From the IMG/VR virus record IMGVR_UViG_2916199983_000001: a stretch of 55,726 bases of DNA; one strand, given 5' to 3'. Under the pieces are notes generated by a model. It saw nothing but the letters and a program-made list of their open reading frames with translations, was not told the DNA's origin and searched no databases. The DNA comes from a virus. Taxonomy: Duplodnaviria; Heunggongvirae; Uroviricota; Caudoviricetes. The position numbers were made by a program, and so were the translations under genes. Below, one piece after another: positions 1 through 55,726 of this stretch. How positions within the stretch are numbered: the stretch's first letter is position 1; every line of letters begins with the position of its first letter.

Positions 1-1
1 C

Positions 2-307
2 AGTGAGAACGAGATAGCCCTGGTAACGCTTCACAGTATGGCTGTCGCACACCACAACCATCTTTTTGCCACGAGGGTTCGTCCAGTAGAACGACTCAAC
101 GGCCGCGCGTGCCGTCAAAAAGTCATCGACGGCATTAATAACGTCGTAAGAGCGCGTAAATGTCAGGCTCCACTCTTCTTTAATGCGATTGAGACCTTTG
201 GCCTGGCGCTGTTCGTAATCGTCACCGAAATTCAGCACCGTCACGTTAGGCTTCACGGTCTTTTCCGACTCGTAGTCGGGATACCAGTTAAAAGTCAGTC
301 TTTCCAT
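2..307 (-). CDS. Minor tail protein (lambda gpM-like / distal tail), truncated by window edge; missing from ORF track
   Basis: Manual translation from ATG at 307: MERLTFNWYPDYESEKTVKPNVTVLNFGDDYEQRQAKGLNRIKEEWSLTF...ESFYWTNP; FGDxYEQR and FxWT motifs typical of gpM family; directly after tape measure. Confidence 0.85.
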   Translation of the reverse strand, partial: MERLTFNWYPDYESEKTVKPNVTVLNFGDDYEQRQAKGLNRIKEEWSLTFTRSYDVINAVDDFLTARAAVESFYWTNPRGKKMVVVCDSHTVKRYQGYLVLT

Positions 308-348
308 CTCACATCCTTGTGAGGCTGCCCCTTCCGGGGCAGCCGTGG

Positions 349-3300
349 TTAGTTACGTTGAGAGTTAGGGTTGAGCGAACCGCCTGGCCGCTTCTCCTGA
401 GCGATGGTTTCAAGCGCGATCGCCTTCATGCGCTGCGCTGCCTGACTCCATGCGCCTTCGGAATTGCTGTTCTCCGAAACACTGCCGTCGCTGTTGACGT
501 TGATCTCAATGCTGACAGGTGAGAAAACGCCGCCACCGCCGCCTTTAACACCCTCTGCGTTGAGCGTAACCGGGATGGAACGCCCATCCGGAAGCGGAAC
601 GTAGGCTTCGTTCATATCCCCTTCACCAAACAGCGCCAGCTGTGGAGAGTCAGCGATGCCACCTTTCTGGTACGCACGCAGCGGAACCACGCCGTCTTTC
701 CCGAAAATGCCGCCTTTGGCGAACTTCGGAATTGCCGGGATGCCGCCAGTACCATCAGATGCCGATCCGGTGAGATTGTTGAACCCGGAGTTAGAGCCGG
801 AGGAACCCGATCCGATGTTGTCGAAGCCACCACCAGCCCAGGCAGACACCAGCCCAGAGGCAATGGTAGCGCCGAAGCTCAACCACTTATTGCCAGAGCC
901 GGACATGTTTGCTCCCAGCATGGCAAACGCGGCAGAAAGCGCCCCCGTGACAGAGCTAAGGTTCTGCATGGAGAAGATGGATGTCTTCACCGCTTTGGTT
1001 TCCGCGTCTTTGGCTTCAGTACTGGTGAACAGTCCATTCACCCAGCTGCCGATCGCGTTGGTTGCAGAGCCAATCGCGCTGGTCGTCTGCTGAGTGGTCT
1101 GCCCCAGACCGGAGACCGAGCTGGAGGTCTCTTTCGTCGCCTCACCCACGCTCTTATCGCCGTTGACCGCATTCATCCGGACGCCCTGGTTGGCAACCGC
1201 TGATGCGACACCAGAAAGCAGATTGCCGCTCTGAGAGCTGCCCGCTGCCGTCGTTCCCATCCCCAGCATGTTCATGAGAGGCAGGGTGATCTGCGTCTTC
1301 ACAACCATGTTGGTGATGTCGCGGAGGATGGATTCTGCCAGGCTGGAGAAGTCCATTTTCCCCTTCATGACGAAGTCGGTCAGCGTATCCGTCATGTTGC
1401 TGAACAGGTTGCTCCAGCTGTTTTCCAGCTGATCGGCCAGATTCTCGTACTCAAGCGCCAGCTTCTGTGTCGCCGTACCCGTCTCTTTGATGAGAGCGGT
1501 GTTGCCTGCCGCCACCAGCTGGTTAATCTGCTTGGTGTAAAGCGCCACGATTTTCGGATCAGAAGCCTGGTCACGCAGATCCATCAACGCTTTCAGGTTA
1601 CGGTTGTAGGTGTCGTTGAAATCGGCCACCTTCTCTTCACGAGACGGCTTGTAACCCGCGCTGATGATGGAATCGGATTCCGGCGCCCAGGTGGAGATCA
1701 TCTGCTCGACGTTGCGGCGGTTGAACATCTCGCGATAGTCGTCGCTCGCGTTAGCCAGGTCAGCCAGGCGTGACTTGGCTTTGTCGATCATCTCCTGAGT
1801 GATGAACTCATTCGGTACGGCGTTGGCCAGTTCGGTCAGCGATTTGGTGGTATCGCGTAGAGACTGGTCAAACGACACGGTCGCTTTAGAGCTTTCACCC
1901 ATCTGCCCCATAAGCTGATCGGCTTTATCCAGCGCTTTCTGGTAGCCGGCCGCCAGCTTACGCTGCGCATTTTCTTCCTTCCGTGCGGCACGCTGAGAAG
2001 CATTGGCAGTACGCTGCCCGGCTTTTTCCGCAGCTGCGGCGTCCTGCTCACGCGCTTTGGTTAGTGCGGCGATCGCTGCTGCACGTTCCTCGTCGCTCAT
2101 TTTCTCCAGAGAGCTGGCGCTGGAGGCTTTCTGCAGGTTCAGTTGGGTTTTGAGCTGCTTCGGCCCAATGATCGGCTTACCTTCGAAGTCCAGCATCGCC
2201 GTACCGTCTGGCAACGTGCGCTGATAGGTTGCGGAGTCCATCTGGTTGCGCATGTACTGCGCCAGAGCTTTCTGGGCCGCCTTGTCGCTCGTACCAAGCC
2301 CCAAAACGGTTCCCTGGTTGGACATGACACCCTTACCAGTTTTGGCAGCGTTATCACGCTCAAACTCGGCCTGAGTCAACTCCTGAGCGACAGCTTCCAG
2401 ATGCTCCTGATAGCCTCGAATACTGCCTTGTAGCTTCTGAATCTGCTCGGTATTGCCCTCTTTCTTCGCTTTTTCGAGCAGATCGTTGTAGTGGGCAATC
2501 TGCTTCTCGGTCGCGTTTTTACGGGAGGACAGTGAATCGACCAGTTTTTGCGCCGGTTCCAGGTATGACTTGTTCACCGTTTCACGGAGCGGTGCGAGAA
2601 GTTTGTTCTTCTCATCGTCAGACAGTGATTTGTCGTCATTGATTTTCTGGATCTTGTCCAGAGCCTCCTGACGTGCTTTCACAAATGTCGCAGAGAAGAC
2701 CTGATTGTCGGCCCGGATTTTCTCAATCTGGGATTCTGCTGCCTCTTTAGCCAGACGTTTGGCTACAGCCCCGTCACCCAGCGCAATGGTGCCGGTAATC
2801 TTCTGGTACTCTTCCTGATTCTTCTTCAGGCGAGCCTCGATATCGGCTTTTGACTCTTTGTGAGTGACAGCGCCAACAGAGTTGGACACATAGCTCACGC
2901 TTTCGCCTGTTTTGAGCGCTCGCTGGTCTGCGATGATCTCTTTTTCGAGCTTTTCCGCACGCTCTGCCATCTGCGCACGTTTGGCCGCCGTCATCGCTTC
3001 CGGGATTTTGCGGATCTCGTCAACGACTTTTGACGTTTCGCTGCGGAGCATGGTCATATACGTGATAAGACCGGCTACAGCCACGGTAGCGACGGTGAAC
3101 GCTGCACCAATGGGGTTTGCTGCGATGAACGCAGTTAGCCCAGCGAATGCCCCCTGTAACCCCGTGATCGCGCCACGGATAGCGAAGATCAGCGATGGGA
3201 TTGGAGCCAGACCCATACGAGCCGCACGATTAAAGCGGGTGACAGCTGTCGCGCCCAGATTGAACGGCGCCTGGATGACAGTCGACATCGTCGCAAACGT

Positions 3301-4932
3301 GTTAACCATCTGCCCGGCAGTGCCAATCACGCCCATGATGCCCGCACGCATCAGTTTGAACGCCACCATAGCGGCCACTACTTTGCCCAGGTTGACAATC
3401 AACTCCTGGTTTTTCGCCAGCCACTGCGCCAGCTCACGTAAGCTGTCGATTGCGGTGGTAAGTCCGGAACCCAGCGAGTTAGCGAACGAAATGCCCTCTG
3501 CGCTATTCATGATGGAGGCCAGCTCTTTCATCCCCTTTGAGAGAGAATCCAGATAGCCCGCCTGACCGACACGATCGGCAAACAGCGTAAAGGAGGTTTG
3601 CAATTGCGCCAGCGCACCAGTGTAGGTTTGCATCATGTCTTTGGCGGCGTTTTCGTTCTCCGCACGCAGACCAACGAACATCAGCGATAGCGCCTGTTTC
3701 GCTTCCACAGTACCGGTGGAGACTGCTTTGGTCAGTTCCCCCATAGTGATACCGGCAGCGTCTGCCATCGCCTTCATCGCGTTAGGAACGGCTTCACCTA
3801 ATTGCTGACGCAGTTCTTCCATCGACACGACGCCCTTACCGGACATCTGCTGGACAGCCACGGCAGCACGTTTAAGCAGCTCGCTATCGCCGCCGAAGCG
3901 TGCAACGGAGTCCACCAGTGCTTTCAGCGATCCGTCAGTAGGATCGAGACCTGCCGAGCGGAATTTAACGAAGGAATCGGTCAGCGCCTGCATCGCAAAC
4001 GGGGCGTTTTGCGCCATATCCACGATGTACTGCATATCCTCTGCGGCTGCTTTACCAGGGTTGGCCTTGTCCTTGTTCAGCCCGCGCAACATGACGCGCA
4101 TACGCTCCATTTCGGAGGCGGCTTCGACGATTGGCTTCTGCCAGCCAAACAGGATGTCAGTTACCGTTCTTGCCGCATCACCAATCTCGCCCAGCAGGAA
4201 AATATTGCCGCGCAGACCAGAGAACATGCCATTTTCAGCACCGCGCCCGCCGTGGCCATTTGTACCGCCACGTCGACCACCGCCACCATTACCACCGCCC
4301 TCACCGTAGCCGCTGGTGCGCACACGTACCGGCTTGCTGATCAGTTGCTGGCGGCCAATCACGGCATCCATCTGATCGCGGACTTTCTTCAGCCCCTCGG
4401 CAGCCTGGCTCGTTGTGACGCCCCAATTACTGAGACGCTTCGTCGTGGTGTTAAGGCGCGTATTCATGCCACTCACGGATGAAGAGGCTTCTTTTACTTC
4501 CGTACCGAAGCGGCTGGCGCTCTTGCCAGCGAACGTTGCCCAATCGGAAAACTCGTTGAGTTCAGACTGAACCTTGCGCAGCGATGTGGTGAGTTTATTA
4601 ACGGATGAGGTGGTTGTGTCGACGCGCTCAATCAGGGTTTTGAGACCTGAGTTGAGGCTGGTAATGTTGCCTCGCGTCTTGCGCGAAACATCAGACACAA
4701 GCTCGAAGCCGGCAGCTACATCCTGTAGTTTGTCTGCCGTGGCATCGAGCTTGGACTCCAGAACGCCGATGATGCGGGAGACCGAACCCAACGAGCGTTC
4801 CAGATTGTTAATTTTCTGAGCGGGCTTTGTGGCCTGCTCCCCGAATCTGGTAAGTAGCTTACCCGCCCGGTCGATTGACGCTGTAAACTGCTTGTCTTCC
4901 AGCGACAGGATAAACTCTACGTTTTGTGACAT
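349..4932 (-). CDS. Tail tape measure protein (~1527 aa)
   Basis: Very long Ala-rich helical ORF after tail chaperones; tape-measure motif QMSGKGVVSMEELRQQLGEAVP; lambda-type C-terminus (FAKGG...GEGDMNEAYVPL); ATG at 4932 preferred over TTG at 4953. Confidence 0.93.
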   Translation of the reverse strand: MSQNVEFILSLEDKQFTASIDRAGKLLTRFGEQATKPAQKINNLERSLGSVSRIIGVLESKLDATADKLQDVAAGFELVSDVSRKTRGNITSLNSGLKTLIERVDTTTSSVNKLTTSLRKVQSELNEFSDWATFAGKSASRFGTEVKEASSSVSGMNTRLNTTTKRLSNWGVTTSQAAEGLKKVRDQMDAVIGRQQLISKPVRVRTSGYGEGGGNGGGGRRGGTNGHGGRGAENGMFSGLRGNIFLLGEIGDAARTVTDILFGWQKPIVEAASEMERMRVMLRGLNKDKANPGKAAAEDMQYIVDMAQNAPFAMQALTDSFVKFRSAGLDPTDGSLKALVDSVARFGGDSELLKRAAVAVQQMSGKGVVSMEELRQQLGEAVPNAMKAMADAAGITMGELTKAVSTGTVEAKQALSLMFVGLRAENENAAKDMMQTYTGALAQLQTSFTLFADRVGQAGYLDSLSKGMKELASIMNSAEGISFANSLGSGLTTAIDSLRELAQWLAKNQELIVNLGKVVAAMVAFKLMRAGIMGVIGTAGQMVNTFATMSTVIQAPFNLGATAVTRFNRAARMGLAPIPSLIFAIRGAITGLQGAFAGLTAFIAANPIGAAFTVATVAVAGLITYMTMLRSETSKVVDEIRKIPEAMTAAKRAQMAERAEKLEKEIIADQRALKTGESVSYVSNSVGAVTHKESKADIEARLKKNQEEYQKITGTIALGDGAVAKRLAKEAAESQIEKIRADNQVFSATFVKARQEALDKIQKINDDKSLSDDEKNKLLAPLRETVNKSYLEPAQKLVDSLSSRKNATEKQIAHYNDLLEKAKKEGNTEQIQKLQGSIRGYQEHLEAVAQELTQAEFERDNAAKTGKGVMSNQGTVLGLGTSDKAAQKALAQYMRNQMDSATYQRTLPDGTAMLDFEGKPIIGPKQLKTQLNLQKASSASSLEKMSDEERAAAIAALTKAREQDAAAAEKAGQRTANASQRAARKEENAQRKLAAGYQKALDKADQLMGQMGESSKATVSFDQSLRDTTKSLTELANAVPNEFITQEMIDKAKSRLADLANASDDYREMFNRRNVEQMISTWAPESDSIISAGYKPSREEKVADFNDTYNRNLKALMDLRDQASDPKIVALYTKQINQLVAAGNTALIKETGTATQKLALEYENLADQLENSWSNLFSNMTDTLTDFVMKGKMDFSSLAESILRDITNMVVKTQITLPLMNMLGMGTTAAGSSQSGNLLSGVASAVANQGVRMNAVNGDKSVGEATKETSSSVSGLGQTTQQTTSAIGSATNAIGSWVNGLFTSTEAKDAETKAVKTSIFSMQNLSSVTGALSAAFAMLGANMSGSGNKWLSFGATIASGLVSAWAGGGFDNIGSGSSGSNSGFNNLTGSASDGTGGIPAIPKFAKGGIFGKDGVVPLRAYQKGGIADSPQLALFGEGDMNEAYVPLPDGRSIPVTLNAEGVKGGGGGVFSPVSIEINVNSDGSVSENSNSEGAWSQAAQRMKAIALETIAQEKRPGGSLNPNSQRN

Positions 4933-4939
4933 TCCCTTG

Positions 4940-5296
4940 TCATCCTCTGCCAAAAATTTGCATCAGTTGCTCTTTGGCGTCAGGGTCTGCCTTATCCTTG
5001 CGTGGATCGTAGACTTTATCGGTTACGACTGGTCTTCCAATCCTGAGTTGCAAACCCTCCATGAACGCCTTCACGCCCTCGCCATCTGCCTGGGCAGCGC
5101 GAGCGACTTGCAGGTTGCGGACATCCTCTTCCGCGCGCAGACGGTCGATGTTGCGACTGAGCATCCAGAACATCGTTAGAGGGACGCCCAGCAGCTCTAA
5201 TGGCGACACGGCGTAGTGAGCAACTACACGACTGAAATAGAATCCGAGATCTATCGATACGGTCTTTACCCCGGATTCATCGCGGGAAATTACTTT
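4940..5296 (-). CDS. Tail assembly chaperone, gpT-like frameshift extension
   Basis: The -1 frame is open from 5296 into ORF 4940-5209 with no stop; located between the gpG-like gene and tape measure. Confidence 0.75.
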   Translation of the reverse strand, partial: KVISRDESGVKTVSIDLGFYFSRVVAHYAVSPLELLGVPLTMFWMLSRNIDRLRAEEDVRNLQVARAAQADGEGVKAFMEGLQLRIGRPVVTDKVYDPRKDKADPDAKEQLMQIFGRG

Positions 5297-5607
5297 GCCC
5301 CTTCACCAGCCGCTTTTTCGTTCTCTTCATCAATCACTTCCATAGCGAAGGTGAAGATCTGCTGGAGCTGCGGAACAGTCAGTTTTTCCAGTACAGCGTC
5401 CGGCACGGATGGGATGACCTTGCGAACCAGGTCGGCGTAAGCAGTTACCTGCTCAACAGGCGACATGTTCTGAAGGTCTTTGCCTTCCATCTGCTTGATG
5501 GAGACGAACAGGCCAACAGTCATTTCAACGATGGGGTATTCCTGACCGCCGAACTTGATGCTTTTCTTCGGAGGCAGAATGGAGTCGAGATCGAGTAATT
5601 TGGTCAT
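5290..5607 (-). CDS. Tail assembly chaperone, gpG-like
   Basis: 105 aa ORF between major tail and tape measure; ends GGG GCA AAG TAA at a candidate slippery site. Confidence 0.8.
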   Translation of the reverse strand: MTKLLDLDSILPPKKSIKFGGQEYPIVEMTVGLFVSIKQMEGKDLQNMSPVEQVTAYADLVRKVIPSVPDAVLEKLTVPQLQQIFTFAMEVIDEENEKAAGEGAK

Positions 5608-5623
5608 TGGTTAAAGTCCTTTT

Positions 5624-5649
5624 AAAAGAGAGGCTCTTCCTGAGCCTCT
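5624..5649 (-). terminator. Intrinsic terminator after major tail gene
   Basis: AGAGGCTC-5nt-GAGCCTCT stem followed by CTTTT on minus strand. Confidence 0.65.
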
Positions 5650-5666
5650 GCTTAGTTACGTCGCGA

Positions 5667-6413
5667 TTATTCGGCAGAATTAACCGTTACTGCTTTGGTC
5701 GCTTTCTTGCCGCCGCTATTGCTGGTAAAGGAGATATTTGCCGAACCTTCAGCTACTCCGCGAACCAGACCAGTCTGGTCAACGGTTGCTTTCTCCTGAT
5801 TGTCGGATTCCCACACACCGGTTTTATCGCCGGCATCTGCAGGGGTGATCTGGGCAGTCAGCTGCACGGTCTCACCGGCTTTAACTTCCGGAGATTCCGG
5901 AGAGATAGAGACGGTTTTAACCGGCTTTGGGCCGCTCATTTTCCCCAGCACGCCGTCGTCATCCGGGTAAGCGGTGAACTGAACGGAGAACACGCGAACA
6001 TCATCAGACTGGTAGGTCATGGTGAAGTTACCTGCGGTCGCAGCTTTCGGGATGGTCAGAACGTAGTCGGTGGTATCCTGCGGGGTCAGAACCAGCTCTT
6101 TGGCTACGTCGATCAGGTTGATGCCCTGTGCGGAAGTGATGGTCACAGCGTTATCTTCTTCGCTCAGGGTAGATCCCGGCATCAGATCGACCATATTCTG
6201 CAACACAGACTCGGCCAGCGGCGCAGTGATAGTGATGTTACGACCCTGCACCAGCTCGGAGATGGTGGTCTGCCCCAGCTGGTCTACGGTGACTTTCAGA
6301 GTTTCGGTCGCAACCTCAACCTGAACACCGCCTTTGGTGTAACCCAGATCAACGCCACCAAACGACACTTTGCAGGCGCCAAGTTTGATGTTTTTTACAT
6401 GGGTATTGGACAT
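5667..6413 (-). CDS. Major tail tube protein with C-terminal Ig-like (Big_2) domain
   Basis: N-terminal DLGYTKGGV tail-tube motif; C-terminal VSISPES...TVQLTAQITP...WESDNQEKATVDQTGLVRGVAEG Big_2 pattern. Confidence 0.88.
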   Translation of the reverse strand: MSNTHVKNIKLGACKVSFGGVDLGYTKGGVQVEVATETLKVTVDQLGQTTISELVQGRNITITAPLAESVLQNMVDLMPGSTLSEEDNAVTITSAQGINLIDVAKELVLTPQDTTDYVLTIPKAATAGNFTMTYQSDDVRVFSVQFTAYPDDDGVLGKMSGPKPVKTVSISPESPEVKAGETVQLTAQITPADAGDKTGVWESDNQEKATVDQTGLVRGVAEGSANISFTSNSGGKKATKAVTVNSAE

Positions 6414-6487
6414 TGTTGGAAAACTCCTTTTTCCGTTAAATCAGCACCTTCATGGCGCTAATGGTAAGTATATACTTACTTATTTTA

Positions 6488-6871
6488 TTAATTCAACAAA
6501 TAGCCCGCAAATTCAATCGGGATACCCGCTTCAATTAATGAGCCTTCGTTTTTGGGATAAGTGATCGGCATAGACATTGGCCGAACCAACCGGAAGTAAA
6601 CGCCCTCTGACACGGTTTCTTCGACCGGGAACATATCCATGATCTTATTGGCTTTCGCCACCGCCTTTGTGATCGTCGCATTACGCACGATGACGGTGAA
6701 AGAGTCGTGATAAAAGCCTTTCAACTCATGGTCAATAGCGATCCCCGTATTGGGATTAACCAACAGAACACCGGACTTCACATTGGCTGGCATGTAGTGA
6801 CAGAAAATGTCAGCGCCGACTGTACCGATCTTCGCCTTCTGCATCAGGCTCGCAAATGCTTCAATAAACAC
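6488..6871 (-). CDS. Tail completion/terminator protein
   Basis: 127 aa, position immediately before major tail; GTG start with GAGG RBS. Confidence 0.6.
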   Translation of the reverse strand: MFIEAFASLMQKAKIGTVGADIFCHYMPANVKSGVLLVNPNTGIAIDHELKGFYHDSFTVIVRNATITKAVAKANKIMDMFPVEETVSEGVYFRLVRPMSMPITYPKNEGSLIEAGIPIEFAGYLLN

Positions 6872-6872
6872 A

Positions 6873-7346
6873 TCAACCTCTCGTAAAACCTGCTTTCCTT
6901 GCCGCTTCTGCTATCGTCTGAGTGAACTGTTTTTCACTGATCTGTACGGCTCTCTCAAGGAACAAAGGCCCAACTCGTGGCTTCACACCAGCGACTGGCG
7001 GGTTGGTGACGCTCTTCATGCGAGAGAGATAGCCGAGACGATACTTGCCCAACTCCATGTACTCCGCATAATCGCCAACCTCAACGCCCGGATGCCCTTC
7101 GCGTGGTTTGGCTCCAAATACCGATAACTCAATACGAAGCCCGGTATAACCTTCTTTGACCACTCTCGCGAAGATCGCGCTTTCGAGTGAGCCAGTCTCC
7201 AGCGGGGCCATTGCCCGCGCAAGACGCTCAACCAGACGCGCCAGCTTCTCCATGTCACGGATGAGATAACGCTTAAAGGCTTTCTGGCTGTTATTGAGCC
7301 TGTCGCCAGCACGCTTAAACTGATGCGCGTCGTACTTCAGACCCAT
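6873..7346 (-). CDS. Neck/tail-completion protein (HK97 gp10-like)
   Basis: A(P)LETGSLESAI, YAEYMELG and PLFLERAV motifs typical of HK97 gp10 family; start MGLKY at 7346. Confidence 0.7.
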   Translation of the reverse strand: MGLKYDAHQFKRAGDRLNNSQKAFKRYLIRDMEKLARLVERLARAMAPLETGSLESAIFARVVKEGYTGLRIELSVFGAKPREGHPGVEVGDYAEYMELGKYRLGYLSRMKSVTNPPVAGVKPRVGPLFLERAVQISEKQFTQTIAEAARKAGFTRG

Positions 7347-7681
7347 ATGTTTGCCCCTACTTCCAGATGCCCTGGGCACCCACGCAGTCCCCAGCGACGA
7401 TGCACGCTGGATACCTTCAGCTTTTGCCCCTCCAGAATGAGAACGTCATCAAGCTGTACTGCGGCCTCAAGTGGGATCACCAGAACAGCATCGAACAATT
7501 CCAGATCCGCTTTACCGCGACTGCCGGAGCTGTCCGCACGTACCGATGATTTCTCGTTACTTTGCTCAAACTTAACGACGCCGACGTTCGTCTTCCTGAC
7601 GAACTGCAATTGCGCTTCACCGTAGACGTTCTTCGAACCCAGACGGTAAATCGCTATCTCTGCTTGCCATGAAATGTTCAT
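7337..7681 (-). CDS. Head closure / head-tail adaptor protein
   Basis: Small beta-rich ORF in neck cluster (NVYGE...LDDVLILEGQKLKV); ATG at 7681. Confidence 0.6.
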   Translation of the reverse strand: MNISWQAEIAIYRLGSKNVYGEAQLQFVRKTNVGVVKFEQSNEKSSVRADSSGSRGKADLELFDAVLVIPLEAAVQLDDVLILEGQKLKVSSVHRRWGLRGCPGHLEVGANIWV

Positions 7682-7778
7682 GCACTCTCCCTGTGGTTGG
7701 CAGCCGCACTCATTACCAGGCGAAGGCGCGATTGCTCGTCTTGAGCCTTTCGACCAGAAGTAAATAATGCGACTGGCG

Positions 7779-8612
7779 TTACGCACGGCGAACAATCATG
7801 CGGTTATTGATGTAACTGACCAGCAGTCGCCAGGTACTGCGAGCCACATGCACATTTGCCGCTTTGCCGGTGCGGTACATATTGGTCGTTTCACCAATGG
7901 ACTCAGACAGAATGCCGTCCTCGCGGGCTGCCGCTACGTCATTACCGTTAGCGATTTCGCAGGCTTCATTAACCACGGCCAGCATTAATGCCTGTTTGAA
8001 GTAGTCCGGGAACTCGTCGAATTTCTCAGGCGTCATCTGCTCCCAATCGATCAGATCGTGACGATATGCCCCGTCAGCGCCCCACGGAATGTCATAGACG
8101 TTCAGCATGTTTTGCGGGCGATCGTACCGGTCGAAGTCGATACGCAGGACTTTGCGGATTGAGAACGGCAGCGTTTTGACGCGTCTGGTGGCCTCAATGA
8201 GACGTTTGCGCATCAGCCCTTCGCCATCAGCTAACAGAGTGTCGCCGTTCAGCATATCGATAGCTTGCATCTGGGCGTCTGCGACCGTTGCGAATGACTG
8301 GCCTGGAATTGACAGCTCGAAGCTATTCAGCAGAACGTACATCTTGCGCTCTTCATGCGTCAGCCCGGATGCCACCGCTTTGACAATGACGTGTCGCAGA
8401 TCGCGCTCTTTATCTGAAAGAAGGTTGTGTTCGGCCGACACGACAACCGGAATGGACATCTGCCCCTCAGTAATATCGAGAGGTTCGTTATCGACGATGA
8501 TCGCACCTGCGCCATCTCTGACGGTATACGTGGCCGACTCAATATCCAGAACGTTAAATGCAAACGACAGGGAAACTGCTTCCCCGCTACGGTACGTGTC
8601 GATCTGCGCCAT
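7779..8612 (-). CDS. Head-tail connector protein
   Basis: Neck-cluster position; SFATVADA and LSESIGETT motifs resemble head-tail connectors. Confidence 0.55.
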   Translation of the reverse strand: MAQIDTYRSGEAVSLSFAFNVLDIESATYTVRDGAGAIIVDNEPLDITEGQMSIPVVVSAEHNLLSDKERDLRHVIVKAVASGLTHEERKMYVLLNSFELSIPGQSFATVADAQMQAIDMLNGDTLLADGEGLMRKRLIEATRRVKTLPFSIRKVLRIDFDRYDRPQNMLNVYDIPWGADGAYRHDLIDWEQMTPEKFDEFPDYFKQALMLAVVNEACEIANGNDVAAAREDGILSESIGETTNMYRTGKAANVHVARSTWRLLVSYINNRMIVRRA

Positions 8613-9046
8613 TACTCACCGCCCTGTGCTTTCAGGATGCCTTCGATCATTTCAACGATACCTTTGGCTTTCACGCCAATCTGGTTGCCGATCTGACGCA
8701 GACCAGCAATACCTTCACAGTCCGCAATCGACTCCAGCTCTTCACGAGTAAAGCGCTGTACCGGTTTGGCTTCCACTTCAGCCGTACCACGTTTCATTGG
8801 CACAATATCCGGGGCCGCCGTCTCGACAATGTCGTCCGCAGTTAAATCATTGCGGCTGCTGTACGCGGCAGAAGGAGATACATTTTTGCCTTCAACGGTA
8901 GTGGCACGCATGGAGGCACAAATCCGCTGCTGATCGATGAATGGCAGTTCGGCAACCGAGATGCCGTCGACAAACTGGATACCGCAGAGAATGCCCGTGT
9001 ACCCCAAAAATTGAGGCTCCAATAAACGAATTTTTGCTGGTTTCAT
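8612..9046 (-). CDS. Hypothetical virion-associated protein
   Basis: ORF in structural operon, stop overlaps next start; ATG at 9046. Confidence 0.6.
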   Translation of the reverse strand: MKPAKIRLLEPQFLGYTGILCGIQFVDGISVAELPFIDQQRICASMRATTVEGKNVSPSAAYSSRNDLTADDIVETAAPDIVPMKRGTAEVEAKPVQRFTREELESIADCEGIAGLRQIGNQIGVKAKGIVEMIEGILKAQGGE

Positions 9047-9089
9047 TCTTCTTCTCACTTAATGGGCGGCATCGCCGCCCATGTGTTGG

Positions 9090-10013
9090 TTACGCAGCCG
9101 GTGCTGCGGTCACTTCAACGGTCGCAGTGGCTTTGTGGCTACCGTCTTCCGTGGTGACTTCGATAGTGGCAGTACCTGCAGCCACACCGGTCACAAGTCC
9201 AGTTGCGCTATCAACCGTCGCGAACTCGGCATTTTTTGACGCCCAGGTTACGCGCTTATTGGTTGCGCCAGCCGGTTCGATGTTCGCGGTCAGCTGTACC
9301 GTTTTGTTGGCTTCAACGCTGGTGGTGCTCGGATCGACAGAGACGCCAGTAACAGCAACGACAGGCTCAGTGACTTCAACCGTAGCAGTAGCTTTATGGC
9401 TGCCATCCTGCGAAACCACTTCAATGGTTGCCGTACCAACGGCTACGCCAGCTACGTTACCGTTCTGGTCAACGGTCGCTTTGTCGCTATTTTTGGAAGT
9501 CCAGGTGACTCTTTTATTGGTTGCGTTTGACGGTTGTACATCAACGCGCAACTTGACCGATTTCCCCTTCTCAACAGAGGTAGAGTCTGGCGTTACCGTA
9601 ACGGACTCCACGCTGACAGGCTTAACGGTCACTTCGACTGACGCAGAAAGCTGAGTCTGCTTATCGGTGGCGGTGATCTTCACTTTTCCCGGAGTCACGC
9701 CAGTAACCAGACCCGTACCGCTGACTGTGGCGACCTGGTCATTGGCCGACGTCCAGGTGAATGAATCTGCGCTTTTGCTCATGGTGATACCTGCACTAAG
9801 TTGAACGGTTTTACCCACCAATACGGACGGCGCAGCCGGTGTAATGGTGACAGACTGAGTGAACGGAATTGCCCGGAAGCAAGCCGCAAGATGATTCTGC
9901 TGGCGCTCGCTCAGAGGCTCGTTGGAGATGGAATTGGTGAATTCGGCCCGGCACATATGCCCCGTGAAATCCGCAAACGCCTCTTCCGTGATCTTCATCT
10001 TTTGTTCTGGCAT
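9090..10013 (-). CDS. Ig-like domain (3x Big_2) protein, probable capsid decoration
   Basis: Three tandem repeats of V..GKTVQL.A.....A.NK.VTW.S.N...ATV...G.VTGV..G.A.I; directly after major capsid. Confidence 0.85.
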   Translation of the reverse strand: MPEQKMKITEEAFADFTGHMCRAEFTNSISNEPLSERQQNHLAACFRAIPFTQSVTITPAAPSVLVGKTVQLSAGITMSKSADSFTWTSANDQVATVSGTGLVTGVTPGKVKITATDKQTQLSASVEVTVKPVSVESVTVTPDSTSVEKGKSVKLRVDVQPSNATNKRVTWTSKNSDKATVDQNGNVAGVAVGTATIEVVSQDGSHKATATVEVTEPVVAVTGVSVDPSTTSVEANKTVQLTANIEPAGATNKRVTWASKNAEFATVDSATGLVTGVAAGTATIEVTTEDGSHKATATVEVTAAPAA

Positions 10014-10026
10014 TTCTCGCTCCTAC

Positions 10027-10052
10027 AAAAAGGGTGGGCGTATAGCCCACCC
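10027..10052 (-). terminator. Intrinsic terminator after major capsid gene
   Basis: GGGTGGGC-5nt-GCCCACCC followed by TTTTT on minus strand. Confidence 0.8.
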
Positions 10053-10087
10053 CTAAATAGTAGATAATTACTTACCTACTATACTGA

Positions 10088-10963
10088 TCAAATTTTTACG
10101 TTGGTCAGCGCGGCGATAGCCTTGTCGTGCTTGTTCGCCAGAGAGCAGTACCACTTAACGCGGGTACGGGTTGCGTCTTTGTTCTGAACAGTACCGATGT
10201 TCTCAACAACGATACCGGCGTTTTCACCGCCATACAGACCAGTCACACCGTTCTCTTCGGACAGGTGCAGGCAGTAGATGCTTGCTTTGCCAGAATCAGT
10301 CGGGATGAAGTCGTTCACGATGAACGGTACACCGTTGTGGCACAGCATCGGACGACCGAAGTTTTCCATCATGATTTCGGACGGGCCGAGGCTAACGGTA
10401 CGCAGCAGAGCGCGATAAGCACGCAGGTGCTCGGAACGCATCATGATGCAGTCTGCGCCCAGATCTTTCACCGCGTCGACCAGCTCGTCGAACATGGAGA
10501 AGGTCATGGAAGCGCCTTCGATGTCGATCTTCTGATCGTCGTGCATCAGCTTCGGAATACCGTCGAACGCTTTGTTGTTGGTGCTGGAGTCGCCCAGAAT
10601 CAGGTTGCGGCGGAATGCGCGAGCCAGACCTTTCACCTTCTGACGAACCTGGATTGCCAGCTGGTTGTTGGTGTCGGACATAGTGGTCGCCAGGAATTTG
10701 TCGACGTCTACGTCGCCTGCCAGGATACGCAGCTTCGCAACGTGTTCGGTGAAGGTTGCAGCGCCTTCGGTGATGGTGTCGTTCACATCAATGAAGGTTG
10801 CTTCGCTCAGGGTAGCTTCGCGGTTGTAGAGGTATGCCTTAGAATTAATCTTCATGAAAGGCAGAACAGCGAACAGGTCATCGCGATCGATGATGGTCTC
10901 GATCACACCCTGCTCAAGTTCGTTGTTAGACAGCTTTTCAGCTTCATCACGCAGTAATGGCAT
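10088..10963 (-). CDS. Major capsid protein (HK97 fold)
   Basis: 291 aa after scaffold; LFAVLPF, AFRRNLILGD, AFDGIPKL and RVKWYCSL motifs typical of HK97-fold capsids. Confidence 0.88.
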   Translation of the reverse strand: MPLLRDEAEKLSNNELEQGVIETIIDRDDLFAVLPFMKINSKAYLYNREATLSEATFIDVNDTITEGAATFTEHVAKLRILAGDVDVDKFLATTMSDTNNQLAIQVRQKVKGLARAFRRNLILGDSSTNNKAFDGIPKLMHDDQKIDIEGASMTFSMFDELVDAVKDLGADCIMMRSEHLRAYRALLRTVSLGPSEIMMENFGRPMLCHNGVPFIVNDFIPTDSGKASIYCLHLSEENGVTGLYGGENAGIVVENIGTVQNKDATRTRVKWYCSLANKHDKAIAALTNVKI

Positions 10964-10989
10964 CTTTCATTTCCCTATGATTTAAGATG

Positions 10990-11886
10990 TTACTTGAGTC
11001 CGATTTTCCCCAGACCGGAGGTCAACTTATCCATAGTCGACTTGCTCTTCGGCTGGTTTACTTTGTGGGTCGGTTTGCTATTGGAACCAGCACCCTGCTT
11101 GGCTTCGCTGCGCAACAGTGCGTCAGCTTCCGGATCTGCACGCAGAATGCGCTCAATCGCGGATTCGAACGGTAACGGTTTGCCTTCACCGTCAACCAGA
11201 ACTGCACGTTCTTTCTGACCGGCTGGCTTATCAAAGCCCACAACACTACCGTCTTCACCCACTTCGAAATGAGAGCCGTAGATAACGCGAGCCTTAGCCG
11301 GAGTCATCAGAACTTTGTCACGCAGGAAGGCAGAGCCGCTGAAGGAAGCGCCAACAGTCATTTCGACCAGTTGGGCCTTCAGTGCGGCGTTCTCGCTCTC
11401 CAGAGCGGAGTAGCGTTCGTCGCGCTGTGCCAGTTCAGCCTGGTGCGCTTCGATCATCTGCTTTTTCACAGCATCGAACTCACCACGGCGTTCCAGTTCA
11501 GCCTGCTCCGCCTCCCGACGTGCGGTTTCTGCGGCTTGTTCAGCTTCGAGAAGCTGGCGAGCACGCGCCGGGTCAATATCACCGTACTGAGCCAGCTGAT
11601 CGGCCAATGTGCGCTCTTTCTCCTTGCGCTTCATGTTCTCTTTCAGCAGGTCAGCACCGGCTTTCTTGGACTTACGCAGTTCTGCCAGCAACTCTTCCTG
11701 AGTCATACCGGCATACTCGTCGTCGTCACCCTTCGGTTGCTCTTTTTGCTCGCCCTGTTTGCCTGGGTCTTGATTGCCCTGCTCATTGTCTCCAGCAGGA
11801 GCACCGCCACCAGCGCCTCCGCGCTCATGCGCTTCAGCTACATCCATCAGGCCACGACGGGCCATAAGCATTTGCCACAGATTCAT
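10990..11886 (-). CDS. Capsid scaffolding protein
   Basis: Acidic, coiled-coil ORF between portal and capsid; low-complexity N-terminus and GAGS C-terminal motif. Confidence 0.75.
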   Translation of the reverse strand: MNLWQMLMARRGLMDVAEAHERGGAGGGAPAGDNEQGNQDPGKQGEQKEQPKGDDDEYAGMTQEELLAELRKSKKAGADLLKENMKRKEKERTLADQLAQYGDIDPARARQLLEAEQAAETARREAEQAELERRGEFDAVKKQMIEAHQAELAQRDERYSALESENAALKAQLVEMTVGASFSGSAFLRDKVLMTPAKARVIYGSHFEVGEDGSVVGFDKPAGQKERAVLVDGEGKPLPFESAIERILRADPEADALLRSEAKQGAGSNSKPTHKVNQPKSKSTMDKLTSGLGKIGLK

Positions 11887-11908
11887 AGAAATTCCTTTTC
11901 GTTACTTA

Positions 11909-13483
11909 TCACTCGGTCTCTTGAGTAGATGAGTCCCCATTCCCTCGGGGTTGATCATGCCCGCTTTCTTGGGCTGTATCTTGATCATAAGTAAGTACTG
12001 ACTTATTTTCAAGGGTGTTAAGATCATTTTTTGGAGGAAATTTCAAGAGATCTTTTTGAAATTCCTTCTGCATCGCATCGGAAATGTTCGGGAAGACCTT
12101 CTCGATGAGCATTTCCATCTGATGACGACGAACAGAATCAGGCGCCTGAAGCAGCGACAGTTTCTCGGCAACGGCAAACTCGTCAGTCAGACCGCGAATG
12201 TCGAAACTTTCCGGGTATGCGATCAGAGAGTGGTCTTCATCCAGTTCGACACCCATCCATTTCGCTGCCAGTTGCATCATCTGGCGCTCTGCCCTTTCGA
12301 GACGTTCTGCTTTCGTCACCAGCAGACTGTTAACGCGCTGGAAGTCGTACATCTTCGCTGCGCCCGAAGAGTTATCGATGCCCTGTGCGTTATCCTGCTT
12401 GGTTCGCTCACCTGCCACGCCAACGGAATGGTAGATCTCGTTAATCACCGTCTTAATCGTGGTGATAATCATCTGGGCCTGTTTCGGGTCCGGAGACAGG
12501 TAGAATGGCTGATTACCGCTCTCAGAGTCGAAGGTGAAGACGCGTTTTGTCCCCATTTCGAGCACTTTGGTGTGGTTTTCATCGCCCGGCAGCAATGACT
12601 GAACCGGGATCGCCAGCTGGCTGAATGTCTGATCCTGAATAATCGCGTCAAGGTTCGACAGGTAGTTGGCCACGGCGCGATCAAGATAGGCGATATCGTC
12701 AATCAACGACGGGCTGAAATACGGAGACTCGCTTTCACCAATGCAATCCACCGGGAACACCGGCACCACGCCCAGATTATGCTGGCCGCTATCCTCCAGA
12801 ACGACTTTGGCCTGACGGCGACCGCTATTTCCGGAACCTTTCTTCACTTCTTCACGGAACAGATACCACTCGTTTTGCGTCCACAGACGGTAACGCTGGT
12901 ATTCCTGTCCGGTTGAAGTGAACGGATCTTCGTCGTCGCGCGCGATTTCAACAATTAGCGCCCACAACATATTGCCGTCTTCATCCCAGGCAACATCAAG
13001 CAGCTGCTGCGGCGAAATCCAGTATGCGTAGGCACGCGCATCATTTTTCTTCTCGTCTGCAACAGACTCAACATCGACGTTCATCGTGCTGTCCACGACA
13101 ACCCAGATACGGCCATAAATGGATGATTGCAGATCGATAGCCGCCATAAACGCATCGATGGAGGCGTTCTGGCGCGTGGCTCGCTTCCAGAAATTGCGGA
13201 TCTGCTCCGGTGCTTCATCAGTGTTGCGGTGAATGACCTCTTTGAAGAGGTATTTGTTGATGAGGTTTACCACTTCGCGCGTATGGTTGAAGCGATAAGC
13301 GCGTTCCAGGCGCTCTTTGAACTCCTGATCGCCCTCTTTGAAGTAACGGAAGATATTGTCGTTGAACCAGGCACGCCCGCCAGCGTAGGTGCTGGCGAGG
13401 AAGTCCCAATGTTCTTTTTTCTTCTCATATTCAGGGTGGCGTCGTGCCACAAGGTCTTTGATTTGCTTGTCAGTCAATTCCAT
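11909..13483 (-). CDS. Portal protein
   Basis: 524 aa directly after TerL; WDFLASTYAGG, SIYGRIWVVVD, VPVFPV and SSGAAKMYDF motifs. Confidence 0.88.
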   Translation of the reverse strand: MELTDKQIKDLVARRHPEYEKKKEHWDFLASTYAGGRAWFNDNIFRYFKEGDQEFKERLERAYRFNHTREVVNLINKYLFKEVIHRNTDEAPEQIRNFWKRATRQNASIDAFMAAIDLQSSIYGRIWVVVDSTMNVDVESVADEKKNDARAYAYWISPQQLLDVAWDEDGNMLWALIVEIARDDEDPFTSTGQEYQRYRLWTQNEWYLFREEVKKGSGNSGRRQAKVVLEDSGQHNLGVVPVFPVDCIGESESPYFSPSLIDDIAYLDRAVANYLSNLDAIIQDQTFSQLAIPVQSLLPGDENHTKVLEMGTKRVFTFDSESGNQPFYLSPDPKQAQMIITTIKTVINEIYHSVGVAGERTKQDNAQGIDNSSGAAKMYDFQRVNSLLVTKAERLERAERQMMQLAAKWMGVELDEDHSLIAYPESFDIRGLTDEFAVAEKLSLLQAPDSVRRHQMEMLIEKVFPNISDAMQKEFQKDLLKFPPKNDLNTLENKSVLTYDQDTAQESGHDQPRGNGDSSTQETE

Positions 13484-13516
13484 TTGCTTTTCCTTTCCGT
13501 TTAGGTAAGTACTTAC

Positions 13517-14773
13517 CTATCTAGATCCGCCAAGAATAACACGATTTTTCACCGGATACCTACGATGAACCGGATAACCCAACGCATCCGCACTGTGTTC
13601 GATGCCGCCAGTCTTATCCATATCGCGTGAGCCTGGCTTGTAGATCACCTTCTCCAGCGAGTCGATGAGGTGTTTGCACTTCGGATCGATGTACAACCGG
13701 GTTTCGCCCGAGGCACTCATCAACATGCGGTTCACTGCGTTAACACGGTCTGCGATCGGCGGGTGCTTCTTCGGATAATCGACTCGAAGGAAACCTTTTT
13801 CCTTGAAGATATCGACGTCCGATTCACCGCGTGCGTGCTGGCGATACGCACCTGCCGGGTCAGGGAAGATAGTGACCTGAGACTTCCAGCGCCAGAAACG
13901 ACGCTCCAGCTCATCACACACTTCAGCCGTGTTGGAAGAGAACAGCACAACCTCGTCCACGGCCCACAGCTCACCATTTGGCTGCGGCTGCAGGATGACC
14001 GATGACATAGGGTCGATGTTGAAGTCCTGACCAACCCAGATCGGCAGTTTCGGATTGAACTGGAGTGGCTTCACATGCACATTGCGGTCGAACGGGTAGT
14101 AAACGCGTCCGGACATGTTTTCGAAGCTGGCCAGGTATTCCTGCGCGAACGATTTAGGGTCCATATCGTTCTTCGCCGCTTCGATTTCCGCGCTCGGTAC
14201 GAACGGAGAATCGGCCGTAACGAACTGCCAGCTCTTCCACTGCCCTTTGCGTTGCAAATCTTTGTTCTGACCGATAGTCCACAGCTTGTGGAACTCGGAG
14301 AAGCCTTTTGGCGTACCGATGATCAGCGCACCGCCACGGGTAGAGGACAGTGTCGGACGCAGTACCTTGTACCAGGTGTCAGGCTTCATATCCTGAAATT
14401 CATCGAGCACCACGAAGTGCAGTGCCACACCACGAAGCGTATCGGGCTTATCCGCACCTTTCAGCGCGATTTCAGAGCCGTTCTTCAGCACAATGGTCAT
14501 CGTGGTGTCGTTTTTCTTACGAACCCATTTACGAGGCAGAACTTCCTGCAGGTCATCCCACAAGATCTGGCGAGCCATCTGGTAAGTCGGTGCGACGTAC
14601 CAGACACGTTGCTTTTTCTCTTTGGCTGCCGCGCGGATGATGGTGGAGATCGACAACCGGGATTTACCCCAGCGTCGACCCGCACACACCACTTTGAAAC
14701 GATGTGGTGACTGGAAGACTTGCATCTGCCCAGAATGCAGCTGTACGAGACTCAGAGACGACGGGATGGCCAT
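13517..14773 (-). CDS. terL: Terminase large subunit
   Basis: Walker A AGRRWGKS, LRG..LHFVVLDE Walker B, IGTPKG coupling motif, RNaseH-like GQDFN and HSADALGY. Confidence 0.95.
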   Translation of the reverse strand: MAIPSSLSLVQLHSGQMQVFQSPHRFKVVCAGRRWGKSRLSISTIIRAAAKEKKQRVWYVAPTYQMARQILWDDLQEVLPRKWVRKKNDTTMTIVLKNGSEIALKGADKPDTLRGVALHFVVLDEFQDMKPDTWYKVLRPTLSSTRGGALIIGTPKGFSEFHKLWTIGQNKDLQRKGQWKSWQFVTADSPFVPSAEIEAAKNDMDPKSFAQEYLASFENMSGRVYYPFDRNVHVKPLQFNPKLPIWVGQDFNIDPMSSVILQPQPNGELWAVDEVVLFSSNTAEVCDELERRFWRWKSQVTIFPDPAGAYRQHARGESDVDIFKEKGFLRVDYPKKHPPIADRVNAVNRMLMSASGETRLYIDPKCKHLIDSLEKVIYKPGSRDMDKTGGIEHSADALGYPVHRRYPVKNRVILGGSR

Positions 14774-14775
14774 AG

Positions 14776-15417
14776 TTAGACGCTCCCATCACTTTCATCA
14801 CCAGACGCGTCAGAATCGCCCTCTGCTTCGCTCAGTGCTTCCTCTTCGAGCGACTCAAGCAGATCGTCATCAATCAGATCCGGCTCATCATCTTCCTTAC
14901 GCAGCTGCGCCACCTGGGAAGGCGTAAGTTCGCCAAATACCAGGTTCGGGATTTCGTCGTCTTCGTTCTCTGCGCGATCCATACCGAGCGCTTTCGAGGA
15001 TATTTCGAAGCACTTAGCGAGTGTGCCGCTGGCACGCTGGAGACTCTTCAGGTCATCTTCGATGGTTGCCAGTGGCTTGCCGTCCTTCTTGGCTGTGGCC
15101 ACCTCATGCATCACCATTCGACCGAGTGCGAACGCCCAATCGTCGTAACGAGTCCGGCGCTCTTCGATTTTCTCTGCACGCGCCTTTGCACGCAGCTCTG
15201 CGTCGGATTTGAGCGACTCGCGCACCATCTTCCCAACGGAGTCCGCGCCTTTCTCTAATCCACGCTTTTTGAAATGTCTGGAGAGCGTTTCACGACGAAT
15301 GCCGTACTCTTCCTCCAGCTTGGAGAGTGTGTATTCACCGGAAGTCCACTTTGCTTCGGCTTCTGCCCACTCAGCTGGCGTCAGGCGAGTTTTGCTCTCG
15401 TCTTTTTCTACAGTCAT
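14776..15417 (-). CDS. terS: Terminase small subunit
   Basis: N-terminal HTH (TLSKLEEEYGIRRETLSRHF) immediately upstream of terL. Confidence 0.7.
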   Translation of the reverse strand: MTVEKDESKTRLTPAEWAEAEAKWTSGEYTLSKLEEEYGIRRETLSRHFKKRGLEKGADSVGKMVRESLKSDAELRAKARAEKIEERRTRYDDWAFALGRMVMHEVATAKKDGKPLATIEDDLKSLQRASGTLAKCFEISSKALGMDRAENEDDEIPNLVFGELTPSQVAQLRKEDDEPDLIDDDLLESLEEEALSEAEGDSDASGDESDGSV

Positions 15418-15509
15418 AGATCCCTCTAAAACACTCAGAGCGCATCCTTGCGCTCCTAAACAACTTGTTTAATTCTGTGCCTAACCAATTTGTTTTCTGG
15501 GTGTTTAAA

Positions 15510-15610
15510 ACCGGGCTGGGGAGTATTCAGAGCCTGCTTCCGTATATATTTAATAAGTCACTTAGTATTTATATATACGGAAGCAGGCTCTCAAACTGGC
15601 TCCCAGACCG
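15510..15610. repeat. Long inverted-repeat element, copy 1
   Basis: Perfect 21-bp arms 15529-15549 and 15571-15591 around a 21-nt AT-rich core, plus imperfect outer arms. Confidence 0.9.
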
Positions 15611-15612
15611 AC

Positions 15613-15879
15613 TTACATCACCAGTAATTTGGCTCTGGCACGACCTAACGTGGTCAGTCCCAGCGTGCGACGGTGGTAGCCGGAATCACCGCGCTGGCGG
15701 CACATTCCTTTCTCCACCAGCCCCTTTTTCACCAGTGCGCGGATAGAGAACTGCATACTCTGTTTGGTCGTTTTGTACGGCAGCACTTCAAGCAGCTCGT
15801 CCAGATCGAGCAGATGCCCACGCTCATGGCCTAAATTGATGGTTTTGATGATGTCTTTTTGTTTGTCGGTCAACGTCAT
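15613..15879 (-). CDS. Small winged-helix DNA-binding protein
   Basis: LDLDELLEVL...SMQFSIRALVKKGLVEK...LGLTTLGR matches MarR-like wHTH pattern. Confidence 0.65.
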   Translation of the reverse strand: MTLTDKQKDIIKTINLGHERGHLLDLDELLEVLPYKTTKQSMQFSIRALVKKGLVEKGMCRQRGDSGYHRRTLGLTTLGRARAKLLVM

Positions 15880-15888
15880 GGCAAATCC

Positions 15889-16788
15889 TTATGCCGGTAA
15901 TGCAATTTCAAGAGGTTTATTCAAAGGCTGTTTGTCGAATGCCAGCAGTGGCAACGTGTCCGGCAGCTGACGACCAAAGTCCGGGTTTCGGTACACGCCA
16001 TACAGCGGAGAGGTGAAGCTCAGGTTGTGAATGTCCTTGAGCAGCTTCACGATGCTGGCCTCGTCCACCAGGCTGTCGGCAATGTCCTGAATCGTCGTGC
16101 CACGATTACGCCCGGCTTTGGCCAGGGAACTGTTCTTGTGGTAGTCAGCGACCAAATCACGCAGCGCACGACGACGGCGAGACTCACTCATGGCGAACAG
16201 CTCTTTGACGATCGCTTCGTTGTCACCAGGGTCGGAACGGAAATGACGCTGGAAGACGCGCAACGCACTCTCGTAGCTCTTCGGACGCTCCGGACGGATG
16301 AACTGGAACCCTGCTTTCATGGCGAACGGGTTGTATTTGCTCATCGACGACTGGATCTCGATGATTGGCCGGTCGTGCATCCTGCTAACCAGGTTAATCA
16401 TTCGATAGGAGACGCCGACGCCGCGGTACTGAGTGTCCACAACGGAACGGCTGATCACTGCAAAGTTGTTGTTCACGTACCGGCCCCAATACTGGTTGGC
16501 CACGGTGGTATTGGTGGTTGGCTTCAGCTTAGGAAACATGCGATGGCGAGGCGCCAGCAGCAGTTTCGGGTAAGCCATAACCACGACGCCCACCAGCCGG
16601 TCGTCCAGTTCGCAGCGATAATACGTTGGCGCGAACGGCTTACCATCCGTCTTGTAGTGCAGCGACTTCAGCGCGTGCCAGTCTTCAACCGTGCCTTTGG
16701 TAACGGTCATACGCTCCAGAAAGTCCAGATGACGCGGGAACTCTTCCGGGCGGTAGCGTTTGATGATGATGTCTGTCATGTCGATCAC
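15889..16788 (-). CDS. GNAT-fold acetyltransferase
   Basis: W..LKSLHY, LVGVVV and ISRSVVDTQYRGVGVS (R/QxxGxG/A acetyl-CoA motif). Confidence 0.7.
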   Translation of the reverse strand: MIDMTDIIIKRYRPEEFPRHLDFLERMTVTKGTVEDWHALKSLHYKTDGKPFAPTYYRCELDDRLVGVVVMAYPKLLLAPRHRMFPKLKPTTNTTVANQYWGRYVNNNFAVISRSVVDTQYRGVGVSYRMINLVSRMHDRPIIEIQSSMSKYNPFAMKAGFQFIRPERPKSYESALRVFQRHFRSDPGDNEAIVKELFAMSESRRRRALRDLVADYHKNSSLAKAGRNRGTTIQDIADSLVDEASIVKLLKDIHNLSFTSPLYGVYRNPDFGRQLPDTLPLLAFDKQPLNKPLEIALPA

Positions 16789-17039
16789 CTGCGCTCGATA
16801 TTGGCATTGATGAAGTCCAGGCGAAGCGATTCCATCGCCCCAACCATGACGTATGGACGCCCACCGTTATGCCAGCAATCCAGAACACTGCCGTCGTTGT
16901 TAATCATCAGCAGCGCCAGGCTCTGGCTTTTGCCTTCTCTGGCGTACTGGAGTGCTTCTTCCAGCAGGCGGATGACTTCAAGGTTGTTGTTATCTGCCTC
17001 TTTCGATGGTTTCAGCTCTACGATCTTCAAATCAGGCAT
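16785..17039 (-). CDS. Hypothetical protein
   Basis: 84 aa ORF overlapping both neighbours (translational coupling). Confidence 0.65.
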   Translation of the reverse strand: MPDLKIVELKPSKEADNNNLEVIRLLEEALQYAREGKSQSLALLMINNDGSVLDCWHNGGRPYVMVGAMESLRLDFINANIERR

Positions 17040-17670
17040 ATTCCACCTTCACGCGTTCTTTGTAGTGCTTGGTAATCTGCATATCCGGGCGCAGCGCGTT
17101 CTTCAGGTCTTCGTGGGTCGTCGCCACCATTACCGTCGCACCAACCTTTCGAGCGGCACGCTGGAGGTTCGACGCCACAACCTGAGCGGTTACACGGTCG
17201 AGAACAGCGCCAAATTCGTCGGCTGCCCAGACTTTGGCGCCTGACTCGATCAGCTTGGCAATCTTGAGGCGGTATTTCTGGCCGTCAGACATCTCGGATG
17301 GCTTGCGCACAAAGAGATAGGCGTCATTCAATCCGGCCATAGACAGCAGCCCCAGCGCTTCGCTGGTGGTTTTGCCCAGCTGGTCGATGACGTTAACCTC
17401 ATTGTCGAAGGTAAAGTCATCGATGGAGGCTACAGAAAGCCCTTCATCCTTCATCTGGCGTTGCAGTTCGCGCAGCACAACGGATTTGCCGGAACCGGAT
17501 TGGCCGGTGATGTACACCACATCGCCCTGCTTCACTTCCAGCTCCAGATTGTCGTAAAGCGTCCACTCTTTTTCGTCCAGGCCAAGACCGAACGATTCGG
17601 CAATCTCCAGCGTGCGCGTGGTTTTGTTCACGCGGGTCTGAAACGATACATTGATGGTGTATTTGCTCAC
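17032..17670 (-). CDS. Soluble ABC-type ATPase (no membrane partner)
   Basis: Walker A GQSGSGKS, signature MSDGQ, Walker B AADEFG, H-loop ATTH. Confidence 0.88.
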   Translation of the reverse strand: MSKYTINVSFQTRVNKTTRTLEIAESFGLGLDEKEWTLYDNLELEVKQGDVVYITGQSGSGKSVVLRELQRQMKDEGLSVASIDDFTFDNEVNVIDQLGKTTSEALGLLSMAGLNDAYLFVRKPSEMSDGQKYRLKIAKLIESGAKVWAADEFGAVLDRVTAQVVASNLQRAARKVGATVMVATTHEDLKNALRPDMQITKHYKERVKVEYA

Positions 17671-18335
17671 GCAGCCAGCTCCCCTGAAGAAACTTTCTCC
17701 GCATATGCCACGAAAGCGTCTACCCCGCTCTCTCCCGTGATTTCTTCCATGTGGGCAAGCAAATCCCCAACCACAATGGCAGAGCCAGCAGGGAGCGTTT
17801 TAAAGCCCAATACGTCGATGACGCGGACTTCTTCAGAGGCTACTTCGCGACTGATCTCGGTGTGCTCTTCTTTCTGGCGTTCCGTCTCTTCGCCCAGATC
17901 GAGCACCAGAGAGCCGGTTTCCATCTCTTCGGTCATGCTGCCGACAAGCACGTTCAGCTCGCGCTCTTCAAAACCGAAGACCTCGACGTCGCCCAGCACC
18001 AGGGATTCCAGTTCCTGCTGCAATTTGATGGCGTCGTAGTCAATACTGGCCAGGCGGTTGTCTTCCAGACGCTTCGCCTTCACTTCTTCTTCGCTCAGAT
18101 CGTCGCGAACGATGACCGGCACACGCTCCAGACCAGCCAGAAGTGCCGCCTCGCGACGACCGTGGCCAGTAATGATGACGTCGTGCTTGTCGACCGTGAT
18201 CGGCTGGTCAAAACCGCGCTTTTTGATGGCGGCCGCCAGGTCGCGGATCTGCTGTTCGTCATGTTTTTTGGCGTTCATCTCATACGGGATGAGTTCTGCC
18301 GGGTTTCGATAGACGATTTCAAAGTTTTTGGTCAT
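17667..18335 (-). CDS. ParB/sulfiredoxin N-terminal domain protein
   Basis: LIPYEMNAKKH, GFDQPITV and IITGHGRREAA motifs; ATG at 18335 overlaps upstream TAA. Confidence 0.85.
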   Translation of the reverse strand: MTKNFEIVYRNPAELIPYEMNAKKHDEQQIRDLAAAIKKRGFDQPITVDKHDVIITGHGRREAALLAGLERVPVIVRDDLSEEEVKAKRLEDNRLASIDYDAIKLQQELESLVLGDVEVFGFEERELNVLVGSMTEEMETGSLVLDLGEETERQKEEHTEISREVASEEVRVIDVLGFKTLPAGSAIVVGDLLAHMEEITGESGVDAFVAYAEKVSSGELAA

Positions 18336-19015
18336 TACATACGCTCCTTGTAGTAGTCGACCAGCCACACCAGGGCTTCCCCGGCGTTCTCCATTTCGTT
18401 ACCGGTATTGATTCCCTGCTCTTTGATGATGGTTTTGATGGTGTCGGCGACGCGATCTGACGCATCAAACGTCACTTTGAAGCGCATCGTCTGGTGTTCA
18501 GCGCCGACTCGCTCGGTTTTCTCGCGTTTGTCCTCATCGACCGGCTCGTCATCGCCACGGGAGAGCGCTTCCAGCGCTTCAAGATCGATAACGGACGCTT
18601 TGGCGAGTGTTGCCGCCATTTCGTCGTCATACGGGGCGATATCGGACAACCGGTAGTCGATTTCAGACTGGATTTCTTCGATTAAGCGCTGCAAAGCGAC
18701 CTGATCGTCTTCGCCGTAGCGTTCGTTATCGACGAGAGACATCTGTTTGGCCACCAGGTCGTTAATTTTGCCCACGGAGATGACGGGAACCGTTGAAATG
18801 CCCTGCTCCATCGCGGCACGCCAGCGGTGTTCGCCACCGAGGATCTCAAAAATGCCCCCGTCCAGCTCCCGCGCCAGAATTGGCTTAAAAAAGCCCAATT
18901 TTTCGATCGAGCCTTTCAGTTTTTCGAAGTTTTGCGCCCCAACGGAGTTGGTATTCCAGGGATTCGGACGCAGGTTCGCGACTTCCACCTGCAGAATCGT
19001 AATTTTCACATCCAT
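18335..19015 (-). CDS. ParB/sulfiredoxin N-terminal domain protein
   Basis: LRPNPWN, GFFKPIL and ILGGEHRWRAA motifs. Confidence 0.85.
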   Translation of the reverse strand: MDVKITILQVEVANLRPNPWNTNSVGAQNFEKLKGSIEKLGFFKPILARELDGGIFEILGGEHRWRAAMEQGISTVPVISVGKINDLVAKQMSLVDNERYGEDDQVALQRLIEEIQSEIDYRLSDIAPYDDEMAATLAKASVIDLEALEALSRGDDEPVDEDKREKTERVGAEHQTMRFKVTFDASDRVADTIKTIIKEQGINTGNEMENAGEALVWLVDYYKERM

Positions 19016-19097
19016 AATTCTGATACAATCCATTGTATAAGTACTTACTTACTATAATAGCCAATTACCATACAAAAGGCACGAAGGAAAGAGGTTT

Positions 19098-20657
19098 ATG
19101 ACAGTTCGGATTGTATCGAATGCAGTCAATGCGCTGATTTCTGGCGCTGATGACAACGTGAAACGGCTCGTTCAGGAGATGTTGAGCTATGAAGTGGAGG
19201 CTGGTGACTGGAAAGGAACCAGCACGATGTTCAACTGGAGCAAAAACGCGTTCCCGGCTGGGTTTGCGAAGCCAGTTGCAGCCAACCTTCTGAAAGCTGG
19301 CATCAAATGCGTGCATGTGCGCAAGGAAAAAGCCCCCGCGCTTGGCAAGCCGAACCCGGTAGTTAACCCATTCCCGTATAACCCGGACTATGCGTATCAG
19401 GATCAGACTGTGGAAACACTGGTGCGAGAAGGGATGATGATTGCCCAGATTGCGACGGGTGGCGGTAAATCGAACGTAGCGTGTAAGGCAGCTGCTCGCA
19501 TTGGTCGTATGACGCTGTTTTTAACCACGCGCTCGGTTCTGATGTTCCAGATGGCAGAGAACTTCCAGAAATCCATCGACTACCGCGCGGAGAATGGCGA
19601 GCCGTGGCTGAAAGGTCAGAAAGTTGGGGTGATTGGATCTGGTGAGTTCCAGGTCTCGCGCCATATCAACGTTGCCACGGTGCAGACCCTGGCCAGTTTT
19701 CTCGAAGAGCCACCGCGCGACGCATCACCGGAGAAAAAACAGTACCACCTGAAGCGCCGGGAACTGGTTAAGCGCTTTCTGTCCAGCGTTTCTCTGCTGA
19801 TTCTGGAAGAGGCACACGAATCATCTGGTTCAAACTTCTACGATATCGCCCGGTTGTGCATCAATGCCGATTACCGTCTGGCGCTGACAGCTACGCCGTT
19901 CATGAAGGACTCGACCGAAGCAAATATGCGTCTCATGGCCGTTGCCGGTCGCATTGAGATAAAGGTAACGGAGAAATATTTGATCGATCGAGGTATTTTA
20001 GCGAAACCATACTTTCTATATCATAAAATCGCGTACACTCCAGACGAGGTGCGGATTAGGGCCGAACTTGCTTCGAAACACCTGAACTTTCGGGTTGGAA
20101 TGAGTACGGCTTACCAGAAAGCCTATCAGTTAGGCATCGTTTACAATCTGGGCCGCAACGAGGCTATTGTGCGCGAAGCGTTAATGTACAAAAGTCACGG
20201 TCTGAACTGTATGACGCTGGTTCGTTTGAAGCGTCATGGTCAGATTTTGATGGAAATGATGAAGGAAAGCGGCCTGAAGGTCGATTTCATCTACGGAGAA
20301 TCAAACCAGACTACCCGACAAGCAAAGCTCAACAGTCTGGCGGCAGGCAAGATAGATGTTCTGATTGGTTCAACCATTCTGGATGTTGGTGTCGACGTTC
20401 CAAGCGTAGGGGCGGTGATTCTGGGTGGTGGCGGCAAAGCCGAAGTTGAGATGCGCCAACGTGTTGGTCGCGGTCTTCGAGCCAAAAAGAATCAGGCTAA
20501 CGTGTGCTTTATTACCGACTTTATCGACGTGAGCAACAAATATCTCATGTCGCATTCATATGAGCGGAAGCACATTATCGATACGACGCCTGGGTTTGCC
20601 GAGAGCGTTTTGCCGGTGGGTAGCACATTCGATTTCACTGTTTTGAATAGAGAGTAA
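19098..20657 (+). CDS. SF2 DEAD/DEAH-like helicase
   Basis: ATGGGKS Walker A, LEEAH motif II, LTATP motif III, QRVGRGLR motif VI. Confidence 0.92.
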   Translation: MTVRIVSNAVNALISGADDNVKRLVQEMLSYEVEAGDWKGTSTMFNWSKNAFPAGFAKPVAANLLKAGIKCVHVRKEKAPALGKPNPVVNPFPYNPDYAYQDQTVETLVREGMMIAQIATGGGKSNVACKAAARIGRMTLFLTTRSVLMFQMAENFQKSIDYRAENGEPWLKGQKVGVIGSGEFQVSRHINVATVQTLASFLEEPPRDASPEKKQYHLKRRELVKRFLSSVSLLILEEAHESSGSNFYDIARLCINADYRLALTATPFMKDSTEANMRLMAVAGRIEIKVTEKYLIDRGILAKPYFLYHKIAYTPDEVRIRAELASKHLNFRVGMSTAYQKAYQLGIVYNLGRNEAIVREALMYKSHGLNCMTLVRLKRHGQILMEMMKESGLKVDFIYGESNQTTRQAKLNSLAAGKIDVLIGSTILDVGVDVPSVGAVILGGGGKAEVEMRQRVGRGLRAKKNQANVCFITDFIDVSNKYLMSHSYERKHIIDTTPGFAESVLPVGSTFDFTVLNRE

Positions 20658-20659
20658 GC

Positions 20660-20938
20660 ATGAGCGAGAAACGCGCTATACACTGCCAGGTTCAGTTAAC
20701 CGAAAAAGCAAACGACAAGCTGGAAACCTTTCAGAATCGACTGCGTGAACGCAATATTAAGCTGTCAAAGGCAGACATCATCAATCTGGTGCTGTCCAAC
20801 ATGACGATGGCTGATTTTGATAAGGCAGCTACGTCATTAGAGGCTTCTGCAAAGGCCCGTGAAAAGGTCATGAAGATTTACGAATCCTCTGGCATGACCA
20901 AAGAAGATCTGGCCGATATTCTCAAACGTCTCGATTAA
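20660..20938 (+). CDS. Small protein, possible ribbon-helix-helix regulator
   Basis: CQVQLTEKANDKL...LSKADIINLVL fits the RHH strand-helix-helix pattern. Confidence 0.55.
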   Translation: MSEKRAIHCQVQLTEKANDKLETFQNRLRERNIKLSKADIINLVLSNMTMADFDKAATSLEASAKAREKVMKIYESSGMTKEDLADILKRLD

Positions 20939-20944
20939 GCATTA

Positions 20945-20964
20945 AGGGCGTCGCAAGACGCCTT
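20945..20964 (+). terminator. Terminator-like hairpin
   Basis: AGGGCGTC-GCAA-GACGCCTT after the RHH gene, short T-rich tail. Confidence 0.5.
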
Positions 20965-20996
20965 GTTCGTTGAGTGATAAGGATTTAGTTCAAGCC

Positions 20997-21419
20997 ATGA
21001 AACACGTTCTACTTCCACTGATTACCATCCCCGTTTTACTCCTGAGTGCATGTTCATCCCGCCCTGTGTCTGTAGCTGATGCAAAACCGGCTCCGCAGGC
21101 CAGAGTTTTCAAATACCAGACGTCTGCACCAACCACGCTGGTGGTTATGAGGGACAAAGGTATGATAGGTGCGGGCTGTGACGCATCCATCTTCATCAAT
21201 GGTGAGACGGTTGCGAAACTTGAGACCGGTGAAAAAGCGACGTTCCATCTTGATGCCGGGCAATGGATTGTTGGCGCTTCACTGGAAGGCGCCGGGCTGT
21301 GCGCACTGAACCCTGCTCGTCAGGAACGCGAGACCTTCACCAAAGCTGGCGAGACGAAAGTCTTCCGGGTGTTCACCAGCAACGCAGGTGACATCGATAT
21401 CCTACCAACGACACTGTGA
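20997..21419 (+). CDS. Lipoprotein
   Basis: MKH + hydrophobic stretch + lipobox LLSAC. Confidence 0.8.
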   Translation: MKHVLLPLITIPVLLLSACSSRPVSVADAKPAPQARVFKYQTSAPTTLVVMRDKGMIGAGCDASIFINGETVAKLETGEKATFHLDAGQWIVGASLEGAGLCALNPARQERETFTKAGETKVFRVFTSNAGDIDILPTTL

Positions 21420-21423
21420 CGAT

Positions 21424-21951
21424 ATGACGAATATTACTGACATCACCTACGGGATTCCTGCAGAAGTCTGGCCGCGCGATTACACCAACGTGGAGAAGGC
21501 GCTGATGTTCTGGCGTAAGTCTCTCATTCCTGTAAGGGTCACGATGGAAGATGGTCAGGTGTTCTGCATGTACGTTCAGGGTCTCATGTCGTCGCGCAAC
21601 AAAGTCGATCTTTGCCCTGCCCCGTTCGACAAAGAAAATCGTATAAGGCTCCCACTTGAGCGAATCAGTACGATTGAATCAGGTGTGACAGAAAGCATTG
21701 CGCACGATTTCACGGGTCGGACAACGGTACACCCAGACTATGTGGACAATCGGCCATCTCGCCGTGATTTCTTCAAAATTTGTCGCCAGGCTCATGAGAT
21801 GCAGAAGTCTATAAGGGTCTACATGGCGGATGGCCGTGAAATTGAGGGTGTGTCTTCAGGCGTTGACGCTTGCCAGGTCACGCTCAACATGGGGGACGGT
21901 CGGAAGACAGTCGTCATGTTCGATTGGGTCGAACGGATTTTACCGTTTTAA
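21424..21951 (+). CDS. Hypothetical protein with two Sm-like/SH3-like beta-barrel repeats
   Basis: Internal repeat VRVTMEDGQVF...LERISTIE / IRVYMADGREI...VERILPF. Confidence 0.55.
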   Translation: MTNITDITYGIPAEVWPRDYTNVEKALMFWRKSLIPVRVTMEDGQVFCMYVQGLMSSRNKVDLCPAPFDKENRIRLPLERISTIESGVTESIAHDFTGRTTVHPDYVDNRPSRRDFFKICRQAHEMQKSIRVYMADGREIEGVSSGVDACQVTLNMGDGRKTVVMFDWVERILPF

Positions 21952-21963
21952 ATCTATAAGGGT

Positions 21964-21987
21964 AATAACCGGCTAAGTCCGGTTATT
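21964..21987 (+). terminator. Intrinsic terminator
   Basis: AATAACCGG-6nt-CCGGTTATT followed by ATTTT. Confidence 0.65.
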
Positions 21988-22168
21988 ATTTTATGTGTCA
22001 CTTCCCGTTATATTTATTTCCCCTAATCCCTATTCCACTTTAAATATATAAGGGTGAATGACCGAATAGGGAATTTATTTAGGCAACACCTTCGAGAAAA
22101 CGCGATTTATTTCTAAGACTTTGATTTTTGTTGAAGAAAATTTTTTTTCGTTCCCGTGTAAAAAACTC

Positions 22169-22196
22169 TTGATTTTAATTTCTGTATATCGATAAT
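22169..22196 (+). promoter_or_regulatory. Sigma70 promoter with AT-rich upstream element
   Basis: TTGATT-16nt-GATAAT with upstream A/T tracts, before ORF 22275. Confidence 0.55.
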
Positions 22197-22274
22197 TAGT
22201 CACATCGAAAGCGAACACGCTAACGATAAACAAATAACAAATTAAGTTATCAATATTACATAAGGATTAATATC

Positions 22275-22925
22275 ATGTCTAACGTTGCTATCTCTAAAAA
22301 ATCCATCATCGACGCTGCTGTAGTTATCGCTAATGAATTACAAGTTGCAGCCAATAATGCTACTCAGACTTATAACAATCATTATCAGAATGGTACGCAC
22401 ACAAAAGCAGATAAAGCTAACATGCTTGCAGCGACTACCAAACTTGCATACTTCACCAACAACGTTTTAAACGCTGTTAATGATGAGAAATTAGCTGGTG
22501 TCTTTTACTACGCGATTAAAGCAAGCAAACAAGCGCCAGAAGTGTTTTTCCGCGAAGCTATGACCAATAGCTATTCACTCGAAAAATTGGTTTATCTGGT
22601 TAAATCTATCAAGTCTGGTAAATGCGTTTATTCCGTCGCTGATATGTCCGGATCTCGCGTATTCGCATTAATCGAAATGATTAATGATGAATTAGAAACA
22701 TTCACAAATGGCGCTGTTTTCGATTTGATGAATGAAGCGAAAAAAGCCAACGAAATTAAATTGGACGCTGGCTACACTCAAGCCAACCAGCTGATCAATC
22801 TTTGCGAGCGTCTCGGACTGGTCGAGAAGATCAAAGGAATGGGCGCAGCGAAAAACGGATCGCAACAATATCGCTTTATCAAGAATGATTTTTATAACTA
22901 TCTGGCTGATGCTTTCAAAGCGTAA
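22275..22925 (+). CDS. Hypothetical protein, C-terminal wHTH-like segment
   Basis: 216 aa ORF with AAGGA RBS, AT-rich codon use. Confidence 0.8.
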   Translation: MSNVAISKKSIIDAAVVIANELQVAANNATQTYNNHYQNGTHTKADKANMLAATTKLAYFTNNVLNAVNDEKLAGVFYYAIKASKQAPEVFFREAMTNSYSLEKLVYLVKSIKSGKCVYSVADMSGSRVFALIEMINDELETFTNGAVFDLMNEAKKANEIKLDAGYTQANQLINLCERLGLVEKIKGMGAAKNGSQQYRFIKNDFYNYLADAFKA

Positions 22926-22975
22926 TTAGATGGATATAGCGCCCACTATGGGCGCTAGTTTTAAGGATAAAAATC

Positions 22976-23179
22976 ATGATTAGTTATGACCAGATCCGCG
23001 CGGAGTATCGCGCAAAATATCGCGCTTATAAACTTGAATTAATCGACGACTTAAAAGCGCAACGTGACAAATTAAATTTTACGTTTTCTGATTTGCTTAA
23101 CAGCAAAAGAGACTGTAAACGCAAACGTGAATATTTGCGCTTGTCTGAAATGATCGGAAAACTACAAAACAGCATTTAA
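22976..23179 (+). CDS. Hypothetical basic protein
   Basis: 67 aa ORF with AAGGA RBS, flanked by twin hairpins. Confidence 0.7.
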   Translation: MISYDQIRAEYRAKYRAYKLELIDDLKAQRDKLNFTFSDLLNSKRDCKRKREYLRLSEMIGKLQNSI

Positions 23180-23184
23180 GCAAT

Positions 23185-23380
23185 AGCGCCCATAGTGGGC
23201 GCTTTTTTCGTTTCAAGATCCGCACACCATAACGCGCCATTGTTGGCGCGTTTTTTATTGTCTGAAGTCAGCCAAAACAGACCCAAAATAAGCGCCATAA
23301 ACGCGCCAATTTAACGCGTTTTTATGTGTGGTGGTACATGCCCATTACCCACAATAAAAAACACGTTATAGCGCGTTTTA
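23185..23380 (+). terminator. Four tandem terminator-like hairpins
   Basis: AGCGCCCA/TGGGCGCT+T-tract (23185), AACGCGCCA/TGGCGCGTT (23231-23252), AAACGCG/CGCGTTT (23299-23321), imperfect fourth near 23357-23379. Confidence 0.6.
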
Positions 23381-23824
23381 CAGCGTTTTAGCGCGTGGCT
23401 TATTTTTTCGTGTCGTGGGCGTGATCGTCTGGCGATATCTGGCGACGTGATCCGCGCTATCCTTCGGGACGTGTCGGCAATATTGGCATGATCCGTGGGC
23501 GCTCGCGTATCATTGGCACGTTGGCGTGACGTGTACGCGCTTGCAGTGGTTTACCCACGGATTCACATAATCACATAGCGAAAGCTATCTGGATGGCTCA
23601 GGGGCTGAAACCCCACCAGCGCTACCCCAGCGCCCCTGCGATATTTTCTGGCAGGATTCTGGGCTTCTCCCGCTCTGTTTTCTACATAAAGGCAAACCCA
23701 GCCGTTTCCCGAAAATTCCCTGGCCGTTTCCCTTCGGTTCCCCGGACAGCCCTCTGGCCGTTTCTGAATATCCCTGCGGCAGCTGGTGGACGAAAAGAAA
23801 GGGGCGTTTCCAGCCCCTCCCCTC

Positions 23825-24307
23825 TTACTTGCCAGCCAGGATGTGAATGCGGTTCTTTCCGTACACCTCTTTCACGTAGTCCCCGCACGAGATACTCCAC
23901 GAGTCGATTCCTGCTTCATAGATGACGTTTTTGCACTTGATGGCGTTGTTGGCGATGCGCATTCCCTCCCCCACTGCTTCCTGTTCGCTGAAGTCGAACC
24001 CGGATTCTGTTTTAACCCATAGCGCGATCTGCGTGGCGAACTCGATGAGTTTTGACTGGCAGAAGCGACCGCTGCGTACCGGGAAGATGAATACGCCAAA
24101 TCCCGAGGTGGAGACATACGCTTTCTCAAATACGCGCTTATGGCGACGGTTGCAGATAATGTCATTGGTGATCTGCTGTTTCTCTTTCCCGGACAGCTCG
24201 ATGGCTACATTGTCACGCCAGGCGCCCAGCACGCTTTTCTCGTTATCAGAGAACGTCACAGAAATATGGCCATGCGCAGGGGTGTTAACAGTAGCGATAA
24301 AATTCAT
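23825..24307 (-). CDS. Hypothetical protein
   Basis: 160 aa ORF with AGGA RBS behind a repeated promoter cassette. Confidence 0.75.
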   Translation of the reverse strand: MNFIATVNTPAHGHISVTFSDNEKSVLGAWRDNVAIELSGKEKQQITNDIICNRRHKRVFEKAYVSTSGFGVFIFPVRSGRFCQSKLIEFATQIALWVKTESGFDFSEQEAVGEGMRIANNAIKCKNVIYEAGIDSWSISCGDYVKEVYGKNRIHILAGK

Positions 24308-24321
24308 ATCATCAATCCTTT

Positions 24322-24355
24322 AAACAACTTGTTTTCTTGTTGGTTTAATTATCGC
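24322..24355 (-). promoter_or_regulatory. Repeated promoter/operator cassette (GATAAT + AAACAA-N-TTGTTT); also at 24814, 25769, 26359, 29315, 33194, 33918, 46576
   Basis: Near-identical ~33-bp AAACAACTTGTTTTCTTGTTGGTGTWATTATC blocks just upstream of RBSs of leftward genes. Confidence 0.8.
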
Positions 24356-24512
24356 TACGCGCATAAGGTGTCCAAGCGTTCTGTTCCGGCAGCTGGTGGC
24401 CGGCAGGGAGTCGGAGAGTTGTTCGGTAGCCTGGCGGCAAGAGGTGGGTGTTTTTAGCCTGCGGGAAACAGGATGGTCATTTAAGGCCACCAGCGTGGGT
24501 GGCCTCGTTCTC

Positions 24513-24794
24513 TTAGTGGAGCAAACCGACGTCGATGGTATCGCCGGAGCCATCCACGCGGATCATCAGCATGGCGAAGGCATTTAGTGGGTAGCCTGCG
24601 TGCCAGTCCGGGAAGCGGTCATCGCGCATGAAGTCGGCAATGTCATAAACGCTGTCCTCAAAGCGGAAGAAACGGGCATCACATTGTTCGTCCTGTTCAA
24701 CGTGATCCATTTCCTGCTGCTCTTCCGGCGACAGGTCGAGCCAGGATTCCAGCCATACGTTTTCAGCTTTAGGGGAGATGGTGAAATCGGTCAT
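24513..24794 (-). CDS. Hypothetical acidic protein
   Basis: ORF behind cassette 24814; GGAGG RBS fits ATG at 24794. Confidence 0.7.
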   Translation of the reverse strand: MTDFTISPKAENVWLESWLDLSPEEQQEMDHVEQDEQCDARFFRFEDSVYDIADFMRDDRFPDWHAGYPLNAFAMLMIRVDGSGDTIDVGLLH

Positions 24795-24920
24795 GTGCAT
24801 ATCCTCCATGCGTAAACATCTTGTTTTCTTGTTGGTGTAATTATCGCAATGTGGATAAGGCAAAAAACATTTTGTTATCGGGAATAAGAAAATGGCGCGG
24901 GGTACGCGCCATTGGAGGGA

Positions 24921-25316
24921 TTAAGCGAATACGCTTTCCGGGATGTAGTTTTCAACCGGTTCGTTGGACACGATGCGCAGACCGTATTGTCCAAGCCAGG
25001 TGTTGCTCGGGTTCAAGTAGGAGGTGTACAGCTCGTCTGCTTTCACCATCATCTTCTCAAACATCTCTTTGTTTACGCCGCGGAAATACGTTTCCAGTTT
25101 CAGCAGCATTGGTTCGGATGCGTTGCTGATGCTCTGGAAGCCTACGGTGTACACCCCATCCTCTTCTGTCCCGGTGCGGATCAGGGTGGTGGTGAGCACT
25201 TCAGTCCCGTTCGTGCTGTCACGCAGAATAGCGGTCAGTTTTGCAACTTTTCCGCCTGAGGTTGTTTCTGACGCATAGTACAAATCAAGAACCAGGTTTT
25301 CACGAATTACAGTCAT
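24921..25316 (-). CDS. Hypothetical protein
   Basis: ORF with GGAG RBS, preceded by an 18-bp palindrome at 25357. Confidence 0.7.
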   Translation of the reverse strand: MTVIRENLVLDLYYASETTSGGKVAKLTAILRDSTNGTEVLTTTLIRTGTEEDGVYTVGFQSISNASEPMLLKLETYFRGVNKEMFEKMMVKADELYTSYLNPSNTWLGQYGLRIVSNEPVENYIPESVFA

Positions 25317-25444
25317 TTTTGGTCTCCCTGTTGTTGACCTGATTATATTATTGTCGTAGGTAAGCACTTACAATACAGGTAAGCAAAAAAGCCCCGAAGG
25401 ATGGACGGGGCTGTCGTAGGGACGACTAATCGCTTTTGCACATG

Positions 25445-25756
25445 TCAGGCTGTCGCCAGGAGAGAGGCACGCTGGATTTCTTGCTGGGCTACTTTGTTCG
25501 CTTCCAGTAGCGCCTGTTCCAGCTCTCCTTCCGGCCAGATGATCTGTTTTGCCATCCACCCTCTTCCACTCTGGCGACGCACACTCATTACGTAACGCGT
25601 GCGGGAACCATTGTCGAACGAGACCAGCGTCTCTTTGAACAGGCGAATAGCAGTGCCGTTGGCGATGATATCGAGCAGGGTCAGCTGGCTCATTACGGTT
25701 GGTTTTTCTTTACGTGGCTGGCCCGCGCTCAGTTTGGTGATCATCGCGTTTTTCAT
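25445..25756 (-). CDS. Hypothetical protein
   Basis: 103 aa ORF with GGAG RBS behind cassette 25769; terminator AGCCCCG/CGGGGCT near 25390-25412. Confidence 0.7.
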   Translation of the reverse strand: MKNAMITKLSAGQPRKEKPTVMSQLTLLDIIANGTAIRLFKETLVSFDNGSRTRYVMSVRRQSGRGWMAKQIIWPEGELEQALLEANKVAQQEIQRASLLATA

Positions 25757-25896
25757 AATTCACTCCGTAAACAACTTGTTTTCTTGTTGGTGTAAATAAT
25801 ACCAGCGAGAAAACGGCTACAAAGCATAGCGTTACGGTGCTGCGCTGCCCCGGAGGTTGCAAACAGCAAAAAGCCACCGTGCTGGTGGTCTCACTC

Positions 25897-26115
25897 TTAA
25901 TCTTCGTCGTCCGGGAACTCGATGTGTACCGCGTCCACCAGCTCCCGCTGTTCATCTTCACTGAGCAGATGCCAGATATCCTTCCCTTTGGGTGATTCCC
26001 CTTCAGCCGGGACGAACGACCACAACTTGCGGTACAACTCCGGCCCCACAGCATCCAGGCACTCAGCCAAGGAATCCTCGCTCCACACCTCAACCATCAC
26101 AGGCATCTTAATCAT
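25897..26115 (-). CDS. Hypothetical protein
   Basis: MIKMPVMVEVW...; follows ORF 26126-26341. Confidence 0.6.
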   Translation of the reverse strand: MIKMPVMVEVWSEDSLAECLDAVGPELYRKLWSFVPAEGESPKGKDIWHLLSEDEQRELVDAVHIEFPDDED

Positions 26116-26125
26116 CTCTTCACCC

Positions 26126-26341
26126 TCACTTCGTTTCTGACGTCGTGCAGTTCCACGCGACGGACATTGGGTTGTCCTCGATATGGAAATCAAACGTCCC
26201 TTCTCTATATCCTTCAGAGATGAGCGTCGCCACGCGACCAGCAACATCCTGGGAACGGATAACGTCATCGAGGGAGATCTCACACTCGGAGGACTCTTCC
26301 TCGCCACAGAGGGTGATGCTGATATTCAGATGCTTGTACAT
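26126..26341 (-). CDS. Hypothetical acidic protein
   Basis: 71 aa with AGGAG RBS behind cassette 26359. Confidence 0.7.
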   Translation of the reverse strand: MYKHLNISITLCGEEESSECEISLDDVIRSQDVAGRVATLISEGYREGTFDFHIEDNPMSVAWNCTTSETK

Positions 26342-26486
26342 GTGTTTCTCCTTTGTCTAAACACGTTGTTTTCTTGTTGGTGTTATTATCGCAATAAGAA
26401 AACGGGGAAAAAGAATTCCTTAAAGGCTGATGTGCTTGTGCCGATTTATTGCTATGTATGTATCTGGCTAACTCAGAGGGAATGTG

Positions 26487-26729
26487 ATGAGCACTAAAGA
26501 CTACACAGACGGGTACTTCAGCATCGACGCCGAGAGAGGCGAGTTGCTACATGGCGGCATCACTGTCGGACGCGTCATTTTGGTTAACGGTCAGATTTAC
26601 ACAGAGCTGGACGATACCAGTTCAAGCGCACCTGTCGTCTCCGGCCCCTTCGGGACAAGAGAAGAGGCGCTCGATGATTTGTGGGACAACAGGGACGATG
26701 CGAATCAGGGCAGTGAGATTTTCGAATAA
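26487..26729 (+). CDS. Hypothetical protein
   Basis: GAGGG RBS, protein-like composition. Confidence 0.6.
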   Translation: MSTKDYTDGYFSIDAERGELLHGGITVGRVILVNGQIYTELDDTSSSAPVVSGPFGTREEALDDLWDNRDDANQGSEIFE

Positions 26730-27179
26730 ACGTCCTCGGCGATTTCACCACCAAAACCCGTAACCCTTTACACTAGATCTGGCTTCCCGATATGAGCGTG
26801 CGAAGCTGATCTGGTCTCAATGCTCAACTGCGGGATTCACCAATTCCCGCACTATTCAGGTGAATGAGGAAAAGGCATACTCCCGCAGCCGTCCCTCGCT
26901 CTGAACTGGGATGTACCCGTTTCCCGACCGGCAGCCAGCCTTTTCCCTGCGGCGATGCCCCCGTTCCTGAAAAGGAACATGGCCTTTTCCCTAGATGGCC
27001 CGAAGGCTGACCGAAGGGGTGGATAGGGACGTTACGGGGGATGAAAACTATGGCTTGAATTTCTACGGAGAAAGTAGCGATACCCCTCTTCCCCTTCCCA
27101 CTTATACCTCCAGTTAAATCTCTACGGATTTTCTCTCCTGTGGACGTGTAAACCTTCCCCCTGATAACGCTCTATACGG

Positions 27180-27900
27180 CGAGTATTCCTTTGGGTGAAA
27201 TGGGTGGTTTGTTCTCTCTACCGGCGTATGTGGTTTCGTTGTTCTTGAGGTGGTTCTTCTCTGTGTTTTCGTCTGGGTTGTTCTCGTCGTTTTGGTGAGT
27301 GTTCTTCTCCGTGTATAGAGTAATGGCATGTGCGCTTCTCTCTTCGTTTACGTGAAGAGATGGAAGTGTGGGTAATGGCAGTAGGGCGCTTTTGTTGTTC
27401 TCCGCATATGAAGTAATGGCGTTCCCTGCTATTCAGGAATTTGCGCTCCCTTTCGGGGTAATGGTGGGTAAACGAGATTGCGACGGTTCCTGTTCTGGTC
27501 TGGGTTTGTCCGGGGTTTCGTTCTGGCTGTTCTTCTCCGTGTATTGGGTAATGGCGTGTAGGGGTTTGCGTGCGCGAGCTGCGTTCTCGGTTGCCTGGGG
27601 AGATTAGGTGGGTGGTCTGTAGCCTGGGGCAAAGAGGTGGGTCTTTTCGGTAGCCTGACAGGAAGAGGTGGGTGTTTCCGGGATTGTGGGTAATGGCGTC
27701 TCTGGTTTTCCTGTGGGTGTGGTTAACTTGTTTTCTTGTGCCTGAAAACAACTTGTTTAGATGTCCAATATAACGCAACGGGAGCGCTTCTGAGCGTGTC
27801 TGTTTTTGGGTGGTATCACGAGTCGTTTTTGACGTTTTGGTCGCAGGGAGATGGATTCTGGTGCGTAGGATTTTGGGTATAAGAGATGGCTTGCGAAAAC
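27180..27900 (+). repeat. Non-coding G/T-skewed tract with direct repeats
   Basis: 27-mer GTTCTTCTCCGTGTAT-N3-GTAATGGC-like copies at 27301, 27394, 27529; TAGCCTG-N6-AGAGGTGGGT at 27620 and 27651. Confidence 0.75.
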
Positions 27901-28101
27901 GTCAACTTTTTAGACCAAATCAAGGGAAAGCGTTGACTTTTCGTTGATGTGTTATTTATTTGTTTTCTTATGGGTGTAATTGGCTTAAATGCCTTGTCAC
28001 GCCTGGGCTGGGGCAGGTTGGAGGGGTGGGGAAAGTGGCGATCAACGGACTCTTATAGAAATCCTCAATTTGTGACCGCCAATGTCAACGAGTTGCAGCC
28101 G

Positions 28102-28671
28102 CTAGTTGTTCAGATAGGCATCAGGAACGCGGACATAAAAGTTTCTGTCGCCGGTCAGTTCCAGAGTAACGTTAATGTCATTGCCGTTATCCAGCGTAGC
28201 CGTCGCTTTATAGAACTTGTCCGTCACCTTGTCCTGAATTGTCACCTTCATACATTTCGGCGCTGTGGTTCCGTTATTCTCTTTCAGAATGGTCGTTACG
28301 AGAGGACAAGCCGCTTCTTCAAGAGCAACCTCTTCCTGGTGCGGGATGCCGATAAAGATGATGCAAGCCAGCGAAGCGACAATGACGATAAACGGAATCC
28401 GACTCCCTTTTGTGATGGTCGCACGCTTCCAGAGATAGACCGGCAGGAAGAGTACGCCCCACAAAATGGCCGGTGGTTCATAGCCTGCTTCTGAGAGTGC
28501 CATTCTGTCGGCCACCAGCAAACCGATGACGGCAACACCGCCAATGACCATTGCGTAATTGAAGTACTCGTCTGGCGGTACGCCAAAGAAGAGAGGCAGG
28601 AACGCTAATATCCACGCATAAATATTTTTCAGAGGTTTTGTTTGTTGGTTCTGGGTTTCCATCACATCCAT
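28102..28671 (-). CDS. Membrane protein (about 4 TM helices plus soluble C-terminal domain)
   Basis: Hydrophobic segments, PVYLWKR motif, C-terminal Cys pair. Confidence 0.75.
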   Translation of the reverse strand: MDVMETQNQQTKPLKNIYAWILAFLPLFFGVPPDEYFNYAMVIGGVAVIGLLVADRMALSEAGYEPPAILWGVLFLPVYLWKRATITKGSRIPFIVIVASLACIIFIGIPHQEEVALEEAACPLVTTILKENNGTTAPKCMKVTIQDKVTDKFYKATATLDNGNDINVTLELTGDRNFYVRVPDAYLNN

Positions 28672-28748
28672 TCCATCAGATTAAAACAGTGGTCATATGT
28701 TACCAATTTTCCTCGCTTATATAACCTGATTACTCAACGGGTGGGCGA

Positions 28749-29069
28749 TCACCAATCCCATGCAGGCAGCCCATCCACCATCTCGGCGTCGCAATCGAAG
28801 TGAACCGCGTCATAGCCGGCATCCAGTACCTTCTGAATGTTCTCGATGGTTTGCCATGTGACGCCGTAATCACGTAGCTCTTCTTTCCAGTCGTTGCCAC
28901 GCATACCTGCGCGGACAATCCATCCGTACTCCGTGCCGTGTACCCAATTCAGTCCACGATCTGTTAGTGGGTCGAAACAGATATTAGGCAGACACTCAGA
29001 GTCATGCTGTGTAACGTGGGCGGTGCTGATCACCGCCGTCTTATACGATTCGGTGATTTTCAGCATCAT
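28749..29069 (-). CDS. Hypothetical protein
   Basis: 106 aa ORF coupled to upstream gene; ISTAHVT...YGW...FDCD pattern. Confidence 0.7.
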   Translation of the reverse strand: MMLKITESYKTAVISTAHVTQHDSECLPNICFDPLTDRGLNWVHGTEYGWIVRAGMRGNDWKEELRDYGVTWQTIENIQKVLDAGYDAVHFDCDAEMVDGLPAWDW

Positions 29070-29302
29070 GCCTTCTCCTTTGGAAACAGAATGTCGGCCG
29101 TGTCAGAAATGACATCCCAATTCACACCGACGCTGGCGTCATGGCACTCTTTGATTTTTCGCAAAACCTGAACGCACTGTTTGTCAGTCAGATCTGGTCG
29201 CACTTCACCTACATCTTCCTTGTGCCACATTACCATCAGCAGCGGCTCGTCTTCTGGGTAGTTCTCCAGCTTTTCGATGATGTCTTTTGCGGTTCCGAAC
29301 AT
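29066..29302 (-). CDS. Hypothetical protein
   Basis: AGGAG RBS behind cassette 29315; start MFGTAKD. Confidence 0.7.
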   Translation of the reverse strand: MFGTAKDIIEKLENYPEDEPLLMVMWHKEDVGEVRPDLTDKQCVQVLRKIKECHDASVGVNWDVISDTADILFPKEKA

Positions 29303-29387
29303 GATTAACTCCTTAAACAACTTGTTTTCTTGTTGGCGTTATTATCTAAAATAACAAAAGGCAGAAAACAAGATGTTTAAGGGATGA

Positions 29388-29654
29388 TTAGGTGAGTTTG
29401 AAGTCGTCCGCATCGTCGACGAACTCCATAAATCTGGCCTCCACGCTTGAGTGCGTTATCAGAAACTCAAGACCCCTTCCAAGCGAGGTTGGTTCTTCCA
29501 GCAAAAACTCGAACCCATCTTCATGAGTCCTGCCTAACCAGTATCCGCCGCCATACTCCTTCAATCGTTGAAAGAAAACGTACTGCCCCGGTTTGAAATT
29601 TTGAAGAGTCTCGCCCCTATAAACGATCTGATAGTTTGAGTCTTTGAGTCCCAT
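29388..29654 (-). CDS. LexA-box-controlled small hypothetical protein
   Basis: MGLKDSNYQIVYRGE...; GAGGG RBS directly after SOS box. Confidence 0.75.
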   Translation of the reverse strand: MGLKDSNYQIVYRGETLQNFKPGQYVFFQRLKEYGGGYWLGRTHEDGFEFLLEEPTSLGRGLEFLITHSSVEARFMEFVDDADDFKLT

Positions 29655-29668
29655 TTTTTCGCCCTCAA

Positions 29669-29711
29669 TACTGTATATACAAACAGTAGTATTTATTACT
29701 ATACCGGTCAA
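29669..29711 (-). promoter_or_regulatory. SOS promoter: LexA box overlapping the -10
   Basis: TACTGTATATACAAACAGTA (29669-29688); TTGACC-17nt-TACTGT on minus strand. Confidence 0.9.
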
Positions 29712-29841
29712 CTTTGCGGGTTAAGGGAATAACAAGGTGGTGAAAACAATTTGTTTCGGCACTTGAGATTTTGCAAACCGCACATACATGAAAAGCGGCA
29801 ATTTTTGAAACCTGATTTGACCCAAGTGAAAGGAGGAAACG

Positions 29842-30045
29842 ATGAAGACCTATGATCGCAACCGTAACGCTATCACTACCGGCAGCCGAGTGATGGTGGC
29901 AACGAATGGTGCAACGGGAGTCATCAAGGAAATCTGCGGAGAAGGCAAATCAGAAGAACAATTACGCCGTTCTGACTGCGTGTCTATCGAAGGTGTGGAG
30001 GGTCTGTTCTGCCCAATGGATTTAGTTCGCCTGGGATTCCATTAA
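29842..30045 (+). CDS. ydfZ: YdfZ family protein (putative selenium-binding)
   Basis: MKTYDRNRNAITTGSRVMV...DLVRLG closely matches E. coli YdfZ as recalled; AGGAGG RBS. Confidence 0.85.
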   Translation: MKTYDRNRNAITTGSRVMVATNGATGVIKEICGEGKSEEQLRRSDCVSIEGVEGLFCPMDLVRLGFH

Positions 30046-30072
30046 TTTAATAATCTAGAAAACAAATTGTTT

Positions 30073-30092
30073 AAGGCCACTACTGTGGCCTT
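30073..30092. terminator. Hairpin between convergent genes
   Basis: AAGGCCAC-TACT-GTGGCCTT. Confidence 0.6.
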
Positions 30093-30095
30093 CAT

Positions 30096-30467
30096 TTACT
30101 CTGCGATAAGCGATCCAATCATCGCCTGTAGCTCTCGTTCTTTTTCTTTGGCTACACGGAGTAATTCGGCATTTACATGACGTTGCAGCTTATCCATTAC
30201 GCGGAACGACGGACGGCGCATGACGCTCTCGTCGATGGCTTTGGTATTCAAGCTAATAAGATGCCCGAAGTGGTTGAAGCCAGCCCCGACGAACACTTCA
30301 TATAGCTGGGCATCGCGCTCAAACAGAGCGATCCCATTTCGCACCTCAAGCAGCGTTCCTTCCTCAATAAGCGTATCCAGCGCCTTATCCCAGACCGGAC
30401 AAAAGCGATAATTGAAACCTTCCAGTAATGCTGTAAAAAACAGCGAAACGGCATTACCCAACTTCAT
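30096..30467 (-). CDS. Hypothetical protein
   Basis: 123 aa ORF in leftward operon. Confidence 0.7.
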   Translation of the reverse strand: MKLGNAVSLFFTALLEGFNYRFCPVWDKALDTLIEEGTLLEVRNGIALFERDAQLYEVFVGAGFNHFGHLISLNTKAIDESVMRRPSFRVMDKLQRHVNAELLRVAKEKERELQAMIGSLIAE

Positions 30468-30469
30468 AG

Positions 30470-30751
30470 TTACTCTTCCTTACTCCTTGCTCTGTTAGCC
30501 TGCACTTCCTTAGCCAGCTCGTAGGTAATTTTGCACGGCACAATCATCGCCCAGCCTTTTTCGTGGCTGTTAATCACCTGCTGAACATGGCCGTCTGTAA
30601 TGGGCAGATCCGGCAACTGTTTAAAAACTTCCATCTGCTCATGGATATGCAGAAACCACCTTGCCAGCTCCATCTGCTCACCGCGGGTGAGGGGATTATC
30701 CAGCGGGGACTTAACAAAAGCGGAGACGCGCTCGACAGGCAGATCATTCAT
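30470..30751 (-). CDS. Hypothetical protein
   Basis: ATGA overlap with upstream gene. Confidence 0.7.
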   Translation of the reverse strand: MNDLPVERVSAFVKSPLDNPLTRGEQMELARWFLHIHEQMEVFKQLPDLPITDGHVQQVINSHEKGWAMIVPCKITYELAKEVQANRARSKEE

Positions 30752-31437
30752 GCCGCGCACCTCTCTGCTTTATCCTGCAATTCGCGGACATACTCGACCA
30801 AAGAGCCGCCTGGTGGGACCTGGCATTCCTCAACTAACTGGAAGTAGATGTCTGCGGCCGCGCGTGTGTTCGAGCCTTTGTTTAGCTGCTCTTCGCGCAG
30901 CGCATCACGTTCGTTGATCAAACGAACACACTCGCCGTTACGCTGATCAACAACGGCCTCAAGTTCAGCGATACGTTCGCCTGGCGTCTTGCCTTCTTTG
31001 CGCTGGATGGTGACGGTAAACTCGCCCATTTCAGGAACGTTGTATCCCAGCTCCAGGTAATTTCTGGCGCCGCTGCGGACGAACTCACCTGCGAACATGG
31101 TGGCGAACATCGCAGAGGCCATCTCTCCTTTGAAAAGCGACTCCAGAGCTAACGGAGTGCCGGCAGACAGAGCCTCTTTTGCTGTGTCCATTGCGTCCAT
31201 GAACCGGTCGAACTCATTGGCGCGTTTCTCAAGGTCTCTCCACTGCTGGCTCCAACGGCGTGCCAGATGTTCGATAAAAACCTGCGCCGATTCATCAAAG
31301 TTACCTTCGAACGTCACAAGCTCCTTGTCGATTTTGATGGTTCCGGCAGGCGTTCCTTCGTTCCCCTGTAGCACTAAATTAAATGGCAGCTTCGCCTGAT
31401 TAACGCTGGCGAATGTAATTCTCGATTTTTCGCTCAT
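30748..31437 (-). CDS. Hypothetical coiled-coil protein (Ead/Ea22-like segment)
   Basis: FTVTIQRKEGKTPGERIAELE segment is common in lambdoid Ead/Ea22-type proteins. Confidence 0.6.
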   Translation of the reverse strand: MSEKSRITFASVNQAKLPFNLVLQGNEGTPAGTIKIDKELVTFEGNFDESAQVFIEHLARRWSQQWRDLEKRANEFDRFMDAMDTAKEALSAGTPLALESLFKGEMASAMFATMFAGEFVRSGARNYLELGYNVPEMGEFTVTIQRKEGKTPGERIAELEAVVDQRNGECVRLINERDALREEQLNKGSNTRAAADIYFQLVEECQVPPGGSLVEYVRELQDKAERCAA

Positions 31438-31495
31438 GTGTTCACCTCTGATAAAGTGGCTCTATTCTTACATAAATTAGGTAAGTATTTACCTA

Positions 31496-33181
31496 TCATT
31501 TTACGCGTTTGAAAACGTATACGCTTACAGTGATTCCGGTGTCTTCAAACTCGTCAGTAAACGACTTCCCTTTGGCATAAACGTAATTATCCAGCGTCAT
31601 CCAGTTCAGAGCTGGCGCATCACCCGGCAGTACTGCCACCAGTCGCCCGCCGACTTTAAGATGCTCCAGCGCGGTCAGCGTATGCTCTCTGTGACGGCCA
31701 AGAGAGTAGGGCGGGTTCATGACGATTTTGTCGAACTGATAGCCTGCGTTGTCCTCAGACCACTTCATGAAGTCGCAGCAGACCGTATTTGTGTACCCCT
31801 TGCCAATCAGGATATCAGCGAAGAGAGGTGCGACTTCTATGCAGGTAACGTCTTCCGGATTGGCGTCGATGCAGGCCAACAGATCTCCGCGCCCGGCTTC
31901 AGGCTCCAGCAGCTTCTCACCTGACTTCAGCTCGATGGCTCTGGCAACGTACTCCGCTATCAAACGCGGGGTAGGGTAGAACTGGTGTGATTTTGTATCC
32001 GGTATTAAGCCAGTGGCCACAATCGTATTTAGCGTATGACCGATCTCATACGGGAACTGCCAGTGCTTTTTCTCCTGCACACCGCCAATGAAGTTCAGTG
32101 TGCGCTCAAGCTCTTCCACCTGTGACTTCTGTAGGTTGGAATCAGAGAAGTACCAGACGCCTTTGTCTTTGCTGAATCGCCCGTCGCGCAGCGCGGTACG
32201 AACCGGCTCGGAGATCGTCTTCTGGATTAACCCGAACTCTTTTGGTGCCGGTGTTTTGGGTGCAGTACGGCATGGCGCCGGGATTGCTGCAGGCATACTG
32301 TAAGCCAGCACCTCATTCAGCTTCCAGGCCACGTCAGGATGTATTTCAAAGTGAACGTTGCCGTTCTTGAACATCTTCACGCGCATCAGGTTTCCGTCGA
32401 CATTCATCCAGTCACCGGTCTGGCAGTCGTTTGCCCGGTACGCAGCTGATAGCATCTCAGTTGTGCGGTTGATGGTGATGAACTCTTTGTGCGCGAAGAA
32501 ATGAAGCATGACGCGCAGGTCGTCGATGTAGTCCTCTTTCCGGTAGTTCACGCTCACGCTGTCCCGCCAGAACTCGGAAATGAAGTTGGCGATGATCAGA
32601 CGCTCGCTAAAGCCGTTCGTCTTATTGGTCTTGTGGGCAGGACTCAGCGCCTTAAACAAGCCATACACGCGCTCAGAGAGATATTTGTGCCTGTCATTCA
32701 GCAGATTGAGCATCGTGGGGATGACCGTTTCTGCTTTGAACTCCGGCACGCCAACGAACTCCTTAACCTTCATCTGGTAGCCGGTTCTGTCAGTCCTGAT
32801 GGTTTCCTGTTTGCCTTCGATGAACTGCTCACGCCACTCGTCGCGGCGGGAAGCTGGCATGATCAGCAGAACGTTTGTCATATCCGTGACCTTCTTCCAG
32901 TACTCGGCCCAGATATTCTGTTTCACCCATTCAAGGTCGACCTTGTCCAGCCAGGCTCTGTTAAAGCGTGTGCGCTCGTCATCCGGCCGGTGGTTGAGTC
33001 GCAGTAGGCGGTTAATCATGTTGTGGCGTTCGTCGCCATAAATGAAGTCGTGAACCTGATGCATGAATGCGATCTCTTTCTCGCACTCGGCCACAATTTC
33101 GTGGATGACGTTCATTTCCTGCCGGTAGTCGATATCAGTGTTTGGGGTGATAGCGTCAATGATAGAAAGAGCTGTATTCAT
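31496..33181 (-). CDS. DUF4942-type protein with C-terminal N6-adenine methyltransferase domain
   Basis: HQFYPTP, LEPEAGRGDL (motif I), DKIVMNPPY (motif IV), LKVGGRLVAVLP. Confidence 0.85.
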   Translation of the reverse strand: MNTALSIIDAITPNTDIDYRQEMNVIHEIVAECEKEIAFMHQVHDFIYGDERHNMINRLLRLNHRPDDERTRFNRAWLDKVDLEWVKQNIWAEYWKKVTDMTNVLLIMPASRRDEWREQFIEGKQETIRTDRTGYQMKVKEFVGVPEFKAETVIPTMLNLLNDRHKYLSERVYGLFKALSPAHKTNKTNGFSERLIIANFISEFWRDSVSVNYRKEDYIDDLRVMLHFFAHKEFITINRTTEMLSAAYRANDCQTGDWMNVDGNLMRVKMFKNGNVHFEIHPDVAWKLNEVLAYSMPAAIPAPCRTAPKTPAPKEFGLIQKTISEPVRTALRDGRFSKDKGVWYFSDSNLQKSQVEELERTLNFIGGVQEKKHWQFPYEIGHTLNTIVATGLIPDTKSHQFYPTPRLIAEYVARAIELKSGEKLLEPEAGRGDLLACIDANPEDVTCIEVAPLFADILIGKGYTNTVCCDFMKWSEDNAGYQFDKIVMNPPYSLGRHREHTLTALEHLKVGGRLVAVLPGDAPALNWMTLDNYVYAKGKSFTDEFEDTGITVSVYVFKRVK

Positions 33182-33323
33182 GATTGCACCATTAAACAAA
33201 TTGTTTTCTTGTTGGTGTTATTTTCCCAAACTAGAAAAGGCGTAAAAGCAGCATTCACAGGCGTTGCAGCTGATTTAAGGCGTAAAAATGGGGGGCTTTC
33301 GCCCCCTGTCGGCAGGTGAGAAA

Positions 33324-33896
33324 TTAGTGGTGTACGTGCTGCGTTTTGTGCGGCTGTTTGTTCAGGTCGTGGCGATGCGTAAGCTCGCGCATCATGTCTT
33401 CAAGACGACTCTTGGTGTCGTCAAGCTGGTCGGCCATTGCCCCCAGCAGCTGGCGAACGGCCATCGGATCGTCGCTGTTCAGCTCAGGCATTTTGAACCC
33501 AGACTGTGAAGACATCAGTTTGAAAGCGGCCAGCAACATCGCCAGAGAAGACTTCAACCCGGCGATTTCACGATCTTTGCTGGCGTTGGTTTCATCTGCC
33601 TTGACTGAATCCGGTGAGCACTTCGGCTTGCTTACCATTTCCAGAGTTGCCTGAAGTTTGTCGGCGCGTTCTTTCTCTTCCAGATACGCTTCGCCGAAAT
33701 GACGCGCCAGCATCACAATTTCAATAGGATCATCAATCATGCTAGAGAACTTGAGAGCGCTGAAAAGGCGGTCGATAGGGGAGGCGTAGTCTTCGTGACC
33801 AACCACAAGACCCATGATCTCAACCAGTTCGGCCGCACCAACTTTTTTAATCACGCTTTCAACTTTGGCATTAGTTTTTTTGCATTTTTCGCACAT
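33324..33896 (-). CDS. Hypothetical coiled-coil protein
   Basis: ORF behind cassette 33918; terminator GGGGGC/GCCCCC at 33291-33306. Confidence 0.7.
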   Translation of the reverse strand: MCEKCKKTNAKVESVIKKVGAAELVEIMGLVVGHEDYASPIDRLFSALKFSSMIDDPIEIVMLARHFGEAYLEEKERADKLQATLEMVSKPKCSPDSVKADETNASKDREIAGLKSSLAMLLAAFKLMSSQSGFKMPELNSDDPMAVRQLLGAMADQLDDTKSRLEDMMRELTHRHDLNKQPHKTQHVHH

Positions 33897-34013
33897 GTGT
33901 TTTTTCCTTATGTTTTTAAACAAGTTGTTTTCTAGATGGCGTTATTATGGCGTGACTGAAAAGGTGGGCAAACGCTACGTAAAGGCGGACGCCCACGCTG
34001 AAGGTCTTCATTG

Positions 34014-34202
34014 TTAAAAAAATCCGAGAATGCTACCCACCGGAACAACGAAAATTCCCACGACACGCGCAAGTGTCATTCCGGCATCAAACTGAAGATC
34101 GCCACCGTTCACGAGTTTCACCAGATTCATGATCCAGCCACCAAGCAGAAAAATGGCGAAGCCAACAATCATCTCGATGACTTTCTGGAAGCTCCATTTC
34201 AT
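34014..34202 (-). CDS. Small membrane protein
   Basis: Two hydrophobic segments, GW..N...L and ARVVGIFV.P.G motifs. Confidence 0.7.
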   Translation of the reverse strand: MKWSFQKVIEMIVGFAIFLLGGWIMNLVKLVNGGDLQFDAGMTLARVVGIFVVPVGSILGFF

Positions 34203-34211
34203 GCAATAGCC

Positions 34212-34706
34212 TCAGTCACAGCAGAAGGAAGATCCGGAGTTGCAGGTCGAGCTGGAATCGTGTCCAGCAGCATCCCATCCAGAGAGACAGGGGGTCGTTC
34301 TGGCAGTGGTGTCGTCTGCAGGGTTGTAGTGGAAGTAGTTGTGTCCGGTATCAACAGACTCTGACCGGCTGGTACGGCTACCGCTGCCAGGGTTGCTAAA
34401 ATTACTCCGTAGGCCATTGGCTTCAGTCGATTTCGTTGAAAATTTTCCATGAGAACTGTCCTTGTGTGCCTGGGATTCACGCAACACACGAGAGGCGACG
34501 GAATCACGCACCTTCTCCATGCCTACTGTCGCGCCCAGATTTGCTATGGCGGTAGCTTGCGCATCAATGCGCTTCTCCAGCTCAAACACTCGTTCTTCCA
34601 GTTCCGCAAGGCGTGCAGAAACACAACCGCTAAACAGCTCGGCCAGAACCAGGCGAATTGAACGGGGACGTTTATTGAAAGAAGTGAAAGGCGTTTGACG
34701 TGCCAT
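34212..34706 (-). CDS. Hypothetical protein, coiled coil plus Ser-rich tail
   Basis: 164 aa; low-complexity Ser/Gly/Cys C-terminus seen in phage accessory proteins. Confidence 0.65.
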   Translation of the reverse strand: MARQTPFTSFNKRPRSIRLVLAELFSGCVSARLAELEERVFELEKRIDAQATAIANLGATVGMEKVRDSVASRVLRESQAHKDSSHGKFSTKSTEANGLRSNFSNPGSGSRTSRSESVDTGHNYFHYNPADDTTARTTPCLSGWDAAGHDSSSTCNSGSSFCCD

Positions 34707-34830
34707 TTGGATTCCATTCAGTGTCAGAAAGAGTTGCGGCTGGCCAAGCCAGCCGCCTTTTGGCGTTCCATCCTAGAACAGTACCTAACCGGTACTTCGT
34801 CATCCTGACGAACGGTAAGATACCTGATTT

Positions 34831-34862
34831 AAAATGATAGGTAAATACTTACCTATCATTTT
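34831..34862. promoter_or_regulatory. Longest copy of the 18-bp palindrome family (32 bp)
   Basis: AAAATGATAGGTAA-ATAC-TTACCTATCATTTT, perfect 14-bp arms. Confidence 0.85.
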
Positions 34863-35100
34863 GTGACAAAAATCCAATGTCACGCTTGTGAGGCATATCG
34901 GCTGCGGAGTAGGCGGCGATCAGAGCAGGCCGTTCAATAGATCTGCTTTGAGAGAGGATTGGACCAAGCCCTAGATAACGAGAGAGCACGGTGCTAATAC
35001 CCAAGACGACAACAGACGAGTTCATGGCAACATTTTGGAAGGTATCTTCGTATCATGATGTGGTTAAATAGACACAATTTAACCCAATGGAATTTTAGCC

Positions 35101-35703
35101 ATGCTAACCTTCTGGCACGAATATTCAGATCTCATCTCCGCATTTTTAGCGGCTCTTTTAGGTGGCTGTTTCACGATGAAAGGAGTGACAGCTCAGGTGA
35201 AACAGCAGGCAAAACAGCAGGCAACAGCGGCCAGAGAGAAGCGTATAACAACGCTATTGGGTGTCAGAGAGGAAATAGACTCACTGATTAAGTTGTATAA
35301 GGCCAGAATTGAAGAGGAAATCAAACAATACGACCGGAACTCACCGTTCGATAACATTTTCCCCATTACTCAAAACTACTTCACTTTCTATGAAGCTAAC
35401 TCGGCATCTCTACCTGAAGTTCATAGAGAAACACTATCAAAAATTGTGGCTTTTTATACAAGCGCAAGAAGCCTAATTGATTCCTATCGCGGTAATAATG
35501 CCCTTATCGAAAGGCTGGACTCCACGCAGGTTGCCAGTGACATTACTGGCAACAAAGAGCATCTTGCACACCTGAAAAGATACACAATCCTAGCCACAGA
35601 GTACGGCCGCGGATTAATGATGATTCATGAAGAGGTCATGCTGCGCTATAAACAGGTTATAGAAGCCATCGATGGTGAAATCTCGCAGCTACAATGCAGT
35701 TAG
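35101..35703 (+). CDS. Hypothetical protein with N-terminal TM helix (foreign insert)
   Basis: 200 aa, AT-richer codons, flanked by short palindromes. Confidence 0.8.
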   Translation: MLTFWHEYSDLISAFLAALLGGCFTMKGVTAQVKQQAKQQATAAREKRITTLLGVREEIDSLIKLYKARIEEEIKQYDRNSPFDNIFPITQNYFTFYEANSASLPEVHRETLSKIVAFYTSARSLIDSYRGNNALIERLDSTQVASDITGNKEHLAHLKRYTILATEYGRGLMMIHEEVMLRYKQVIEAIDGEISQLQCS

Positions 35704-35714
35704 TACTACAGCCT

Positions 35715-35780
35715 GTCCGCTTATGGCGCGTAGCGGACTAGCTCATTGGGCAGAAGGTCCGCTCTGAGCGAAAAGCGGAC
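35715..35780. repeat. Tandem GTCCGCT-N10-AGCGGAC palindromes
   Basis: Exact copies at 35715-35738 and 35757-35780. Confidence 0.85.
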
Positions 35781-35829
35781 GCCCGCATAGCGTAAACAGG
35801 CGTCTGATATTTTGATATGGATTGATGAC

Positions 35830-36180
35830 TTAACCCCTTCCCCGCTTCGTCAATGACTTTCTCGTCATTATCTTTGGTAAATGATCCTTTTGCCTTTCCG
35901 GTAGAATACTCAGCATTATTTCTGAAGAGCGGCAAAGACGAGTGCCTTGCCATGAGTTCACCATAATTTCATCTGCGCCCGTGCGGCGAACCAGATCCCT
36001 GAGCCCGTCACGGACGACCTCCGGTTTGCCCCATACGGATTCACGCAGCTGATAATATTTTGCGGTCAGTTCATCAGCGGTATCACTAGTCATTGCCCGT
36101 GAGCGGGTCATGGGGGCCATAACGACGCGGTTTACCAGGTCAGTATCACCGGTCTGAAACGGGGTAAATAATTTTTCCAT
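35830..36180 (-). pseudogene. Chimeric remnant: OYE/NemA-type alkene reductase N-terminus fused to LLM-class flavin oxidoreductase C-terminus
   Basis: LFTPF...LVNRVVMAPMTRSRA (OYE start, strong RBS) joined near 36049 to GKPEVVRDGLRDLVRRTGADEIMV (LLM end). Confidence 0.75.
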
Positions 36181-36455
36181 TTTTATCTCCTTTGCTGGAG
36201 GAAATATGATGGTCTCAGCTACGGAATAAAAAAACAGTAGTCTGTTCCGAACTGAGTAGACATAATTTCTACATTTAGTGTTCTCCTGGTATTAAACCGA
36301 AATATTTGATTGTAGGCGATGTCTTACGTAGAGATAAAGCCTGCTGCAAAAGTGATGAAGACTCAGTATGTTCTCTTCTAATACAAAGCAGACGCCCATT
36401 CTCATGCAGACGCTTTGTTCTTGTCTCGCTAGCAACCAAATCGCTTGCTCCACAA

Positions 36456-37143
36456 CTATGATTGCTTATTAGCGTTTTCATCAAAAAACAAATCAAAATA
36501 AATTGATTTTATGAATTCTCTATCGGAGTCTATATGGTCAGCGCGATTTGCATGCTCTAATGTTTCAATTGCCAGAGTGTGCGCGGCATCAGCAAACATC
36601 TCAGGCCAACCCGTACTCAGCATAGATAGCCCTTTGAGCACTCTTATCTGAATCTCTCTCATACTGGCACCATCGCGTGCGACAGGTGAGAAAAAGTCTT
36701 CCAGGAGATCGTTGTTCTGAAGTGGCGCAACGTGTACTGAAGGATAGGTCACTTCAATTTCATGAGACTTATTCTGCGCGTAAGCAGAAAGTATACGAAC
36801 ACCTCTGCCAATGACATCGATTGCGGTTCCAGGATCGTTCACTGCGGGTGAAAGGGCTCTGCAGGCTATTTCGGCCATGACGCTAAGACAAAATCGGGGA
36901 TCCTGAGCAAATGAACGCACATCCGAGACAATGATCGTCTCAAGTAAATCGGCGCAGATTGATGACTCCTGGCCCTGACTCAGGTACAAAGCTGGCATGG
37001 ACGGATGAATGAAACTGCCTGGTTGCGCCACAAGGTATACATGACGAGGATCATTGGCCAGCAGCTTGCTGAGTTTCTCCATATCAATATATTCAACATA
37101 GCCAATCTTCTTCGGATAAACTGCAACCGTTCCTTTCGGCTGT
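36456..37143 (-). pseudogene. DUF2254-family membrane protein, 5' part removed at IS end
   Basis: RSFAQDPRF and RALSPAVNDPGTAID motifs; reading frame runs into IS terminal repeat. Confidence 0.75.
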
Positions 37144-37182
37144 TGGTAATACCCCCATTTTTGACGGAGGTGATAAGTAGAA

Positions 37183-38010
37183 TCAGGCCATGCGTTGAAT
37201 ATGTTGCATCGGCGTGAAACCATTCAACGCCATATTTGGTCGTTCATGATTATAAAACCATTGCCACTGCGTGGCATAGTTCTGCAATTCATCCAGTGAT
37301 GTAAACAGGTGTTGCCCCAGCCAATCATAGCGTACCGTACGGTTGTAACGCTCAATATAGGCATTTTGCTGCGGATTGCCGGGCTGAATAAAGTTAATCT
37401 GGATGCCCCTGTCATTAGCCCATGATATCAACGTGTTACTGGTATATTCTGGTCCATTATCACATCGTATTGCTATGGGTTTACCTTTCCATTCAATGAG
37501 CTGTTCCAGCGTTCGCACAACTCGGTTTGCCGGCAGAGAAAAATCGACCTCTATTGCCAGTGCCTCACGGTTAAAATCATCGATAATATTCAGCAGACGG
37601 ACTGAGCGACCATCTGATAATTGATCGTGCATGAAGTCCATCGACCAGCATTCATTACTGTTTTTAGGTACCGTCAGCGGTTCGGGCTTATCCCGTTTCA
37701 GTCGTTTTTTCGGCTTTATTCGCATGTTCAGCGATAACTCGCAGTAAATTCGGTACACCCTTTTGTGGTTGAACTTAAAGCCTTTTACGTTACGCAGATA
37801 CAAAAAGCACAGGCCAAATCCCCAGTTGCGCTGATTGCCAGTGATGCGGAGCAACCAGTCGGCAATAATGACATTTTCTTCATTCAACTGAGGCTGATAG
37901 CGATAGCAACTTTCGCTGACAGCAAACAACTGGCAGGCAAAATGTATGCTGACGCTTCGACTCCTGACTGCGTCCTGTGCCATCTGCTTTCGATGCGATG
38001 GCTTCACCAC
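37183..38010 (-). CDS. IS3 transposase OrfB (DDE)
   Basis: [33 protein letters not shown] motifs. Confidence 0.93.
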
Positions 38011-38270
38011 TTTTTTGCCATAGCCTCCTGAATGATCTCGGCTTTTAGTCGTTCTTCGGCATACATCTTTTTAAGGCGGCGGTTTTCATCTTCCAGCTCT
38101 TTCAGACGGGCCATCATGGAGGCATCCATCCCGCCAAAGCGTGAGCGCCACTTATAGAAACTGGCGCTACTCATGCCATGCTCGCGGCACAATTCAGCCA
38201 CCGGCGTTCCTGCTTCTGCTTGCTTGAGGATGGCCATGATCTGGCTGTCGGTAAAACGTGATTTTTTCAT
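38004..38270 (-). CDS. IS3 transposase OrfA (HTH)
   Basis: [11 protein letters not shown]...[16 protein letters not shown]; -1 slip site at 38010-38016 with upstream GGAGG. Confidence 0.93.
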
Positions 38271-38390
38271 AGAAATCTCCCGGTTCAGATTACGAGAAAA
38301 TTCTACTTATGAACACACCGGCTTTTCGGGGGGATTACCGGTAGATTTTATCACTGGCGATCTGCGTTTTAAATGGTAAGTACTTACCGA

Positions 38391-38621
38391 TTATTTCGAT
38401 TGATTATTTTCTCGACCATGAAGCTGGACGTTCAGGGCAAACACCTCATTGATGAGTTCCCCTAACAGCTGCTCGACCAGCTCTTTGTGCTCACCTGAGT
38501 GAAGGCACTTGAGCGACCATTCGTAGAGACTGAAAGCCTTATCGCGATCTTTCATCATGTCGCGTACTTTGGTCAGAAAATCGCTCTCAACGAGCGCTAC
38601 GACGTTCGTCGGGTATACCAT
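38391..38621 (-). CDS. Hypothetical protein
   Basis: 76 aa with AAGGA RBS. Confidence 0.7.
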   Translation of the reverse strand: MVYPTNVVALVESDFLTKVRDMMKDRDKAFSLYEWSLKCLHSGEHKELVEQLLGELINEVFALNVQLHGRENNQSK

Positions 38622-38702
38622 GATAGTTTTCCTTACTGTGGTTCATAAAATCGATTCTAGAGCGTCTGGAGAGGGGTTCCAGTGGGTTCTGGAGGTGTAA
38701 AA

Positions 38703-38819
38703 CGGTCTGGGAGTTGTTTGGAAATCACGTCTTAAAAAGCCTGCGTCTGTATATATTAATAATTAGTACTTAGTTATTTATATATACGGAAGCAGGTTCT
38801 CAAACTAACTCCCAGACTG
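38703..38819. repeat. Long inverted-repeat element, copy 2
   Basis: Homologous to 15510-15610; outer arms CGGTCTGGGAGTT-GTTTG / CAAACTAACTCCCAGACTG, inner arms AGCCTGCGTCTGTATATAT / ATATATACGGAAGCAGGTT. Confidence 0.85.
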
Positions 38820-38823
38820 GTGT

Positions 38824-39417
38824 TTACGCTGCCTTTTTACGTGGTCTCTTCTTCCTGACAACATTGGCAGGATCATAACCACCCAGCTTTTTCATCACCG
38901 CCAGCGGTATCTTGCTGATGGTGTGCCCAGCTTCCTGACAGTAGCCACGGAAGATAAGCAACATGCTACCACCAGGGTTGATGTTCACCTCCACCAGCCC
39001 AAGTTCAACATCCGGCTCAACGAACGCCACGCGGCCGCCAGACAAGATGACGGTTTCGTTGGCGCATTCAGCCGCACGCTCGTACCACTGCGTATCGAGG
39101 GATTGTGGTATCAACATGACTGTCGTCACTCCACGCGCCTGCTCGCGAATGGCTGCGTCTATCCAGGGGGTGATTTTGGAGTAGGGCGGGTTAAGGAACG
39201 CCACAGTGCCAGGTTCTCCCCAGCTGCACTTGAGCGCATCACGCTCAACACCGATAAAGTTCGGCAGGAGGGCATTATCTTTGTTGCAGGCGACGTCCAC
39301 ATCGAACTTTACGCCTATGTAACGTTGGATGGCGACAAACAACCACTGCGGTGTGCGCCAAAGGTCGCGAAGAGAGGCATCACGCTCTCGCTTTTTGATT
39401 TTTTCGGCTGCGATCAT
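38824..39417 (-). CDS. dam: Phage Dam-family N6-adenine DNA methyltransferase
   Basis: DLWRTP, FDVDVAC, FLNPPYS motifs of the phage Dam family. Confidence 0.85.
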   Translation of the reverse strand: MIAAEKIKKRERDASLRDLWRTPQWLFVAIQRYIGVKFDVDVACNKDNALLPNFIGVERDALKCSWGEPGTVAFLNPPYSKITPWIDAAIREQARGVTTVMLIPQSLDTQWYERAAECANETVILSGGRVAFVEPDVELGLVEVNINPGGSMLLIFRGYCQEAGHTISKIPLAVMKKLGGYDPANVVRKKRPRKKAA

Positions 39418-39602
39418 TACTTTGTTCTGATAGGTAAACACTTACCTATTTTTTCATTTAATCCAACGGATAGCAAACAAAGAAGAACGCGCCAGATCCG
39501 CAAACGGGAAGCTCTCTGGCGCGTTTTATCGATGCTGGGTATGCGATTAGCTTACCCAGCGTCCTAAAGCTCTCAGGGGGCTTTAGATCGGGTAGGGGAA
39601 CA

Positions 39603-40445
39603 TCATCCAATGGAATACTCCGCTATGAATTTTTTGACGATCGGCGACTCTTTATTAAGGGTTAGATTTCCACCTTCCCTGGTGGCAATGCCAGTAGCTG
39701 GAAACACAGCCATCATCTGGCCAGCCTGAGTCGAAGCGGTGTTGAGCGGATATGGTTTTTCCGGGTTGCTCATTAGCGCCAGTTTAATGCTATTGCTGGT
39801 CGCCGTGTTCGCGTCAAGGATATGGCGCATTGCGATTACCGTGTAGACGCTGATTTCCGGCCCACCACTAAACCAGTTCAAAAGGTTTAAGATCTTGTCT
39901 TTCGCTTTGACTGGCGCCCCTTCGAATGCGGCAGTAAAGCTCTCACTTTCCAGACCGGCTGTCGCATAGAACGATTCGTCCTTACCTTCCAGCGTGAAGC
40001 GAGGTTTGGCCGGTGTACGCTCTGATTTTGCCTTCTGGCGTTTTGGCTGCTCTTCTTCAGGTTTAGGCTCTGACGCCACTGAAGGTAAAGGGGTTGGATC
40101 TGTACCGGTAGTCTCAGTACTTCGAGCGTCAAGTTCAGGCGCTGTCTCGTTCACTATCTCCGCAACAAGGTCACGCTCTGGTTCCTCGACCTTCACCGAT
40201 TCGTGCTCAATCTCAAGTTCTTCCAGAACGCTACTCAGATCGCCGGTAGAGCTGGCATTCATGACTTCATCCGCCACCGCCTCGACTGGTTTTGCGATTG
40301 CATCATCCAGACCAGAGAGAAGATCGTCTATCTCGTCGACCCCGCTCATTTTCGCAGCTTTCTGAACTGGTTCGTCGAGAGATTGCAGCATTGCAGTCAG
40401 TTCGTCCAGGTCATCGTTTTTAACAGTGTTTGTAACTGCGCTCAT
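39603..40445 (-). CDS. Hypothetical protein, acidic N-half and wHTH-like C-terminus
   Basis: AGGAG RBS at MSAVTN; composition bias. Confidence 0.75.
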   Translation of the reverse strand: MSAVTNTVKNDDLDELTAMLQSLDEPVQKAAKMSGVDEIDDLLSGLDDAIAKPVEAVADEVMNASSTGDLSSVLEELEIEHESVKVEEPERDLVAEIVNETAPELDARSTETTGTDPTPLPSVASEPKPEEEQPKRQKAKSERTPAKPRFTLEGKDESFYATAGLESESFTAAFEGAPVKAKDKILNLLNWFSGGPEISVYTVIAMRHILDANTATSNSIKLALMSNPEKPYPLNTASTQAGQMMAVFPATGIATREGGNLTLNKESPIVKKFIAEYSIG

Positions 40446-40573
40446 TTTTAACTCCTTATGTTTTCGTTGGTGCGTTTCCGCGTTTTGGTTGAGCGTATTT
40501 TGGCAAAACCTATCAGGCGGAAAAGTCATAATTACAGGCAGTTAGAAGAACTGAAGGCAAAGAAAAAGCGCCA

Positions 40574-41131
40574 TCAGGCGCTTTCGAATGGGAGTTTGAA
40601 GAAGCCGTATTTCTCTCGGGCTTTGAAGAAACACTGCATCATCAGGTCAGTATCGTAGAGAGCGCTGTGGGCCTTCTCACGGTCGTAAGTGAACCCAAGT
40701 GAGAACGCCAGCTCTTCCAGGCGTGGGCGCTTCCCATCCTCGGTAGCCCACAAGCCATCCAGCATGGAGTCAACCAGAGGGATATCTGGCAATTTCACCC
40801 CATAGCTACCGAACTCGTGGCGAATGAACGGAAGGTCAAAAGCCTCTCCGTTATGGGCGACTAACGCGCTACATGCGCCCATGTACGCAGCAATCTTGCC
40901 TGCGTGGTCAGCCAGTAGCGGTTCCGTCGCCAGATCTTCCAGTGAAATGCCATGCACTGCCTGCGCCTTCGGATCTATGCTTCGACGCGGGTTGAAGCGC
41001 ATCTCAAGGCTGTCGATGTGCTTCTGGGTTTCCAGTTCATAACGGGTTATCGCGATTTCGATAATTTTGTGGCCGGATGTGAAGTCCAGCCCTGTGGACT
41101 CAATATCGACGCCACCGACAATCGTGGTCAT
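40574..41131 (-). CDS. DEDDh 3'-5' exonuclease (DnaQ-like)
   Basis: VDIESTG (ExoI), AHNGEAFD (ExoII), HSALYD (ExoIII). Confidence 0.92.
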   Translation of the reverse strand: MTTIVGGVDIESTGLDFTSGHKIIEIAITRYELETQKHIDSLEMRFNPRRSIDPKAQAVHGISLEDLATEPLLADHAGKIAAYMGACSALVAHNGEAFDLPFIRHEFGSYGVKLPDIPLVDSMLDGLWATEDGKRPRLEELAFSLGFTYDREKAHSALYDTDLMMQCFFKAREKYGFFKLPFESA

Positions 41132-41140
41132 TCGTACTCC

Positions 41141-41560
41141 TTACAGCTTCTTCGCGCCTTTCAGCAGTGCGCCACGCACAAACTGAGCAGCCTTTTTCAG
41201 TGCGTCCTCGCCACTTTCGCAGACGACCGGCTCGCGCCATTCGCCCGTTGATGTGTTGAGGATCTGGATTTGGTTGGTCTCCAGGCAAACGGACACGTAC
41301 AGAACCGTACCGCCTGAGAGTTTGAGGTGCATAGGAAACAGAGGGCGCTTGGTGCCGCCATTGAACTGCGACATCGCCACATTGATGGCTTCGCCAACCT
41401 CTTCCCCAACAAGCCCTTGAACGGACTCAAACACTGCGCGGATAGCCAGACGTGCTTCACGTTCACTCATCAAAGAGCGGGATTGTTCGTCAGCAATGCG
41501 GATCAGTGCTTCAATCGCTTTACGATCTAATTCATCCGAGAGGGGAAGTTCGTCTATCAT
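41141..41560 (-). CDS. Hypothetical protein
   Basis: 139 aa ORF in operon. Confidence 0.7.
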   Translation of the reverse strand: MIDELPLSDELDRKAIEALIRIADEQSRSLMSEREARLAIRAVFESVQGLVGEEVGEAINVAMSQFNGGTKRPLFPMHLKLSGGTVLYVSVCLETNQIQILNTSTGEWREPVVCESGEDALKKAAQFVRGALLKGAKKL

Positions 41561-41623
41561 TCTGTTTTTCCTCGATTCATTTCGCGTGTCTTATTGTCAC
41601 ACTGCCCAACAGGGGAGCAACAT

Positions 41624-42268
41624 TCAGTGGAAGGTCACTCGTCCTGTTATACGGCGCTCGATGTTTTCAGCGGCTCTGTCCAGCACTCGCAATACCGATC
41701 TGGCTCGCGCTTCAACCGTGCGGCACTTTTCAGAAATAACGAACACCTGCAGATCGCCGGTTTGGGGAAGCGTGTTGATTTTCGTCAGCTCACCGCACAT
41801 AAGTGCATCGATGCGAGCAACATAGAGACGGTCAAGCGATCCTCGCTGGGGACGCGCGAGATCTTTGCTGGAAAGCTCAACGCCCGGGCGAAGACCCGCG
41901 ATAGCATTGAAGTTGGAAATGGCCGCTTTGTGGCAAAACTGCTCAATGTCGAGAGCCAGCTCGATGCAGCGGTCTTCGTTGGTCTGGCCGACCAGGTCAA
42001 GCGTATAAGCCATGACATCGGCTGGCGTGCGGTCGATAACAAAACCTTCAACGCCGCGGGTGATCATCTCGATGTGTCTGGCAATCTCCATCTGAACCTG
42101 AAGACGTTCGTAAAGGGGCAAACGCTCGCCAACCTTCACCCCCAGACTGCTCATCAGCTTGCCAACGCCGGCATCCACATACGGAATGCCATAATGCGCA
42201 TCGATGTACCTTGCCAGGGTTGTTTTTCCACTGCCCTGTGCGCCAGTGATTCCAATCCGGTAATCCAT
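41624..42268 (-). CDS. P-loop deoxynucleoside monophosphate kinase-like protein
   Basis: ITGAQGSGKTT Walker A and IDRT motif; next to DHFR/ThyA. Confidence 0.75.
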   Translation of the reverse strand: MDYRIGITGAQGSGKTTLARYIDAHYGIPYVDAGVGKLMSSLGVKVGERLPLYERLQVQMEIARHIEMITRGVEGFVIDRTPADVMAYTLDLVGQTNEDRCIELALDIEQFCHKAAISNFNAIAGLRPGVELSSKDLARPQRGSLDRLYVARIDALMCGELTKINTLPQTGDLQVFVISEKCRTVEARARSVLRVLDRAAENIERRITGRVTFH

Positions 42269-42744
42269 TACGACCTTCTGTATACGATCTGCAAAAAGCC
42301 AGACTCATCCTCATTTGCACGTTGGGTATAAGCCGTTTCGACTGGTACGAACCCTAAAGAACGCATCATTGGCGCCGGGAAGAACGCATCCGCGCCCGGC
42401 ACATCCACGCCAATATGCGACAGCCAGATCTCTTCTACGTGTGGCATAAAGAGCGAGTAAATCTGCCCGCCACCAATCACCCAGACCGGATCTGGTAGTC
42501 TCAAAACGTCATCGATGCCAGCGGGGTAGAACCCATTGGGGATATAGCCACGAGAGCGCGTCAAAACGAGGTTATGGCGCTCTGGCAGCGGGCGTTTAAG
42601 ACTTTCCATCGTCTTACGTCCCATCACGACAGTGGCGTTTTTGGTGAGTTGTTTGAACAGTTTCAGATCGGTCGGGCAACGCCAGGGAAGTTCGTTGCCA
42701 ATGCCGATTTCATAGTTGCGGCCGACAGCTGCAATCATCTTCAT
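42268..42744 (-). CDS. folA: Dihydrofolate reductase
   Basis: IAAV...IG..NELPW...DLKLFK, VVMGRKT.ES, PLPERHNLVLTR, VIGGGQIY. Confidence 0.93.
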   Translation of the reverse strand: MKMIAAVGRNYEIGIGNELPWRCPTDLKLFKQLTKNATVVMGRKTMESLKRPLPERHNLVLTRSRGYIPNGFYPAGIDDVLRLPDPVWVIGGGQIYSLFMPHVEEIWLSHIGVDVPGADAFFPAPMMRSLGFVPVETAYTQRANEDESGFLQIVYRRS

Positions 42745-43154
42745 TGGCTTACCTCATAGATGGTTGGTCGCTGGTGAGAATCTGCCAGCGCAGAACGCAG
42801 ACGCGGATCGTGAACCAGTGCGGCGATAAGTAAGTCGCCTTTGTGCTCTGCCAGCGTGCGCTTGATATGGGTTTCAAAACTGACACCGCGCGGAACCAGG
42901 TGGAGCCAGTCATAATCAATGCCGAAGTCCTTCAGCCAGCGTTTGGTTGGGCCTTCGAGCGCTTCCGGACGACTACTGATAAGCACCACTTCAGCACCGG
43001 AGCGAGCAAAACCACGCAACATGCGGCTGGTGGGAAAGATGAGTTCATCACCGGCAATGAGAGCGCCTGCATCCGCATCAGGCACTGCTTTGCGATGGCT
43101 GGCTCTCGCCAGCACACCTTCAATTTCACACAACACATACATCCCTCTGGCCAT
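42741..43154 (-). CDS. HAD-fold / PNK-phosphatase-like protein, degenerate motif
   Basis: VLCEIEGVL (DxDG position), VVLISSRPE, WLKDFGIDYDWL. Confidence 0.55.
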   Translation of the reverse strand: MARGMYVLCEIEGVLARASHRKAVPDADAGALIAGDELIFPTSRMLRGFARSGAEVVLISSRPEALEGPTKRWLKDFGIDYDWLHLVPRGVSFETHIKRTLAEHKGDLLIAALVHDPRLRSALADSHQRPTIYEVSQ

Positions 43155-43155
43155 A

Positions 43156-44259
43156 TCACACCGCCACTGGAACCTTGATCCACGGAAGAGGGCTGTAGCC
43201 GCACACCTGCACACCTTCCCATTTGAAGTCGTCCAGTTCGGCCCATTCATGCGGGAAGATGACAACCGGGTCGGACTCTTTGGGCGGCTCGCGCTTCATC
43301 AGTTCCTCAACGCCTTCCATGTGGTTGTCGTAGAGATGAACGTCAAAGCCAAAATGCACGAATGCGCCAGCCATGTGGCCGGTGATCTTCGCGAGGAAGT
43401 GGGTGAGAATGCCGTAACCGGCGATGTTGAACGGCATACCAACAAAGGTATCGACGCTGCGCTGCACCAGGCATGAGTTCAGAATGCGTTTCGGGATGCC
43501 CAGCTCGTCCAGCATGTTCTCAGTAATGCCGCCATCTCTTTCCAGAAGACACAGCATCTGGGTGTAAATGGACTCGTGGCCGTGGCGGTTGTGCTGAATG
43601 CCAATATCGGTGGCCATCGTCAGTCGGGTCTCAAAGTCCAGCTCGCGACTCCACAGTGAAAACACGAAATGGCATGGCGGCAGCTTCATATCTTCCAGTT
43701 CGCCAACATTCCAGGCATTCAGCAGGATGCGACGATCTGTCGGGTTGGTGCGAAGCGTGTGAACGATACGCTGTAGCTGGTCGATTTCACGGGACAACAC
43801 AACGCGATCTTCGCTTACGCCCAGATACCCCTCGACCTTGTACCCGCGCTCACGGAACGTGTCGATTTTGCTCAAATACTCGCTATGGCTCACGATGCGG
43901 GTGTCTTCCCACCGACGCCATTGCTTGCCATAGACCGGGCCTAAATCGCCATTTTCATCAGCCCAGGCATCCCAGATTTTGACGCCATTGTCTTTCAGGA
44001 ACTGGATGTTGCCCGTTCCTTTGAGATACCACTCCAGCTCAACCAGTAACGGCTTCAGATTGACGGCTTTTCCGGAGATAAGTGGAACAGAGCCGCCCGT
44101 CAGCATGTAGTAGGAAGGGACATATGAAACGCTTTTTGTGCCGGTTCCGGTGCGATCACCAGCGTGAACGCCAGTGTTGAGCACCGTTTCAACCACTTTG
44201 GCATACGAACCACTGGCAAACTGACCGTTCGTAAAGTCTCGATTCAGTAGGATAGACAA
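43156..44259 (-). CDS. thyA: Thymidylate synthase
   Basis: DRTGTGT, IWDAWADENGDLGPVYG, LPPCH, QRS.D, PFNIA.Y; TTG start at 44259 inferred from GAGG RBS. Confidence 0.95.
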   Translation of the reverse strand: MSILLNRDFTNGQFASGSYAKVVETVLNTGVHAGDRTGTGTKSVSYVPSYYMLTGGSVPLISGKAVNLKPLLVELEWYLKGTGNIQFLKDNGVKIWDAWADENGDLGPVYGKQWRRWEDTRIVSHSEYLSKIDTFRERGYKVEGYLGVSEDRVVLSREIDQLQRIVHTLRTNPTDRRILLNAWNVGELEDMKLPPCHFVFSLWSRELDFETRLTMATDIGIQHNRHGHESIYTQMLCLLERDGGITENMLDELGIPKRILNSCLVQRSVDTFVGMPFNIAGYGILTHFLAKITGHMAGAFVHFGFDVHLYDNHMEGVEELMKREPPKESDPVVIFPHEWAELDDFKWEGVQVCGYSPLPWIKVPVAV

Positions 44260-44347
44260 AATCAACCTCACACAAGATAAGTAAGTACATACACATTATT
44301 TTATACAAGTTTATCTGTCAGAAGTGTGTAAGGCTAGGAGGGGAGTA

Positions 44348-44377
44348 AAAAAAATGGTGGCTCTTAGGCCACCATTG
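44348..44377 (-). terminator. Intrinsic terminator
   Basis: AATGGTGGC/GCCACCATT stem followed by a T-tract on minus strand. Confidence 0.75.
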
Positions 44378-44448
44378 CAATGAGCAATTAAGAACTTGGA
44401 CAATAAAACACGCCAAGGCAATATATAATGATAAGTAGATACTTACAA

Positions 44449-45318
44449 TTATTTTTTTACCATCTCGTAAAGAGATGATGATTTCGCCTTCTCAACAAAG
44501 CGAGTCAGATCCACATCGCTGTAGGTCGGGGATTTGAGGATCTTGCCATCAGAAATTCTGAAGCCAATCATCATGTCAGTCCCTTCAGCATGGCGGAAGC
44601 CCAGGTCTTCCTTGTCGTATTTGCAATTCTCTACCGCCACACGACGCTCTTCGGCGTCAGCCGGCCACAGCTTGGTCATGTTGGAGCGATGGATTTCTGC
44701 CACCAGCTCAACAATATCGATACCGAGAAAATCAGCCAGGCGGTAGGTCATCATGCAGGCAACGTAGATTTTGTTCATCACGCGGCGCAGCTCCTGCACC
44801 AATTCGGAATCGCTTATCGGCTTCGCTTCTAGTTTGTCAGCCAGCGCATTCAGCATTAATGCAGCTTCTTTTGCTTCTTCAAACGGGATGGCCATATCGT
44901 CAAAGACCGTGTTGCCCGGAACCATGATGGTGTGGATGAAGCGATCAACACTCTGCTCTTGGGTGTAGTAGCTCATGCCCGTAGAGATTCCGCCTTTGAT
45001 GGCCACCATTGTGCCGACGCCCACGTAAAGGAAGTCAGCCATCGCGTCCAGCAGTGCCGTCATATCCCCATTTTTGGCTGCCGGGATGCCCTCGGTAACA
45101 GCTTCTTCGTGGATCAGCTTGGCACGCAGACGCAGTAATGCCGGATCTGGAATGGCACGGCGTGGGTGCTGAAACAGTGTGTGGAACTGGTCAACCATCA
45201 GGTAGATGCTTTCCGTTGCCTTGCCAAAACCAGGATTCAACTCGTAAGGCTCTGGCTTAAATCCCACGAGTTTGTCTGCGGCAAGTTTCAGATGATCGGT
45301 CAGTTTCGTAAATTTCAT
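44449..45318 (-). CDS. MazG-like all-alpha NTP pyrophosphohydrolase (dUTPase-like)
   Basis: LIHEEAVTE, LDAMADFLYV, EIHRSNMTK, GKILKSP.Y motifs. Confidence 0.8.
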   Translation of the reverse strand: MKFTKLTDHLKLAADKLVGFKPEPYELNPGFGKATESIYLMVDQFHTLFQHPRRAIPDPALLRLRAKLIHEEAVTEGIPAAKNGDMTALLDAMADFLYVGVGTMVAIKGGISTGMSYYTQEQSVDRFIHTIMVPGNTVFDDMAIPFEEAKEAALMLNALADKLEAKPISDSELVQELRRVMNKIYVACMMTYRLADFLGIDIVELVAEIHRSNMTKLWPADAEERRVAVENCKYDKEDLGFRHAEGTDMMIGFRISDGKILKSPTYSDVDLTRFVEKAKSSSLYEMVKK

Positions 45319-45400
45319 GTCTTCTTTCTTTCCTTTGGACTTCATTTGATACGTCAATTGTGACCCAGCAGCGCCAGGCCACAAAGTGGTTAAACTCGGC

Positions 45401-46543
45401 TTAAAGGTCTGCGAACTGGCTCAGGCCGGAGCGATCGACAGCGGAGTCAATCTGGCCAACGAGGTAGTTGCTTTGTTCAGCTTCCTGCGGAGCGATCTGC
45501 AGGGTGTCTGACAGCAGCCATTTGTTCATCCATACCAGTGGATCGTCTTTGATTTCCGGGAACAGCGGTCGCAGCCCAAGACGACGCATTGCCAGGTTGG
45601 TGCGGTATTTCACATAGCTTTTGAGGATGTCGGCATTCAAGCCAATCATTGCGCCGTCTTTAAACAGATAGTCAGCCCAGCGCATTTCCTGCCCGGCCAC
45701 GTCCATCATGGTCTGATAGATGAAGCTCTCTTCTTCTGCGGCAATCATCTTCCACATCAGACCTTCACGACCGGTACGCATAAAGCGGATCATGCGTTCA
45801 GTACCTTCGCAATGCAGAGCCTCGTCGCGCGCGATGAAGCGCATGATCTTCGTGTTGCCCTCCAGCAGCTTCCGCTCACCAAAGGCGAACGTACATGCAA
45901 AGCTCACGTAGAAGCGAATCGCCTCCAGTGCATTCACTGACACCAGTGTGCGGAACAGCTGGCGCTGGAGAGGGTAGGGCTTGCCATCAAACTCGCTGAC
46001 ATACAGCCGTTCAAATTCGTCTTCGCCAAGATGCTGGCGAGCGCAGGTCATTTCGTACAGTCTGTCATATTCGCTTGAGATGCTTACAGCCCGGCTGATG
46101 ATCTCTTCGTCCGTGACGATGCCGTCGAAAACGATGCTCGGGTCATCCACCATACCGCGGATAATGTGGGTATAGCTGCGGCTGTGAATCGTCTCAGAGA
46201 ACGACCAGGTCTCAACCCATGTCTCCAGCTCAGGAATGGAGATCAGCGGCAGTAGTGTTGCGTTTGGACTGCGACCCTGAACGGAATCCAACAGCGTCTG
46301 GTAACGCAGGTTGCTCAGAAAAATATGGCGTTCGTGCTCTTGCAGCTTGGTATTGAAGTCGATGCGGTCAGTGGTAATGTCGACTTCTTCAGGGCGCCAG
46401 AAGAACGAGAGTTGTTTCTCAATCAGCTTTTCGAAGTCACGGTACTTTTGCTGATCGTAGCGTGCTACGTTGACAGACTGGCCGAGGAACATAGGTTCCT
46501 TCGTTGCGTCGTTAGCGCCCAAACGGAAAGTAGAATAAGTCAT
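45401..46543 (-). CDS. nrdB: Ribonucleotide reductase class Ia beta subunit
   Basis: [39 protein letters not shown]. Confidence 0.96.
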
Positions 46544-46627
46544 GTGTTTCCCTCTGAATGTTATCGAGTGGCTTTAAACAAATTGTTATCTTATTGGTTT
46601 AAATAAGGTGCTCAACTCAATGAAAAG

Positions 46628-46645
46628 GTGGGGATTTCTCCCCAC
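46628..46645 (-). terminator. Hairpin between nrdA and nrdB
   Basis: GTGGGGA-4nt-TCCCCAC followed by CTTTT on minus strand. Confidence 0.5.
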
Positions 46646-46650
46646 GCTCA

Positions 46651-48966
46651 TCAGATTTTGCACGCGCCATCGCACTCATCTTCTGGCTCAACAACCTCCG
46701 CAGCGGAAGGTTCTGACACCTGATCGTCGTCATCACGCTTACCTGCGCCATCACGCGTGTTGTGGTAATAAAGCGTCTTCACACCTTGCTGATACGCAAA
46801 CAGCAGATCCTCCAGCAGCTTCATCATTGGAACCTTGTCGCCAGGGAAGCGAGTCGGGTCGTAGTTGGTGTTCGCAGAGATGGCCTGATCGAAGAACTTC
46901 TGAATGATGGCCACCTTAGTCAGATAGCCGCGGTTATCAGGCATATCCCACAGGTACTCGTACTGGTCTTTCAGTTGCGCGAAGTCCGGAACGACCATCT
47001 TCACGATGCCGTCTTTGGAAGACTTCACGGACACCGGGCCGCGGGGCGGCTCAATACCATTGGTGGAGTTGGTGATCTGGCTGGACGTCTCACACGGCAT
47101 TTGAGCGGTCAGAGTGGAGTTACGCAGACCATGCTCACGGATACGGCCACGCAGTTCTTCCCACGGCATTTTCAGCTCGAAAGAGGTCTCCGGGTTGGTA
47201 TCCAGCGTTTTGCGATAGTGGTCGACTGGCAGCTGGCCCTGTGCATATTTGGTGTGGGAGAACCAGTCACATGCACCTTTCGCTTCGGCCAGTCGGCAGC
47301 TCGCATCGAGCAGGTAGTACTGAATGGCTTCGAAGGTCTCATGTACCAACTGGTTGCCCGCAGCGTCAGAGTAGTTAAAGCCGTTCTTCGCCAGATAGTA
47401 GGCAAAGTTGGTCACGCCAATACCCAGACTACGACGAGCTTTAGCCGGGATTTCTGCAGCAGCCATCGGGTAGTCCTGATAGTCGAGCAGAGAGTCCAGT
47501 GCCGCCACAGCGTAAAACGCCACGTCTTTCAGTGAGTCCAGCGTGCGGATCGCGCCCAGGTTGAACGCAGACAGGGTGCAAAGCGCGATTTCCCCGTTCG
47601 GATCGTCAGTGAACGCCAGTGGCTTGGTCGGTAGCGTGATCTCCATGCAGAGATTGGACTGGTGTACCGGTGCAATTTCCGGAACGAATGCGCCGTGATC
47701 GTTCATGTGGTCGACGTTGGCAATGTAAACACGACCAGTGGAGGCACGCTCCTGCATCAGCGTAGAGAACAGGTCGACGGCCGGGATAGATTTCTTACGG
47801 ATGCTCTCGTCGGCCTCGTACTTCAGGTACAGCTCTTCGAACTTGTCCTGATCAACAAAGAACGCGTCGTACAGTCCCGGCACATCGTGTGGGCTGAACA
47901 GCGTAATGTTTTCGTTGCGCACCAGGCGGCGATACATCAGACGGTTAATCATCACGCCATAGTCGAGATGACGAACGCGGTTCTCTTCAATGCCACGGTT
48001 GTTTTTCAGCACCAGCAGACTTTCAACTTCCAGATGCCAGATCGGATAGAACGCTGTAGCAGCGCCGCCGCGAACACCGCCCTGAGAGCAGGATTTCACC
48101 GCCGTCTGGAAGTGCTTTAGGAATGGAATAACACCTGTGTGGGTGGCCTCGCCATTGCGGATCTCACTTCCCAGCGCACGCAGACGCCCAAAGCCAATAC
48201 CAATGCCCGCGCGACGTGACACGTAGTCAATGATTGCGGAAGACGCAGCGCTAATCCCTTTCAGACTATCAGCAGCTTCAATCAGCACGCAGCTGGAGAA
48301 CTGGCGAGTAGGGGTGCGCACGCCGGCCATAATTGGCGTTGGCAGAGACAGCTTGAATGTACTGGTCACATCGTAGAAGCCTTTAACCATCTCCAGACGC
48401 GTCTTACCGGCGTAGCCATCTTCCCAATTCTGGAACAGGCACATGCCGACCAGCATGTAGAGTTGCTGTGGCCCTTCGTAGATAGCGCCAGTTACACGGT
48501 TTTGAACGAGATACTTGCTCGCCAGCTGCACGGTTGCGGCATAGCCGAAGTATTCGTCGCGCTTAGGCTTGATGTACACGCCCAGCTCGGCAATTTCTTC
48601 CTGAGAGTAGTACTTGAGAAGGTCTTCATCGTAAACGCCACGGCTGACGTTGCTGACGATGTGATTGTAGAAATTCGGGTAGTCATACTGCCCGAAGGCG
48701 TCCTTGCGGATCTTGAACAGGCTCAGTCGCGCGGCAACCTGCGAGTAGTTCGGGGTTTCCGGAGAGATCAGATCGGCAGCGGACTTCACCAGCGCTTCAT
48801 GCAGCTGGCAGGTGGTCATTCCGTCGAAAATGCTGGCAGCGGCGCCCATAGCGACAGCAGACGCGCTAACGTTGCGAATGTTTTCGACTCCCCACATCAC
48901 AACGCGGTTGTATTTTTCCTCTGACAACGGCTCTGTGGAACCGTTACGTTTTACGATGCTTATCAT
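46651..48966 (-). CDS. nrdA: Ribonucleotide reductase class Ia alpha subunit
   Basis: ATP-cone VKRNG, LPTPIMAG...QFSSC, QSNLCMEI, C-terminal CxxxxC (ECDGAC). Confidence 0.97.
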   Translation of the reverse strand: MISIVKRNGSTEPLSEEKYNRVVMWGVENIRNVSASAVAMGAAASIFDGMTTCQLHEALVKSAADLISPETPNYSQVAARLSLFKIRKDAFGQYDYPNFYNHIVSNVSRGVYDEDLLKYYSQEEIAELGVYIKPKRDEYFGYAATVQLASKYLVQNRVTGAIYEGPQQLYMLVGMCLFQNWEDGYAGKTRLEMVKGFYDVTSTFKLSLPTPIMAGVRTPTRQFSSCVLIEAADSLKGISAASSAIIDYVSRRAGIGIGFGRLRALGSEIRNGEATHTGVIPFLKHFQTAVKSCSQGGVRGGAATAFYPIWHLEVESLLVLKNNRGIEENRVRHLDYGVMINRLMYRRLVRNENITLFSPHDVPGLYDAFFVDQDKFEELYLKYEADESIRKKSIPAVDLFSTLMQERASTGRVYIANVDHMNDHGAFVPEIAPVHQSNLCMEITLPTKPLAFTDDPNGEIALCTLSAFNLGAIRTLDSLKDVAFYAVAALDSLLDYQDYPMAAAEIPAKARRSLGIGVTNFAYYLAKNGFNYSDAAGNQLVHETFEAIQYYLLDASCRLAEAKGACDWFSHTKYAQGQLPVDHYRKTLDTNPETSFELKMPWEELRGRIREHGLRNSTLTAQMPCETSSQITNSTNGIEPPRGPVSVKSSKDGIVKMVVPDFAQLKDQYEYLWDMPDNRGYLTKVAIIQKFFDQAISANTNYDPTRFPGDKVPMMKLLEDLLFAYQQGVKTLYYHNTRDGAGKRDDDDQVSEPSAAEVVEPEDECDGACKI

Positions 48967-48978
48967 GTATCACCCAAT

Positions 48979-49005
48979 AAAAAAGGCCACTAAATATAGT
49001 GGCCT
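48979..49005 (-). terminator. Intrinsic terminator upstream of nrdA
   Basis: AGGCCACTA-4nt-TAGTGGCCT followed by a T-tract on minus strand. Confidence 0.8.
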
Positions 49006-49043
49006 CATGTTAATAGATAAGCACTTACCTATCAATTACCGAC

Positions 49044-49613
49044 TTATAAAATTCCCGCAAGAACATCGCGAACCTGACGGAATTGATCAGTTTGCATACC
49101 TGTGTAAATCGACGCGACAGCGTCCGCAAGGTGCTCGTTTTTATTCACCAGCACTTCCTTACCAGATTGCTTCCGGCGCAACCACGGGGCGTTTGGCTGC
49201 TTCTGCGTAGCCCACTGAATGATCTCTTCCTTCGACGTGGTCAGCTTATTCCCAACATAGTGCTTAATCTCGTTTGGCGTGACCTGTATCAGTGGCTTAT
49301 CCACGCACGCCAGTACGCCAATGCAGATGCCGTATGAGGTTTGTGCGCGACTGGACTGGCTACCAACCGGCAACTCGCAAAACACCATATGAGCCTGCTC
49401 GATTATGGGCTTGGCGGTACGCCAGATTTCGTTAGCGCGGCGCAGATCGTCGCTGTTTACGCGAACCGTCTTCTTGTTGCCACCAGCTTTGGTTTCCACC
49501 AATGTCAGGCCATGAATGTCCAGCTTATCCGTTTCCAGATCCAGCGTGCCAATCGCCAGGCCAAAGTTGCTCATTGAAGGGTCGACGCCGACCACACGAA
49601 TGGTTTTACTCAT
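49044..49613 (-). CDS. RuvC-like Holliday junction resolvase
   Basis: VVGVDPSMSNFG, VFCE, VTPNEIK, HLADAVA. Confidence 0.85.
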   Translation of the reverse strand: MSKTIRVVGVDPSMSNFGLAIGTLDLETDKLDIHGLTLVETKAGGNKKTVRVNSDDLRRANEIWRTAKPIIEQAHMVFCELPVGSQSSRAQTSYGICIGVLACVDKPLIQVTPNEIKHYVGNKLTTSKEEIIQWATQKQPNAPWLRRKQSGKEVLVNKNEHLADAVASIYTGMQTDQFRQVRDVLAGIL

Positions 49614-49624
49614 TTTTGGTCTCC

Positions 49625-50371
49625 TTACCACGTAGCCCAGGTTGGGCATTCCATTAGTTTCTGTTCAAGTGTCTTCTCCGGCTCGCGAGTTGGCGGCTTC
49701 GGAATGTCGCTAACAACATGAATGCTATCGTTGGTTAGAACGCCTGCCGCAATATCTGCATCAATCATGCTCTGGCCGATGAAATGTCGCATGATGTCGA
49801 TCAGATGGCGTGCAGCCGTTTCATTCGCGCTGAATACATGGGGGAGAAGAACTTCAATAACCGCTACTTCACATCCCTCCTCGTAAAAGCAAAGTTTCGC
49901 CCGCTTTGAGATTGGCGCGTGCCGATCATAGTCAACAGAGAAGCTGGCGAAGGCAGCACCCGGCATTGCAACGTGATCTGCGCGTGCGTTAGCGTGTCGA
50001 ATCAGATTAGTGAATGCGGTGCTGATGTGCGTCTCCATCGCATTGAAGAGCGCATTTTCTTGGATGTTCAGCGTTCCGGTTTCAGGAATCACAACGAACC
50101 CCGGCCCAGAATGTGGGAGATATCCACCTTCCGTAAATGGATTAATAAGGATCGGCGCAGTGCTTCCTGACGGCAGCATAGACAAACTCGGCATCAACGG
50201 AGTCGATGACAACAGACTGGTTAATACCGAGAACTGGTCGTCATTGATGTTTTCGTTTTTCCACAAAAGTGCAGGCGCAGCTGCTTTTGCCGTATGGTGG
50301 TTTATCAGCTTTATAGACTGCATCACGGCAAACATCTGCAAAAACTGCGTTCGGCTCAAGTTAAACGACAT
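49625..50371 (-). CDS. Hypothetical protein
   Basis: 248 aa ORF overlapping the SbcC-like stop. Confidence 0.75.
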   Translation of the reverse strand: MSFNLSRTQFLQMFAVMQSIKLINHHTAKAAAPALLWKNENINDDQFSVLTSLLSSTPLMPSLSMLPSGSTAPILINPFTEGGYLPHSGPGFVVIPETGTLNIQENALFNAMETHISTAFTNLIRHANARADHVAMPGAAFASFSVDYDRHAPISKRAKLCFYEEGCEVAVIEVLLPHVFSANETAARHLIDIMRHFIGQSMIDADIAAGVLTNDSIHVVSDIPKPPTREPEKTLEQKLMECPTWATW

Positions 50372-52277
50372 AGCTGCGACCCTCTTTGACTTCGACTGTG
50401 ATGGTTTCCCGGAACCACGATTTCATCTCTTTGTGGGAAATGATCATCACTGTGCCGCGTTCACGCGCTTTGGCTTCCAGAATCCCCATGAGACGCTCCA
50501 GACCGGCAGTGTCGAGCGCGTCGTCAATTTCATCCCCGATAAACAGCTCGATATTCTTACTGGCGCGACTGGCAACCAGATCCTGCAAAGCAAGAGAGCA
50601 CGCAATGCGTACCTTACGCTTCTCGCCACCAGACAACGTCTGGAAGGATTTGCTGGAGCCTGTTTTGGTTACGCTGATATTGAATTTGTCGCGATACTCG
50701 CCTTTCTTTGTTGTCTCCATTGTCGACCATTCGGCAACGATATTGCCGTCCGACAGCGTGTTGAGATACTCCGCAGTCCTGATGTTCAGGAAAGGCGTAA
50801 CAGAAGTCAGGATGTGTGAACGCACGCCAGCTGGGGAGTAAACCTGGCGAGCTTTCTCCAGCAACAGAGCCTGTTCCTGAATGCTTTTTAACTCTTTTTT
50901 AAGTACTGCATGATTAGATTTATTGGCAGCCAGGTTGTCTTCATGGCGCTTAATGACAGCCAGAAATGGGTTTACCTCTGCCATGATGCGATTCACGTCA
51001 GTACGCGCCCGCGCCACCATCGCTTCGACGGCCACAACTTCACGTTCTCGATGACGCAGCGCACTTAGCTCATTGGTCAGGCGTTCGATTCTGGCGATGA
51101 TTTCTGAGACGTCGGGTGTGGCTGCGACCAGTGCAGACTCGATGCCGAGCGCTTTCTCAAGACGAGCTTTGTGTTGAGCCACTGCCGCTGCTGATGCCTG
51201 CGCCTGGCCGATCTCATTACGCGCTTGTTCAATGAAACTCTCCTTCACGGTGGACAAATCTTCTTCGCAGTAGGGCTTTCCGCACGTAACACAAGGCGCC
51301 CCGACCTTTGTGCTGACCTCTTCTGCTTTGGTTTTAAACGAACGAGCACGGTTCATGGACTCGTTCTGTGCCGCTTCTGAAGTGCGGATGCTTGAGCGGA
51401 TCTCCGTAATCGCACCGCGCACCTTCAGCAGTTTGGCGTCATGCTCTTCTTTGGAGGCCAGCTTGCTGCGTTCGCCAGCAATCGCGTTTTCCGTATCCCG
51501 GATCTGTTCCGGCAGCGAGCGAATTTCCATCACGACTTCAGACAGTGTTACCTCCGCGCCAGCCAAATCGAATCGAGCCTTGTCCAGACGTTCGCCGCGA
51601 TCGCGCTCCCAGCTATCAGAGGACGCTTTGGCCGCCTCAATCTCTGACTGTGCGGTCTCGATAAGCGTGAGACAGGCGTCCATTTTGGATTTGGTAACAT
51701 CCATACGTGCGGCAGCTGCGTTGGCTCGCTCGCGAGCAATTGCATAGGCTCGCGTTAACCGGTCGACGCCAGCGGCTTCTTCAACGATGGTTTTGAGGTT
51801 CTTGTCGGACATACCCGGCAGATCTGGCATTGCTTCCTGACTGGCGTAGATGGACGCCATGAACACCTCTTTCGATGCACCAATCAGGCGTTCAACGAAC
51901 TCCTGCGTCAGTGTGTCTTTGCCTTTGGTCATATCACCGTCTTCGCCACGGACGATCAGCCGGTTCTTGAACTCTTTGTGTTTGCGGTGGCGAATGATGG
52001 CGTAACGCTTTCCTTCATCCTCAACAGTCACCATCACGCGACAGTTTTTCTCGTGGCCTGTAGACAACACGTCGTCACCTTTAACGCCATGCGCAGTTTC
52101 GCCATACAGACACCACATCAGGCTGTTCATCAAAGTCGATTTGCCCGCGCCATTGCTGGCAGCAGAGGAGTCGCCACTGTTAACACCCTGAATGAGCACC
52201 AGACCGCGTTGGTCTAACTCAACTTCGGCGCTGGCTAACGCCATGAAGTTCTCAACCTGGAGCTTTAGAAATTTCAT
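50361..52277 (-). CDS. SbcC/Rad50/gp46-like SMC ATPase
   Basis: NGAGKS Walker A, coiled coil with CVTC zinc hook, LSGGE signature, IGDEIDDALD, IISH. Confidence 0.92.
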   Translation of the reverse strand: MKFLKLQVENFMALASAEVELDQRGLVLIQGVNSGDSSAASNGAGKSTLMNSLMWCLYGETAHGVKGDDVLSTGHEKNCRVMVTVEDEGKRYAIIRHRKHKEFKNRLIVRGEDGDMTKGKDTLTQEFVERLIGASKEVFMASIYASQEAMPDLPGMSDKNLKTIVEEAAGVDRLTRAYAIARERANAAAARMDVTKSKMDACLTLIETAQSEIEAAKASSDSWERDRGERLDKARFDLAGAEVTLSEVVMEIRSLPEQIRDTENAIAGERSKLASKEEHDAKLLKVRGAITEIRSSIRTSEAAQNESMNRARSFKTKAEEVSTKVGAPCVTCGKPYCEEDLSTVKESFIEQARNEIGQAQASAAAVAQHKARLEKALGIESALVAATPDVSEIIARIERLTNELSALRHREREVVAVEAMVARARTDVNRIMAEVNPFLAVIKRHEDNLAANKSNHAVLKKELKSIQEQALLLEKARQVYSPAGVRSHILTSVTPFLNIRTAEYLNTLSDGNIVAEWSTMETTKKGEYRDKFNISVTKTGSSKSFQTLSGGEKRKVRIACSLALQDLVASRASKNIELFIGDEIDDALDTAGLERLMGILEAKARERGTVMIISHKEMKSWFRETITVEVKEGRSYVV

Positions 52278-52510
52278 ACAATGCCTCTAACTTTTTGATT
52301 CAAATGCTGGCCTTTTCGCAGTTGAAACTCCGTGTGGGCTGGGAAAGATCTGCGTTTCAGTACGCCTTGTTTGCTCAGTCTTCCCAGATAAAACGCCACA
52401 GGGTTTCCGTCAGGTGGGTAGGGCTTGTGGAACATCACCGTCTGGCCTCGTTCAAGTCTTTTCATCGTGGAGATGAAGTCCCGAAAGCTCCCAGAATGGC
52501 TCGTACTCAC
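52274..52510 (-). CDS. Hypothetical basic protein
   Basis: GTGA overlap with SbcD-like stop and overlap with SbcC-like start. Confidence 0.65.
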   Translation of the reverse strand: MSTSHSGSFRDFISTMKRLERGQTVMFHKPYPPDGNPVAFYLGRLSKQGVLKRRSFPAHTEFQLRKGQHLNQKVRGIV

Positions 52511-53592
52511 ACTGCCTCCGCACTCTCCGCTTCGGTCAGGATCTCCTGACACAGCATGTCCAGCTTGCTCAGGTCGAAGCCGCCGTCAGTGTCGTGAACG
52601 ATCTTGCAGTACGCCGCGACGGACTCGCCCAGGCTGTCTATTTTGCTGGTCTCCGCAGTACTGGCAGTGCCTTCCATCATCGATGCCTTGCGGATGAAGT
52701 TGCAGACGACACCCTTAGCGCCCATTGTTTTCAGGACGTTCTGGAGTTTGATGCCTTCTTCATCGCTCTCAACAACGGCACGAAAGCGCACGTAGTTACC
52801 GCGAATTTGGTCGTCTTCCACATCGTCCTCAAGGTTGACGAACTTGGGTGCGGAGGTTTCGTGGTGGGTGAATGTGCCGTCAGGGTTGACGATCATGAAG
52901 CCAGCCAGAGAGCCAACATCGCCCCAATTCTGGTGCGTCAGCGCCCCGATGCTAACCACTCCAGGCAGCACTTCTTTGTGGTTGTGGTAGTGTCCGGACA
53001 GCAACAAACGGAAGCCGATATCTTTCAGTTCCTGTGCGTCGATGCCGACATCAGGCATGGTGGGGATCGCTTTGTTGATCGAGGTATGCACAACGACATC
53101 GTGGTTGTCGCCATCCAGCCCGGAACGCAGTGTTTTGAGGTCGCTGATAAGCTCTGCGTGGTTATTGCGCCAGCTAATCAGGTGGACGGTAACGTCGCCC
53201 ATTTTGATGGAGTGAGAGCGTTTGCCGCAGACGATTTCCACACCGATTGAGCGCAGAGAGGCCGCTGCATTGGCGCTGTATACGGAATCGTTGGTTTCGA
53301 GGTCGTGGTTGCCGGCCAGCATGACCACTTCGAGGCCCAACTCTTTGATGATCCACTCGTAAGTTTCGGTCACGAAATGCAGGACGGAAGGCGATATAGC
53401 ACCACGAACATGGAAAGTATCACCAGCCACCAGCATGTGCTTGCAGCCCGCAGCTTTCATGGCTTTGGCAGCTTCTTTCGTGGCGTCCAGTTGGATCTCC
53501 AGTCGAGAGTTCAGCCCGTCAGCGTTTGTTGTCGCAAAAGCATCCCAACGATGATAATGGGGATCTGATATCACCCCGTATGGCAATGTCAT
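52507..53592 (-). CDS. SbcD/Mre11/gp47-like metallophosphoesterase nuclease
   Basis: SDPH, AGDTFH, GNHD, SGHYH motifs. Confidence 0.92.
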   Translation of the reverse strand: MTLPYGVISDPHYHRWDAFATTNADGLNSRLEIQLDATKEAAKAMKAAGCKHMLVAGDTFHVRGAISPSVLHFVTETYEWIIKELGLEVVMLAGNHDLETNDSVYSANAAASLRSIGVEIVCGKRSHSIKMGDVTVHLISWRNNHAELISDLKTLRSGLDGDNHDVVVHTSINKAIPTMPDVGIDAQELKDIGFRLLLSGHYHNHKEVLPGVVSIGALTHQNWGDVGSLAGFMIVNPDGTFTHHETSAPKFVNLEDDVEDDQIRGNYVRFRAVVESDEEGIKLQNVLKTMGAKGVVCNFIRKASMMEGTASTAETSKIDSLGESVAAYCKIVHDTDGGFDLSKLDMLCQEILTEAESAEAV

Positions 53593-53767
53593 GTGTCTTT
53601 TCCTTTGTGGTTATTTTGATACAGATGTTAAGCGTGTTTGAGAGGCGAACAACCCAGACAACACGGCACAGAAGAAAATCTACAGGCACATGATTATGAC
53701 AAGATATATAAGTAAATACCTACTTATTTTTATGGTGGTGACAATATCTCAACCGTATGGGGGCTTA

Positions 53768-54262
53768 TTACTTCGGATCGCGAAACAGCATCTGCGTGCC
53801 TTTGGGGGACGTGTCAAAAAGGAGAAAACCTCTGCGTTTTAGCATGTCGGCCATTTGCGAGGATTTGACATAGCACTTCGCCATCATCGGCTGGATCGGG
53901 TTTGAATCGATCATGTCGGACACCAGCATTGACCCATAGCCTTTCCCGCGTAGCTCTTTGACGATACTGACGGCTCGGAGTTCAAGTCGTGGCGCACCGG
54001 TTGGATCGAGTGCGGCACAGAGCCAGATTAGCCCTGCTTTTTTGTCATCAGAACGGCGCAGCAGGATGTAGATATAATGCCCGGAGTATTGGCCCTGCTC
54101 GTTCGTCTTGATGGCTAGCCTGGTCTGCTTCTCAAAGGTTTTACCCCCCTTTGATGTGAGGATCTCTTCGTAGAAGTGACCCTTGCGTGCGCCGTCTTCG
54201 AACTCACCCATGATAAATGGCATGTCTGCCACAGTTGCTGCCCTTGAATAAAATTCACTCAT
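53768..54262 (-). CDS. GNAT family acetyltransferase
   Basis: VSIVKELRGKGYGSML motif A. Confidence 0.8.
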   Translation of the reverse strand: MSEFYSRAATVADMPFIMGEFEDGARKGHFYEEILTSKGGKTFEKQTRLAIKTNEQGQYSGHYIYILLRRSDDKKAGLIWLCAALDPTGAPRLELRAVSIVKELRGKGYGSMLVSDMIDSNPIQPMMAKCYVKSSQMADMLKRRGFLLFDTSPKGTQMLFRDPK

Positions 54263-54337
54263 GTATTAATCCCTAAAGCTCTCAGTGTCTTTCTAAGACA
54301 CCATATTTTATGCCCCGGTAAAACCATGAGTTTACGT

Positions 54338-54982
54338 TTAAAACGTCTCAGGGGGCTTCTGACGCGCTACGCTGATGTCGATTACCCCAGCTTTTGGGCG
54401 AGGGTCGACAAGATTCAACTCTTCAGCGCTGTGATACTCCGTATCGAACTCCCGATCGACATGGCGAATGTAGATGGCCGTGAGAAGGCTGTCGTCGTTC
54501 AGGAAGTGTCCGTAGGATTTGCGGATCACTTCGCCAACCTTCTCGATCTTCTCCCCACCCATGCAAAGATGGTTAAACCGGCTATGTTTCCGCAGCATCT
54601 CATCCACCGGGCCGGAGTAGACCTTATCGACTCTCCCGAACCGGATGATATTTCCAGTATCAGCCTCAACCAGACAAACGAGCTTGCCAGGTTCGACCCG
54701 GTCTCGCCATGTTACACCAGAGCGCAGTGTGTTGAAGTAGGGAGCGTCTAATCCGATGATCGGTTTACGAAATGCCAGCAGTGGCACGTAACGTATGCAA
54801 CTGTTCAGGTGGAAGTGCGCACCGGCGTCGTGGAGTTTGAGCCGGGTTTCGTTAATCGGGCACTTCGACGCAATGCCACACAGGTCGCAGAGCAACTTCT
54901 GTTTGTTCAGGCTAGTGTTCGATTCAATGGTGTAGGAGCCATCTTCAAGACGGCGAACCCAGCGCGTGCGTTTGAGATCCAT
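54338..54982 (-). CDS. Hypothetical protein with Cys cluster
   Basis: 214 aa; C..C....C...C possible metal site. Confidence 0.7.
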   Translation of the reverse strand: MDLKRTRWVRRLEDGSYTIESNTSLNKQKLLCDLCGIASKCPINETRLKLHDAGAHFHLNSCIRYVPLLAFRKPIIGLDAPYFNTLRSGVTWRDRVEPGKLVCLVEADTGNIIRFGRVDKVYSGPVDEMLRKHSRFNHLCMGGEKIEKVGEVIRKSYGHFLNDDSLLTAIYIRHVDREFDTEYHSAEELNLVDPRPKAGVIDISVARQKPPETF

Positions 54983-55059
54983 AATTCTTATTCAAATAGT
55001 TTTGTCCGGGGCAACGATAACTGACAAGGCGCACCGATGTTTGCAAATGCCTGTTTTAC

Positions 55060-55285
55060 TTATACCCATTATTCACAGGACCGATCCAATAATTAGATCC
55101 CCAGAGAGATCCTACAGAAGATCAAAAGAGATCCCCGATCGTCTCCAGCCGTTGCGGTTACTGGCCTGAGAGGGGGTTACTATCCACTATGGGGAGGAAA
55201 GTAACCTCTGTAGAGAGCATATTAACCGCTATGAAGAGCAAAACAACCTCTCTGGAGAGTGGTCGGCATCCACTGTAGTGAGTAG
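55060..55285 (+). other. Iteron-type replication origin module 1
   Basis: DnaA boxes TTATACCCA (55060) and TTATTCACA (55069); six GATC (55083-55140); five repeats with CC at 55184, 55205, 55226, 55247, 55270. Confidence 0.8.
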
Positions 55286-55396
55286 GAGACATTGTCTTAA
55301 CTGGATAACTCAGTGCCTGTGTTTCTACGTCAGGTAGCTGATATTCATAGAGATGTTGGAAGTTTTGCGTTCAGGCGTGTTTGTTTCGACCACACA

Positions 55397-55690
55397 TTAT
55401 CCCCAGAAGGGGAGTGATGGCTGGTTATGCAATTACCTGATTTTTATACACAGGCCCGATCCAGTAATTCAGATCCCAAAGAGAACCCAAGAGACCCACA
55501 AAGACCCAAAAAGATCCCCGCACCCCGCAAACCGTTGTGCCGCATGGTCTTAGAGGTGATCGATATCCACTATAGAGAGAAGATCAGCCACTATGAAGAG
55601 CAAACCAACCACTGTAGAGAGTAGAAAAACCACTATAGGCGGTAGGATAACCGCTGTGATGAGTGCTACTATCCACTGTAATCAGCAAAG
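55397..55690 (+). other. Iteron-type replication origin module 2
   Basis: DnaA boxes TTATCCCCA (55397) and TTATACACA (55444); GATC/GACC repeats 55458-55516; six repeats with CC at 55567, 55588, 55609, 55630, 55651, 55673. Confidence 0.75.
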
Positions 55691-55726
55691 GCCACCAAAG
55701 CGGTCGAATAAAAAGAGACACTTGGA

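Follow-up and report, generated by a model that had tools for sequence, protein, structure and literature searches.

An 18-bp palindrome repeated at gene junctions of an SSU5-type phage-plasmid as a candidate multi-copy operator

Results

Copies of the palindrome in the window

The window, i.e., the whole 55,726-nt stretch of DNA analysed, is 98% identical to Salmonella phage SSU5 and is, judged by that sequence, an SSU5-type phage-plasmid. An 18-bp palindrome was found at all 14 of its coordinates where a sequence-only reading had placed one. The sites are given below in base-pair order; being palindromes, they are listed without strand.

6465-6482, operator copy TAAGTATATACTTACTTA; the SSU5_011 homologue stops 5 nt before it, and the Ig-domain major-tail gene begins 51 nt on
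10061-10078, operator copy 9 nt past the stop of the major capsid gene, with the start of the Ig-protein gene 47 nt off; a GC hairpin and T-run terminator (stem ~10036-10052, minus strand) come next, ahead of the Ig-protein gene
11988-12005, operator copy in the 3'-terminal part of the portal gene, with the SSU5_004 homologue following 101 nt later; the motif is the spacer of a promoter-like TTGAAA-17-TATGAT
13502-13519, operator copy with the perfect consensus; terL ends on its terminal TAG
19034-19051, operator copy in a divergent gap, adjoining on one side the minus-strand ATG of the first ParB_N gene and lying 46 nt before the plus-strand helicase gene; TATAAT begins 1 nt past the motif
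25357-25374, operator copy with the SSU5_114 homologue 40 nt further; a terminator-like hairpin (~25390-25412) precedes the motif in gene direction
31478-31495, operator copy directly past the stop of the large DNA methyltransferase gene, with the next gene 40 nt on
34838-34855, operator copy, part of a 32-nt near-perfect palindrome and one flank of a variable cassette slot
38373-38390, operator copy directly past the SSU5_089 homologue and the other flank of the variable cassette slot; SSU5 homology stops 33 nt away
39431-39448, operator copy where the Dam-family methyltransferase gene begins
44278-44295, operator copy 18 nt ahead of the thyA start
44432-44449, operator copy directly past the MazG-like stop codon, with the lowest symmetrised-matrix score of all 14 (16.5)
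49014-49031, operator copy 12 nt past the stop of the RuvC-like gene, with nrdA 47 nt from the motif; a canonical terminator (hairpin 48985-49004 and T-run, gene strand) comes next, before nrdA
53709-53726, operator copy 116 nt ahead of the sbcD-like gene

The consensus is a perfect 18-bp palindrome with half-sites TARGTAAGT and ACTTACYTA, and weaker symmetry (A-W-R-A at one end and T-Y-A-T at the other) lengthens it to 26 bp, each end of which is an outward-facing -10-like hexamer (TATYAT) lacking a -35. Taken together, the copies are far above chance both in shuffles and in matrix scans. The strict pattern has four matches in the window (0.00 expected), and nine positions match with ≤2 mismatches (0.21 expected). 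Using a weight matrix, the 14 sites scored 19.6-29.0 and the top other position ~12, although training on the same 14 sites makes this comparison partly circular. With a symmetrised matrix the sites scored 16.5-28.8, and 50 shuffles of the 103-kb SSU5 sequence gave best scores with a mean of 14.0 and a maximum of 20.0; the two lowest-scoring sites, 44432 (16.5) and 25357 (19.2), are thus individually within the range of chance. Non-coding DNA makes up ~12.5% of the window but holds 12 of the 14 sites (binomial P ~1e-9), the exceptions being 11988 in the portal gene and 39431, where the motif and an annotated GTG start overlap.

That the copies lie just upstream of genes, as first noted, is true, but the preceding stop is more often the nearer landmark (15 of 22 SSU5 counterpart sites). 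Nine sites in the window are ≤15 nt from the preceding stop; the distance from motif to next start is 0 to 131 nt there and 0 to 733 nt overall. Several sites directly adjoin a Shine-Dalgarno sequence, and at the junctions next to capsid and nrdA the motif is followed by terminators or hairpins. The variable start distance, the abutting Shine-Dalgarno sequences, and the downstream terminators indicate that the motif is not a uniform promoter.

Over 46 sites, the two half-sites do not covary: within-site pairing averages 6.48 pairs, compared with 6.55 when halves are given shuffled partners (p = 0.75). This points to a protein site on DNA rather than an RNA hairpin, and a dimer reading two independent half-sites would be the natural binder. 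The 14 sites are thus most likely copies of one operator, a docking site common to one DNA-binding protein, which would imply a single common regulator.

Contig breaks in two RNA-seq assemblies fall within ~60 nt of sites 34838, 39431, 44278/44432, and 49014, and in run X1 four of four breaks are at motif sites; this suggests that motif sites are transcription-unit boundaries, the RNA evidence being contig breaks only, with contig depths that are flat means inflated by an IS-containing insert.

Distribution among relatives

SSU5-type replicons (~105 kb) of Salmonella, E. coli, and Klebsiella carry 17-29 copies each at orthologous gene junctions. Above the matrix threshold there are 25 sites in SSU5 and 21 in Cyrano, and Klebsiella pJN2-26 has 17 at ≤2 mismatches (control, 1). 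The perfect 18-mer occurs at 31 loci in IMG/VR, all 31 of them SSU5-like, and the motif is absent from the relatives found in Rhizobium, Pseudomonas, and Xanthomonas. Both virion/lysis and DNA-metabolism modules have it at their junctions; in SSU5, few sites lie in the plasmid-maintenance and early-regulator regions. Orthologous sites alter one half without compensation in the other.

Rhizobium phage RHEph10 is syntenic with these elements (its portal is 51% identical) and has an unrelated palindrome, ARTCAATATTGAYT, in 26 copies (control, 1) at the same junctions: terL/portal, minor tail M/L, cobT/cobS, helicase/ParB, and before nrd. The asymmetric combination of AGTAAAT with ATTGATT recurs among them. 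A different palindrome at the same junctions suggests that the architecture is older than the particular sequence found here and points to a co-evolving phage factor. RHEph10 has this single palindrome family, whereas SSU5-type elements have a second, AAACAANTTGTTT, with 16 sites in the window at ≤2 mismatches (2.7 expected) and 20 in SSU5 at ≤1 mismatch.

Candidate binding proteins

The SlmA site (SBS) is GTGAGTACTCAC, in which G1, T2, A4, and G5 are required (Tonthat 2011, PMC3020112). Any purine is accepted at position 3, where G-to-A shifts the SlmA Kd from 50 to 60 nM, and any pyrimidine at position 6; chromosomal SBS have been reported outside promoters (PMC3020112). A promoter overlaid by an SBS gave a repressed reporter (PMC5519180). 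The pooled phage half-site (G 83%, T 100%, A 91%, A 78%, G 72%, Y 99%) agrees with this specificity at every position, and its TAA/TTA flanks agree with the consensus SBS oligonucleotide given in PMC4423959. Less in keeping with SlmA, 91% of phage half-sites have A and 1% have G at position 3, where the chromosomal consensus has G, and G1 and G5, which SlmA strongly needs, are among the less conserved phage positions. In the nearest genome examined, the motif is ~130-fold denser on the phage-plasmid contig (19 sites, versus 7 on ~4.8 Mb), and the chromosomal matches resemble ordinary SBS. Six-frame searches of SSU5 and Cyrano found no TetR_N domain.

Within the element itself, one small gene is of interest:

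15616-15879, minus strand, candidate phage binder, an 88-aa basic (pI 10.1) winged-helix protein, SSU5_130 homologue, immediately upstream of terS

This protein has no Pfam match, but its AF2 model (pLDDT 86.9) has wHTH topology and is structurally closest to MarR-family DNA-binding domains (TM 0.71-0.76), among them those of MarR-operator and FabT-DNA complexes. Its recognition-helix region is invariant among Salmonella, E. coli, and Klebsiella homologues. The syntenic counterpart in RHEph10, gp077 (pairwise BLASTP E = 0.008, 25% identity over 47 residues), has different residues in the aligned helix region. Two copies of the AAACAANTTGTTT family and none of the 18-bp palindrome adjoin the winged-helix gene, whose protein may therefore serve the AAACAANTTGTTT family.

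The element also has genes for two ParB_N-domain proteins, the first of them abutted by a motif copy. Both proteins are poor candidates for a sequence-specific binder because they are acidic (pI 4.6) and the region aligning with the ParB helix-turn-helix is likewise acidic, lacking a basic DNA-binding helix.

Discussion

The palindrome is overall best explained as a multi-copy operator with a silencer or boundary role and with SlmA as the likelier of the named occupants, a combination to which we give a probability of roughly 45% from sequence comparison. The 18-bp core, or 26 bp with its weaker symmetry, would be the operator for one protein, with copies crammed into short intergenic gaps at 17-29 per ~105-kb replicon. 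The bound protein would cover weak promoters and stand in the path of read-through transcription; from this we infer a role as a global silencer or boundary element for lytic genes during plasmid carriage. The occupant would be the host nucleoid-occlusion protein SlmA, an assignment that we rate at somewhat less than even odds. In its favour, the half-site fits SlmA specificity throughout, and no TetR-family protein is encoded by the element; the main alternative is the phage winged-helix protein (15616-15879).

That alternative, with a regulator encoded by the phage as the binder and no more than an incidental or secondary resemblance to SlmA sites, may well apply, with the odds leaning against it. 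The sites would be the regulon of the 88-aa MarR-like protein, resembling P1 C1 operators or L5 stoperators if it represses and the sites of Lpa if it activates. Several observations are consistent with this: RHEph10 has a different palindrome at orthologous junctions and a winged-helix protein at the same place, with different aligned recognition-helix residues; the protein of the window has a confidently predicted fold; across Salmonella, E. coli, and Klebsiella elements its recognition-helix region and the motif are both invariant; and position 3 is nearly always A, though SlmA would take G too. However, the half-site fits SlmA at 9 of 9 positions including the flanks, for which we estimate a chance of ~3e-5 for an arbitrary palindrome, before allowing for many comparable host factors. 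In addition, SSU5-type elements have two palindrome families against one in RHEph10, and it is the AAACAANTTGTTT family that adjoins the winged-helix gene.

It is unlikely that the copies form an array of SlmA sites kept by selection on cell biology rather than on transcription, loading the nucleoid-occlusion factor on the plasmid so as to delay division over unsegregated copies or during lytic replication. The sites would then lie between genes merely since an 18-bp AT-rich palindrome is hard to encode inside them. The SBS match, its density over that of the chromosome, the lack of an encoded TetR-family protein, and the varied contexts (overlapping stop codons, abutting ribosome-binding sites, before or after terminators) would all fit such an array. 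The other palindrome at the same junctions of the Rhizobium phage, and the coincidence of RNA contig breaks with sites, would not; nor would a pure need for density predict the scarcity of SSU5 sites in plasmid-maintenance and early-regulator regions.

The sequence-only reading had proposed that the motif replaces the -35 of activator-dependent promoters, centred at ~-20 to -22 as in P1 late promoters, with a phage activator turning on all units after induction. We regard this as improbable. Its idea of one regulator for structural and nucleotide-metabolism genes survives, insofar as these share a palindromic site that behaves as a protein site; the P1 architecture does not, as box spacing, Lpa, -10 geometry, gene classes, leader room, and terminators are all contrary to it. 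The P1 box annotated in AF234172 is an odd-spaced 9-mer, AAGT[T/G]ACTT, with the -10 after a further 4 nt. The even-spaced core here, AAGTACTT, is similar to the P1 box AAGTNACTT but differs by one base in spacing, and P1-type boxes are not enriched in the window (1 match, 0.75 expected). No Lpa homologue was detected by tblastn (best E = 0.7). In favour of the promoter model, the sites lack a consistent -35 element, and 8 of 14 window sites have a TAnnnT hexamer overlapping the final TA, besides the TATAAT after 19034. The six hexamers reported 1 nt past the motif are present, but A2/T6 fit that register at just 5 of 14 sites. Furthermore, the TATYAT hexamer is mirrored upstream about as often (43 sites), so it is part of the 26-bp palindrome. 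The orientation claimed for the spacer is also not significant: a comparison of whole half-sites gives 13 mismatches versus 15 for the window (sign test p = 1.0), and p = 0.24 for Cyrano. Some 14 of 22 SSU5 sites would allow a 5' leader of roughly 22-120 nt, but five or six have no room for a start site and a ribosome-binding site. Sites 13502 and 44278, already conceded as misfits to the -10 geometry, are each only 18 nt from a start codon (the portal ATG and that of thyA, respectively), and the ribosome-binding site occupies the gap. Terminators lie directly 3' of the motif at 10061 and 49014, and early-type genes (nrdA, thyA, dam, SSB, and sbcD) are served too. The motif is thus rejected as a P1-Lpa-type activator site on the grounds of spacing, the Lpa search, the mirrored -10, and the ribosome-binding-site and terminator contexts; the P1 parallel is left only as a possible lead, in that the winged-helix gene lies directly upstream of terS, as lpa lies beside pacA.

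That the palindrome acts in RNA, as a hairpin terminating, stabilising, or marking transcripts for RNase III processing between genes, is very improbable: the positions directly after stop codons, the A-rich upstream and T-containing downstream flanks, and the contig breaks at sites would suit it, but the halves pair no better than shuffled partners, the AU-rich 9-bp stem would contain 2-3 mismatches at many sites, one-sided changes at orthologous sites go uncompensated, the asymmetric RHEph10 combination recurs, and termination, where needed, has separate GC-rich terminators of its own.

Comparison with known systems

Like the Lpa-dependent late promoters of P1 (AF234172), the multi-copy operator proposed here combines a short palindrome with an AAGT/ACTT core, the lack of a -35, and a nearby -10-like hexamer; it is likewise repeated ahead of several operons, and a small regulator gene lies beside the small terminase gene. 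The P1 box, however, has 9 bp around a central base, is set 4 nt from the -10, and serves late genes only, dependent on Lpa, whereas the palindrome here is even-spaced and 18-26 bp, stands in an inconsistent and mirror-symmetric register to the -10, and serves early-type genes as well; the search for an Lpa homologue was negative. The P1 C1 operators, annotated in the same record, are also present in tens of copies over a large temperate-phage genome, but they are asymmetric; the site here is a symmetric palindrome, and its cognate repressor is putative. As in both the C1 operators and the L5 stoperators, the copies occupy short intergenic gaps in early and late operons, many of them away from obvious promoters, which fits silencing in lysogeny. 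The stoperators bound by gp71 of mycobacteriophage L5 are tens of dispersed sites that, unlike the symmetric palindrome here, are asymmetric and oriented with transcription.

The OB sites of RK2 KorB and the palindromes of Noc and ParB are 13-16 bp long and dispersed over a replicon for one global factor. The element resembles these systems in its dispersed palindrome, its two ParB_N proteins, and the motif abutting the first of their genes; relevant structures are 8qa8, 7nfu, and 6t1f. The likeness ends with the acidic ParB_N proteins, whose helix-turn-helix-aligned region has no basic helix.

A parallel in sequence is the E. coli SBS, with which the phage sites share the palindrome, the GTRAGY half-site, the TAA/TTA flanks, and tens of dispersed copies; the phage consensus GTAAGTACTTAC is the G3A SBS variant bound by SlmA in vitro (Kd ~60 nM). 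By contrast, the sites here are ~130-fold denser than on the chromosome, are limited to intergenic gaps, unlike chromosomal SBS with their reported absence from promoters, and have a near-invariant A at position 3 together with a strongly conserved outer TA and 26-bp extension.

Distribution and geometry of the motif

The 18-bp palindrome is real, conserved and dispersed, and is most probably a protein-binding operator at the transcription-unit junctions of an SSU5-type phage-plasmid. The window is ~98% identical to Salmonella phage SSU5 (NC_018843) and ~80% identical to the E. coli phage-plasmid Cyrano and to Klebsiella relatives; it is antiparallel to the SSU5 record, and most of its genes are thus on the minus strand. 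The window gene table was obtained by mapping SSU5 proteins onto the window. Clinical Enterobacterales commonly harbor SSU5-type phage-plasmids, which include the pHCM2/Cyrano type and many plasmids of Klebsiella and E. coli; resistance genes are present on some.

All 14 copies listed in the sequence-only reading were found in the window, and comparison with controls bore them out: the strict pattern gave four matches versus 0.00 expected, and allowing two mismatches gave nine versus 0.21. With a weight matrix trained on the 14 sites, those same sites scored 19.6-29.0 and the best other position ~12. Under a symmetrised matrix the 14 sites scored 16.5-28.8, and shuffled SSU5 sequence had a mean of 14.0 and a maximum of 20.0, a reach within which the weakest sites fall. 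The consensus, TARGTAAGT-ACTTACYTA (the hyphen marks the center), is a perfect 18-bp palindrome without a spacer; the oriented spacer claimed earlier vanished when whole half-sites were compared, their asymmetry being not significant. Non-coding DNA makes up 12.5% of the window and holds 12 of the 14 copies (P ~1e-9). The relatives agree, with 25 sites above the matrix threshold in the whole of SSU5 and 21 in Cyrano, at orthologous junctions; the Klebsiella relative pJN2-26 has 17 sites at up to two mismatches (control count, 1), and all 31 IMG/VR loci with the perfect 18-mer are SSU5-like. Literature searches by motif string, by SSU5 promoters, and by SlmA with phage-plasmids found no description of the motif.

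Sites are named here by their start coordinate. The preceding stop codon is nearer than the next start codon in 15 of 22 SSU5 counterparts and is within 15 nt at nine window sites; at 13502 the terL stop is the TAG of the motif itself. Distance to the next start codon ranges from 0 to 131 nt among window sites and reaches 733 nt in SSU5. A canonical GC hairpin with a T-run separates the motif from the next gene at 10061 (downstream of the capsid gene) and at 49014 (upstream of nrdA); at 25357 a terminator lies ahead of the motif, and at 13502 and 44278 there is room for a ribosome-binding site alone between motif and start codon. Over 43 sites in gene orientation, the symmetry reaches four bases further on each side, giving a 26-bp element, A-W-R-A-core-T-Y-A-T. 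The last TA of the core and the next four bases make TATYAT, a good -10-like hexamer, and its mirror image upstream is about as frequent as the downstream copy. Because distances, terminators and hexamer register differ among sites, no single fixed promoter geometry covers all copies. Our judgment leans slightly towards a silencer or boundary, not an activator site.

Probable recognition as DNA

If the motif acted as an RNA hairpin or intrinsic terminator, the two halves of each site should pair preferentially with one another; the half-site pairing test ruled this out, with 6.48 Watson-Crick pairs within sites versus 6.55 for shuffled partners (p = 0.75), or 7.24 versus 7.33 with G-U pairs allowed, and with one-sided, uncompensated changes between orthologous SSU5 and Cyrano sites. 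That halves pair no better within a site than across sites argues against either an RNA or a DNA hairpin and for a dimeric protein reading two independent half-sites. A DNA operator for one dimeric protein is accordingly our main reading, at a probability of roughly 0.85.

Transcripts and the variable cassette slot

The element was absent from the raw-read RNA runs X21 and X24 and present in two RNA-seq assemblies, X1 and X2. Contig breaks in X1 and X2 fall within ~60 nt of sites 34838, 39431, 44278/44432 and 49014, those near motif sites being four of four in X1 and four of six in X2. Depth steps were not used because contig depths are whole-contig means and one contig is inflated by a strain-specific insert. 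The breaks agree with transcription-unit boundaries, although start, end and strand cannot be read from them.

Two motif copies also bound a slot of variable content:

34922-38339, variable cassette slot, bounded by motif copies 34838 and 38373
38004-38270 (orfA) and 37183-38010 (orfB), IS3-family element in the window cassette
36456-37223, truncated DUF2254 membrane-protein gene, in the slot
35830-36180, Oxidored_FMN fragment, in the slot

SSU5 homology ends 33 nt past site 38373 and returns 66 nt before site 34838. The slot holds 1.08 kb (RNase H) in SSU5 and 3.4 kb in the window, and the strain of the RNA runs has a third version with the same boundary (38340).

Distant relatives and a second palindrome family

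Relatives with ~50% identical portal proteins have Rhizobium, Pseudomonas, Xanthomonas and Stenotrophomonas as hosts. Sites resembling the SlmA-binding site (SBS; SlmA is the host nucleoid-occlusion protein) number zero in the syntenic Rhizobium phage RHEph10, zero in Pseudomonas phage nickie and one in Xanthomonas phage JGB6; in nickie, the one inverted repeat tried was single-copy. A different palindrome, ARTCAATATTGAYT, which extends to GTC...GAC, is dispersed through RHEph10 (NC_034248); 26 copies were counted at up to two mismatches (control count, 1), among them:

RHEph10 112701-112714, palindrome copy
RHEph10 13523-13536, palindrome copy
RHEph10 38557-38570, palindrome copy
RHEph10 106199-106212, palindrome copy

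These copies occupy the junctions seen in SSU5, namely terL/portal, minor tail M/L, cobT/cobS, the divergent helicase/ParB gap, and the positions before nrd, dnaB and terS. A hairpin often follows the RHEph10 palindrome, as it does the motif in SSU5, and the RHEph10 half-sites combine freely. Because the same junctions carry a different palindrome, the layout is ancestral and only the recognized sequence has changed, which, taken alone, favors a phage protein that co-evolved with its sites. A phage sigma factor was found in RHEph10 and none in SSU5 or Cyrano; the sigma-70-family protein gp045 of RHEph10 has no counterpart in SSU5-type elements.

RHEph10 has one palindrome family and the SSU5-type elements have two, the motif and AAACAANTTGTTT, between which the junctions covered by the single RHEph10 family are split. 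The second family comprises:

15458-46588, 16 sites of the AAACAANTTGTTT family, including 15458, 15483, 24322, 25769, 27746 and 29315
29744, 30060, 33194, 33918 and 46576, further examples of the same family

The 16 window matches were obtained at up to two mismatches, versus 2.7 expected; at up to one mismatch there are 20 in SSU5, 18 in Cyrano and none in the Rhizobium phage. Copies are concentrated in the small-gene regulatory region and lie ~25-50 nt before several start codons.

Candidate binding proteins

The SBS is GTGAGTACTCAC (Tonthat et al. 2011, PMC3020112); it needs G1, T2, A4 and G5 and accepts any pyrimidine at position 6 and any purine at position 3, with a Kd of 60 nM for A versus 50 nM for G (PMC3020112). 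The 92 pooled phage half-sites agree with G-T-R-A-G-Y at six of six positions (G 83%, T 100%, A 91%, A 78%, G 72%, Y 99%), and the flanks agree with the TAA ... TTA of the consensus oligonucleotide AAGTAAGTGAGCGCTCACTTACGT (quoted in PMC4423959), motif positions 1-3 being T in 95%, A in 90% and R in 93%. In the nearest available genome, 19 matches lie on the ~100-kb phage-plasmid contig versus seven on the other 4.8 Mb, and the chromosomal matches resemble ordinary SBS. A six-frame search for TetR_N (PF00440) gave none in SSU5 and Cyrano and 14 in the nearest host genome, so an SlmA-like TetR protein encoded by the element was rejected, and SlmA, if it is the binder, would be supplied by the host. 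SlmA can repress where an SBS overlaps a promoter, and at one Vibrio promoter it is an activator, acting from 167 bp away (PMC5519180). Against SlmA, SBS position 3 is A in 91% and G in 1% of phage half-sites, and the positions that SlmA strongly needs are not the best conserved. In the literature searched there was no link between SlmA and SSU5-type elements, the only co-mention concerning Listeria mobile elements. From the likeness of the sites, host SlmA is a possible but tentative occupant of the motif.

Were SlmA the occupant, the host nucleoid-occlusion protein would serve as the global operator protein of the phage-plasmid. Some 25 putative high-affinity SlmA sites would insulate or silence lytic transcription units at low copy number; genome replication after induction would then titrate the sites free, coupling late expression to replication; and SlmA-loaded DNA could restrain FtsZ-ring formation over unsegregated plasmid copies or in lytic growth. 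SBS-like sites would have replaced part of the ancestral regulon, the rest remaining under the phage winged-helix protein through the second palindrome family. This scheme, with co-option, titration, FtsZ restraint and partial replacement all taken together, we regard as doubtful. If SlmA is the occupant, a mobile element would be regulated by a cell-division factor, or would interfere with division through DNA alone.

A phage protein as occupant is a reading that we also hold tentatively; it would account for the different palindrome of RHEph10 at orthologous junctions. SSU5 and RHEph10 have in common structural and replication proteins, two ParB_N proteins and ABC ATPases, and no shared small regulator was detected at BLAST level. 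The best phage-encoded candidate lies directly upstream of terS:

15616-15879, minus strand, 88-aa winged-helix protein, homologue of SSU5_130
15526-15594, inverted repeat between the winged-helix gene and terS, with 24-nt arms 96% complementary and 21 nt between the arms
15555-15563, the only P1-type box in the window, AAGTGACTT on the gene strand, at the center of that inverted repeat

The 88-aa protein is basic and has a confidently predicted winged-helix fold (pLDDT 86.9) whose structural matches are MarR-family DNA-binding domains, DNA complexes included. Its recognition-helix region does not vary across Salmonella, E. coli and Klebsiella, and the syntenic RHEph10 counterpart (78 aa) has the same sequence pattern with other residues in the aligned helix region. 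By its predicted structure, this MarR-like protein is a candidate binder; however, its gene is adjoined by two copies of the AAACAANTTGTTT family, not of the motif, and it therefore cannot be assigned to one palindrome family or the other. If it does occupy the motif, the motif would define a master regulon of the SSU5-type family. A role in packaging or regulation is possible for the inverted repeat between its gene and terS, and RHEph10 has a similar long inverted repeat at that position.

Other proteins were also considered:

17667-19033, minus strand, two adjacent ParB_N-domain genes
21388-21951, plus strand, FljA-family gene, with SSU5_121 homology at 21505-21948
Cyrano OV696614 42604-42621, motif-like site CTGGTAAGTGCTTACCGA, its 12-bp core perfect, 30 nt before the CYRAN_45 gene

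Two features brought the ParB_N proteins into consideration: the first gene directly adjoins a motif copy, and its product resembles the N-terminal part of Noc/ParB/KorB in fold. ParB, KorB and Noc systems use a helix-turn-helix protein of the ParB family, whereas here both proteins have an acidic pI of 4.6 and the region that follows the N-domain is likewise acidic, with no recognizable basic helix-turn-helix; they were set aside. The pair stands at the head of a conserved operon, which also encodes two ABC-type ATPases, has terS at its end and is kept in the Rhizobium phage at 38-55% identity.

CYRAN_45 is the putative master repressor of Cyrano (Cyrano paper). It is unlikely to be a universal binder, no counterpart having been noticed among the SSU5 annotations, which were inspected as annotations only; nor was a counterpart noticed there for the integrase gene that it adjoins.

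The SSU5 "transcriptional repressor" is a member of the family of FljA, the repressor of phase-1 flagellin (PF03614; E = 1e-96), and nothing connects it with the motif. FljA proteins act on flagellin expression, and the element may, on the strength of this family membership, affect that of its host. The gene sits in the helicase operon that begins at motif copy 19034.

Of the leads on how ~100 kb of phage genes are kept quiet in the plasmid state, the plainest is this one site, repeated 17-29 times in each replicon, and its role is accessible to simple experiments in laboratory E. coli.

Comparison with known systems

The motif had been likened to the late promoters of P1, whose inverted repeat is bound by the P1 protein Lpa. 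The P1 box of the sequence-only reading agrees with the annotated P1 record, in which the late promoter is AAGT[T/G]ACTT, 4 nt, and TAnnAT. That box is 9 bp, AAGTNACTT, whereas the present core is the 8-bp AAGTACTT, which is missing the central base and lies within an 18-bp palindrome; the P1-type box itself occurs once in the window versus 0.75 expected, i.e., at chance level. In P1, 4 nt separate the box from the TAnnnT -10 that follows it, and the box center is 9 nt from the first -10 base. Here, the best-supported hexamer (motif positions 17-22) begins 7.5 nt from the center, and the register proposed earlier, 1 nt past the motif, begins 10.5 nt from it; each is kept at only some sites, and in the latter register the TAnnnT signal is absent across sites. 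The lack of a -35 element does hold, as the positional table of 43 sites has no TTGACA-like signal at the right spacing; TTGAAA occurs at two SSU5 sites, one with a window counterpart (11988). With P1 Lpa as the tblastn query, the best E among the window, SSU5 and Cyrano was 0.7, and comparison of Lpa with the winged-helix candidate gave a BLASTP E of 8 and an hhalign probability of 0.1%. The motif also precedes non-late genes, namely nrdA, thyA, a Dam-family methylase gene and sbcD in the window and SSB and cobS in SSU5. Given the core without its central base, the chance-level P1 box, no detected Lpa homologue and the sites at nrdA, thyA, dam-type, SSB and sbcD genes, P1 late-promoter architecture is unsupported and control by an Lpa-type protein unlikely.

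In having many intergenic copies across both early and late operons, the motif resembles dispersed repressor operators. The P1 C1 operators and L5 stoperators are asymmetric and, in L5, oriented with transcription, whereas the present motif is a perfect palindrome with no significant half-site asymmetry.

Follow-up and report, generated by a model that had tools for sequence, protein, structure and literature searches.

The window analysed here, a 55,726-nt stretch of DNA, comes from a Citrobacter phage-plasmid of the SSU5 type, 119.7 kb in length. Phage-plasmids of this type abound in Enterobacteriaceae; pHCM2 and pMT1 relatives belong to them, and some carry resistance genes. To our knowledge, the control of lysis-lysogeny and of gene expression in them is essentially undescribed. 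Dispersed through the window is a palindrome of 13 bases, AAACAA-N-TTGTTT, arranged as 6+1+6. Exact matches to AAACAANTTGTTT occur nine times against 0.00 expected, and five further copies with one mismatch bring the number to 14, compared with 0.19 expected and a largest count of 2 among shuffled sequences. All 14 positions listed in the original prediction are occupied. The whole plasmid holds 18 copies, the four beyond the window lying in the leaders of parA, the helicase gene, a cobT-like gene and the ninX region. The literature yielded no publication describing this palindrome, and Rfam and tRNA scans of the window returned no matches.

Eight copies (24322, 24814, 25769, 26359, 29315, 33194, 33918 and 46576) are embedded in a conserved minus-strand block, as had been proposed, in which a T-rich element is followed by a -10-like hexamer, 4 nt, CCAACAAGA, the palindrome, a Shine-Dalgarno (SD) sequence and ATG; the exact 15-mer CCAACAAGAAAACAA is common to six of them. 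The cassette at 24322-24374 contains an exact palindrome (24322-24334), with the -10-like hexamer GATAAT 13 nt upstream of it, and heads a 160-aa gene (23825-24307). Those at 24814-24866 (palindrome 24814-24826, one mismatch; gene 24513-24794, 93 aa) and 26359-26411 (palindrome 26359-26371, one mismatch; gene 26126-26341, 71 aa) both carry the extended -10 TGcGATAAT, while the cassette at 25769-25821 carries TGgTATTAT, heads a 103-aa gene (25445-25756), and has an exact palindrome (25769-25781) that is likewise exact at the orthologous site in SSU5, Cyrano and the Klebsiella relative. With TGgGAAAAT in the cassette at 33194-33246 (exact palindrome 33194-33206), the TGn extension is found in four cassettes rather than in the two first recorded. 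The expectation that each cassette heads a short accessory gene holds for products of 71-190 aa but not for 33194, which precedes a DUF4942/methyltransferase-like gene encoding 561 aa (31496-33181), nor for the diverged cassette at 46576-46628 in the nrdA-nrdB spacer (palindrome 46576-46588, one mismatch), which heads nrdB (45401-46543) and is preceded by a terminator-like hairpin. The cassette at 33918-33970 (exact palindrome 33918-33930; gene 33324-33896, 190 aa) has TTGCCC-16-CATAAT, the sole recognisable -35. A two-operator cassette occupies 29315-29378, with an exact proximal palindrome (29315-29327, about +14) and a distal one with one mismatch (29366-29378, about -38); the two lie 51 bp apart, bracket the -10, and head a DUF1380 gene (29066-29302) and the gene at 28749-29069. 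Pairs of the same type are present in SSU5 (88319/88370) and Cyrano (93114/93165). A DnaA-box-like sequence, TTATCCACA, was additionally observed in the 24814 cassette, at 24850-24858.

The remaining six of the 14 window copies are not of the cassette type. Two stand 25 bp apart in the leader of the late operon, at 15458-15470 (exact) and 15483-15495 (one mismatch), upstream of a terS-like gene (14776-15417), and between this pair and the terS start lies a conserved terminator-like GC hairpin with a T-run (15438-15456, minus strand; z -2.75). The pair is kept in SSU5, Cyrano and pMT1, and one copy is kept in the Klebsiella relative. An exact palindrome at 27746-27758 falls in a 1.37-kb gene-less stretch and is accompanied by an extra half-site, AGAAAACAA, at 27728-27736 on the minus strand. 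Another exact copy (29744-29756) lies between ydfZ (plus strand) and a minus-strand gene at 29388-29654, with a degenerate block of the distal type, TTGTTTTCACCACCTTGTTATT, after it on the minus strand. Finally, the copy at 30060-30072 belongs to a 37-bp unit (30056-30092) that also contains a bidirectional terminator hairpin (30073-30092); SSU5 and other relatives possess two copies of this unit, flanking a 2-kb LprI/HD module that is absent from the present plasmid.

The palindrome is shared with relatives. SSU5, Cyrano and the Klebsiella relative (the last with 75-80% identity) each contain 16-20 copies with at most one mismatch, and identity at orthologous leaders is 97-98% in the palindrome, compared with 54-69% in its flanks. 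Loci on contigs of about 100 kb with less than 30% nucleotide homology to the references keep 6-10 copies. In a scan of viral contigs for the exact motif, relatives were mixed with single chance matches among the matches listed. The plasmid contig of the nearest whole genome, about 111 kb long, holds 20 near copies, and the other approximately 4.8 Mb contain 13, against 18 for the reversed control. The host chromosome thus carries the palindrome at background level, which rules out a site for a host factor.

The position of the palindrome is regular with respect to predicted promoters. At 20 of 72 sites the palindrome centre follows the end of a strong -10-like hexamer by 20-21 bp, and at five of 72 such a hexamer lies 31 bp after the centre, against 0.12 expected per offset, so that the centre falls at about +14 or about -38 and the palindrome overlaps the core promoter or the start-site region; both positions are sometimes occupied, and the operators are then 51 bp apart. 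A 3-nt extension of one half-site (AGA or TCT) is directed toward the -10. The distance from the palindrome centre to the start codon is loose (18-47 nt), and 55 of the 72 pooled copies head a gene, 11-65 nt upstream of its start codon and beside the SD sequence. In a two-hexamer sigma-70 scan, only one of the eight window cassettes passes, a scorable -35 being present in the 33918 cassette alone. No RNA structure was detected in the leaders, where fold z-scores range from -0.4 to -0.8. Assembly contigs from RNA-seq gave no transcript starts, and in one study they were flat 50-kb contigs; genes cannot be ranked by differences in depth from contig to contig.

Published transcriptomes of LF82/Cyrano lysogens offer a view of expression in a relative. 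The background there is 9.8; genes of six units with an exact site upstream lie at 5.7-12.2, and the helicase gene reaches 21, about twofold background (PMC9928086). The parA operon is expressed at 50-89 despite the palindrome in its leader, and the orthologue (CYRAN_45) of a 128-aa helix-turn-helix (HTH) protein, treated as the master repressor in that study, stands at 96 (PMC9928086). Genes behind the palindrome are therefore at or near background in lysogens of this relative, except for the parA operon.

These observations are best explained if a dimeric repressor encoded by the phage-plasmid itself binds the palindrome as its DNA operator, a reading to which we assign a probability of roughly 0.55. 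A protein most likely binds the palindrome, and this binding probably represses transcription. A protein-type operator is supported by the fixed spacing to the -10, the strong phylogenetic footprints, the lack of RNA structure and the low downstream expression in lysogens; the original prediction is borne out to the extent that it saw an operator built into a repeated promoter block, but its assignment to the lysogeny repressor is doubtful, as the control region of the HTH protein itself has no copy. In the proposed mechanism, the operator would occupy two fixed positions around weak promoters that mostly lack a -35 and often have an extended -10: at about +14, downstream of the -10 and ahead of the ribosome-binding site, and/or at about -38, over the -35, with paired operators, 51 bp apart, separated by roughly five helical turns. 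Occupancy would block RNA polymerase, and about 18 transcription units would be off or throttled in the plasmid state: the parA operon, those led by accessory-gene cassettes, and those behind the helicase, cobT-like, nrdB and late terS leaders. Accessory genes arriving with a cassette, or landing behind one, would join the same control. A second palindrome family, unrelated in sequence and found de novo, does not overlap the first and covers other operons; together, the two families indicate that almost all operons of the element carry one or the other dispersed operator at their start.

The silence of these genes in lysogens could equally reflect a missing activator, since only one cassette passes the two-hexamer scan. 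The palindrome might accordingly be the site of a lytic-cycle regulator, either an activator serving promoters without a -35 or a Cro-like early shut-off factor acting on the late leader, in which case the lysogen silence would stem from the absence of that factor or of upstream transcription. Beyond the lack of a -35 in most cassettes, this reading draws on the two terS-leader sites before the conserved terminator-like hairpin, an arrangement reminiscent of late-gene antitermination, and on several small DNA-binding candidates that adjoin the late operon and are silent in lysogens. We nevertheless consider it unlikely, because a site centred at +14, downstream of the -10 and ahead of the SD sequence, is where repressors typically bind and activators rarely do, the parA operon has the palindrome yet is expressed in lysogens, and extended -10 elements, which can function without a -35, are present in half of the eight cassettes.

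Slightly less probable still is that the repressor is the master repressor of lysogeny (immunity), namely the 128-aa HTH protein encoded beside the integrase at 19567-19953. Its high expression in lysogens alongside the near-background level of motif-headed genes, together with the repressor-like positions of the palindrome, would suit this role, and the phage-plasmid P1 offers a precedent in the dispersed operators of its one master repressor. The divergent control region between the 128-aa HTH gene and a 70-aa gene (19303-19566), however, has no copy at up to three mismatches and contains other dyads instead. Moreover, the palindrome stays the same across lineages that differ in the other palindrome family, whereas immunity specificity usually drifts, and a classical HTH dimer would be expected to use a longer site than 13 bp with 7 bp between half-site centres.

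Two further readings appear quite improbable, to a similar degree. In the first, the copies serve the type-Ib ParA system as dispersed parS-like centromere sites and do not regulate, a variant of the parS-like alternative already raised in the original prediction. In each of the four complete genomes a copy precedes the parA start by 35 nt, which speaks for it, as does the resemblance of the ParA partner to a small centromere-binding protein (an Atlas lead of 0.90 to PF18064). The sites, however, are single or paired, with at most two per locus and one in the parA leader, rather than in arrays; they are dispersed and anchored to promoters, in a constant register with gene starts and -10 hexamers that a pure centromere would not need, and the AT-rich region of CAGTAT repeats upstream of parA would make a more conventional centromere. 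A parS-like function may nevertheless be a second role of the palindrome, since every relative has a copy in the parA leader. In the second, the palindrome acts as a translational operator in the 5' UTR of the RNA, bound for example by a FljA-family protein encoded full-length at 21424-21951 (PF03614, E 1e-96). FljA-type proteins block translation of fliC mRNA (PMC2652032), and the frequent location of the palindrome shortly before start codons would fit such a role; literature on FljA gives no operator sequence. Against this, it is the spacing to the -10 that is fixed and that to the start codon that is loose, the copies at -38 and beside terminators fall outside 5' UTRs, the leaders lack RNA structure, and the host fliC/fljB leaders in the nearest genome are unlike the motif.

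Least probable is that the repeats serve mainly as recombination points for the gain and loss of accessory genes, with regulation secondary. Partial support for recombination at the repeats, which the original prediction raised as an additional role, comes from two indels with junctions inside a repeat (the SSU5 LprI/HD module, bounded by the two 37-bp units with a 37-bp junction overlap, and a 685-bp Cyrano insert with a 14-bp overlap between two cassettes) and from homology that often resumes 50-53 bp upstream of a site or stops 7-10 bp past it, whereas breakpoints in general are no closer to sites than chance (8-14% within 75 bp, against 11-16% for random intergenic positions), most indels between the Citrobacter plasmid and the 95%-identical SSU5 end outside repeats, and the loci of the replication, parA and terS leader copies are conserved and non-variable.

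Returning to an operator of an element-encoded repressor, several proteins can be ranked as its binder. The top-ranked candidate, tentatively, is the 117-aa ParA partner, followed as a less likely choice by a 92-aa protein (20660-20938, plus strand; CYRAN_117 orthologue); the 128-aa HTH protein ranks third and lower again, and the remainder falls to something else. Both of the leading candidates display beta-strand/helix/turn/helix patterns, so that they may be ribbon-helix-helix (RHH)-like, an assignment made by eye, and the Cyrano orthologues of both are expressed in lysogens (PMC9928086). The ParA partner has no Pfam match and no ParB domain, and a monomer AF2 model (pLDDT 69), a Foldseek search of the PDB, VIA-align wide and a PDB profile search returned nothing meaningful for its fold. 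For the 92-aa protein, the fold model was of low confidence, a relaxed Pfam scan gave nothing relevant, and hhalign against the partner family reached 3% probability. The palindrome is also present in the parA leader of a lineage whose ParA partner is just 31% identical. Distant lineages with a ParA partner, on the other hand, have no dispersed palindrome in their early genes, of which 14 kb were covered, and the palindrome is missing from the parA leader of one lineage with a similar beta-strand. A further palindrome in the parA leader, TATATCGCATATA, could itself be the true operator of the partner. Lysogens show no expression of the Cyrano orthologues of the two ParB_N proteins, which are encoded away from parA. 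pMT1 keeps six palindrome sites without the ParA partner but is uninformative on the binder because it is a recent, near-identical derivative.

Several known systems share elements of this arrangement. One parallel is KorB and its OB sites in the IncP-1 plasmids RK2/RP4, likewise a 13-bp 6+1+6 palindrome with about a dozen or more promoter-dispersed copies in one replicon, one of them tied to a ParA-type partition operon, and with a global silencing of the replicon's own genes that is known there and proposed here. KorB, however, is a large HTH protein of the ParB family, whereas the gene after parA here encodes the 117-aa partner, and OB sites lie at about -40 or distant from promoters, in contrast to the candidate binding site at +14 and/or -38. 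C1 of P1 is similar in that separate operons with many scattered operators are placed under one repressor in the plasmid-state lysogeny of a phage-plasmid, but its operators are asymmetric 17-mers that include copies at c1; the present site is a symmetric 13-mer with no copy in the control region of the HTH repressor, and a second, unrelated palindrome family serves other operons. Omega, which works with the ParA delta in pSM19035 (inc18), is a small RHH protein that both binds the centromere and regulates several promoters, reading short direct or inverted repeats comparable to AACAAG-AA-AACAAG-TTGTT in the present cassette; it requires arrays of 7-10 contiguous heptads at three promoters, as against two to three half-sites at about 18 promoters here, with a partner that may be RHH-like in fold. 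The PeSL cassettes of T4-type phages, which have been proposed to mediate modular gene shuffling, likewise consist of a repeated promoter block heading many small accessory genes in a plastic region with some repeat-bounded indels. They differ in combining a sigma-70 early promoter with a stem-loop and no operator, where the present block has a -10-only promoter and an operator palindrome and its support for recombination consists of two junctions.

As a putative operator, the motif marks out a specific regulon, about 18 units whose promoter geometry is precise, and provides a direct experimental handle toward the regulator, and the cassettes would show how newly acquired accessory genes come under common control. 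It is conceivable, though somewhat more doubtful than the ranking of the ParA partner itself, that this partner binds the palindrome and that one protein thereby segregates the plasmid and silences about 18 early, accessory, replication and late-leader promoters. Were this so, partition and the maintenance of lysogeny would form one circuit in SSU5/pHCM2-type phage-plasmids, into which a portable promoter-operator cassette recruits accessory genes. The accessory region alone has matches in 786 plasmid records.

The window is identical (100%) to positions 64001−119726 of plasmid pRHBSTW-00570_3 (119,726 bp, Citrobacter sp. RHBSTW-00570), and its accessory region aligns with Salmonella phage SSU5 (95% identity, 93% of the query covered). 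Matches to this region were also obtained in 786 plasmid records from Klebsiella, Escherichia, Enterobacter, Yersinia, Salmonella, and Citrobacter. On the basis of these matches, the element can be assigned to the SSU5-type phage-plasmids. Nearly all genes are located on the minus strand, with the late genes running from terS downwards and the replication, nucleotide-metabolism, and accessory genes located elsewhere.

A search of the window for AAACAANTTGTTT recovers the palindrome AAACAA-N-TTGTTT at the 14 positions listed in the original prediction (15458, 15483, 24322, 24814, 25769, 26359, 27746, 29315, 29366, 29744, 30060, 33194, 33918, and 46576), with every coordinate in agreement; nine perfect copies are present against 0.00 expected, and 14 with at most one mismatch against 0.19. 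As had been described, eight of them lie in a conserved minus-strand block, the cassette, which consists of a T-rich element, a −10-like hexamer (GATAAT, TATTAT, GAAAAT, or CATAAT), 4 nt, CCAACAAGA, the palindrome, the SD, and ATG. The 15-mer CCAACAAGAAAACAA is common to six of the eight, and a TGn extension is seen in four rather than the two initially reported. The description of each cassette as heading a short accessory gene applies to six, while the genes behind the remaining two are long or of housekeeping type, one coding for a DUF4942 protein of 561 aa and the other being nrdB. Four further copies are found outside the window, in the leaders of parA, a DnaB-like helicase, a cobT-like gene, and the ninX region.

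Copies with at most one mismatch number 20 in SSU5, 18 in Cyrano from Escherichia coli LF82, and 16 in a Klebsiella phage-plasmid of 75−80% identity, where they occupy the same leaders. When nine orthologous leaders are compared, identity is 97−98% at the 12 specified positions and 54−69% in the 40-nt flanks. Loci of approximately 100-kb IMG/VR contigs with less than 30% nucleotide homology to the four complete reference genomes carry 6−10 copies before unrelated genes, and the nearest whole genome (4.9 Mb) has 13 exact copies, each of them on the ~111-kb phage-plasmid contig. Judged from these alignments and counts, the palindrome is element-specific and under selection.

The geometry of the predicted promoters was analyzed for 72 copies pooled from the four complete genomes. 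At 20 sites a strong −10-like hexamer has its end 20−21 bp before the palindrome centre, and at five sites 31 bp after the centre, with 0.12 expected per offset in both cases; taking the hexamer as −12 to −7 places the palindrome centres at about +14 and −38. By this hexamer test, 5 of the 72 copies are in the distal position, and both positions are occupied, 51 bp apart, at window 29315/29366 and at the SSU5 and Cyrano equivalents. On the promoter-proximal side, the half-site is extended by AGA in 46/72 copies, and in 7/72 the extension is TCT, a distribution indicating that the half-site extension points toward the −10. A two-hexamer sigma-70 scan accepts just one of the eight cassettes, so they are predicted to be −10-only or extended −10 promoters. 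The distance from palindrome to start codon ranges from 18 to 47 nt, and the cassette leaders contain no significant RNA structure (z −0.4 to −0.8). The fixed −10 register, the loose start-codon register, and the copies outside 5' UTRs favour an operator acting at the DNA level over a signal read in RNA.

Per-gene values published for Cyrano in LF82 lysogens, with a median background of 9.8, bear on the action of such an operator (PMC9928086, supplementary file 2). Genes directly behind exact palindromes give 7.1 (terS), 5.7 (CYRAN_58), 7.0 (CYRAN_85), 7.1 (CYRAN_87), 7.5 (CYRAN_101), 12.2 (CYRAN_106), and 21 (helicase), and the parA operon alone among motif-headed units is on (50, 89, and 55) (PMC9928086). 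Thus, in this relative, motif-headed units other than the parA operon are at or near background in the plasmid state, which fits repression and fits a missing activator as well. Ciprofloxacin induces Cyrano 39-fold (PMC9928086). RNA-seq assemblies from other carriers span the region and yield no transcript starts.

Low expression is likewise what the original prediction of a lysogeny repressor operator would entail, and to that extent the reading holds; the HTH candidate repressor speaks against it. The 128-aa HTH protein encoded beside the integrase, the CYRAN_45 orthologue, is expressed in lysogens, and its divergent control region contains other dyads and no palindrome copy at up to three mismatches. 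It also lacks sites of a second palindrome family, which has the consensus ATAGGTAAGTACTTACCTAT, approximately 25 copies, a different set of operons behind it, and no site within 409 bp of an AAACAA site. This second family occurs as 18-bp sites at window 6465, 10061, 11988, 13502, 19034, 25357, 31478, 34838, 38373, 39431, 44278, 49014, and 53705, with 12 more in the rest of the plasmid. In the divergent lineage L154 it reads TATGTAAGTGTATACATA, whereas AAACAA-N-TTGTTT is unchanged, so that the second family drifts between lineages and the 13-bp motif does not, an invariance unlike that expected of an immunity determinant.

Two small proteins, both ribbon-helix-helix-like by sequence pattern and both with Cyrano orthologues that lysogens express, were considered as binders of the putative repressive operator. 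One is the 117-aa partner of ParA (IKSRTMS..EDE..F.RSDVIRAAI), a remote homologue of which has the canonical VRVTLRV..RSDALRNAI pattern; the other is a 92-aa protein of no known family (window 20660−20938, plus strand; RAIHCQVQLTE..LSKADIINLVL). The gene of the latter belongs to a plus-strand cluster that follows a UvsW-like helicase, and its orthologue CYRAN_117 reaches 12 times background in lysogens. Pfam, PDB profile searches, hhalign, and monomer AlphaFold models gave no confirmation of the fold for either protein, and the sole named language-model leads were RHH families (0.87−0.90). The ParA partner is favoured as a candidate because a site is present in the parA leader of all four genomes, suggestive of autoregulation. 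A lineage with a 31% identical partner has a one-mismatch site at parA and an exact site at the helicase; in another, the parA leader holds two AAAACAA half-sites. Against this candidate, the site is missing from one lineage in which the beta-strand is similar, two lineages whose beta-strand residues differ have no dispersed palindrome over 14 kb, and the parA leader holds a parA-specific dyad, TATATCGCATATA, abutting the AAACAA site. An AT-rich region with repeated CAGTAT units, between a toxin-antitoxin pair and parA (plasmid record 49440−49660, outside the window), and this dyad could each be the partition system's real centromere or operator. A more interesting possibility is that a partition protein is the silencer.

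A full-length FljA-family protein (window 21424−21951, plus strand; PF03614, E 1e-96), conserved in SSU5, Cyrano, and pMT1, is of a post-transcriptional regulator type and is unsupported as binder, host flagellin leaders in the nearest genome being unlike the motif. Proteins of the FljA type prevent host phase-1 flagellin mRNA from being translated (PMC2652032), so the phage-plasmid may shut down host flagellin through this protein.

Recombination between cassettes, also proposed originally, is partly supported by two indels with overlaps inside repeats. SSU5 and two other relatives carry a 2-kb LprI/HD module between two copies of the unit at window 30056−30092 (palindrome plus terminator hairpin), of which this plasmid has one, leaving a 37-bp junction overlap; a 685-bp Cyrano insert shows an overlap of 14 bp between two cassettes. 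In the full set of pairwise comparisons, homology frequently starts again 50−53 bp upstream of a site or stops 7−10 bp after it. However, only 8−14% of breakpoints fall within 75 bp of a site, exceeding the uniform expectation (2−3%) but not that for random intergenic positions (11−16%). The cassettes appear to be module boundaries and occasional recombination substrates, with recombination not the main explanation. A host regulon is unlikely, because, of the 33 near copies in the nearest whole genome, 20 are on the phage-plasmid contig and the 13 in the remaining ~4.8 Mb do not exceed the 18 genome-wide matches of a reversed-pattern control.

Related control systems are KorB with its OB operators (IncP-1 plasmids), C1 with its dispersed operators (P1), and the omega repressor (inc18 plasmids). 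The present system resembles these in its working and differs in lacking, respectively, a ParB-family binder next to ParA, a copy at the HTH repressor gene, and heptad arrays. A search of the accessible literature found no paper with the motif or describing SSU5 operators; we rate the observation as real and useful, and unsurprising in principle.

Directly before the SD, distant relatives without the palindrome retain the A/C-rich CCAACAA leader (L159 leaders 6140, 7769, 9157, and 14118), so the cassette spacer may be an older translational leader to which the operator was added later. A perfect DnaA-box, TTATCCACA, sits shortly before the 24814 cassette's −10 (24850−24858, minus strand); it is the sole copy in the window and may be due to chance. 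A ~54-bp inverted repeat with arms CTGCTTCCGTATATAT occurs at two places only, window 15534−15586 and 38741−38795, and one of the two copies closely precedes the terS-leader operators and could thus belong to the late promoter region. A gene-less stretch of 1.37 kb (window 26730−28101), G-poor on the minus strand, yielded nothing in an Rfam scan; it contains five copies of GCCATTAC(CCA) at 27320−27697 and a good sigma-70-like promoter near 27900, has high depth in RNA-run contigs of one study, and might represent either a non-coding RNA or an origin of the iteron type.

Follow-up and report, generated by a model that had tools for sequence, protein, structure and literature searches.

P1 oriR is the textbook example of a Dam/SeqA-controlled plasmid origin, in which the origin iterons and the operator of the initiator gene are the same DNA. 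Origin function in P1 reportedly needs methylated GATC heptamers, a view that goes back to Abeles and Austin in 1987 and Brendler et al. in 1991, and the Dam dependence of this origin and the binding and sequestration of its core by SeqA are said to stem from work of Abeles and Austin in 1987 and Abeles et al. in 1993, both cited in PMC2865523, and of Brendler et al. in 1995. A different arrangement exists in R6K, where the alpha, beta and gamma origins are served by one initiator and are not known to represent tandem, paralogous copies of a Dam-regulated core. In RepFIB replicons, upstream iterons (BCDD'D'') are combined with downstream control iterons (E-K) that exert incompatibility, and the downstream iteron block alone displaces the plasmid (PMC11983097). 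Membership of IncY has been tied to iterons near-identical to those of P1 together with a RepA that is at least about 72% identical to P1 RepA (PMC10999674).

We analysed a stretch of viral DNA of 55,726 nucleotides (hereafter the window), the end of which carries a replication region. Positions 54950-55726 are 100% identical to the last 777 bases (positions 118950-119726) of the circular Citrobacter plasmid pRHBSTW-00570_3 (NZ_CP056401.1). An earlier note, made from the window alone, had suspected a rep gene just beyond its end; inspection of the sequence past 55726 bore this out, the ATG of repA being the very next base in this record (annotated 1-1056). Over the same 777 bp, DNA identity amounts to 98.3% with S. 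Typhi pHCM2, 97.9% with Salmonella phage SSU5 and 95.6% with Y. pestis pMT1 (pMT1/pFra), RepA does not differ from that of pHCM2 (100% identity), and the matching records are typed as IncFIB by MOB-suite. The replicon of the window is the catalogued IncFIB(pHCM2) replicon of the SSU5, pHCM2 and pMT1 phage-plasmids, from which it does not differ structurally, and the layout around repA is alike in pHCM2, SSU5, pMT1 and an E. albertii plasmid. RepA matches the Rep3_N (7.6e-11) and Rep3_C domains and is 54-64% identical to RepFIB RepA and 49% identical to P1 RepA. The iterons are unrelated to those of P1, a difference in sequence because of which IncY membership is not expected.

The flanking genes (SbcCD-like, GNAT and phrog_2105) are common to the window and the backbone of the pHCM2/SSU5 group. 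As is also seen in pHCM2 and SSU5, the stretch just upstream of the replicon (50361-54262, minus strand) encodes an SbcC-like ATPase of 638 aa, an SbcD-like metallophosphoesterase of 361 aa and a GNAT acetyltransferase; the direct neighbour of the replication region is the conserved phage gene phrog_2105 (54338-54982, minus strand), part of the phage backbone. Database records of the pHCM2, SSU5 and pMT1 group annotate repA only, with no origin, iteron or DnaA feature, and an Rfam search of 54900-55726 gave no match. Our literature search found no paper joining iterons with pHCM2, pMT1 or SSU5; the 1998 pMT1 papers and the classical RepFIB and P1 papers fell outside this search, so that an earlier description is possible.

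The features of the region, in coordinates of the window, are as follows.

55060-55288, plus strand: module 1 (M1), the copy distal to repA, with DnaA boxes, AGATCC-type heptamers, a GC-rich spacer and five iterons of 21 bp
55060-55077, plus strand: tandem DnaA boxes of M1, TTATACCCA (one mismatch) and TTATTCACA (perfect match to TTWTNCACA)
55081-55141, plus strand: heptamer block of M1, five AGATCC-type heptamers and a sixth GATC (GATC at 55083, 55096, 55108, 55120, 55130 and 55137)
55142-55181, plus strand: GC-rich spacer of M1 (AT 0.40)
55182-55288, plus strand: five iterons of M1, cores at 55182, 55203, 55224, 55245 and 55268 (spacing 21, 21, 21, 23)
55289-55441, no strand: intermodule spacer of low conservation, with a length that varies among lineages and no conserved ORF
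55444-55691, plus strand: module 2 (M2), the repA-proximal copy, with a DnaA box, heptamers, a GC-rich spacer and six iterons of 21 bp
55444-55452, plus strand: DnaA box of M2, TTATACACA, a perfect match (clade M2 consensus TTATcCAC)
55456-55518, plus strand: heptamer block of M2, six heptamers (GATC 55458, GATC 55472, GAAC 55483, GACC 55493, GACC 55503, GATC 55513)
55519-55564, plus strand: GC-rich spacer of M2, with a GATC at 55558 right before the first iteron
55565-55691, plus strand: six iterons of M2, cores at 55565, 55586, 55607, 55628, 55649 and 55671 (spacing 21, 21, 21, 21, 22)
55664-55672, plus strand: predicted promoter of repA with the extended -10 TGcTACTAT, lying between M2 iterons 5 and 6
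55692-55726, plus strand: repA leader, as placed by the repA annotation of the 100% identical record NZ_CP056401.1

The earlier note had described this region, at 55060-55690, as two modules offset by about 380 bp and resembling P1 oriR, with five and six iterons in a 21-bp period, six GATC sites in the first module and GAAC or GACC at three positions of the second. This description stood in every element: the offset is 375 bp when measured from DnaA box to DnaA box and 383 bp from first iteron to first iteron, the iteron spacings were recovered exactly, the six GATC of the first module and the three non-GATC positions of the second were found as described and both modules align with the annotated P1/P7 oriR over DnaA boxes, Dam-site heptamers and GC spacer. 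The repeats go beyond chance. The iteron motif has 35 matches in the window, 11 of which, including all four perfect ones, fall within 55184-55685 on one strand and in a 21-bp register, matches elsewhere in the 55.7 kb being at the shuffle expectation of about 19. Aligned with each other, M1 and M2 reach z = 13 over dinucleotide shuffles, and their non-iteron halves alone still reach z = 9; the two modules are paralogues. Predicted duplex stability of the two heptamer blocks (-1.28 and -1.33 kcal/mol/bp) is too similar to discriminate between them.

Some further elements lie in and between the modules. The intermodule spacer contains a weak DnaA-like site, ACTGGATAA, at 55300-55308 on the minus strand (two mismatches), and several Pantoea lineages carry a perfect minus-strand DnaA box at this position. 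An imperfect inverted repeat of 22 nt (77% complementary) pairs 55315-55336 in the intermodule spacer with 55434-55455, which includes the M2 DnaA box; as the E. albertii relative does not share this repeat, it is probably a chance occurrence. Small ORFs within the modules were rejected as candidate genes, as all are shorter than 70 aa and overlap the repeats, and the intermodule region is unconserved. Downstream of repA, outside the window in the identical record (positions 1062-1655), about 14 irregularly spaced iterons follow (7 direct and 7-8 inverted), an incA-like, iteron-only control array in which no GATC was found.

Compared with P1 and P7, the region shares the order of DnaA boxes, GATC heptamers, GC spacer, five phased iterons, repA and a bidirectional iteron control array. 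M1 contains all parts of an origin of the P1/RepFIB type, namely DnaA boxes, a GATC heptamer cluster and a GC-rich spacer beside iterons. Its identity to the oriR core of P1/P7 amounts to 76-77%, and it is the only module detectable by BLAST; its tandem DnaA boxes are placed as at the left end of P1 oriR and align to the annotated DnaA site of P1/P7. The iterons have the same number and phase as in P1 and an unrelated sequence (GATGTGTGCTGGAGGGAAA in P1, ATCCACTGTAGAGAG here). Whereas P1 has one module, the origin iterons of which are the repA operator, here an extra promoter-free array (M1) lies upstream. Since the distance from M2 to repA equals that from oriR/incC to repA in P1, M2 is the positional counterpart of the P1 origin and M1 the extra upstream copy; the M2 iterons occupy the place of the P1 incC iterons and are presumed to be the repA operator. 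M2, too, has the anatomy of a P1-type origin, with a DnaA box, phased heptamers (spaced 10-14 bp), a fixed spacer length and six iterons, yet only three of its six heptamers carry the GATC of the P1 type, and the extra CCCGATCG site is lost. The M1 heptamer block is presumed to be the opening region and the target of Dam and SeqA.

RepFIB replicons (P307, F, pO157, pSLT repA2 and IncFIB(K)) have in common with this region a DnaA box, five GATC sites, a spacer, about five upstream iterons and downstream control iterons. They differ in possessing a single upstream module followed by 110-190 bp free of iterons before repA, without a proximal array or a second DnaA/GATC core. The likeness to R6K is limited to one initiator facing several potential initiation sites in one replicon.

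The left half of M1 also occurs next to another initiator. SSU5-like phage-plasmids, pG749_2 of E. coli (L006, 2501-2800) and Klebsiella H55-H59, encode a different Rep (48% identical) with TGTCAGCGG-type iterons; what they still share with M1 extends from the upstream phage gene through leader and DnaA boxes to the six GATC heptamers (75-77% identity over window positions 54950-55141). The left half of the origin, which is independent of Rep, seems to travel with the phage backbone, rep and iterons being swapped.

Comparison with relatives showed that the doubling is common to the RepA clade, from Yersinia to Pantoea and Xenorhabdus. In a survey of 80 loci fetched by RepA similarity, two upstream arrays were present in nearly all of those with 62-100% RepA identity, the genera concerned being Kluyvera, Yersinia, Buttiauxella, Franconibacter, Rahnella, Erwinia, Pantoea, Phytobacter, Cedecea and Xenorhabdus. 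A single module was found in P1, P7, E. coli RepFIB, pSLT repA2, Klebsiella IncFIB(K) and the pG749_2 Rep replicon, and large Pantoea plasmids (L065-L089), the RepA of which is 69% identical over residues 1-292, have one GATC cluster. The M1 iteron array occurs in nearly all clade members, and DnaA boxes are found in M1 throughout the survey, in several lineages on both sides of the module. The extra heptamer and extra iteron of M2 (six and six) are confined to the pHCM2/Cyrano lineage, M2 having five and five elsewhere in the clade.

In a tree built from 15 sequences of each module, M1 groups with M1 and M2 with M2, never by lineage, and all clades with good support contain one module only; clustering as strong as that observed did not occur in any of 500 label shuffles. 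A tree with M1 as one clade had a log-likelihood 1.49 above that of the free-search tree and was not rejected (p-AU 0.58). This is consistent with one old duplication without concerted evolution, and a recent duplication is ruled out by the clade-wide presence together with the module tree. The doubling therefore stands as what appears to be an old, conserved design of the whole RepA clade, with both copies probably kept by selection. An apparent set of natural M1 deletions, suggested by record counts (272 for M1, 335 for M2), was discarded as an effect of megablast sensitivity, as M1 is only 77-83% identical in E. coli Cyrano-type plasmids, which do hold M1.

To what extent each module is constrained can be read from the comparison with the E. 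albertii plasmid, for which third codon positions of repA (65% identical) and of the upstream gene (53%) served as proxies for silent sites. The intermodule stretch, at 64.7% identity, is at this silent-site level. The DnaA box and heptamers are 77% identical in M1 and 93.6% in M2, and the iterons 83% in M1 and 90.6% in M2. In a sliding window, the M2 heptamer block reaches 0.90-0.93, against 0.58-0.67 in the intermodule stretch and 0.73 in the M2 spacer. The block is thus an island between less conserved flanks, and not merely part of a recombinant block. While the sequence of the M2 spacer drifts (73% identity), its heptamer-to-iteron distance of 54 nt is intact. This distance, counted between the last heptamer and the core of the first iteron, amounts to 52-55 nt and mostly 54 in both modules of nearly all lineages; in M1 it lies within 52-55 nt in all lineages, so that spacer length appears constrained there as well.

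A tally of the heptamers by position separates the modules further. In 42 lineage sequences of M1, 207 of 210 heptamers carry GATC, and all five do so in 39 of the 42; the exceptions all concern heptamer 2 in three Xenorhabdus lineages (AGTTCC, AGACCC and AGTACC). The P1 origin core has four GATC heptamers with a fifth GATC beside them and one non-GATC heptamer, AGGTCCA, between GATC 752 and 775 of K02380, at position 2 as in these Xenorhabdus lineages. In M2, for which heptamer 5 was the anchor of the tally (its 32/32 holds by construction), GATC is retained in 29/32 lineages at heptamer 1, in 30/32 at heptamer 2 and in 16/32 at heptamer 3. Heptamer 4 never reads GATC (0/32; variants GTTC, GACC, GAAC, GGTC and GTAC), and its flanks are conserved (A 97%, G 100%, C 100%, C 94%). 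The earlier note had spoken of Dam sites that were erased from the second module. Their absence holds, but erasure in the sense of decay does not: as the loss of GATC is position-specific and the flanks are conserved, the missing M2 sites represent a conserved state.

The same loss of methylation sites could in principle mark M2 as a duplicated pseudo-origin that is drifting towards loss and of which only the iterons matter, a view in line with the lower number of GATC in M2 than in M1 and with the absence of its left half from some lineages; this is the least credible reading, contradicted as it is by an M2 core with much stronger conservation than silent sites or the neighbouring spacer, by the position-specific pattern just described and by the fact that this core is recognisable across Enterobacteriaceae, Erwiniaceae and Xenorhabdus, at 62-77% RepA identity.

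The end of M2 distinguishes it from M1 in another respect. A clade-wide M2 consensus, TGAGTGnTAGTATCCACTGTA, spans the last two iterons and has no counterpart in M1, the clade consensus of the M1 iterons showing no conserved promoter element. The extended -10 within M2 sits where the annotated -10 of P1 repA lies, between iteron copies 11 and 10. From conservation and position, we infer that the last M2 iterons are a predicted repA promoter combined with its operator; the transcript of repA is predicted to start about 7-9 nt past 55672. A generic sigma-70 scan listed no plus-strand promoter in M2, so missing the predicted extended -10, and gave two minus-strand hits in the modules, at or near chance level. 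In four RNA-seq runs from four studies, Logan contigs of 7-9.6 kb run through the locus and give no ends, strand or level. The earlier note had left the choice between two complete origins and one origin plus an origin-shaped copy-control locus. Both alternatives live on in the readings weighed below, with the exception that M2 as an incA-like control locus falls away, since the conserved, predicted repA promoter of the proximal copy would make M2 at least an operator.

Natural variants lacking one or the other module provide a further view on their roles. In at least eight lineages the M2 DnaA box and heptamers are lost and M1 and the proximal iterons retained; lineages lacking the M2 core comprise Franconibacter, Phytobacter, Entomohabitans, Scandinavium/Pseudescherichia, Tolumonas, P. 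latae, P. deserta and two other Pantoea. In such lineages M1 must suffice as origin. The reciprocal state is seen in a 65.9-kb contig (C321) of the Buttiauxella metagenome-assembled genome (MAG) G003 (locus L053, 1150-1600), where M1 is decayed, with three GATC, heptamers 2 and 4 reading GATT and a single iteron, M2 is intact with five iterons and the repA frame is open. A Rep3 search of this MAG gave two hits, one per contig, and the other contig (L050) is a complete two-module replicon. This single metagenome-assembled contig, examined by the Rep3 search only, hints that M2 alone might carry a replicon.

Taken together, we propose the following course of events, which at an even level of confidence we put forward as a division of labour between the modules. 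One old tandem duplication would have given rise to two P1-type origin cassettes upstream of repA (Rep_3), both kept by selection. M1 would be the canonical Dam-dependent origin, at which RepA on the five iterons and DnaA would open the fully Dam-methylatable heptamer row, with SeqA sequestering it after firing as in P1. M2 would be the operator and promoter of repA, where RepA on the last iterons would autoregulate its own gene, together with a working, methylation-desensitised origin core and possibly a second origin. With its DnaA box, heptamer frame and 54-nt spacing intact and its central heptamers held non-GATC, M2 would assemble an origin-like complex that is less responsive to methylation and sequestration; alternatively, this core may be a purely DnaA/RepA-dependent regulator of repA. 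The iterons 3' of repA would exert incA-type copy control by handcuffing, an expectation carried over by analogy from RepFIB, just as Dam dependence and SeqA sequestration are projected here from P1. That M1 can fire is very probable. Whether M2 can fire as an auxiliary origin seems to us evenly balanced: the working origin of P1 has one non-GATC heptamer, so that such heptamers are tolerated, which counts for a functional M2 core, and the reported need of P1 for methylated GATC heptamers argues against firing. The dispensability of the M2 left half in at least eight lineages counts against the division of labour as a whole.

The closest competitor, which we consider a serious possibility of somewhat less than even probability, holds that only M1 fires and that M2 is purely the promoter and operator of repA, its DnaA box and GATC sites serving transcriptional control, so that DnaA or SeqA at M2 would modulate repA after replication and not take part in opening. 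The restriction of the promoter element to M2 fits this well, as do the universal, fully methylatable M1 and the persistence of the replicon where the left half of M2 is lost. A promoter located about 100 bp downstream, however, leaves unexplained why the heptamer frame with its A, G, C and C flanks and the 54-nt distance have been kept, and the Buttiauxella contig appears to live on M2 alone.

A more tentative reading, which we regard as rather unlikely, makes both modules live origins, M1 being Dam-dependent and SeqA-sequestrable and M2 a demethylated twin able to open during sequestration of M1 or under scarce methylation, such as might follow infection or induction or be met in a new host. 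To set the modules apart in this respect, selection would then hold the central M2 heptamers non-GATC, and nature would have separated heptamer function from Dam methylation. As a side observation, a 205-aa ORF at 38827-39441 (minus strand) matches PF05869, the phage-type N6-adenine methyltransferase family (Dam; 4.9e-37), and has an NPPY motif; going by this family match, the element may methylate adenines itself, which would bear on a GATC-controlled origin.

Very unlikely, finally, is a reversal of roles, in which M2 would be the real origin and M1 a control locus in cis, a Dam/SeqA-sensing iteron sink that handcuffs M2. The P1-like distance between M2 and repA would agree with it, and so would the higher identity of the M2 left half (93.6% against 77% for M1 between pHCM2-type and Cyrano-type plasmids) and the retention of M2 beside a decayed M1 in the Buttiauxella contig. 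Yet all canonical origin features of M1 are retained throughout the lineages, with DnaA boxes on both sides in several, the M2 origin core is absent from at least eight lineages, and a pure iteron sink needs neither DnaA boxes nor five phased GATC heptamers, incA having neither.

The IncFIB(pHCM2) replicon and its hosts were already known, and the doubling is a specialist refinement of a known system and not a new kind; what is added here is the heptamer tally by position, the 54-nt geometry kept by M2, the island of conservation, the test on the module tree and the reciprocal natural variants. A large family of enterobacterial phage-plasmids depends on this replicon for maintenance, among them S. 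Typhi pHCM2, the pMT1 type of Y. pestis and elements with resistance genes; so do many plasmids of Pantoea, Erwinia, Rahnella and Xenorhabdus. Under the division of labour that we favour, the combined origin and operator of P1 would be split here into two copies, in one of which the methylation sites are removed at fixed positions and the heptamers kept. As such, the locus poses two questions, namely what role heptamers have besides methylation and how origin firing and autoregulation of the initiator interplay. Moreover, how the copy number of these elements is controlled also matters for the dosage of resistance genes carried on them.
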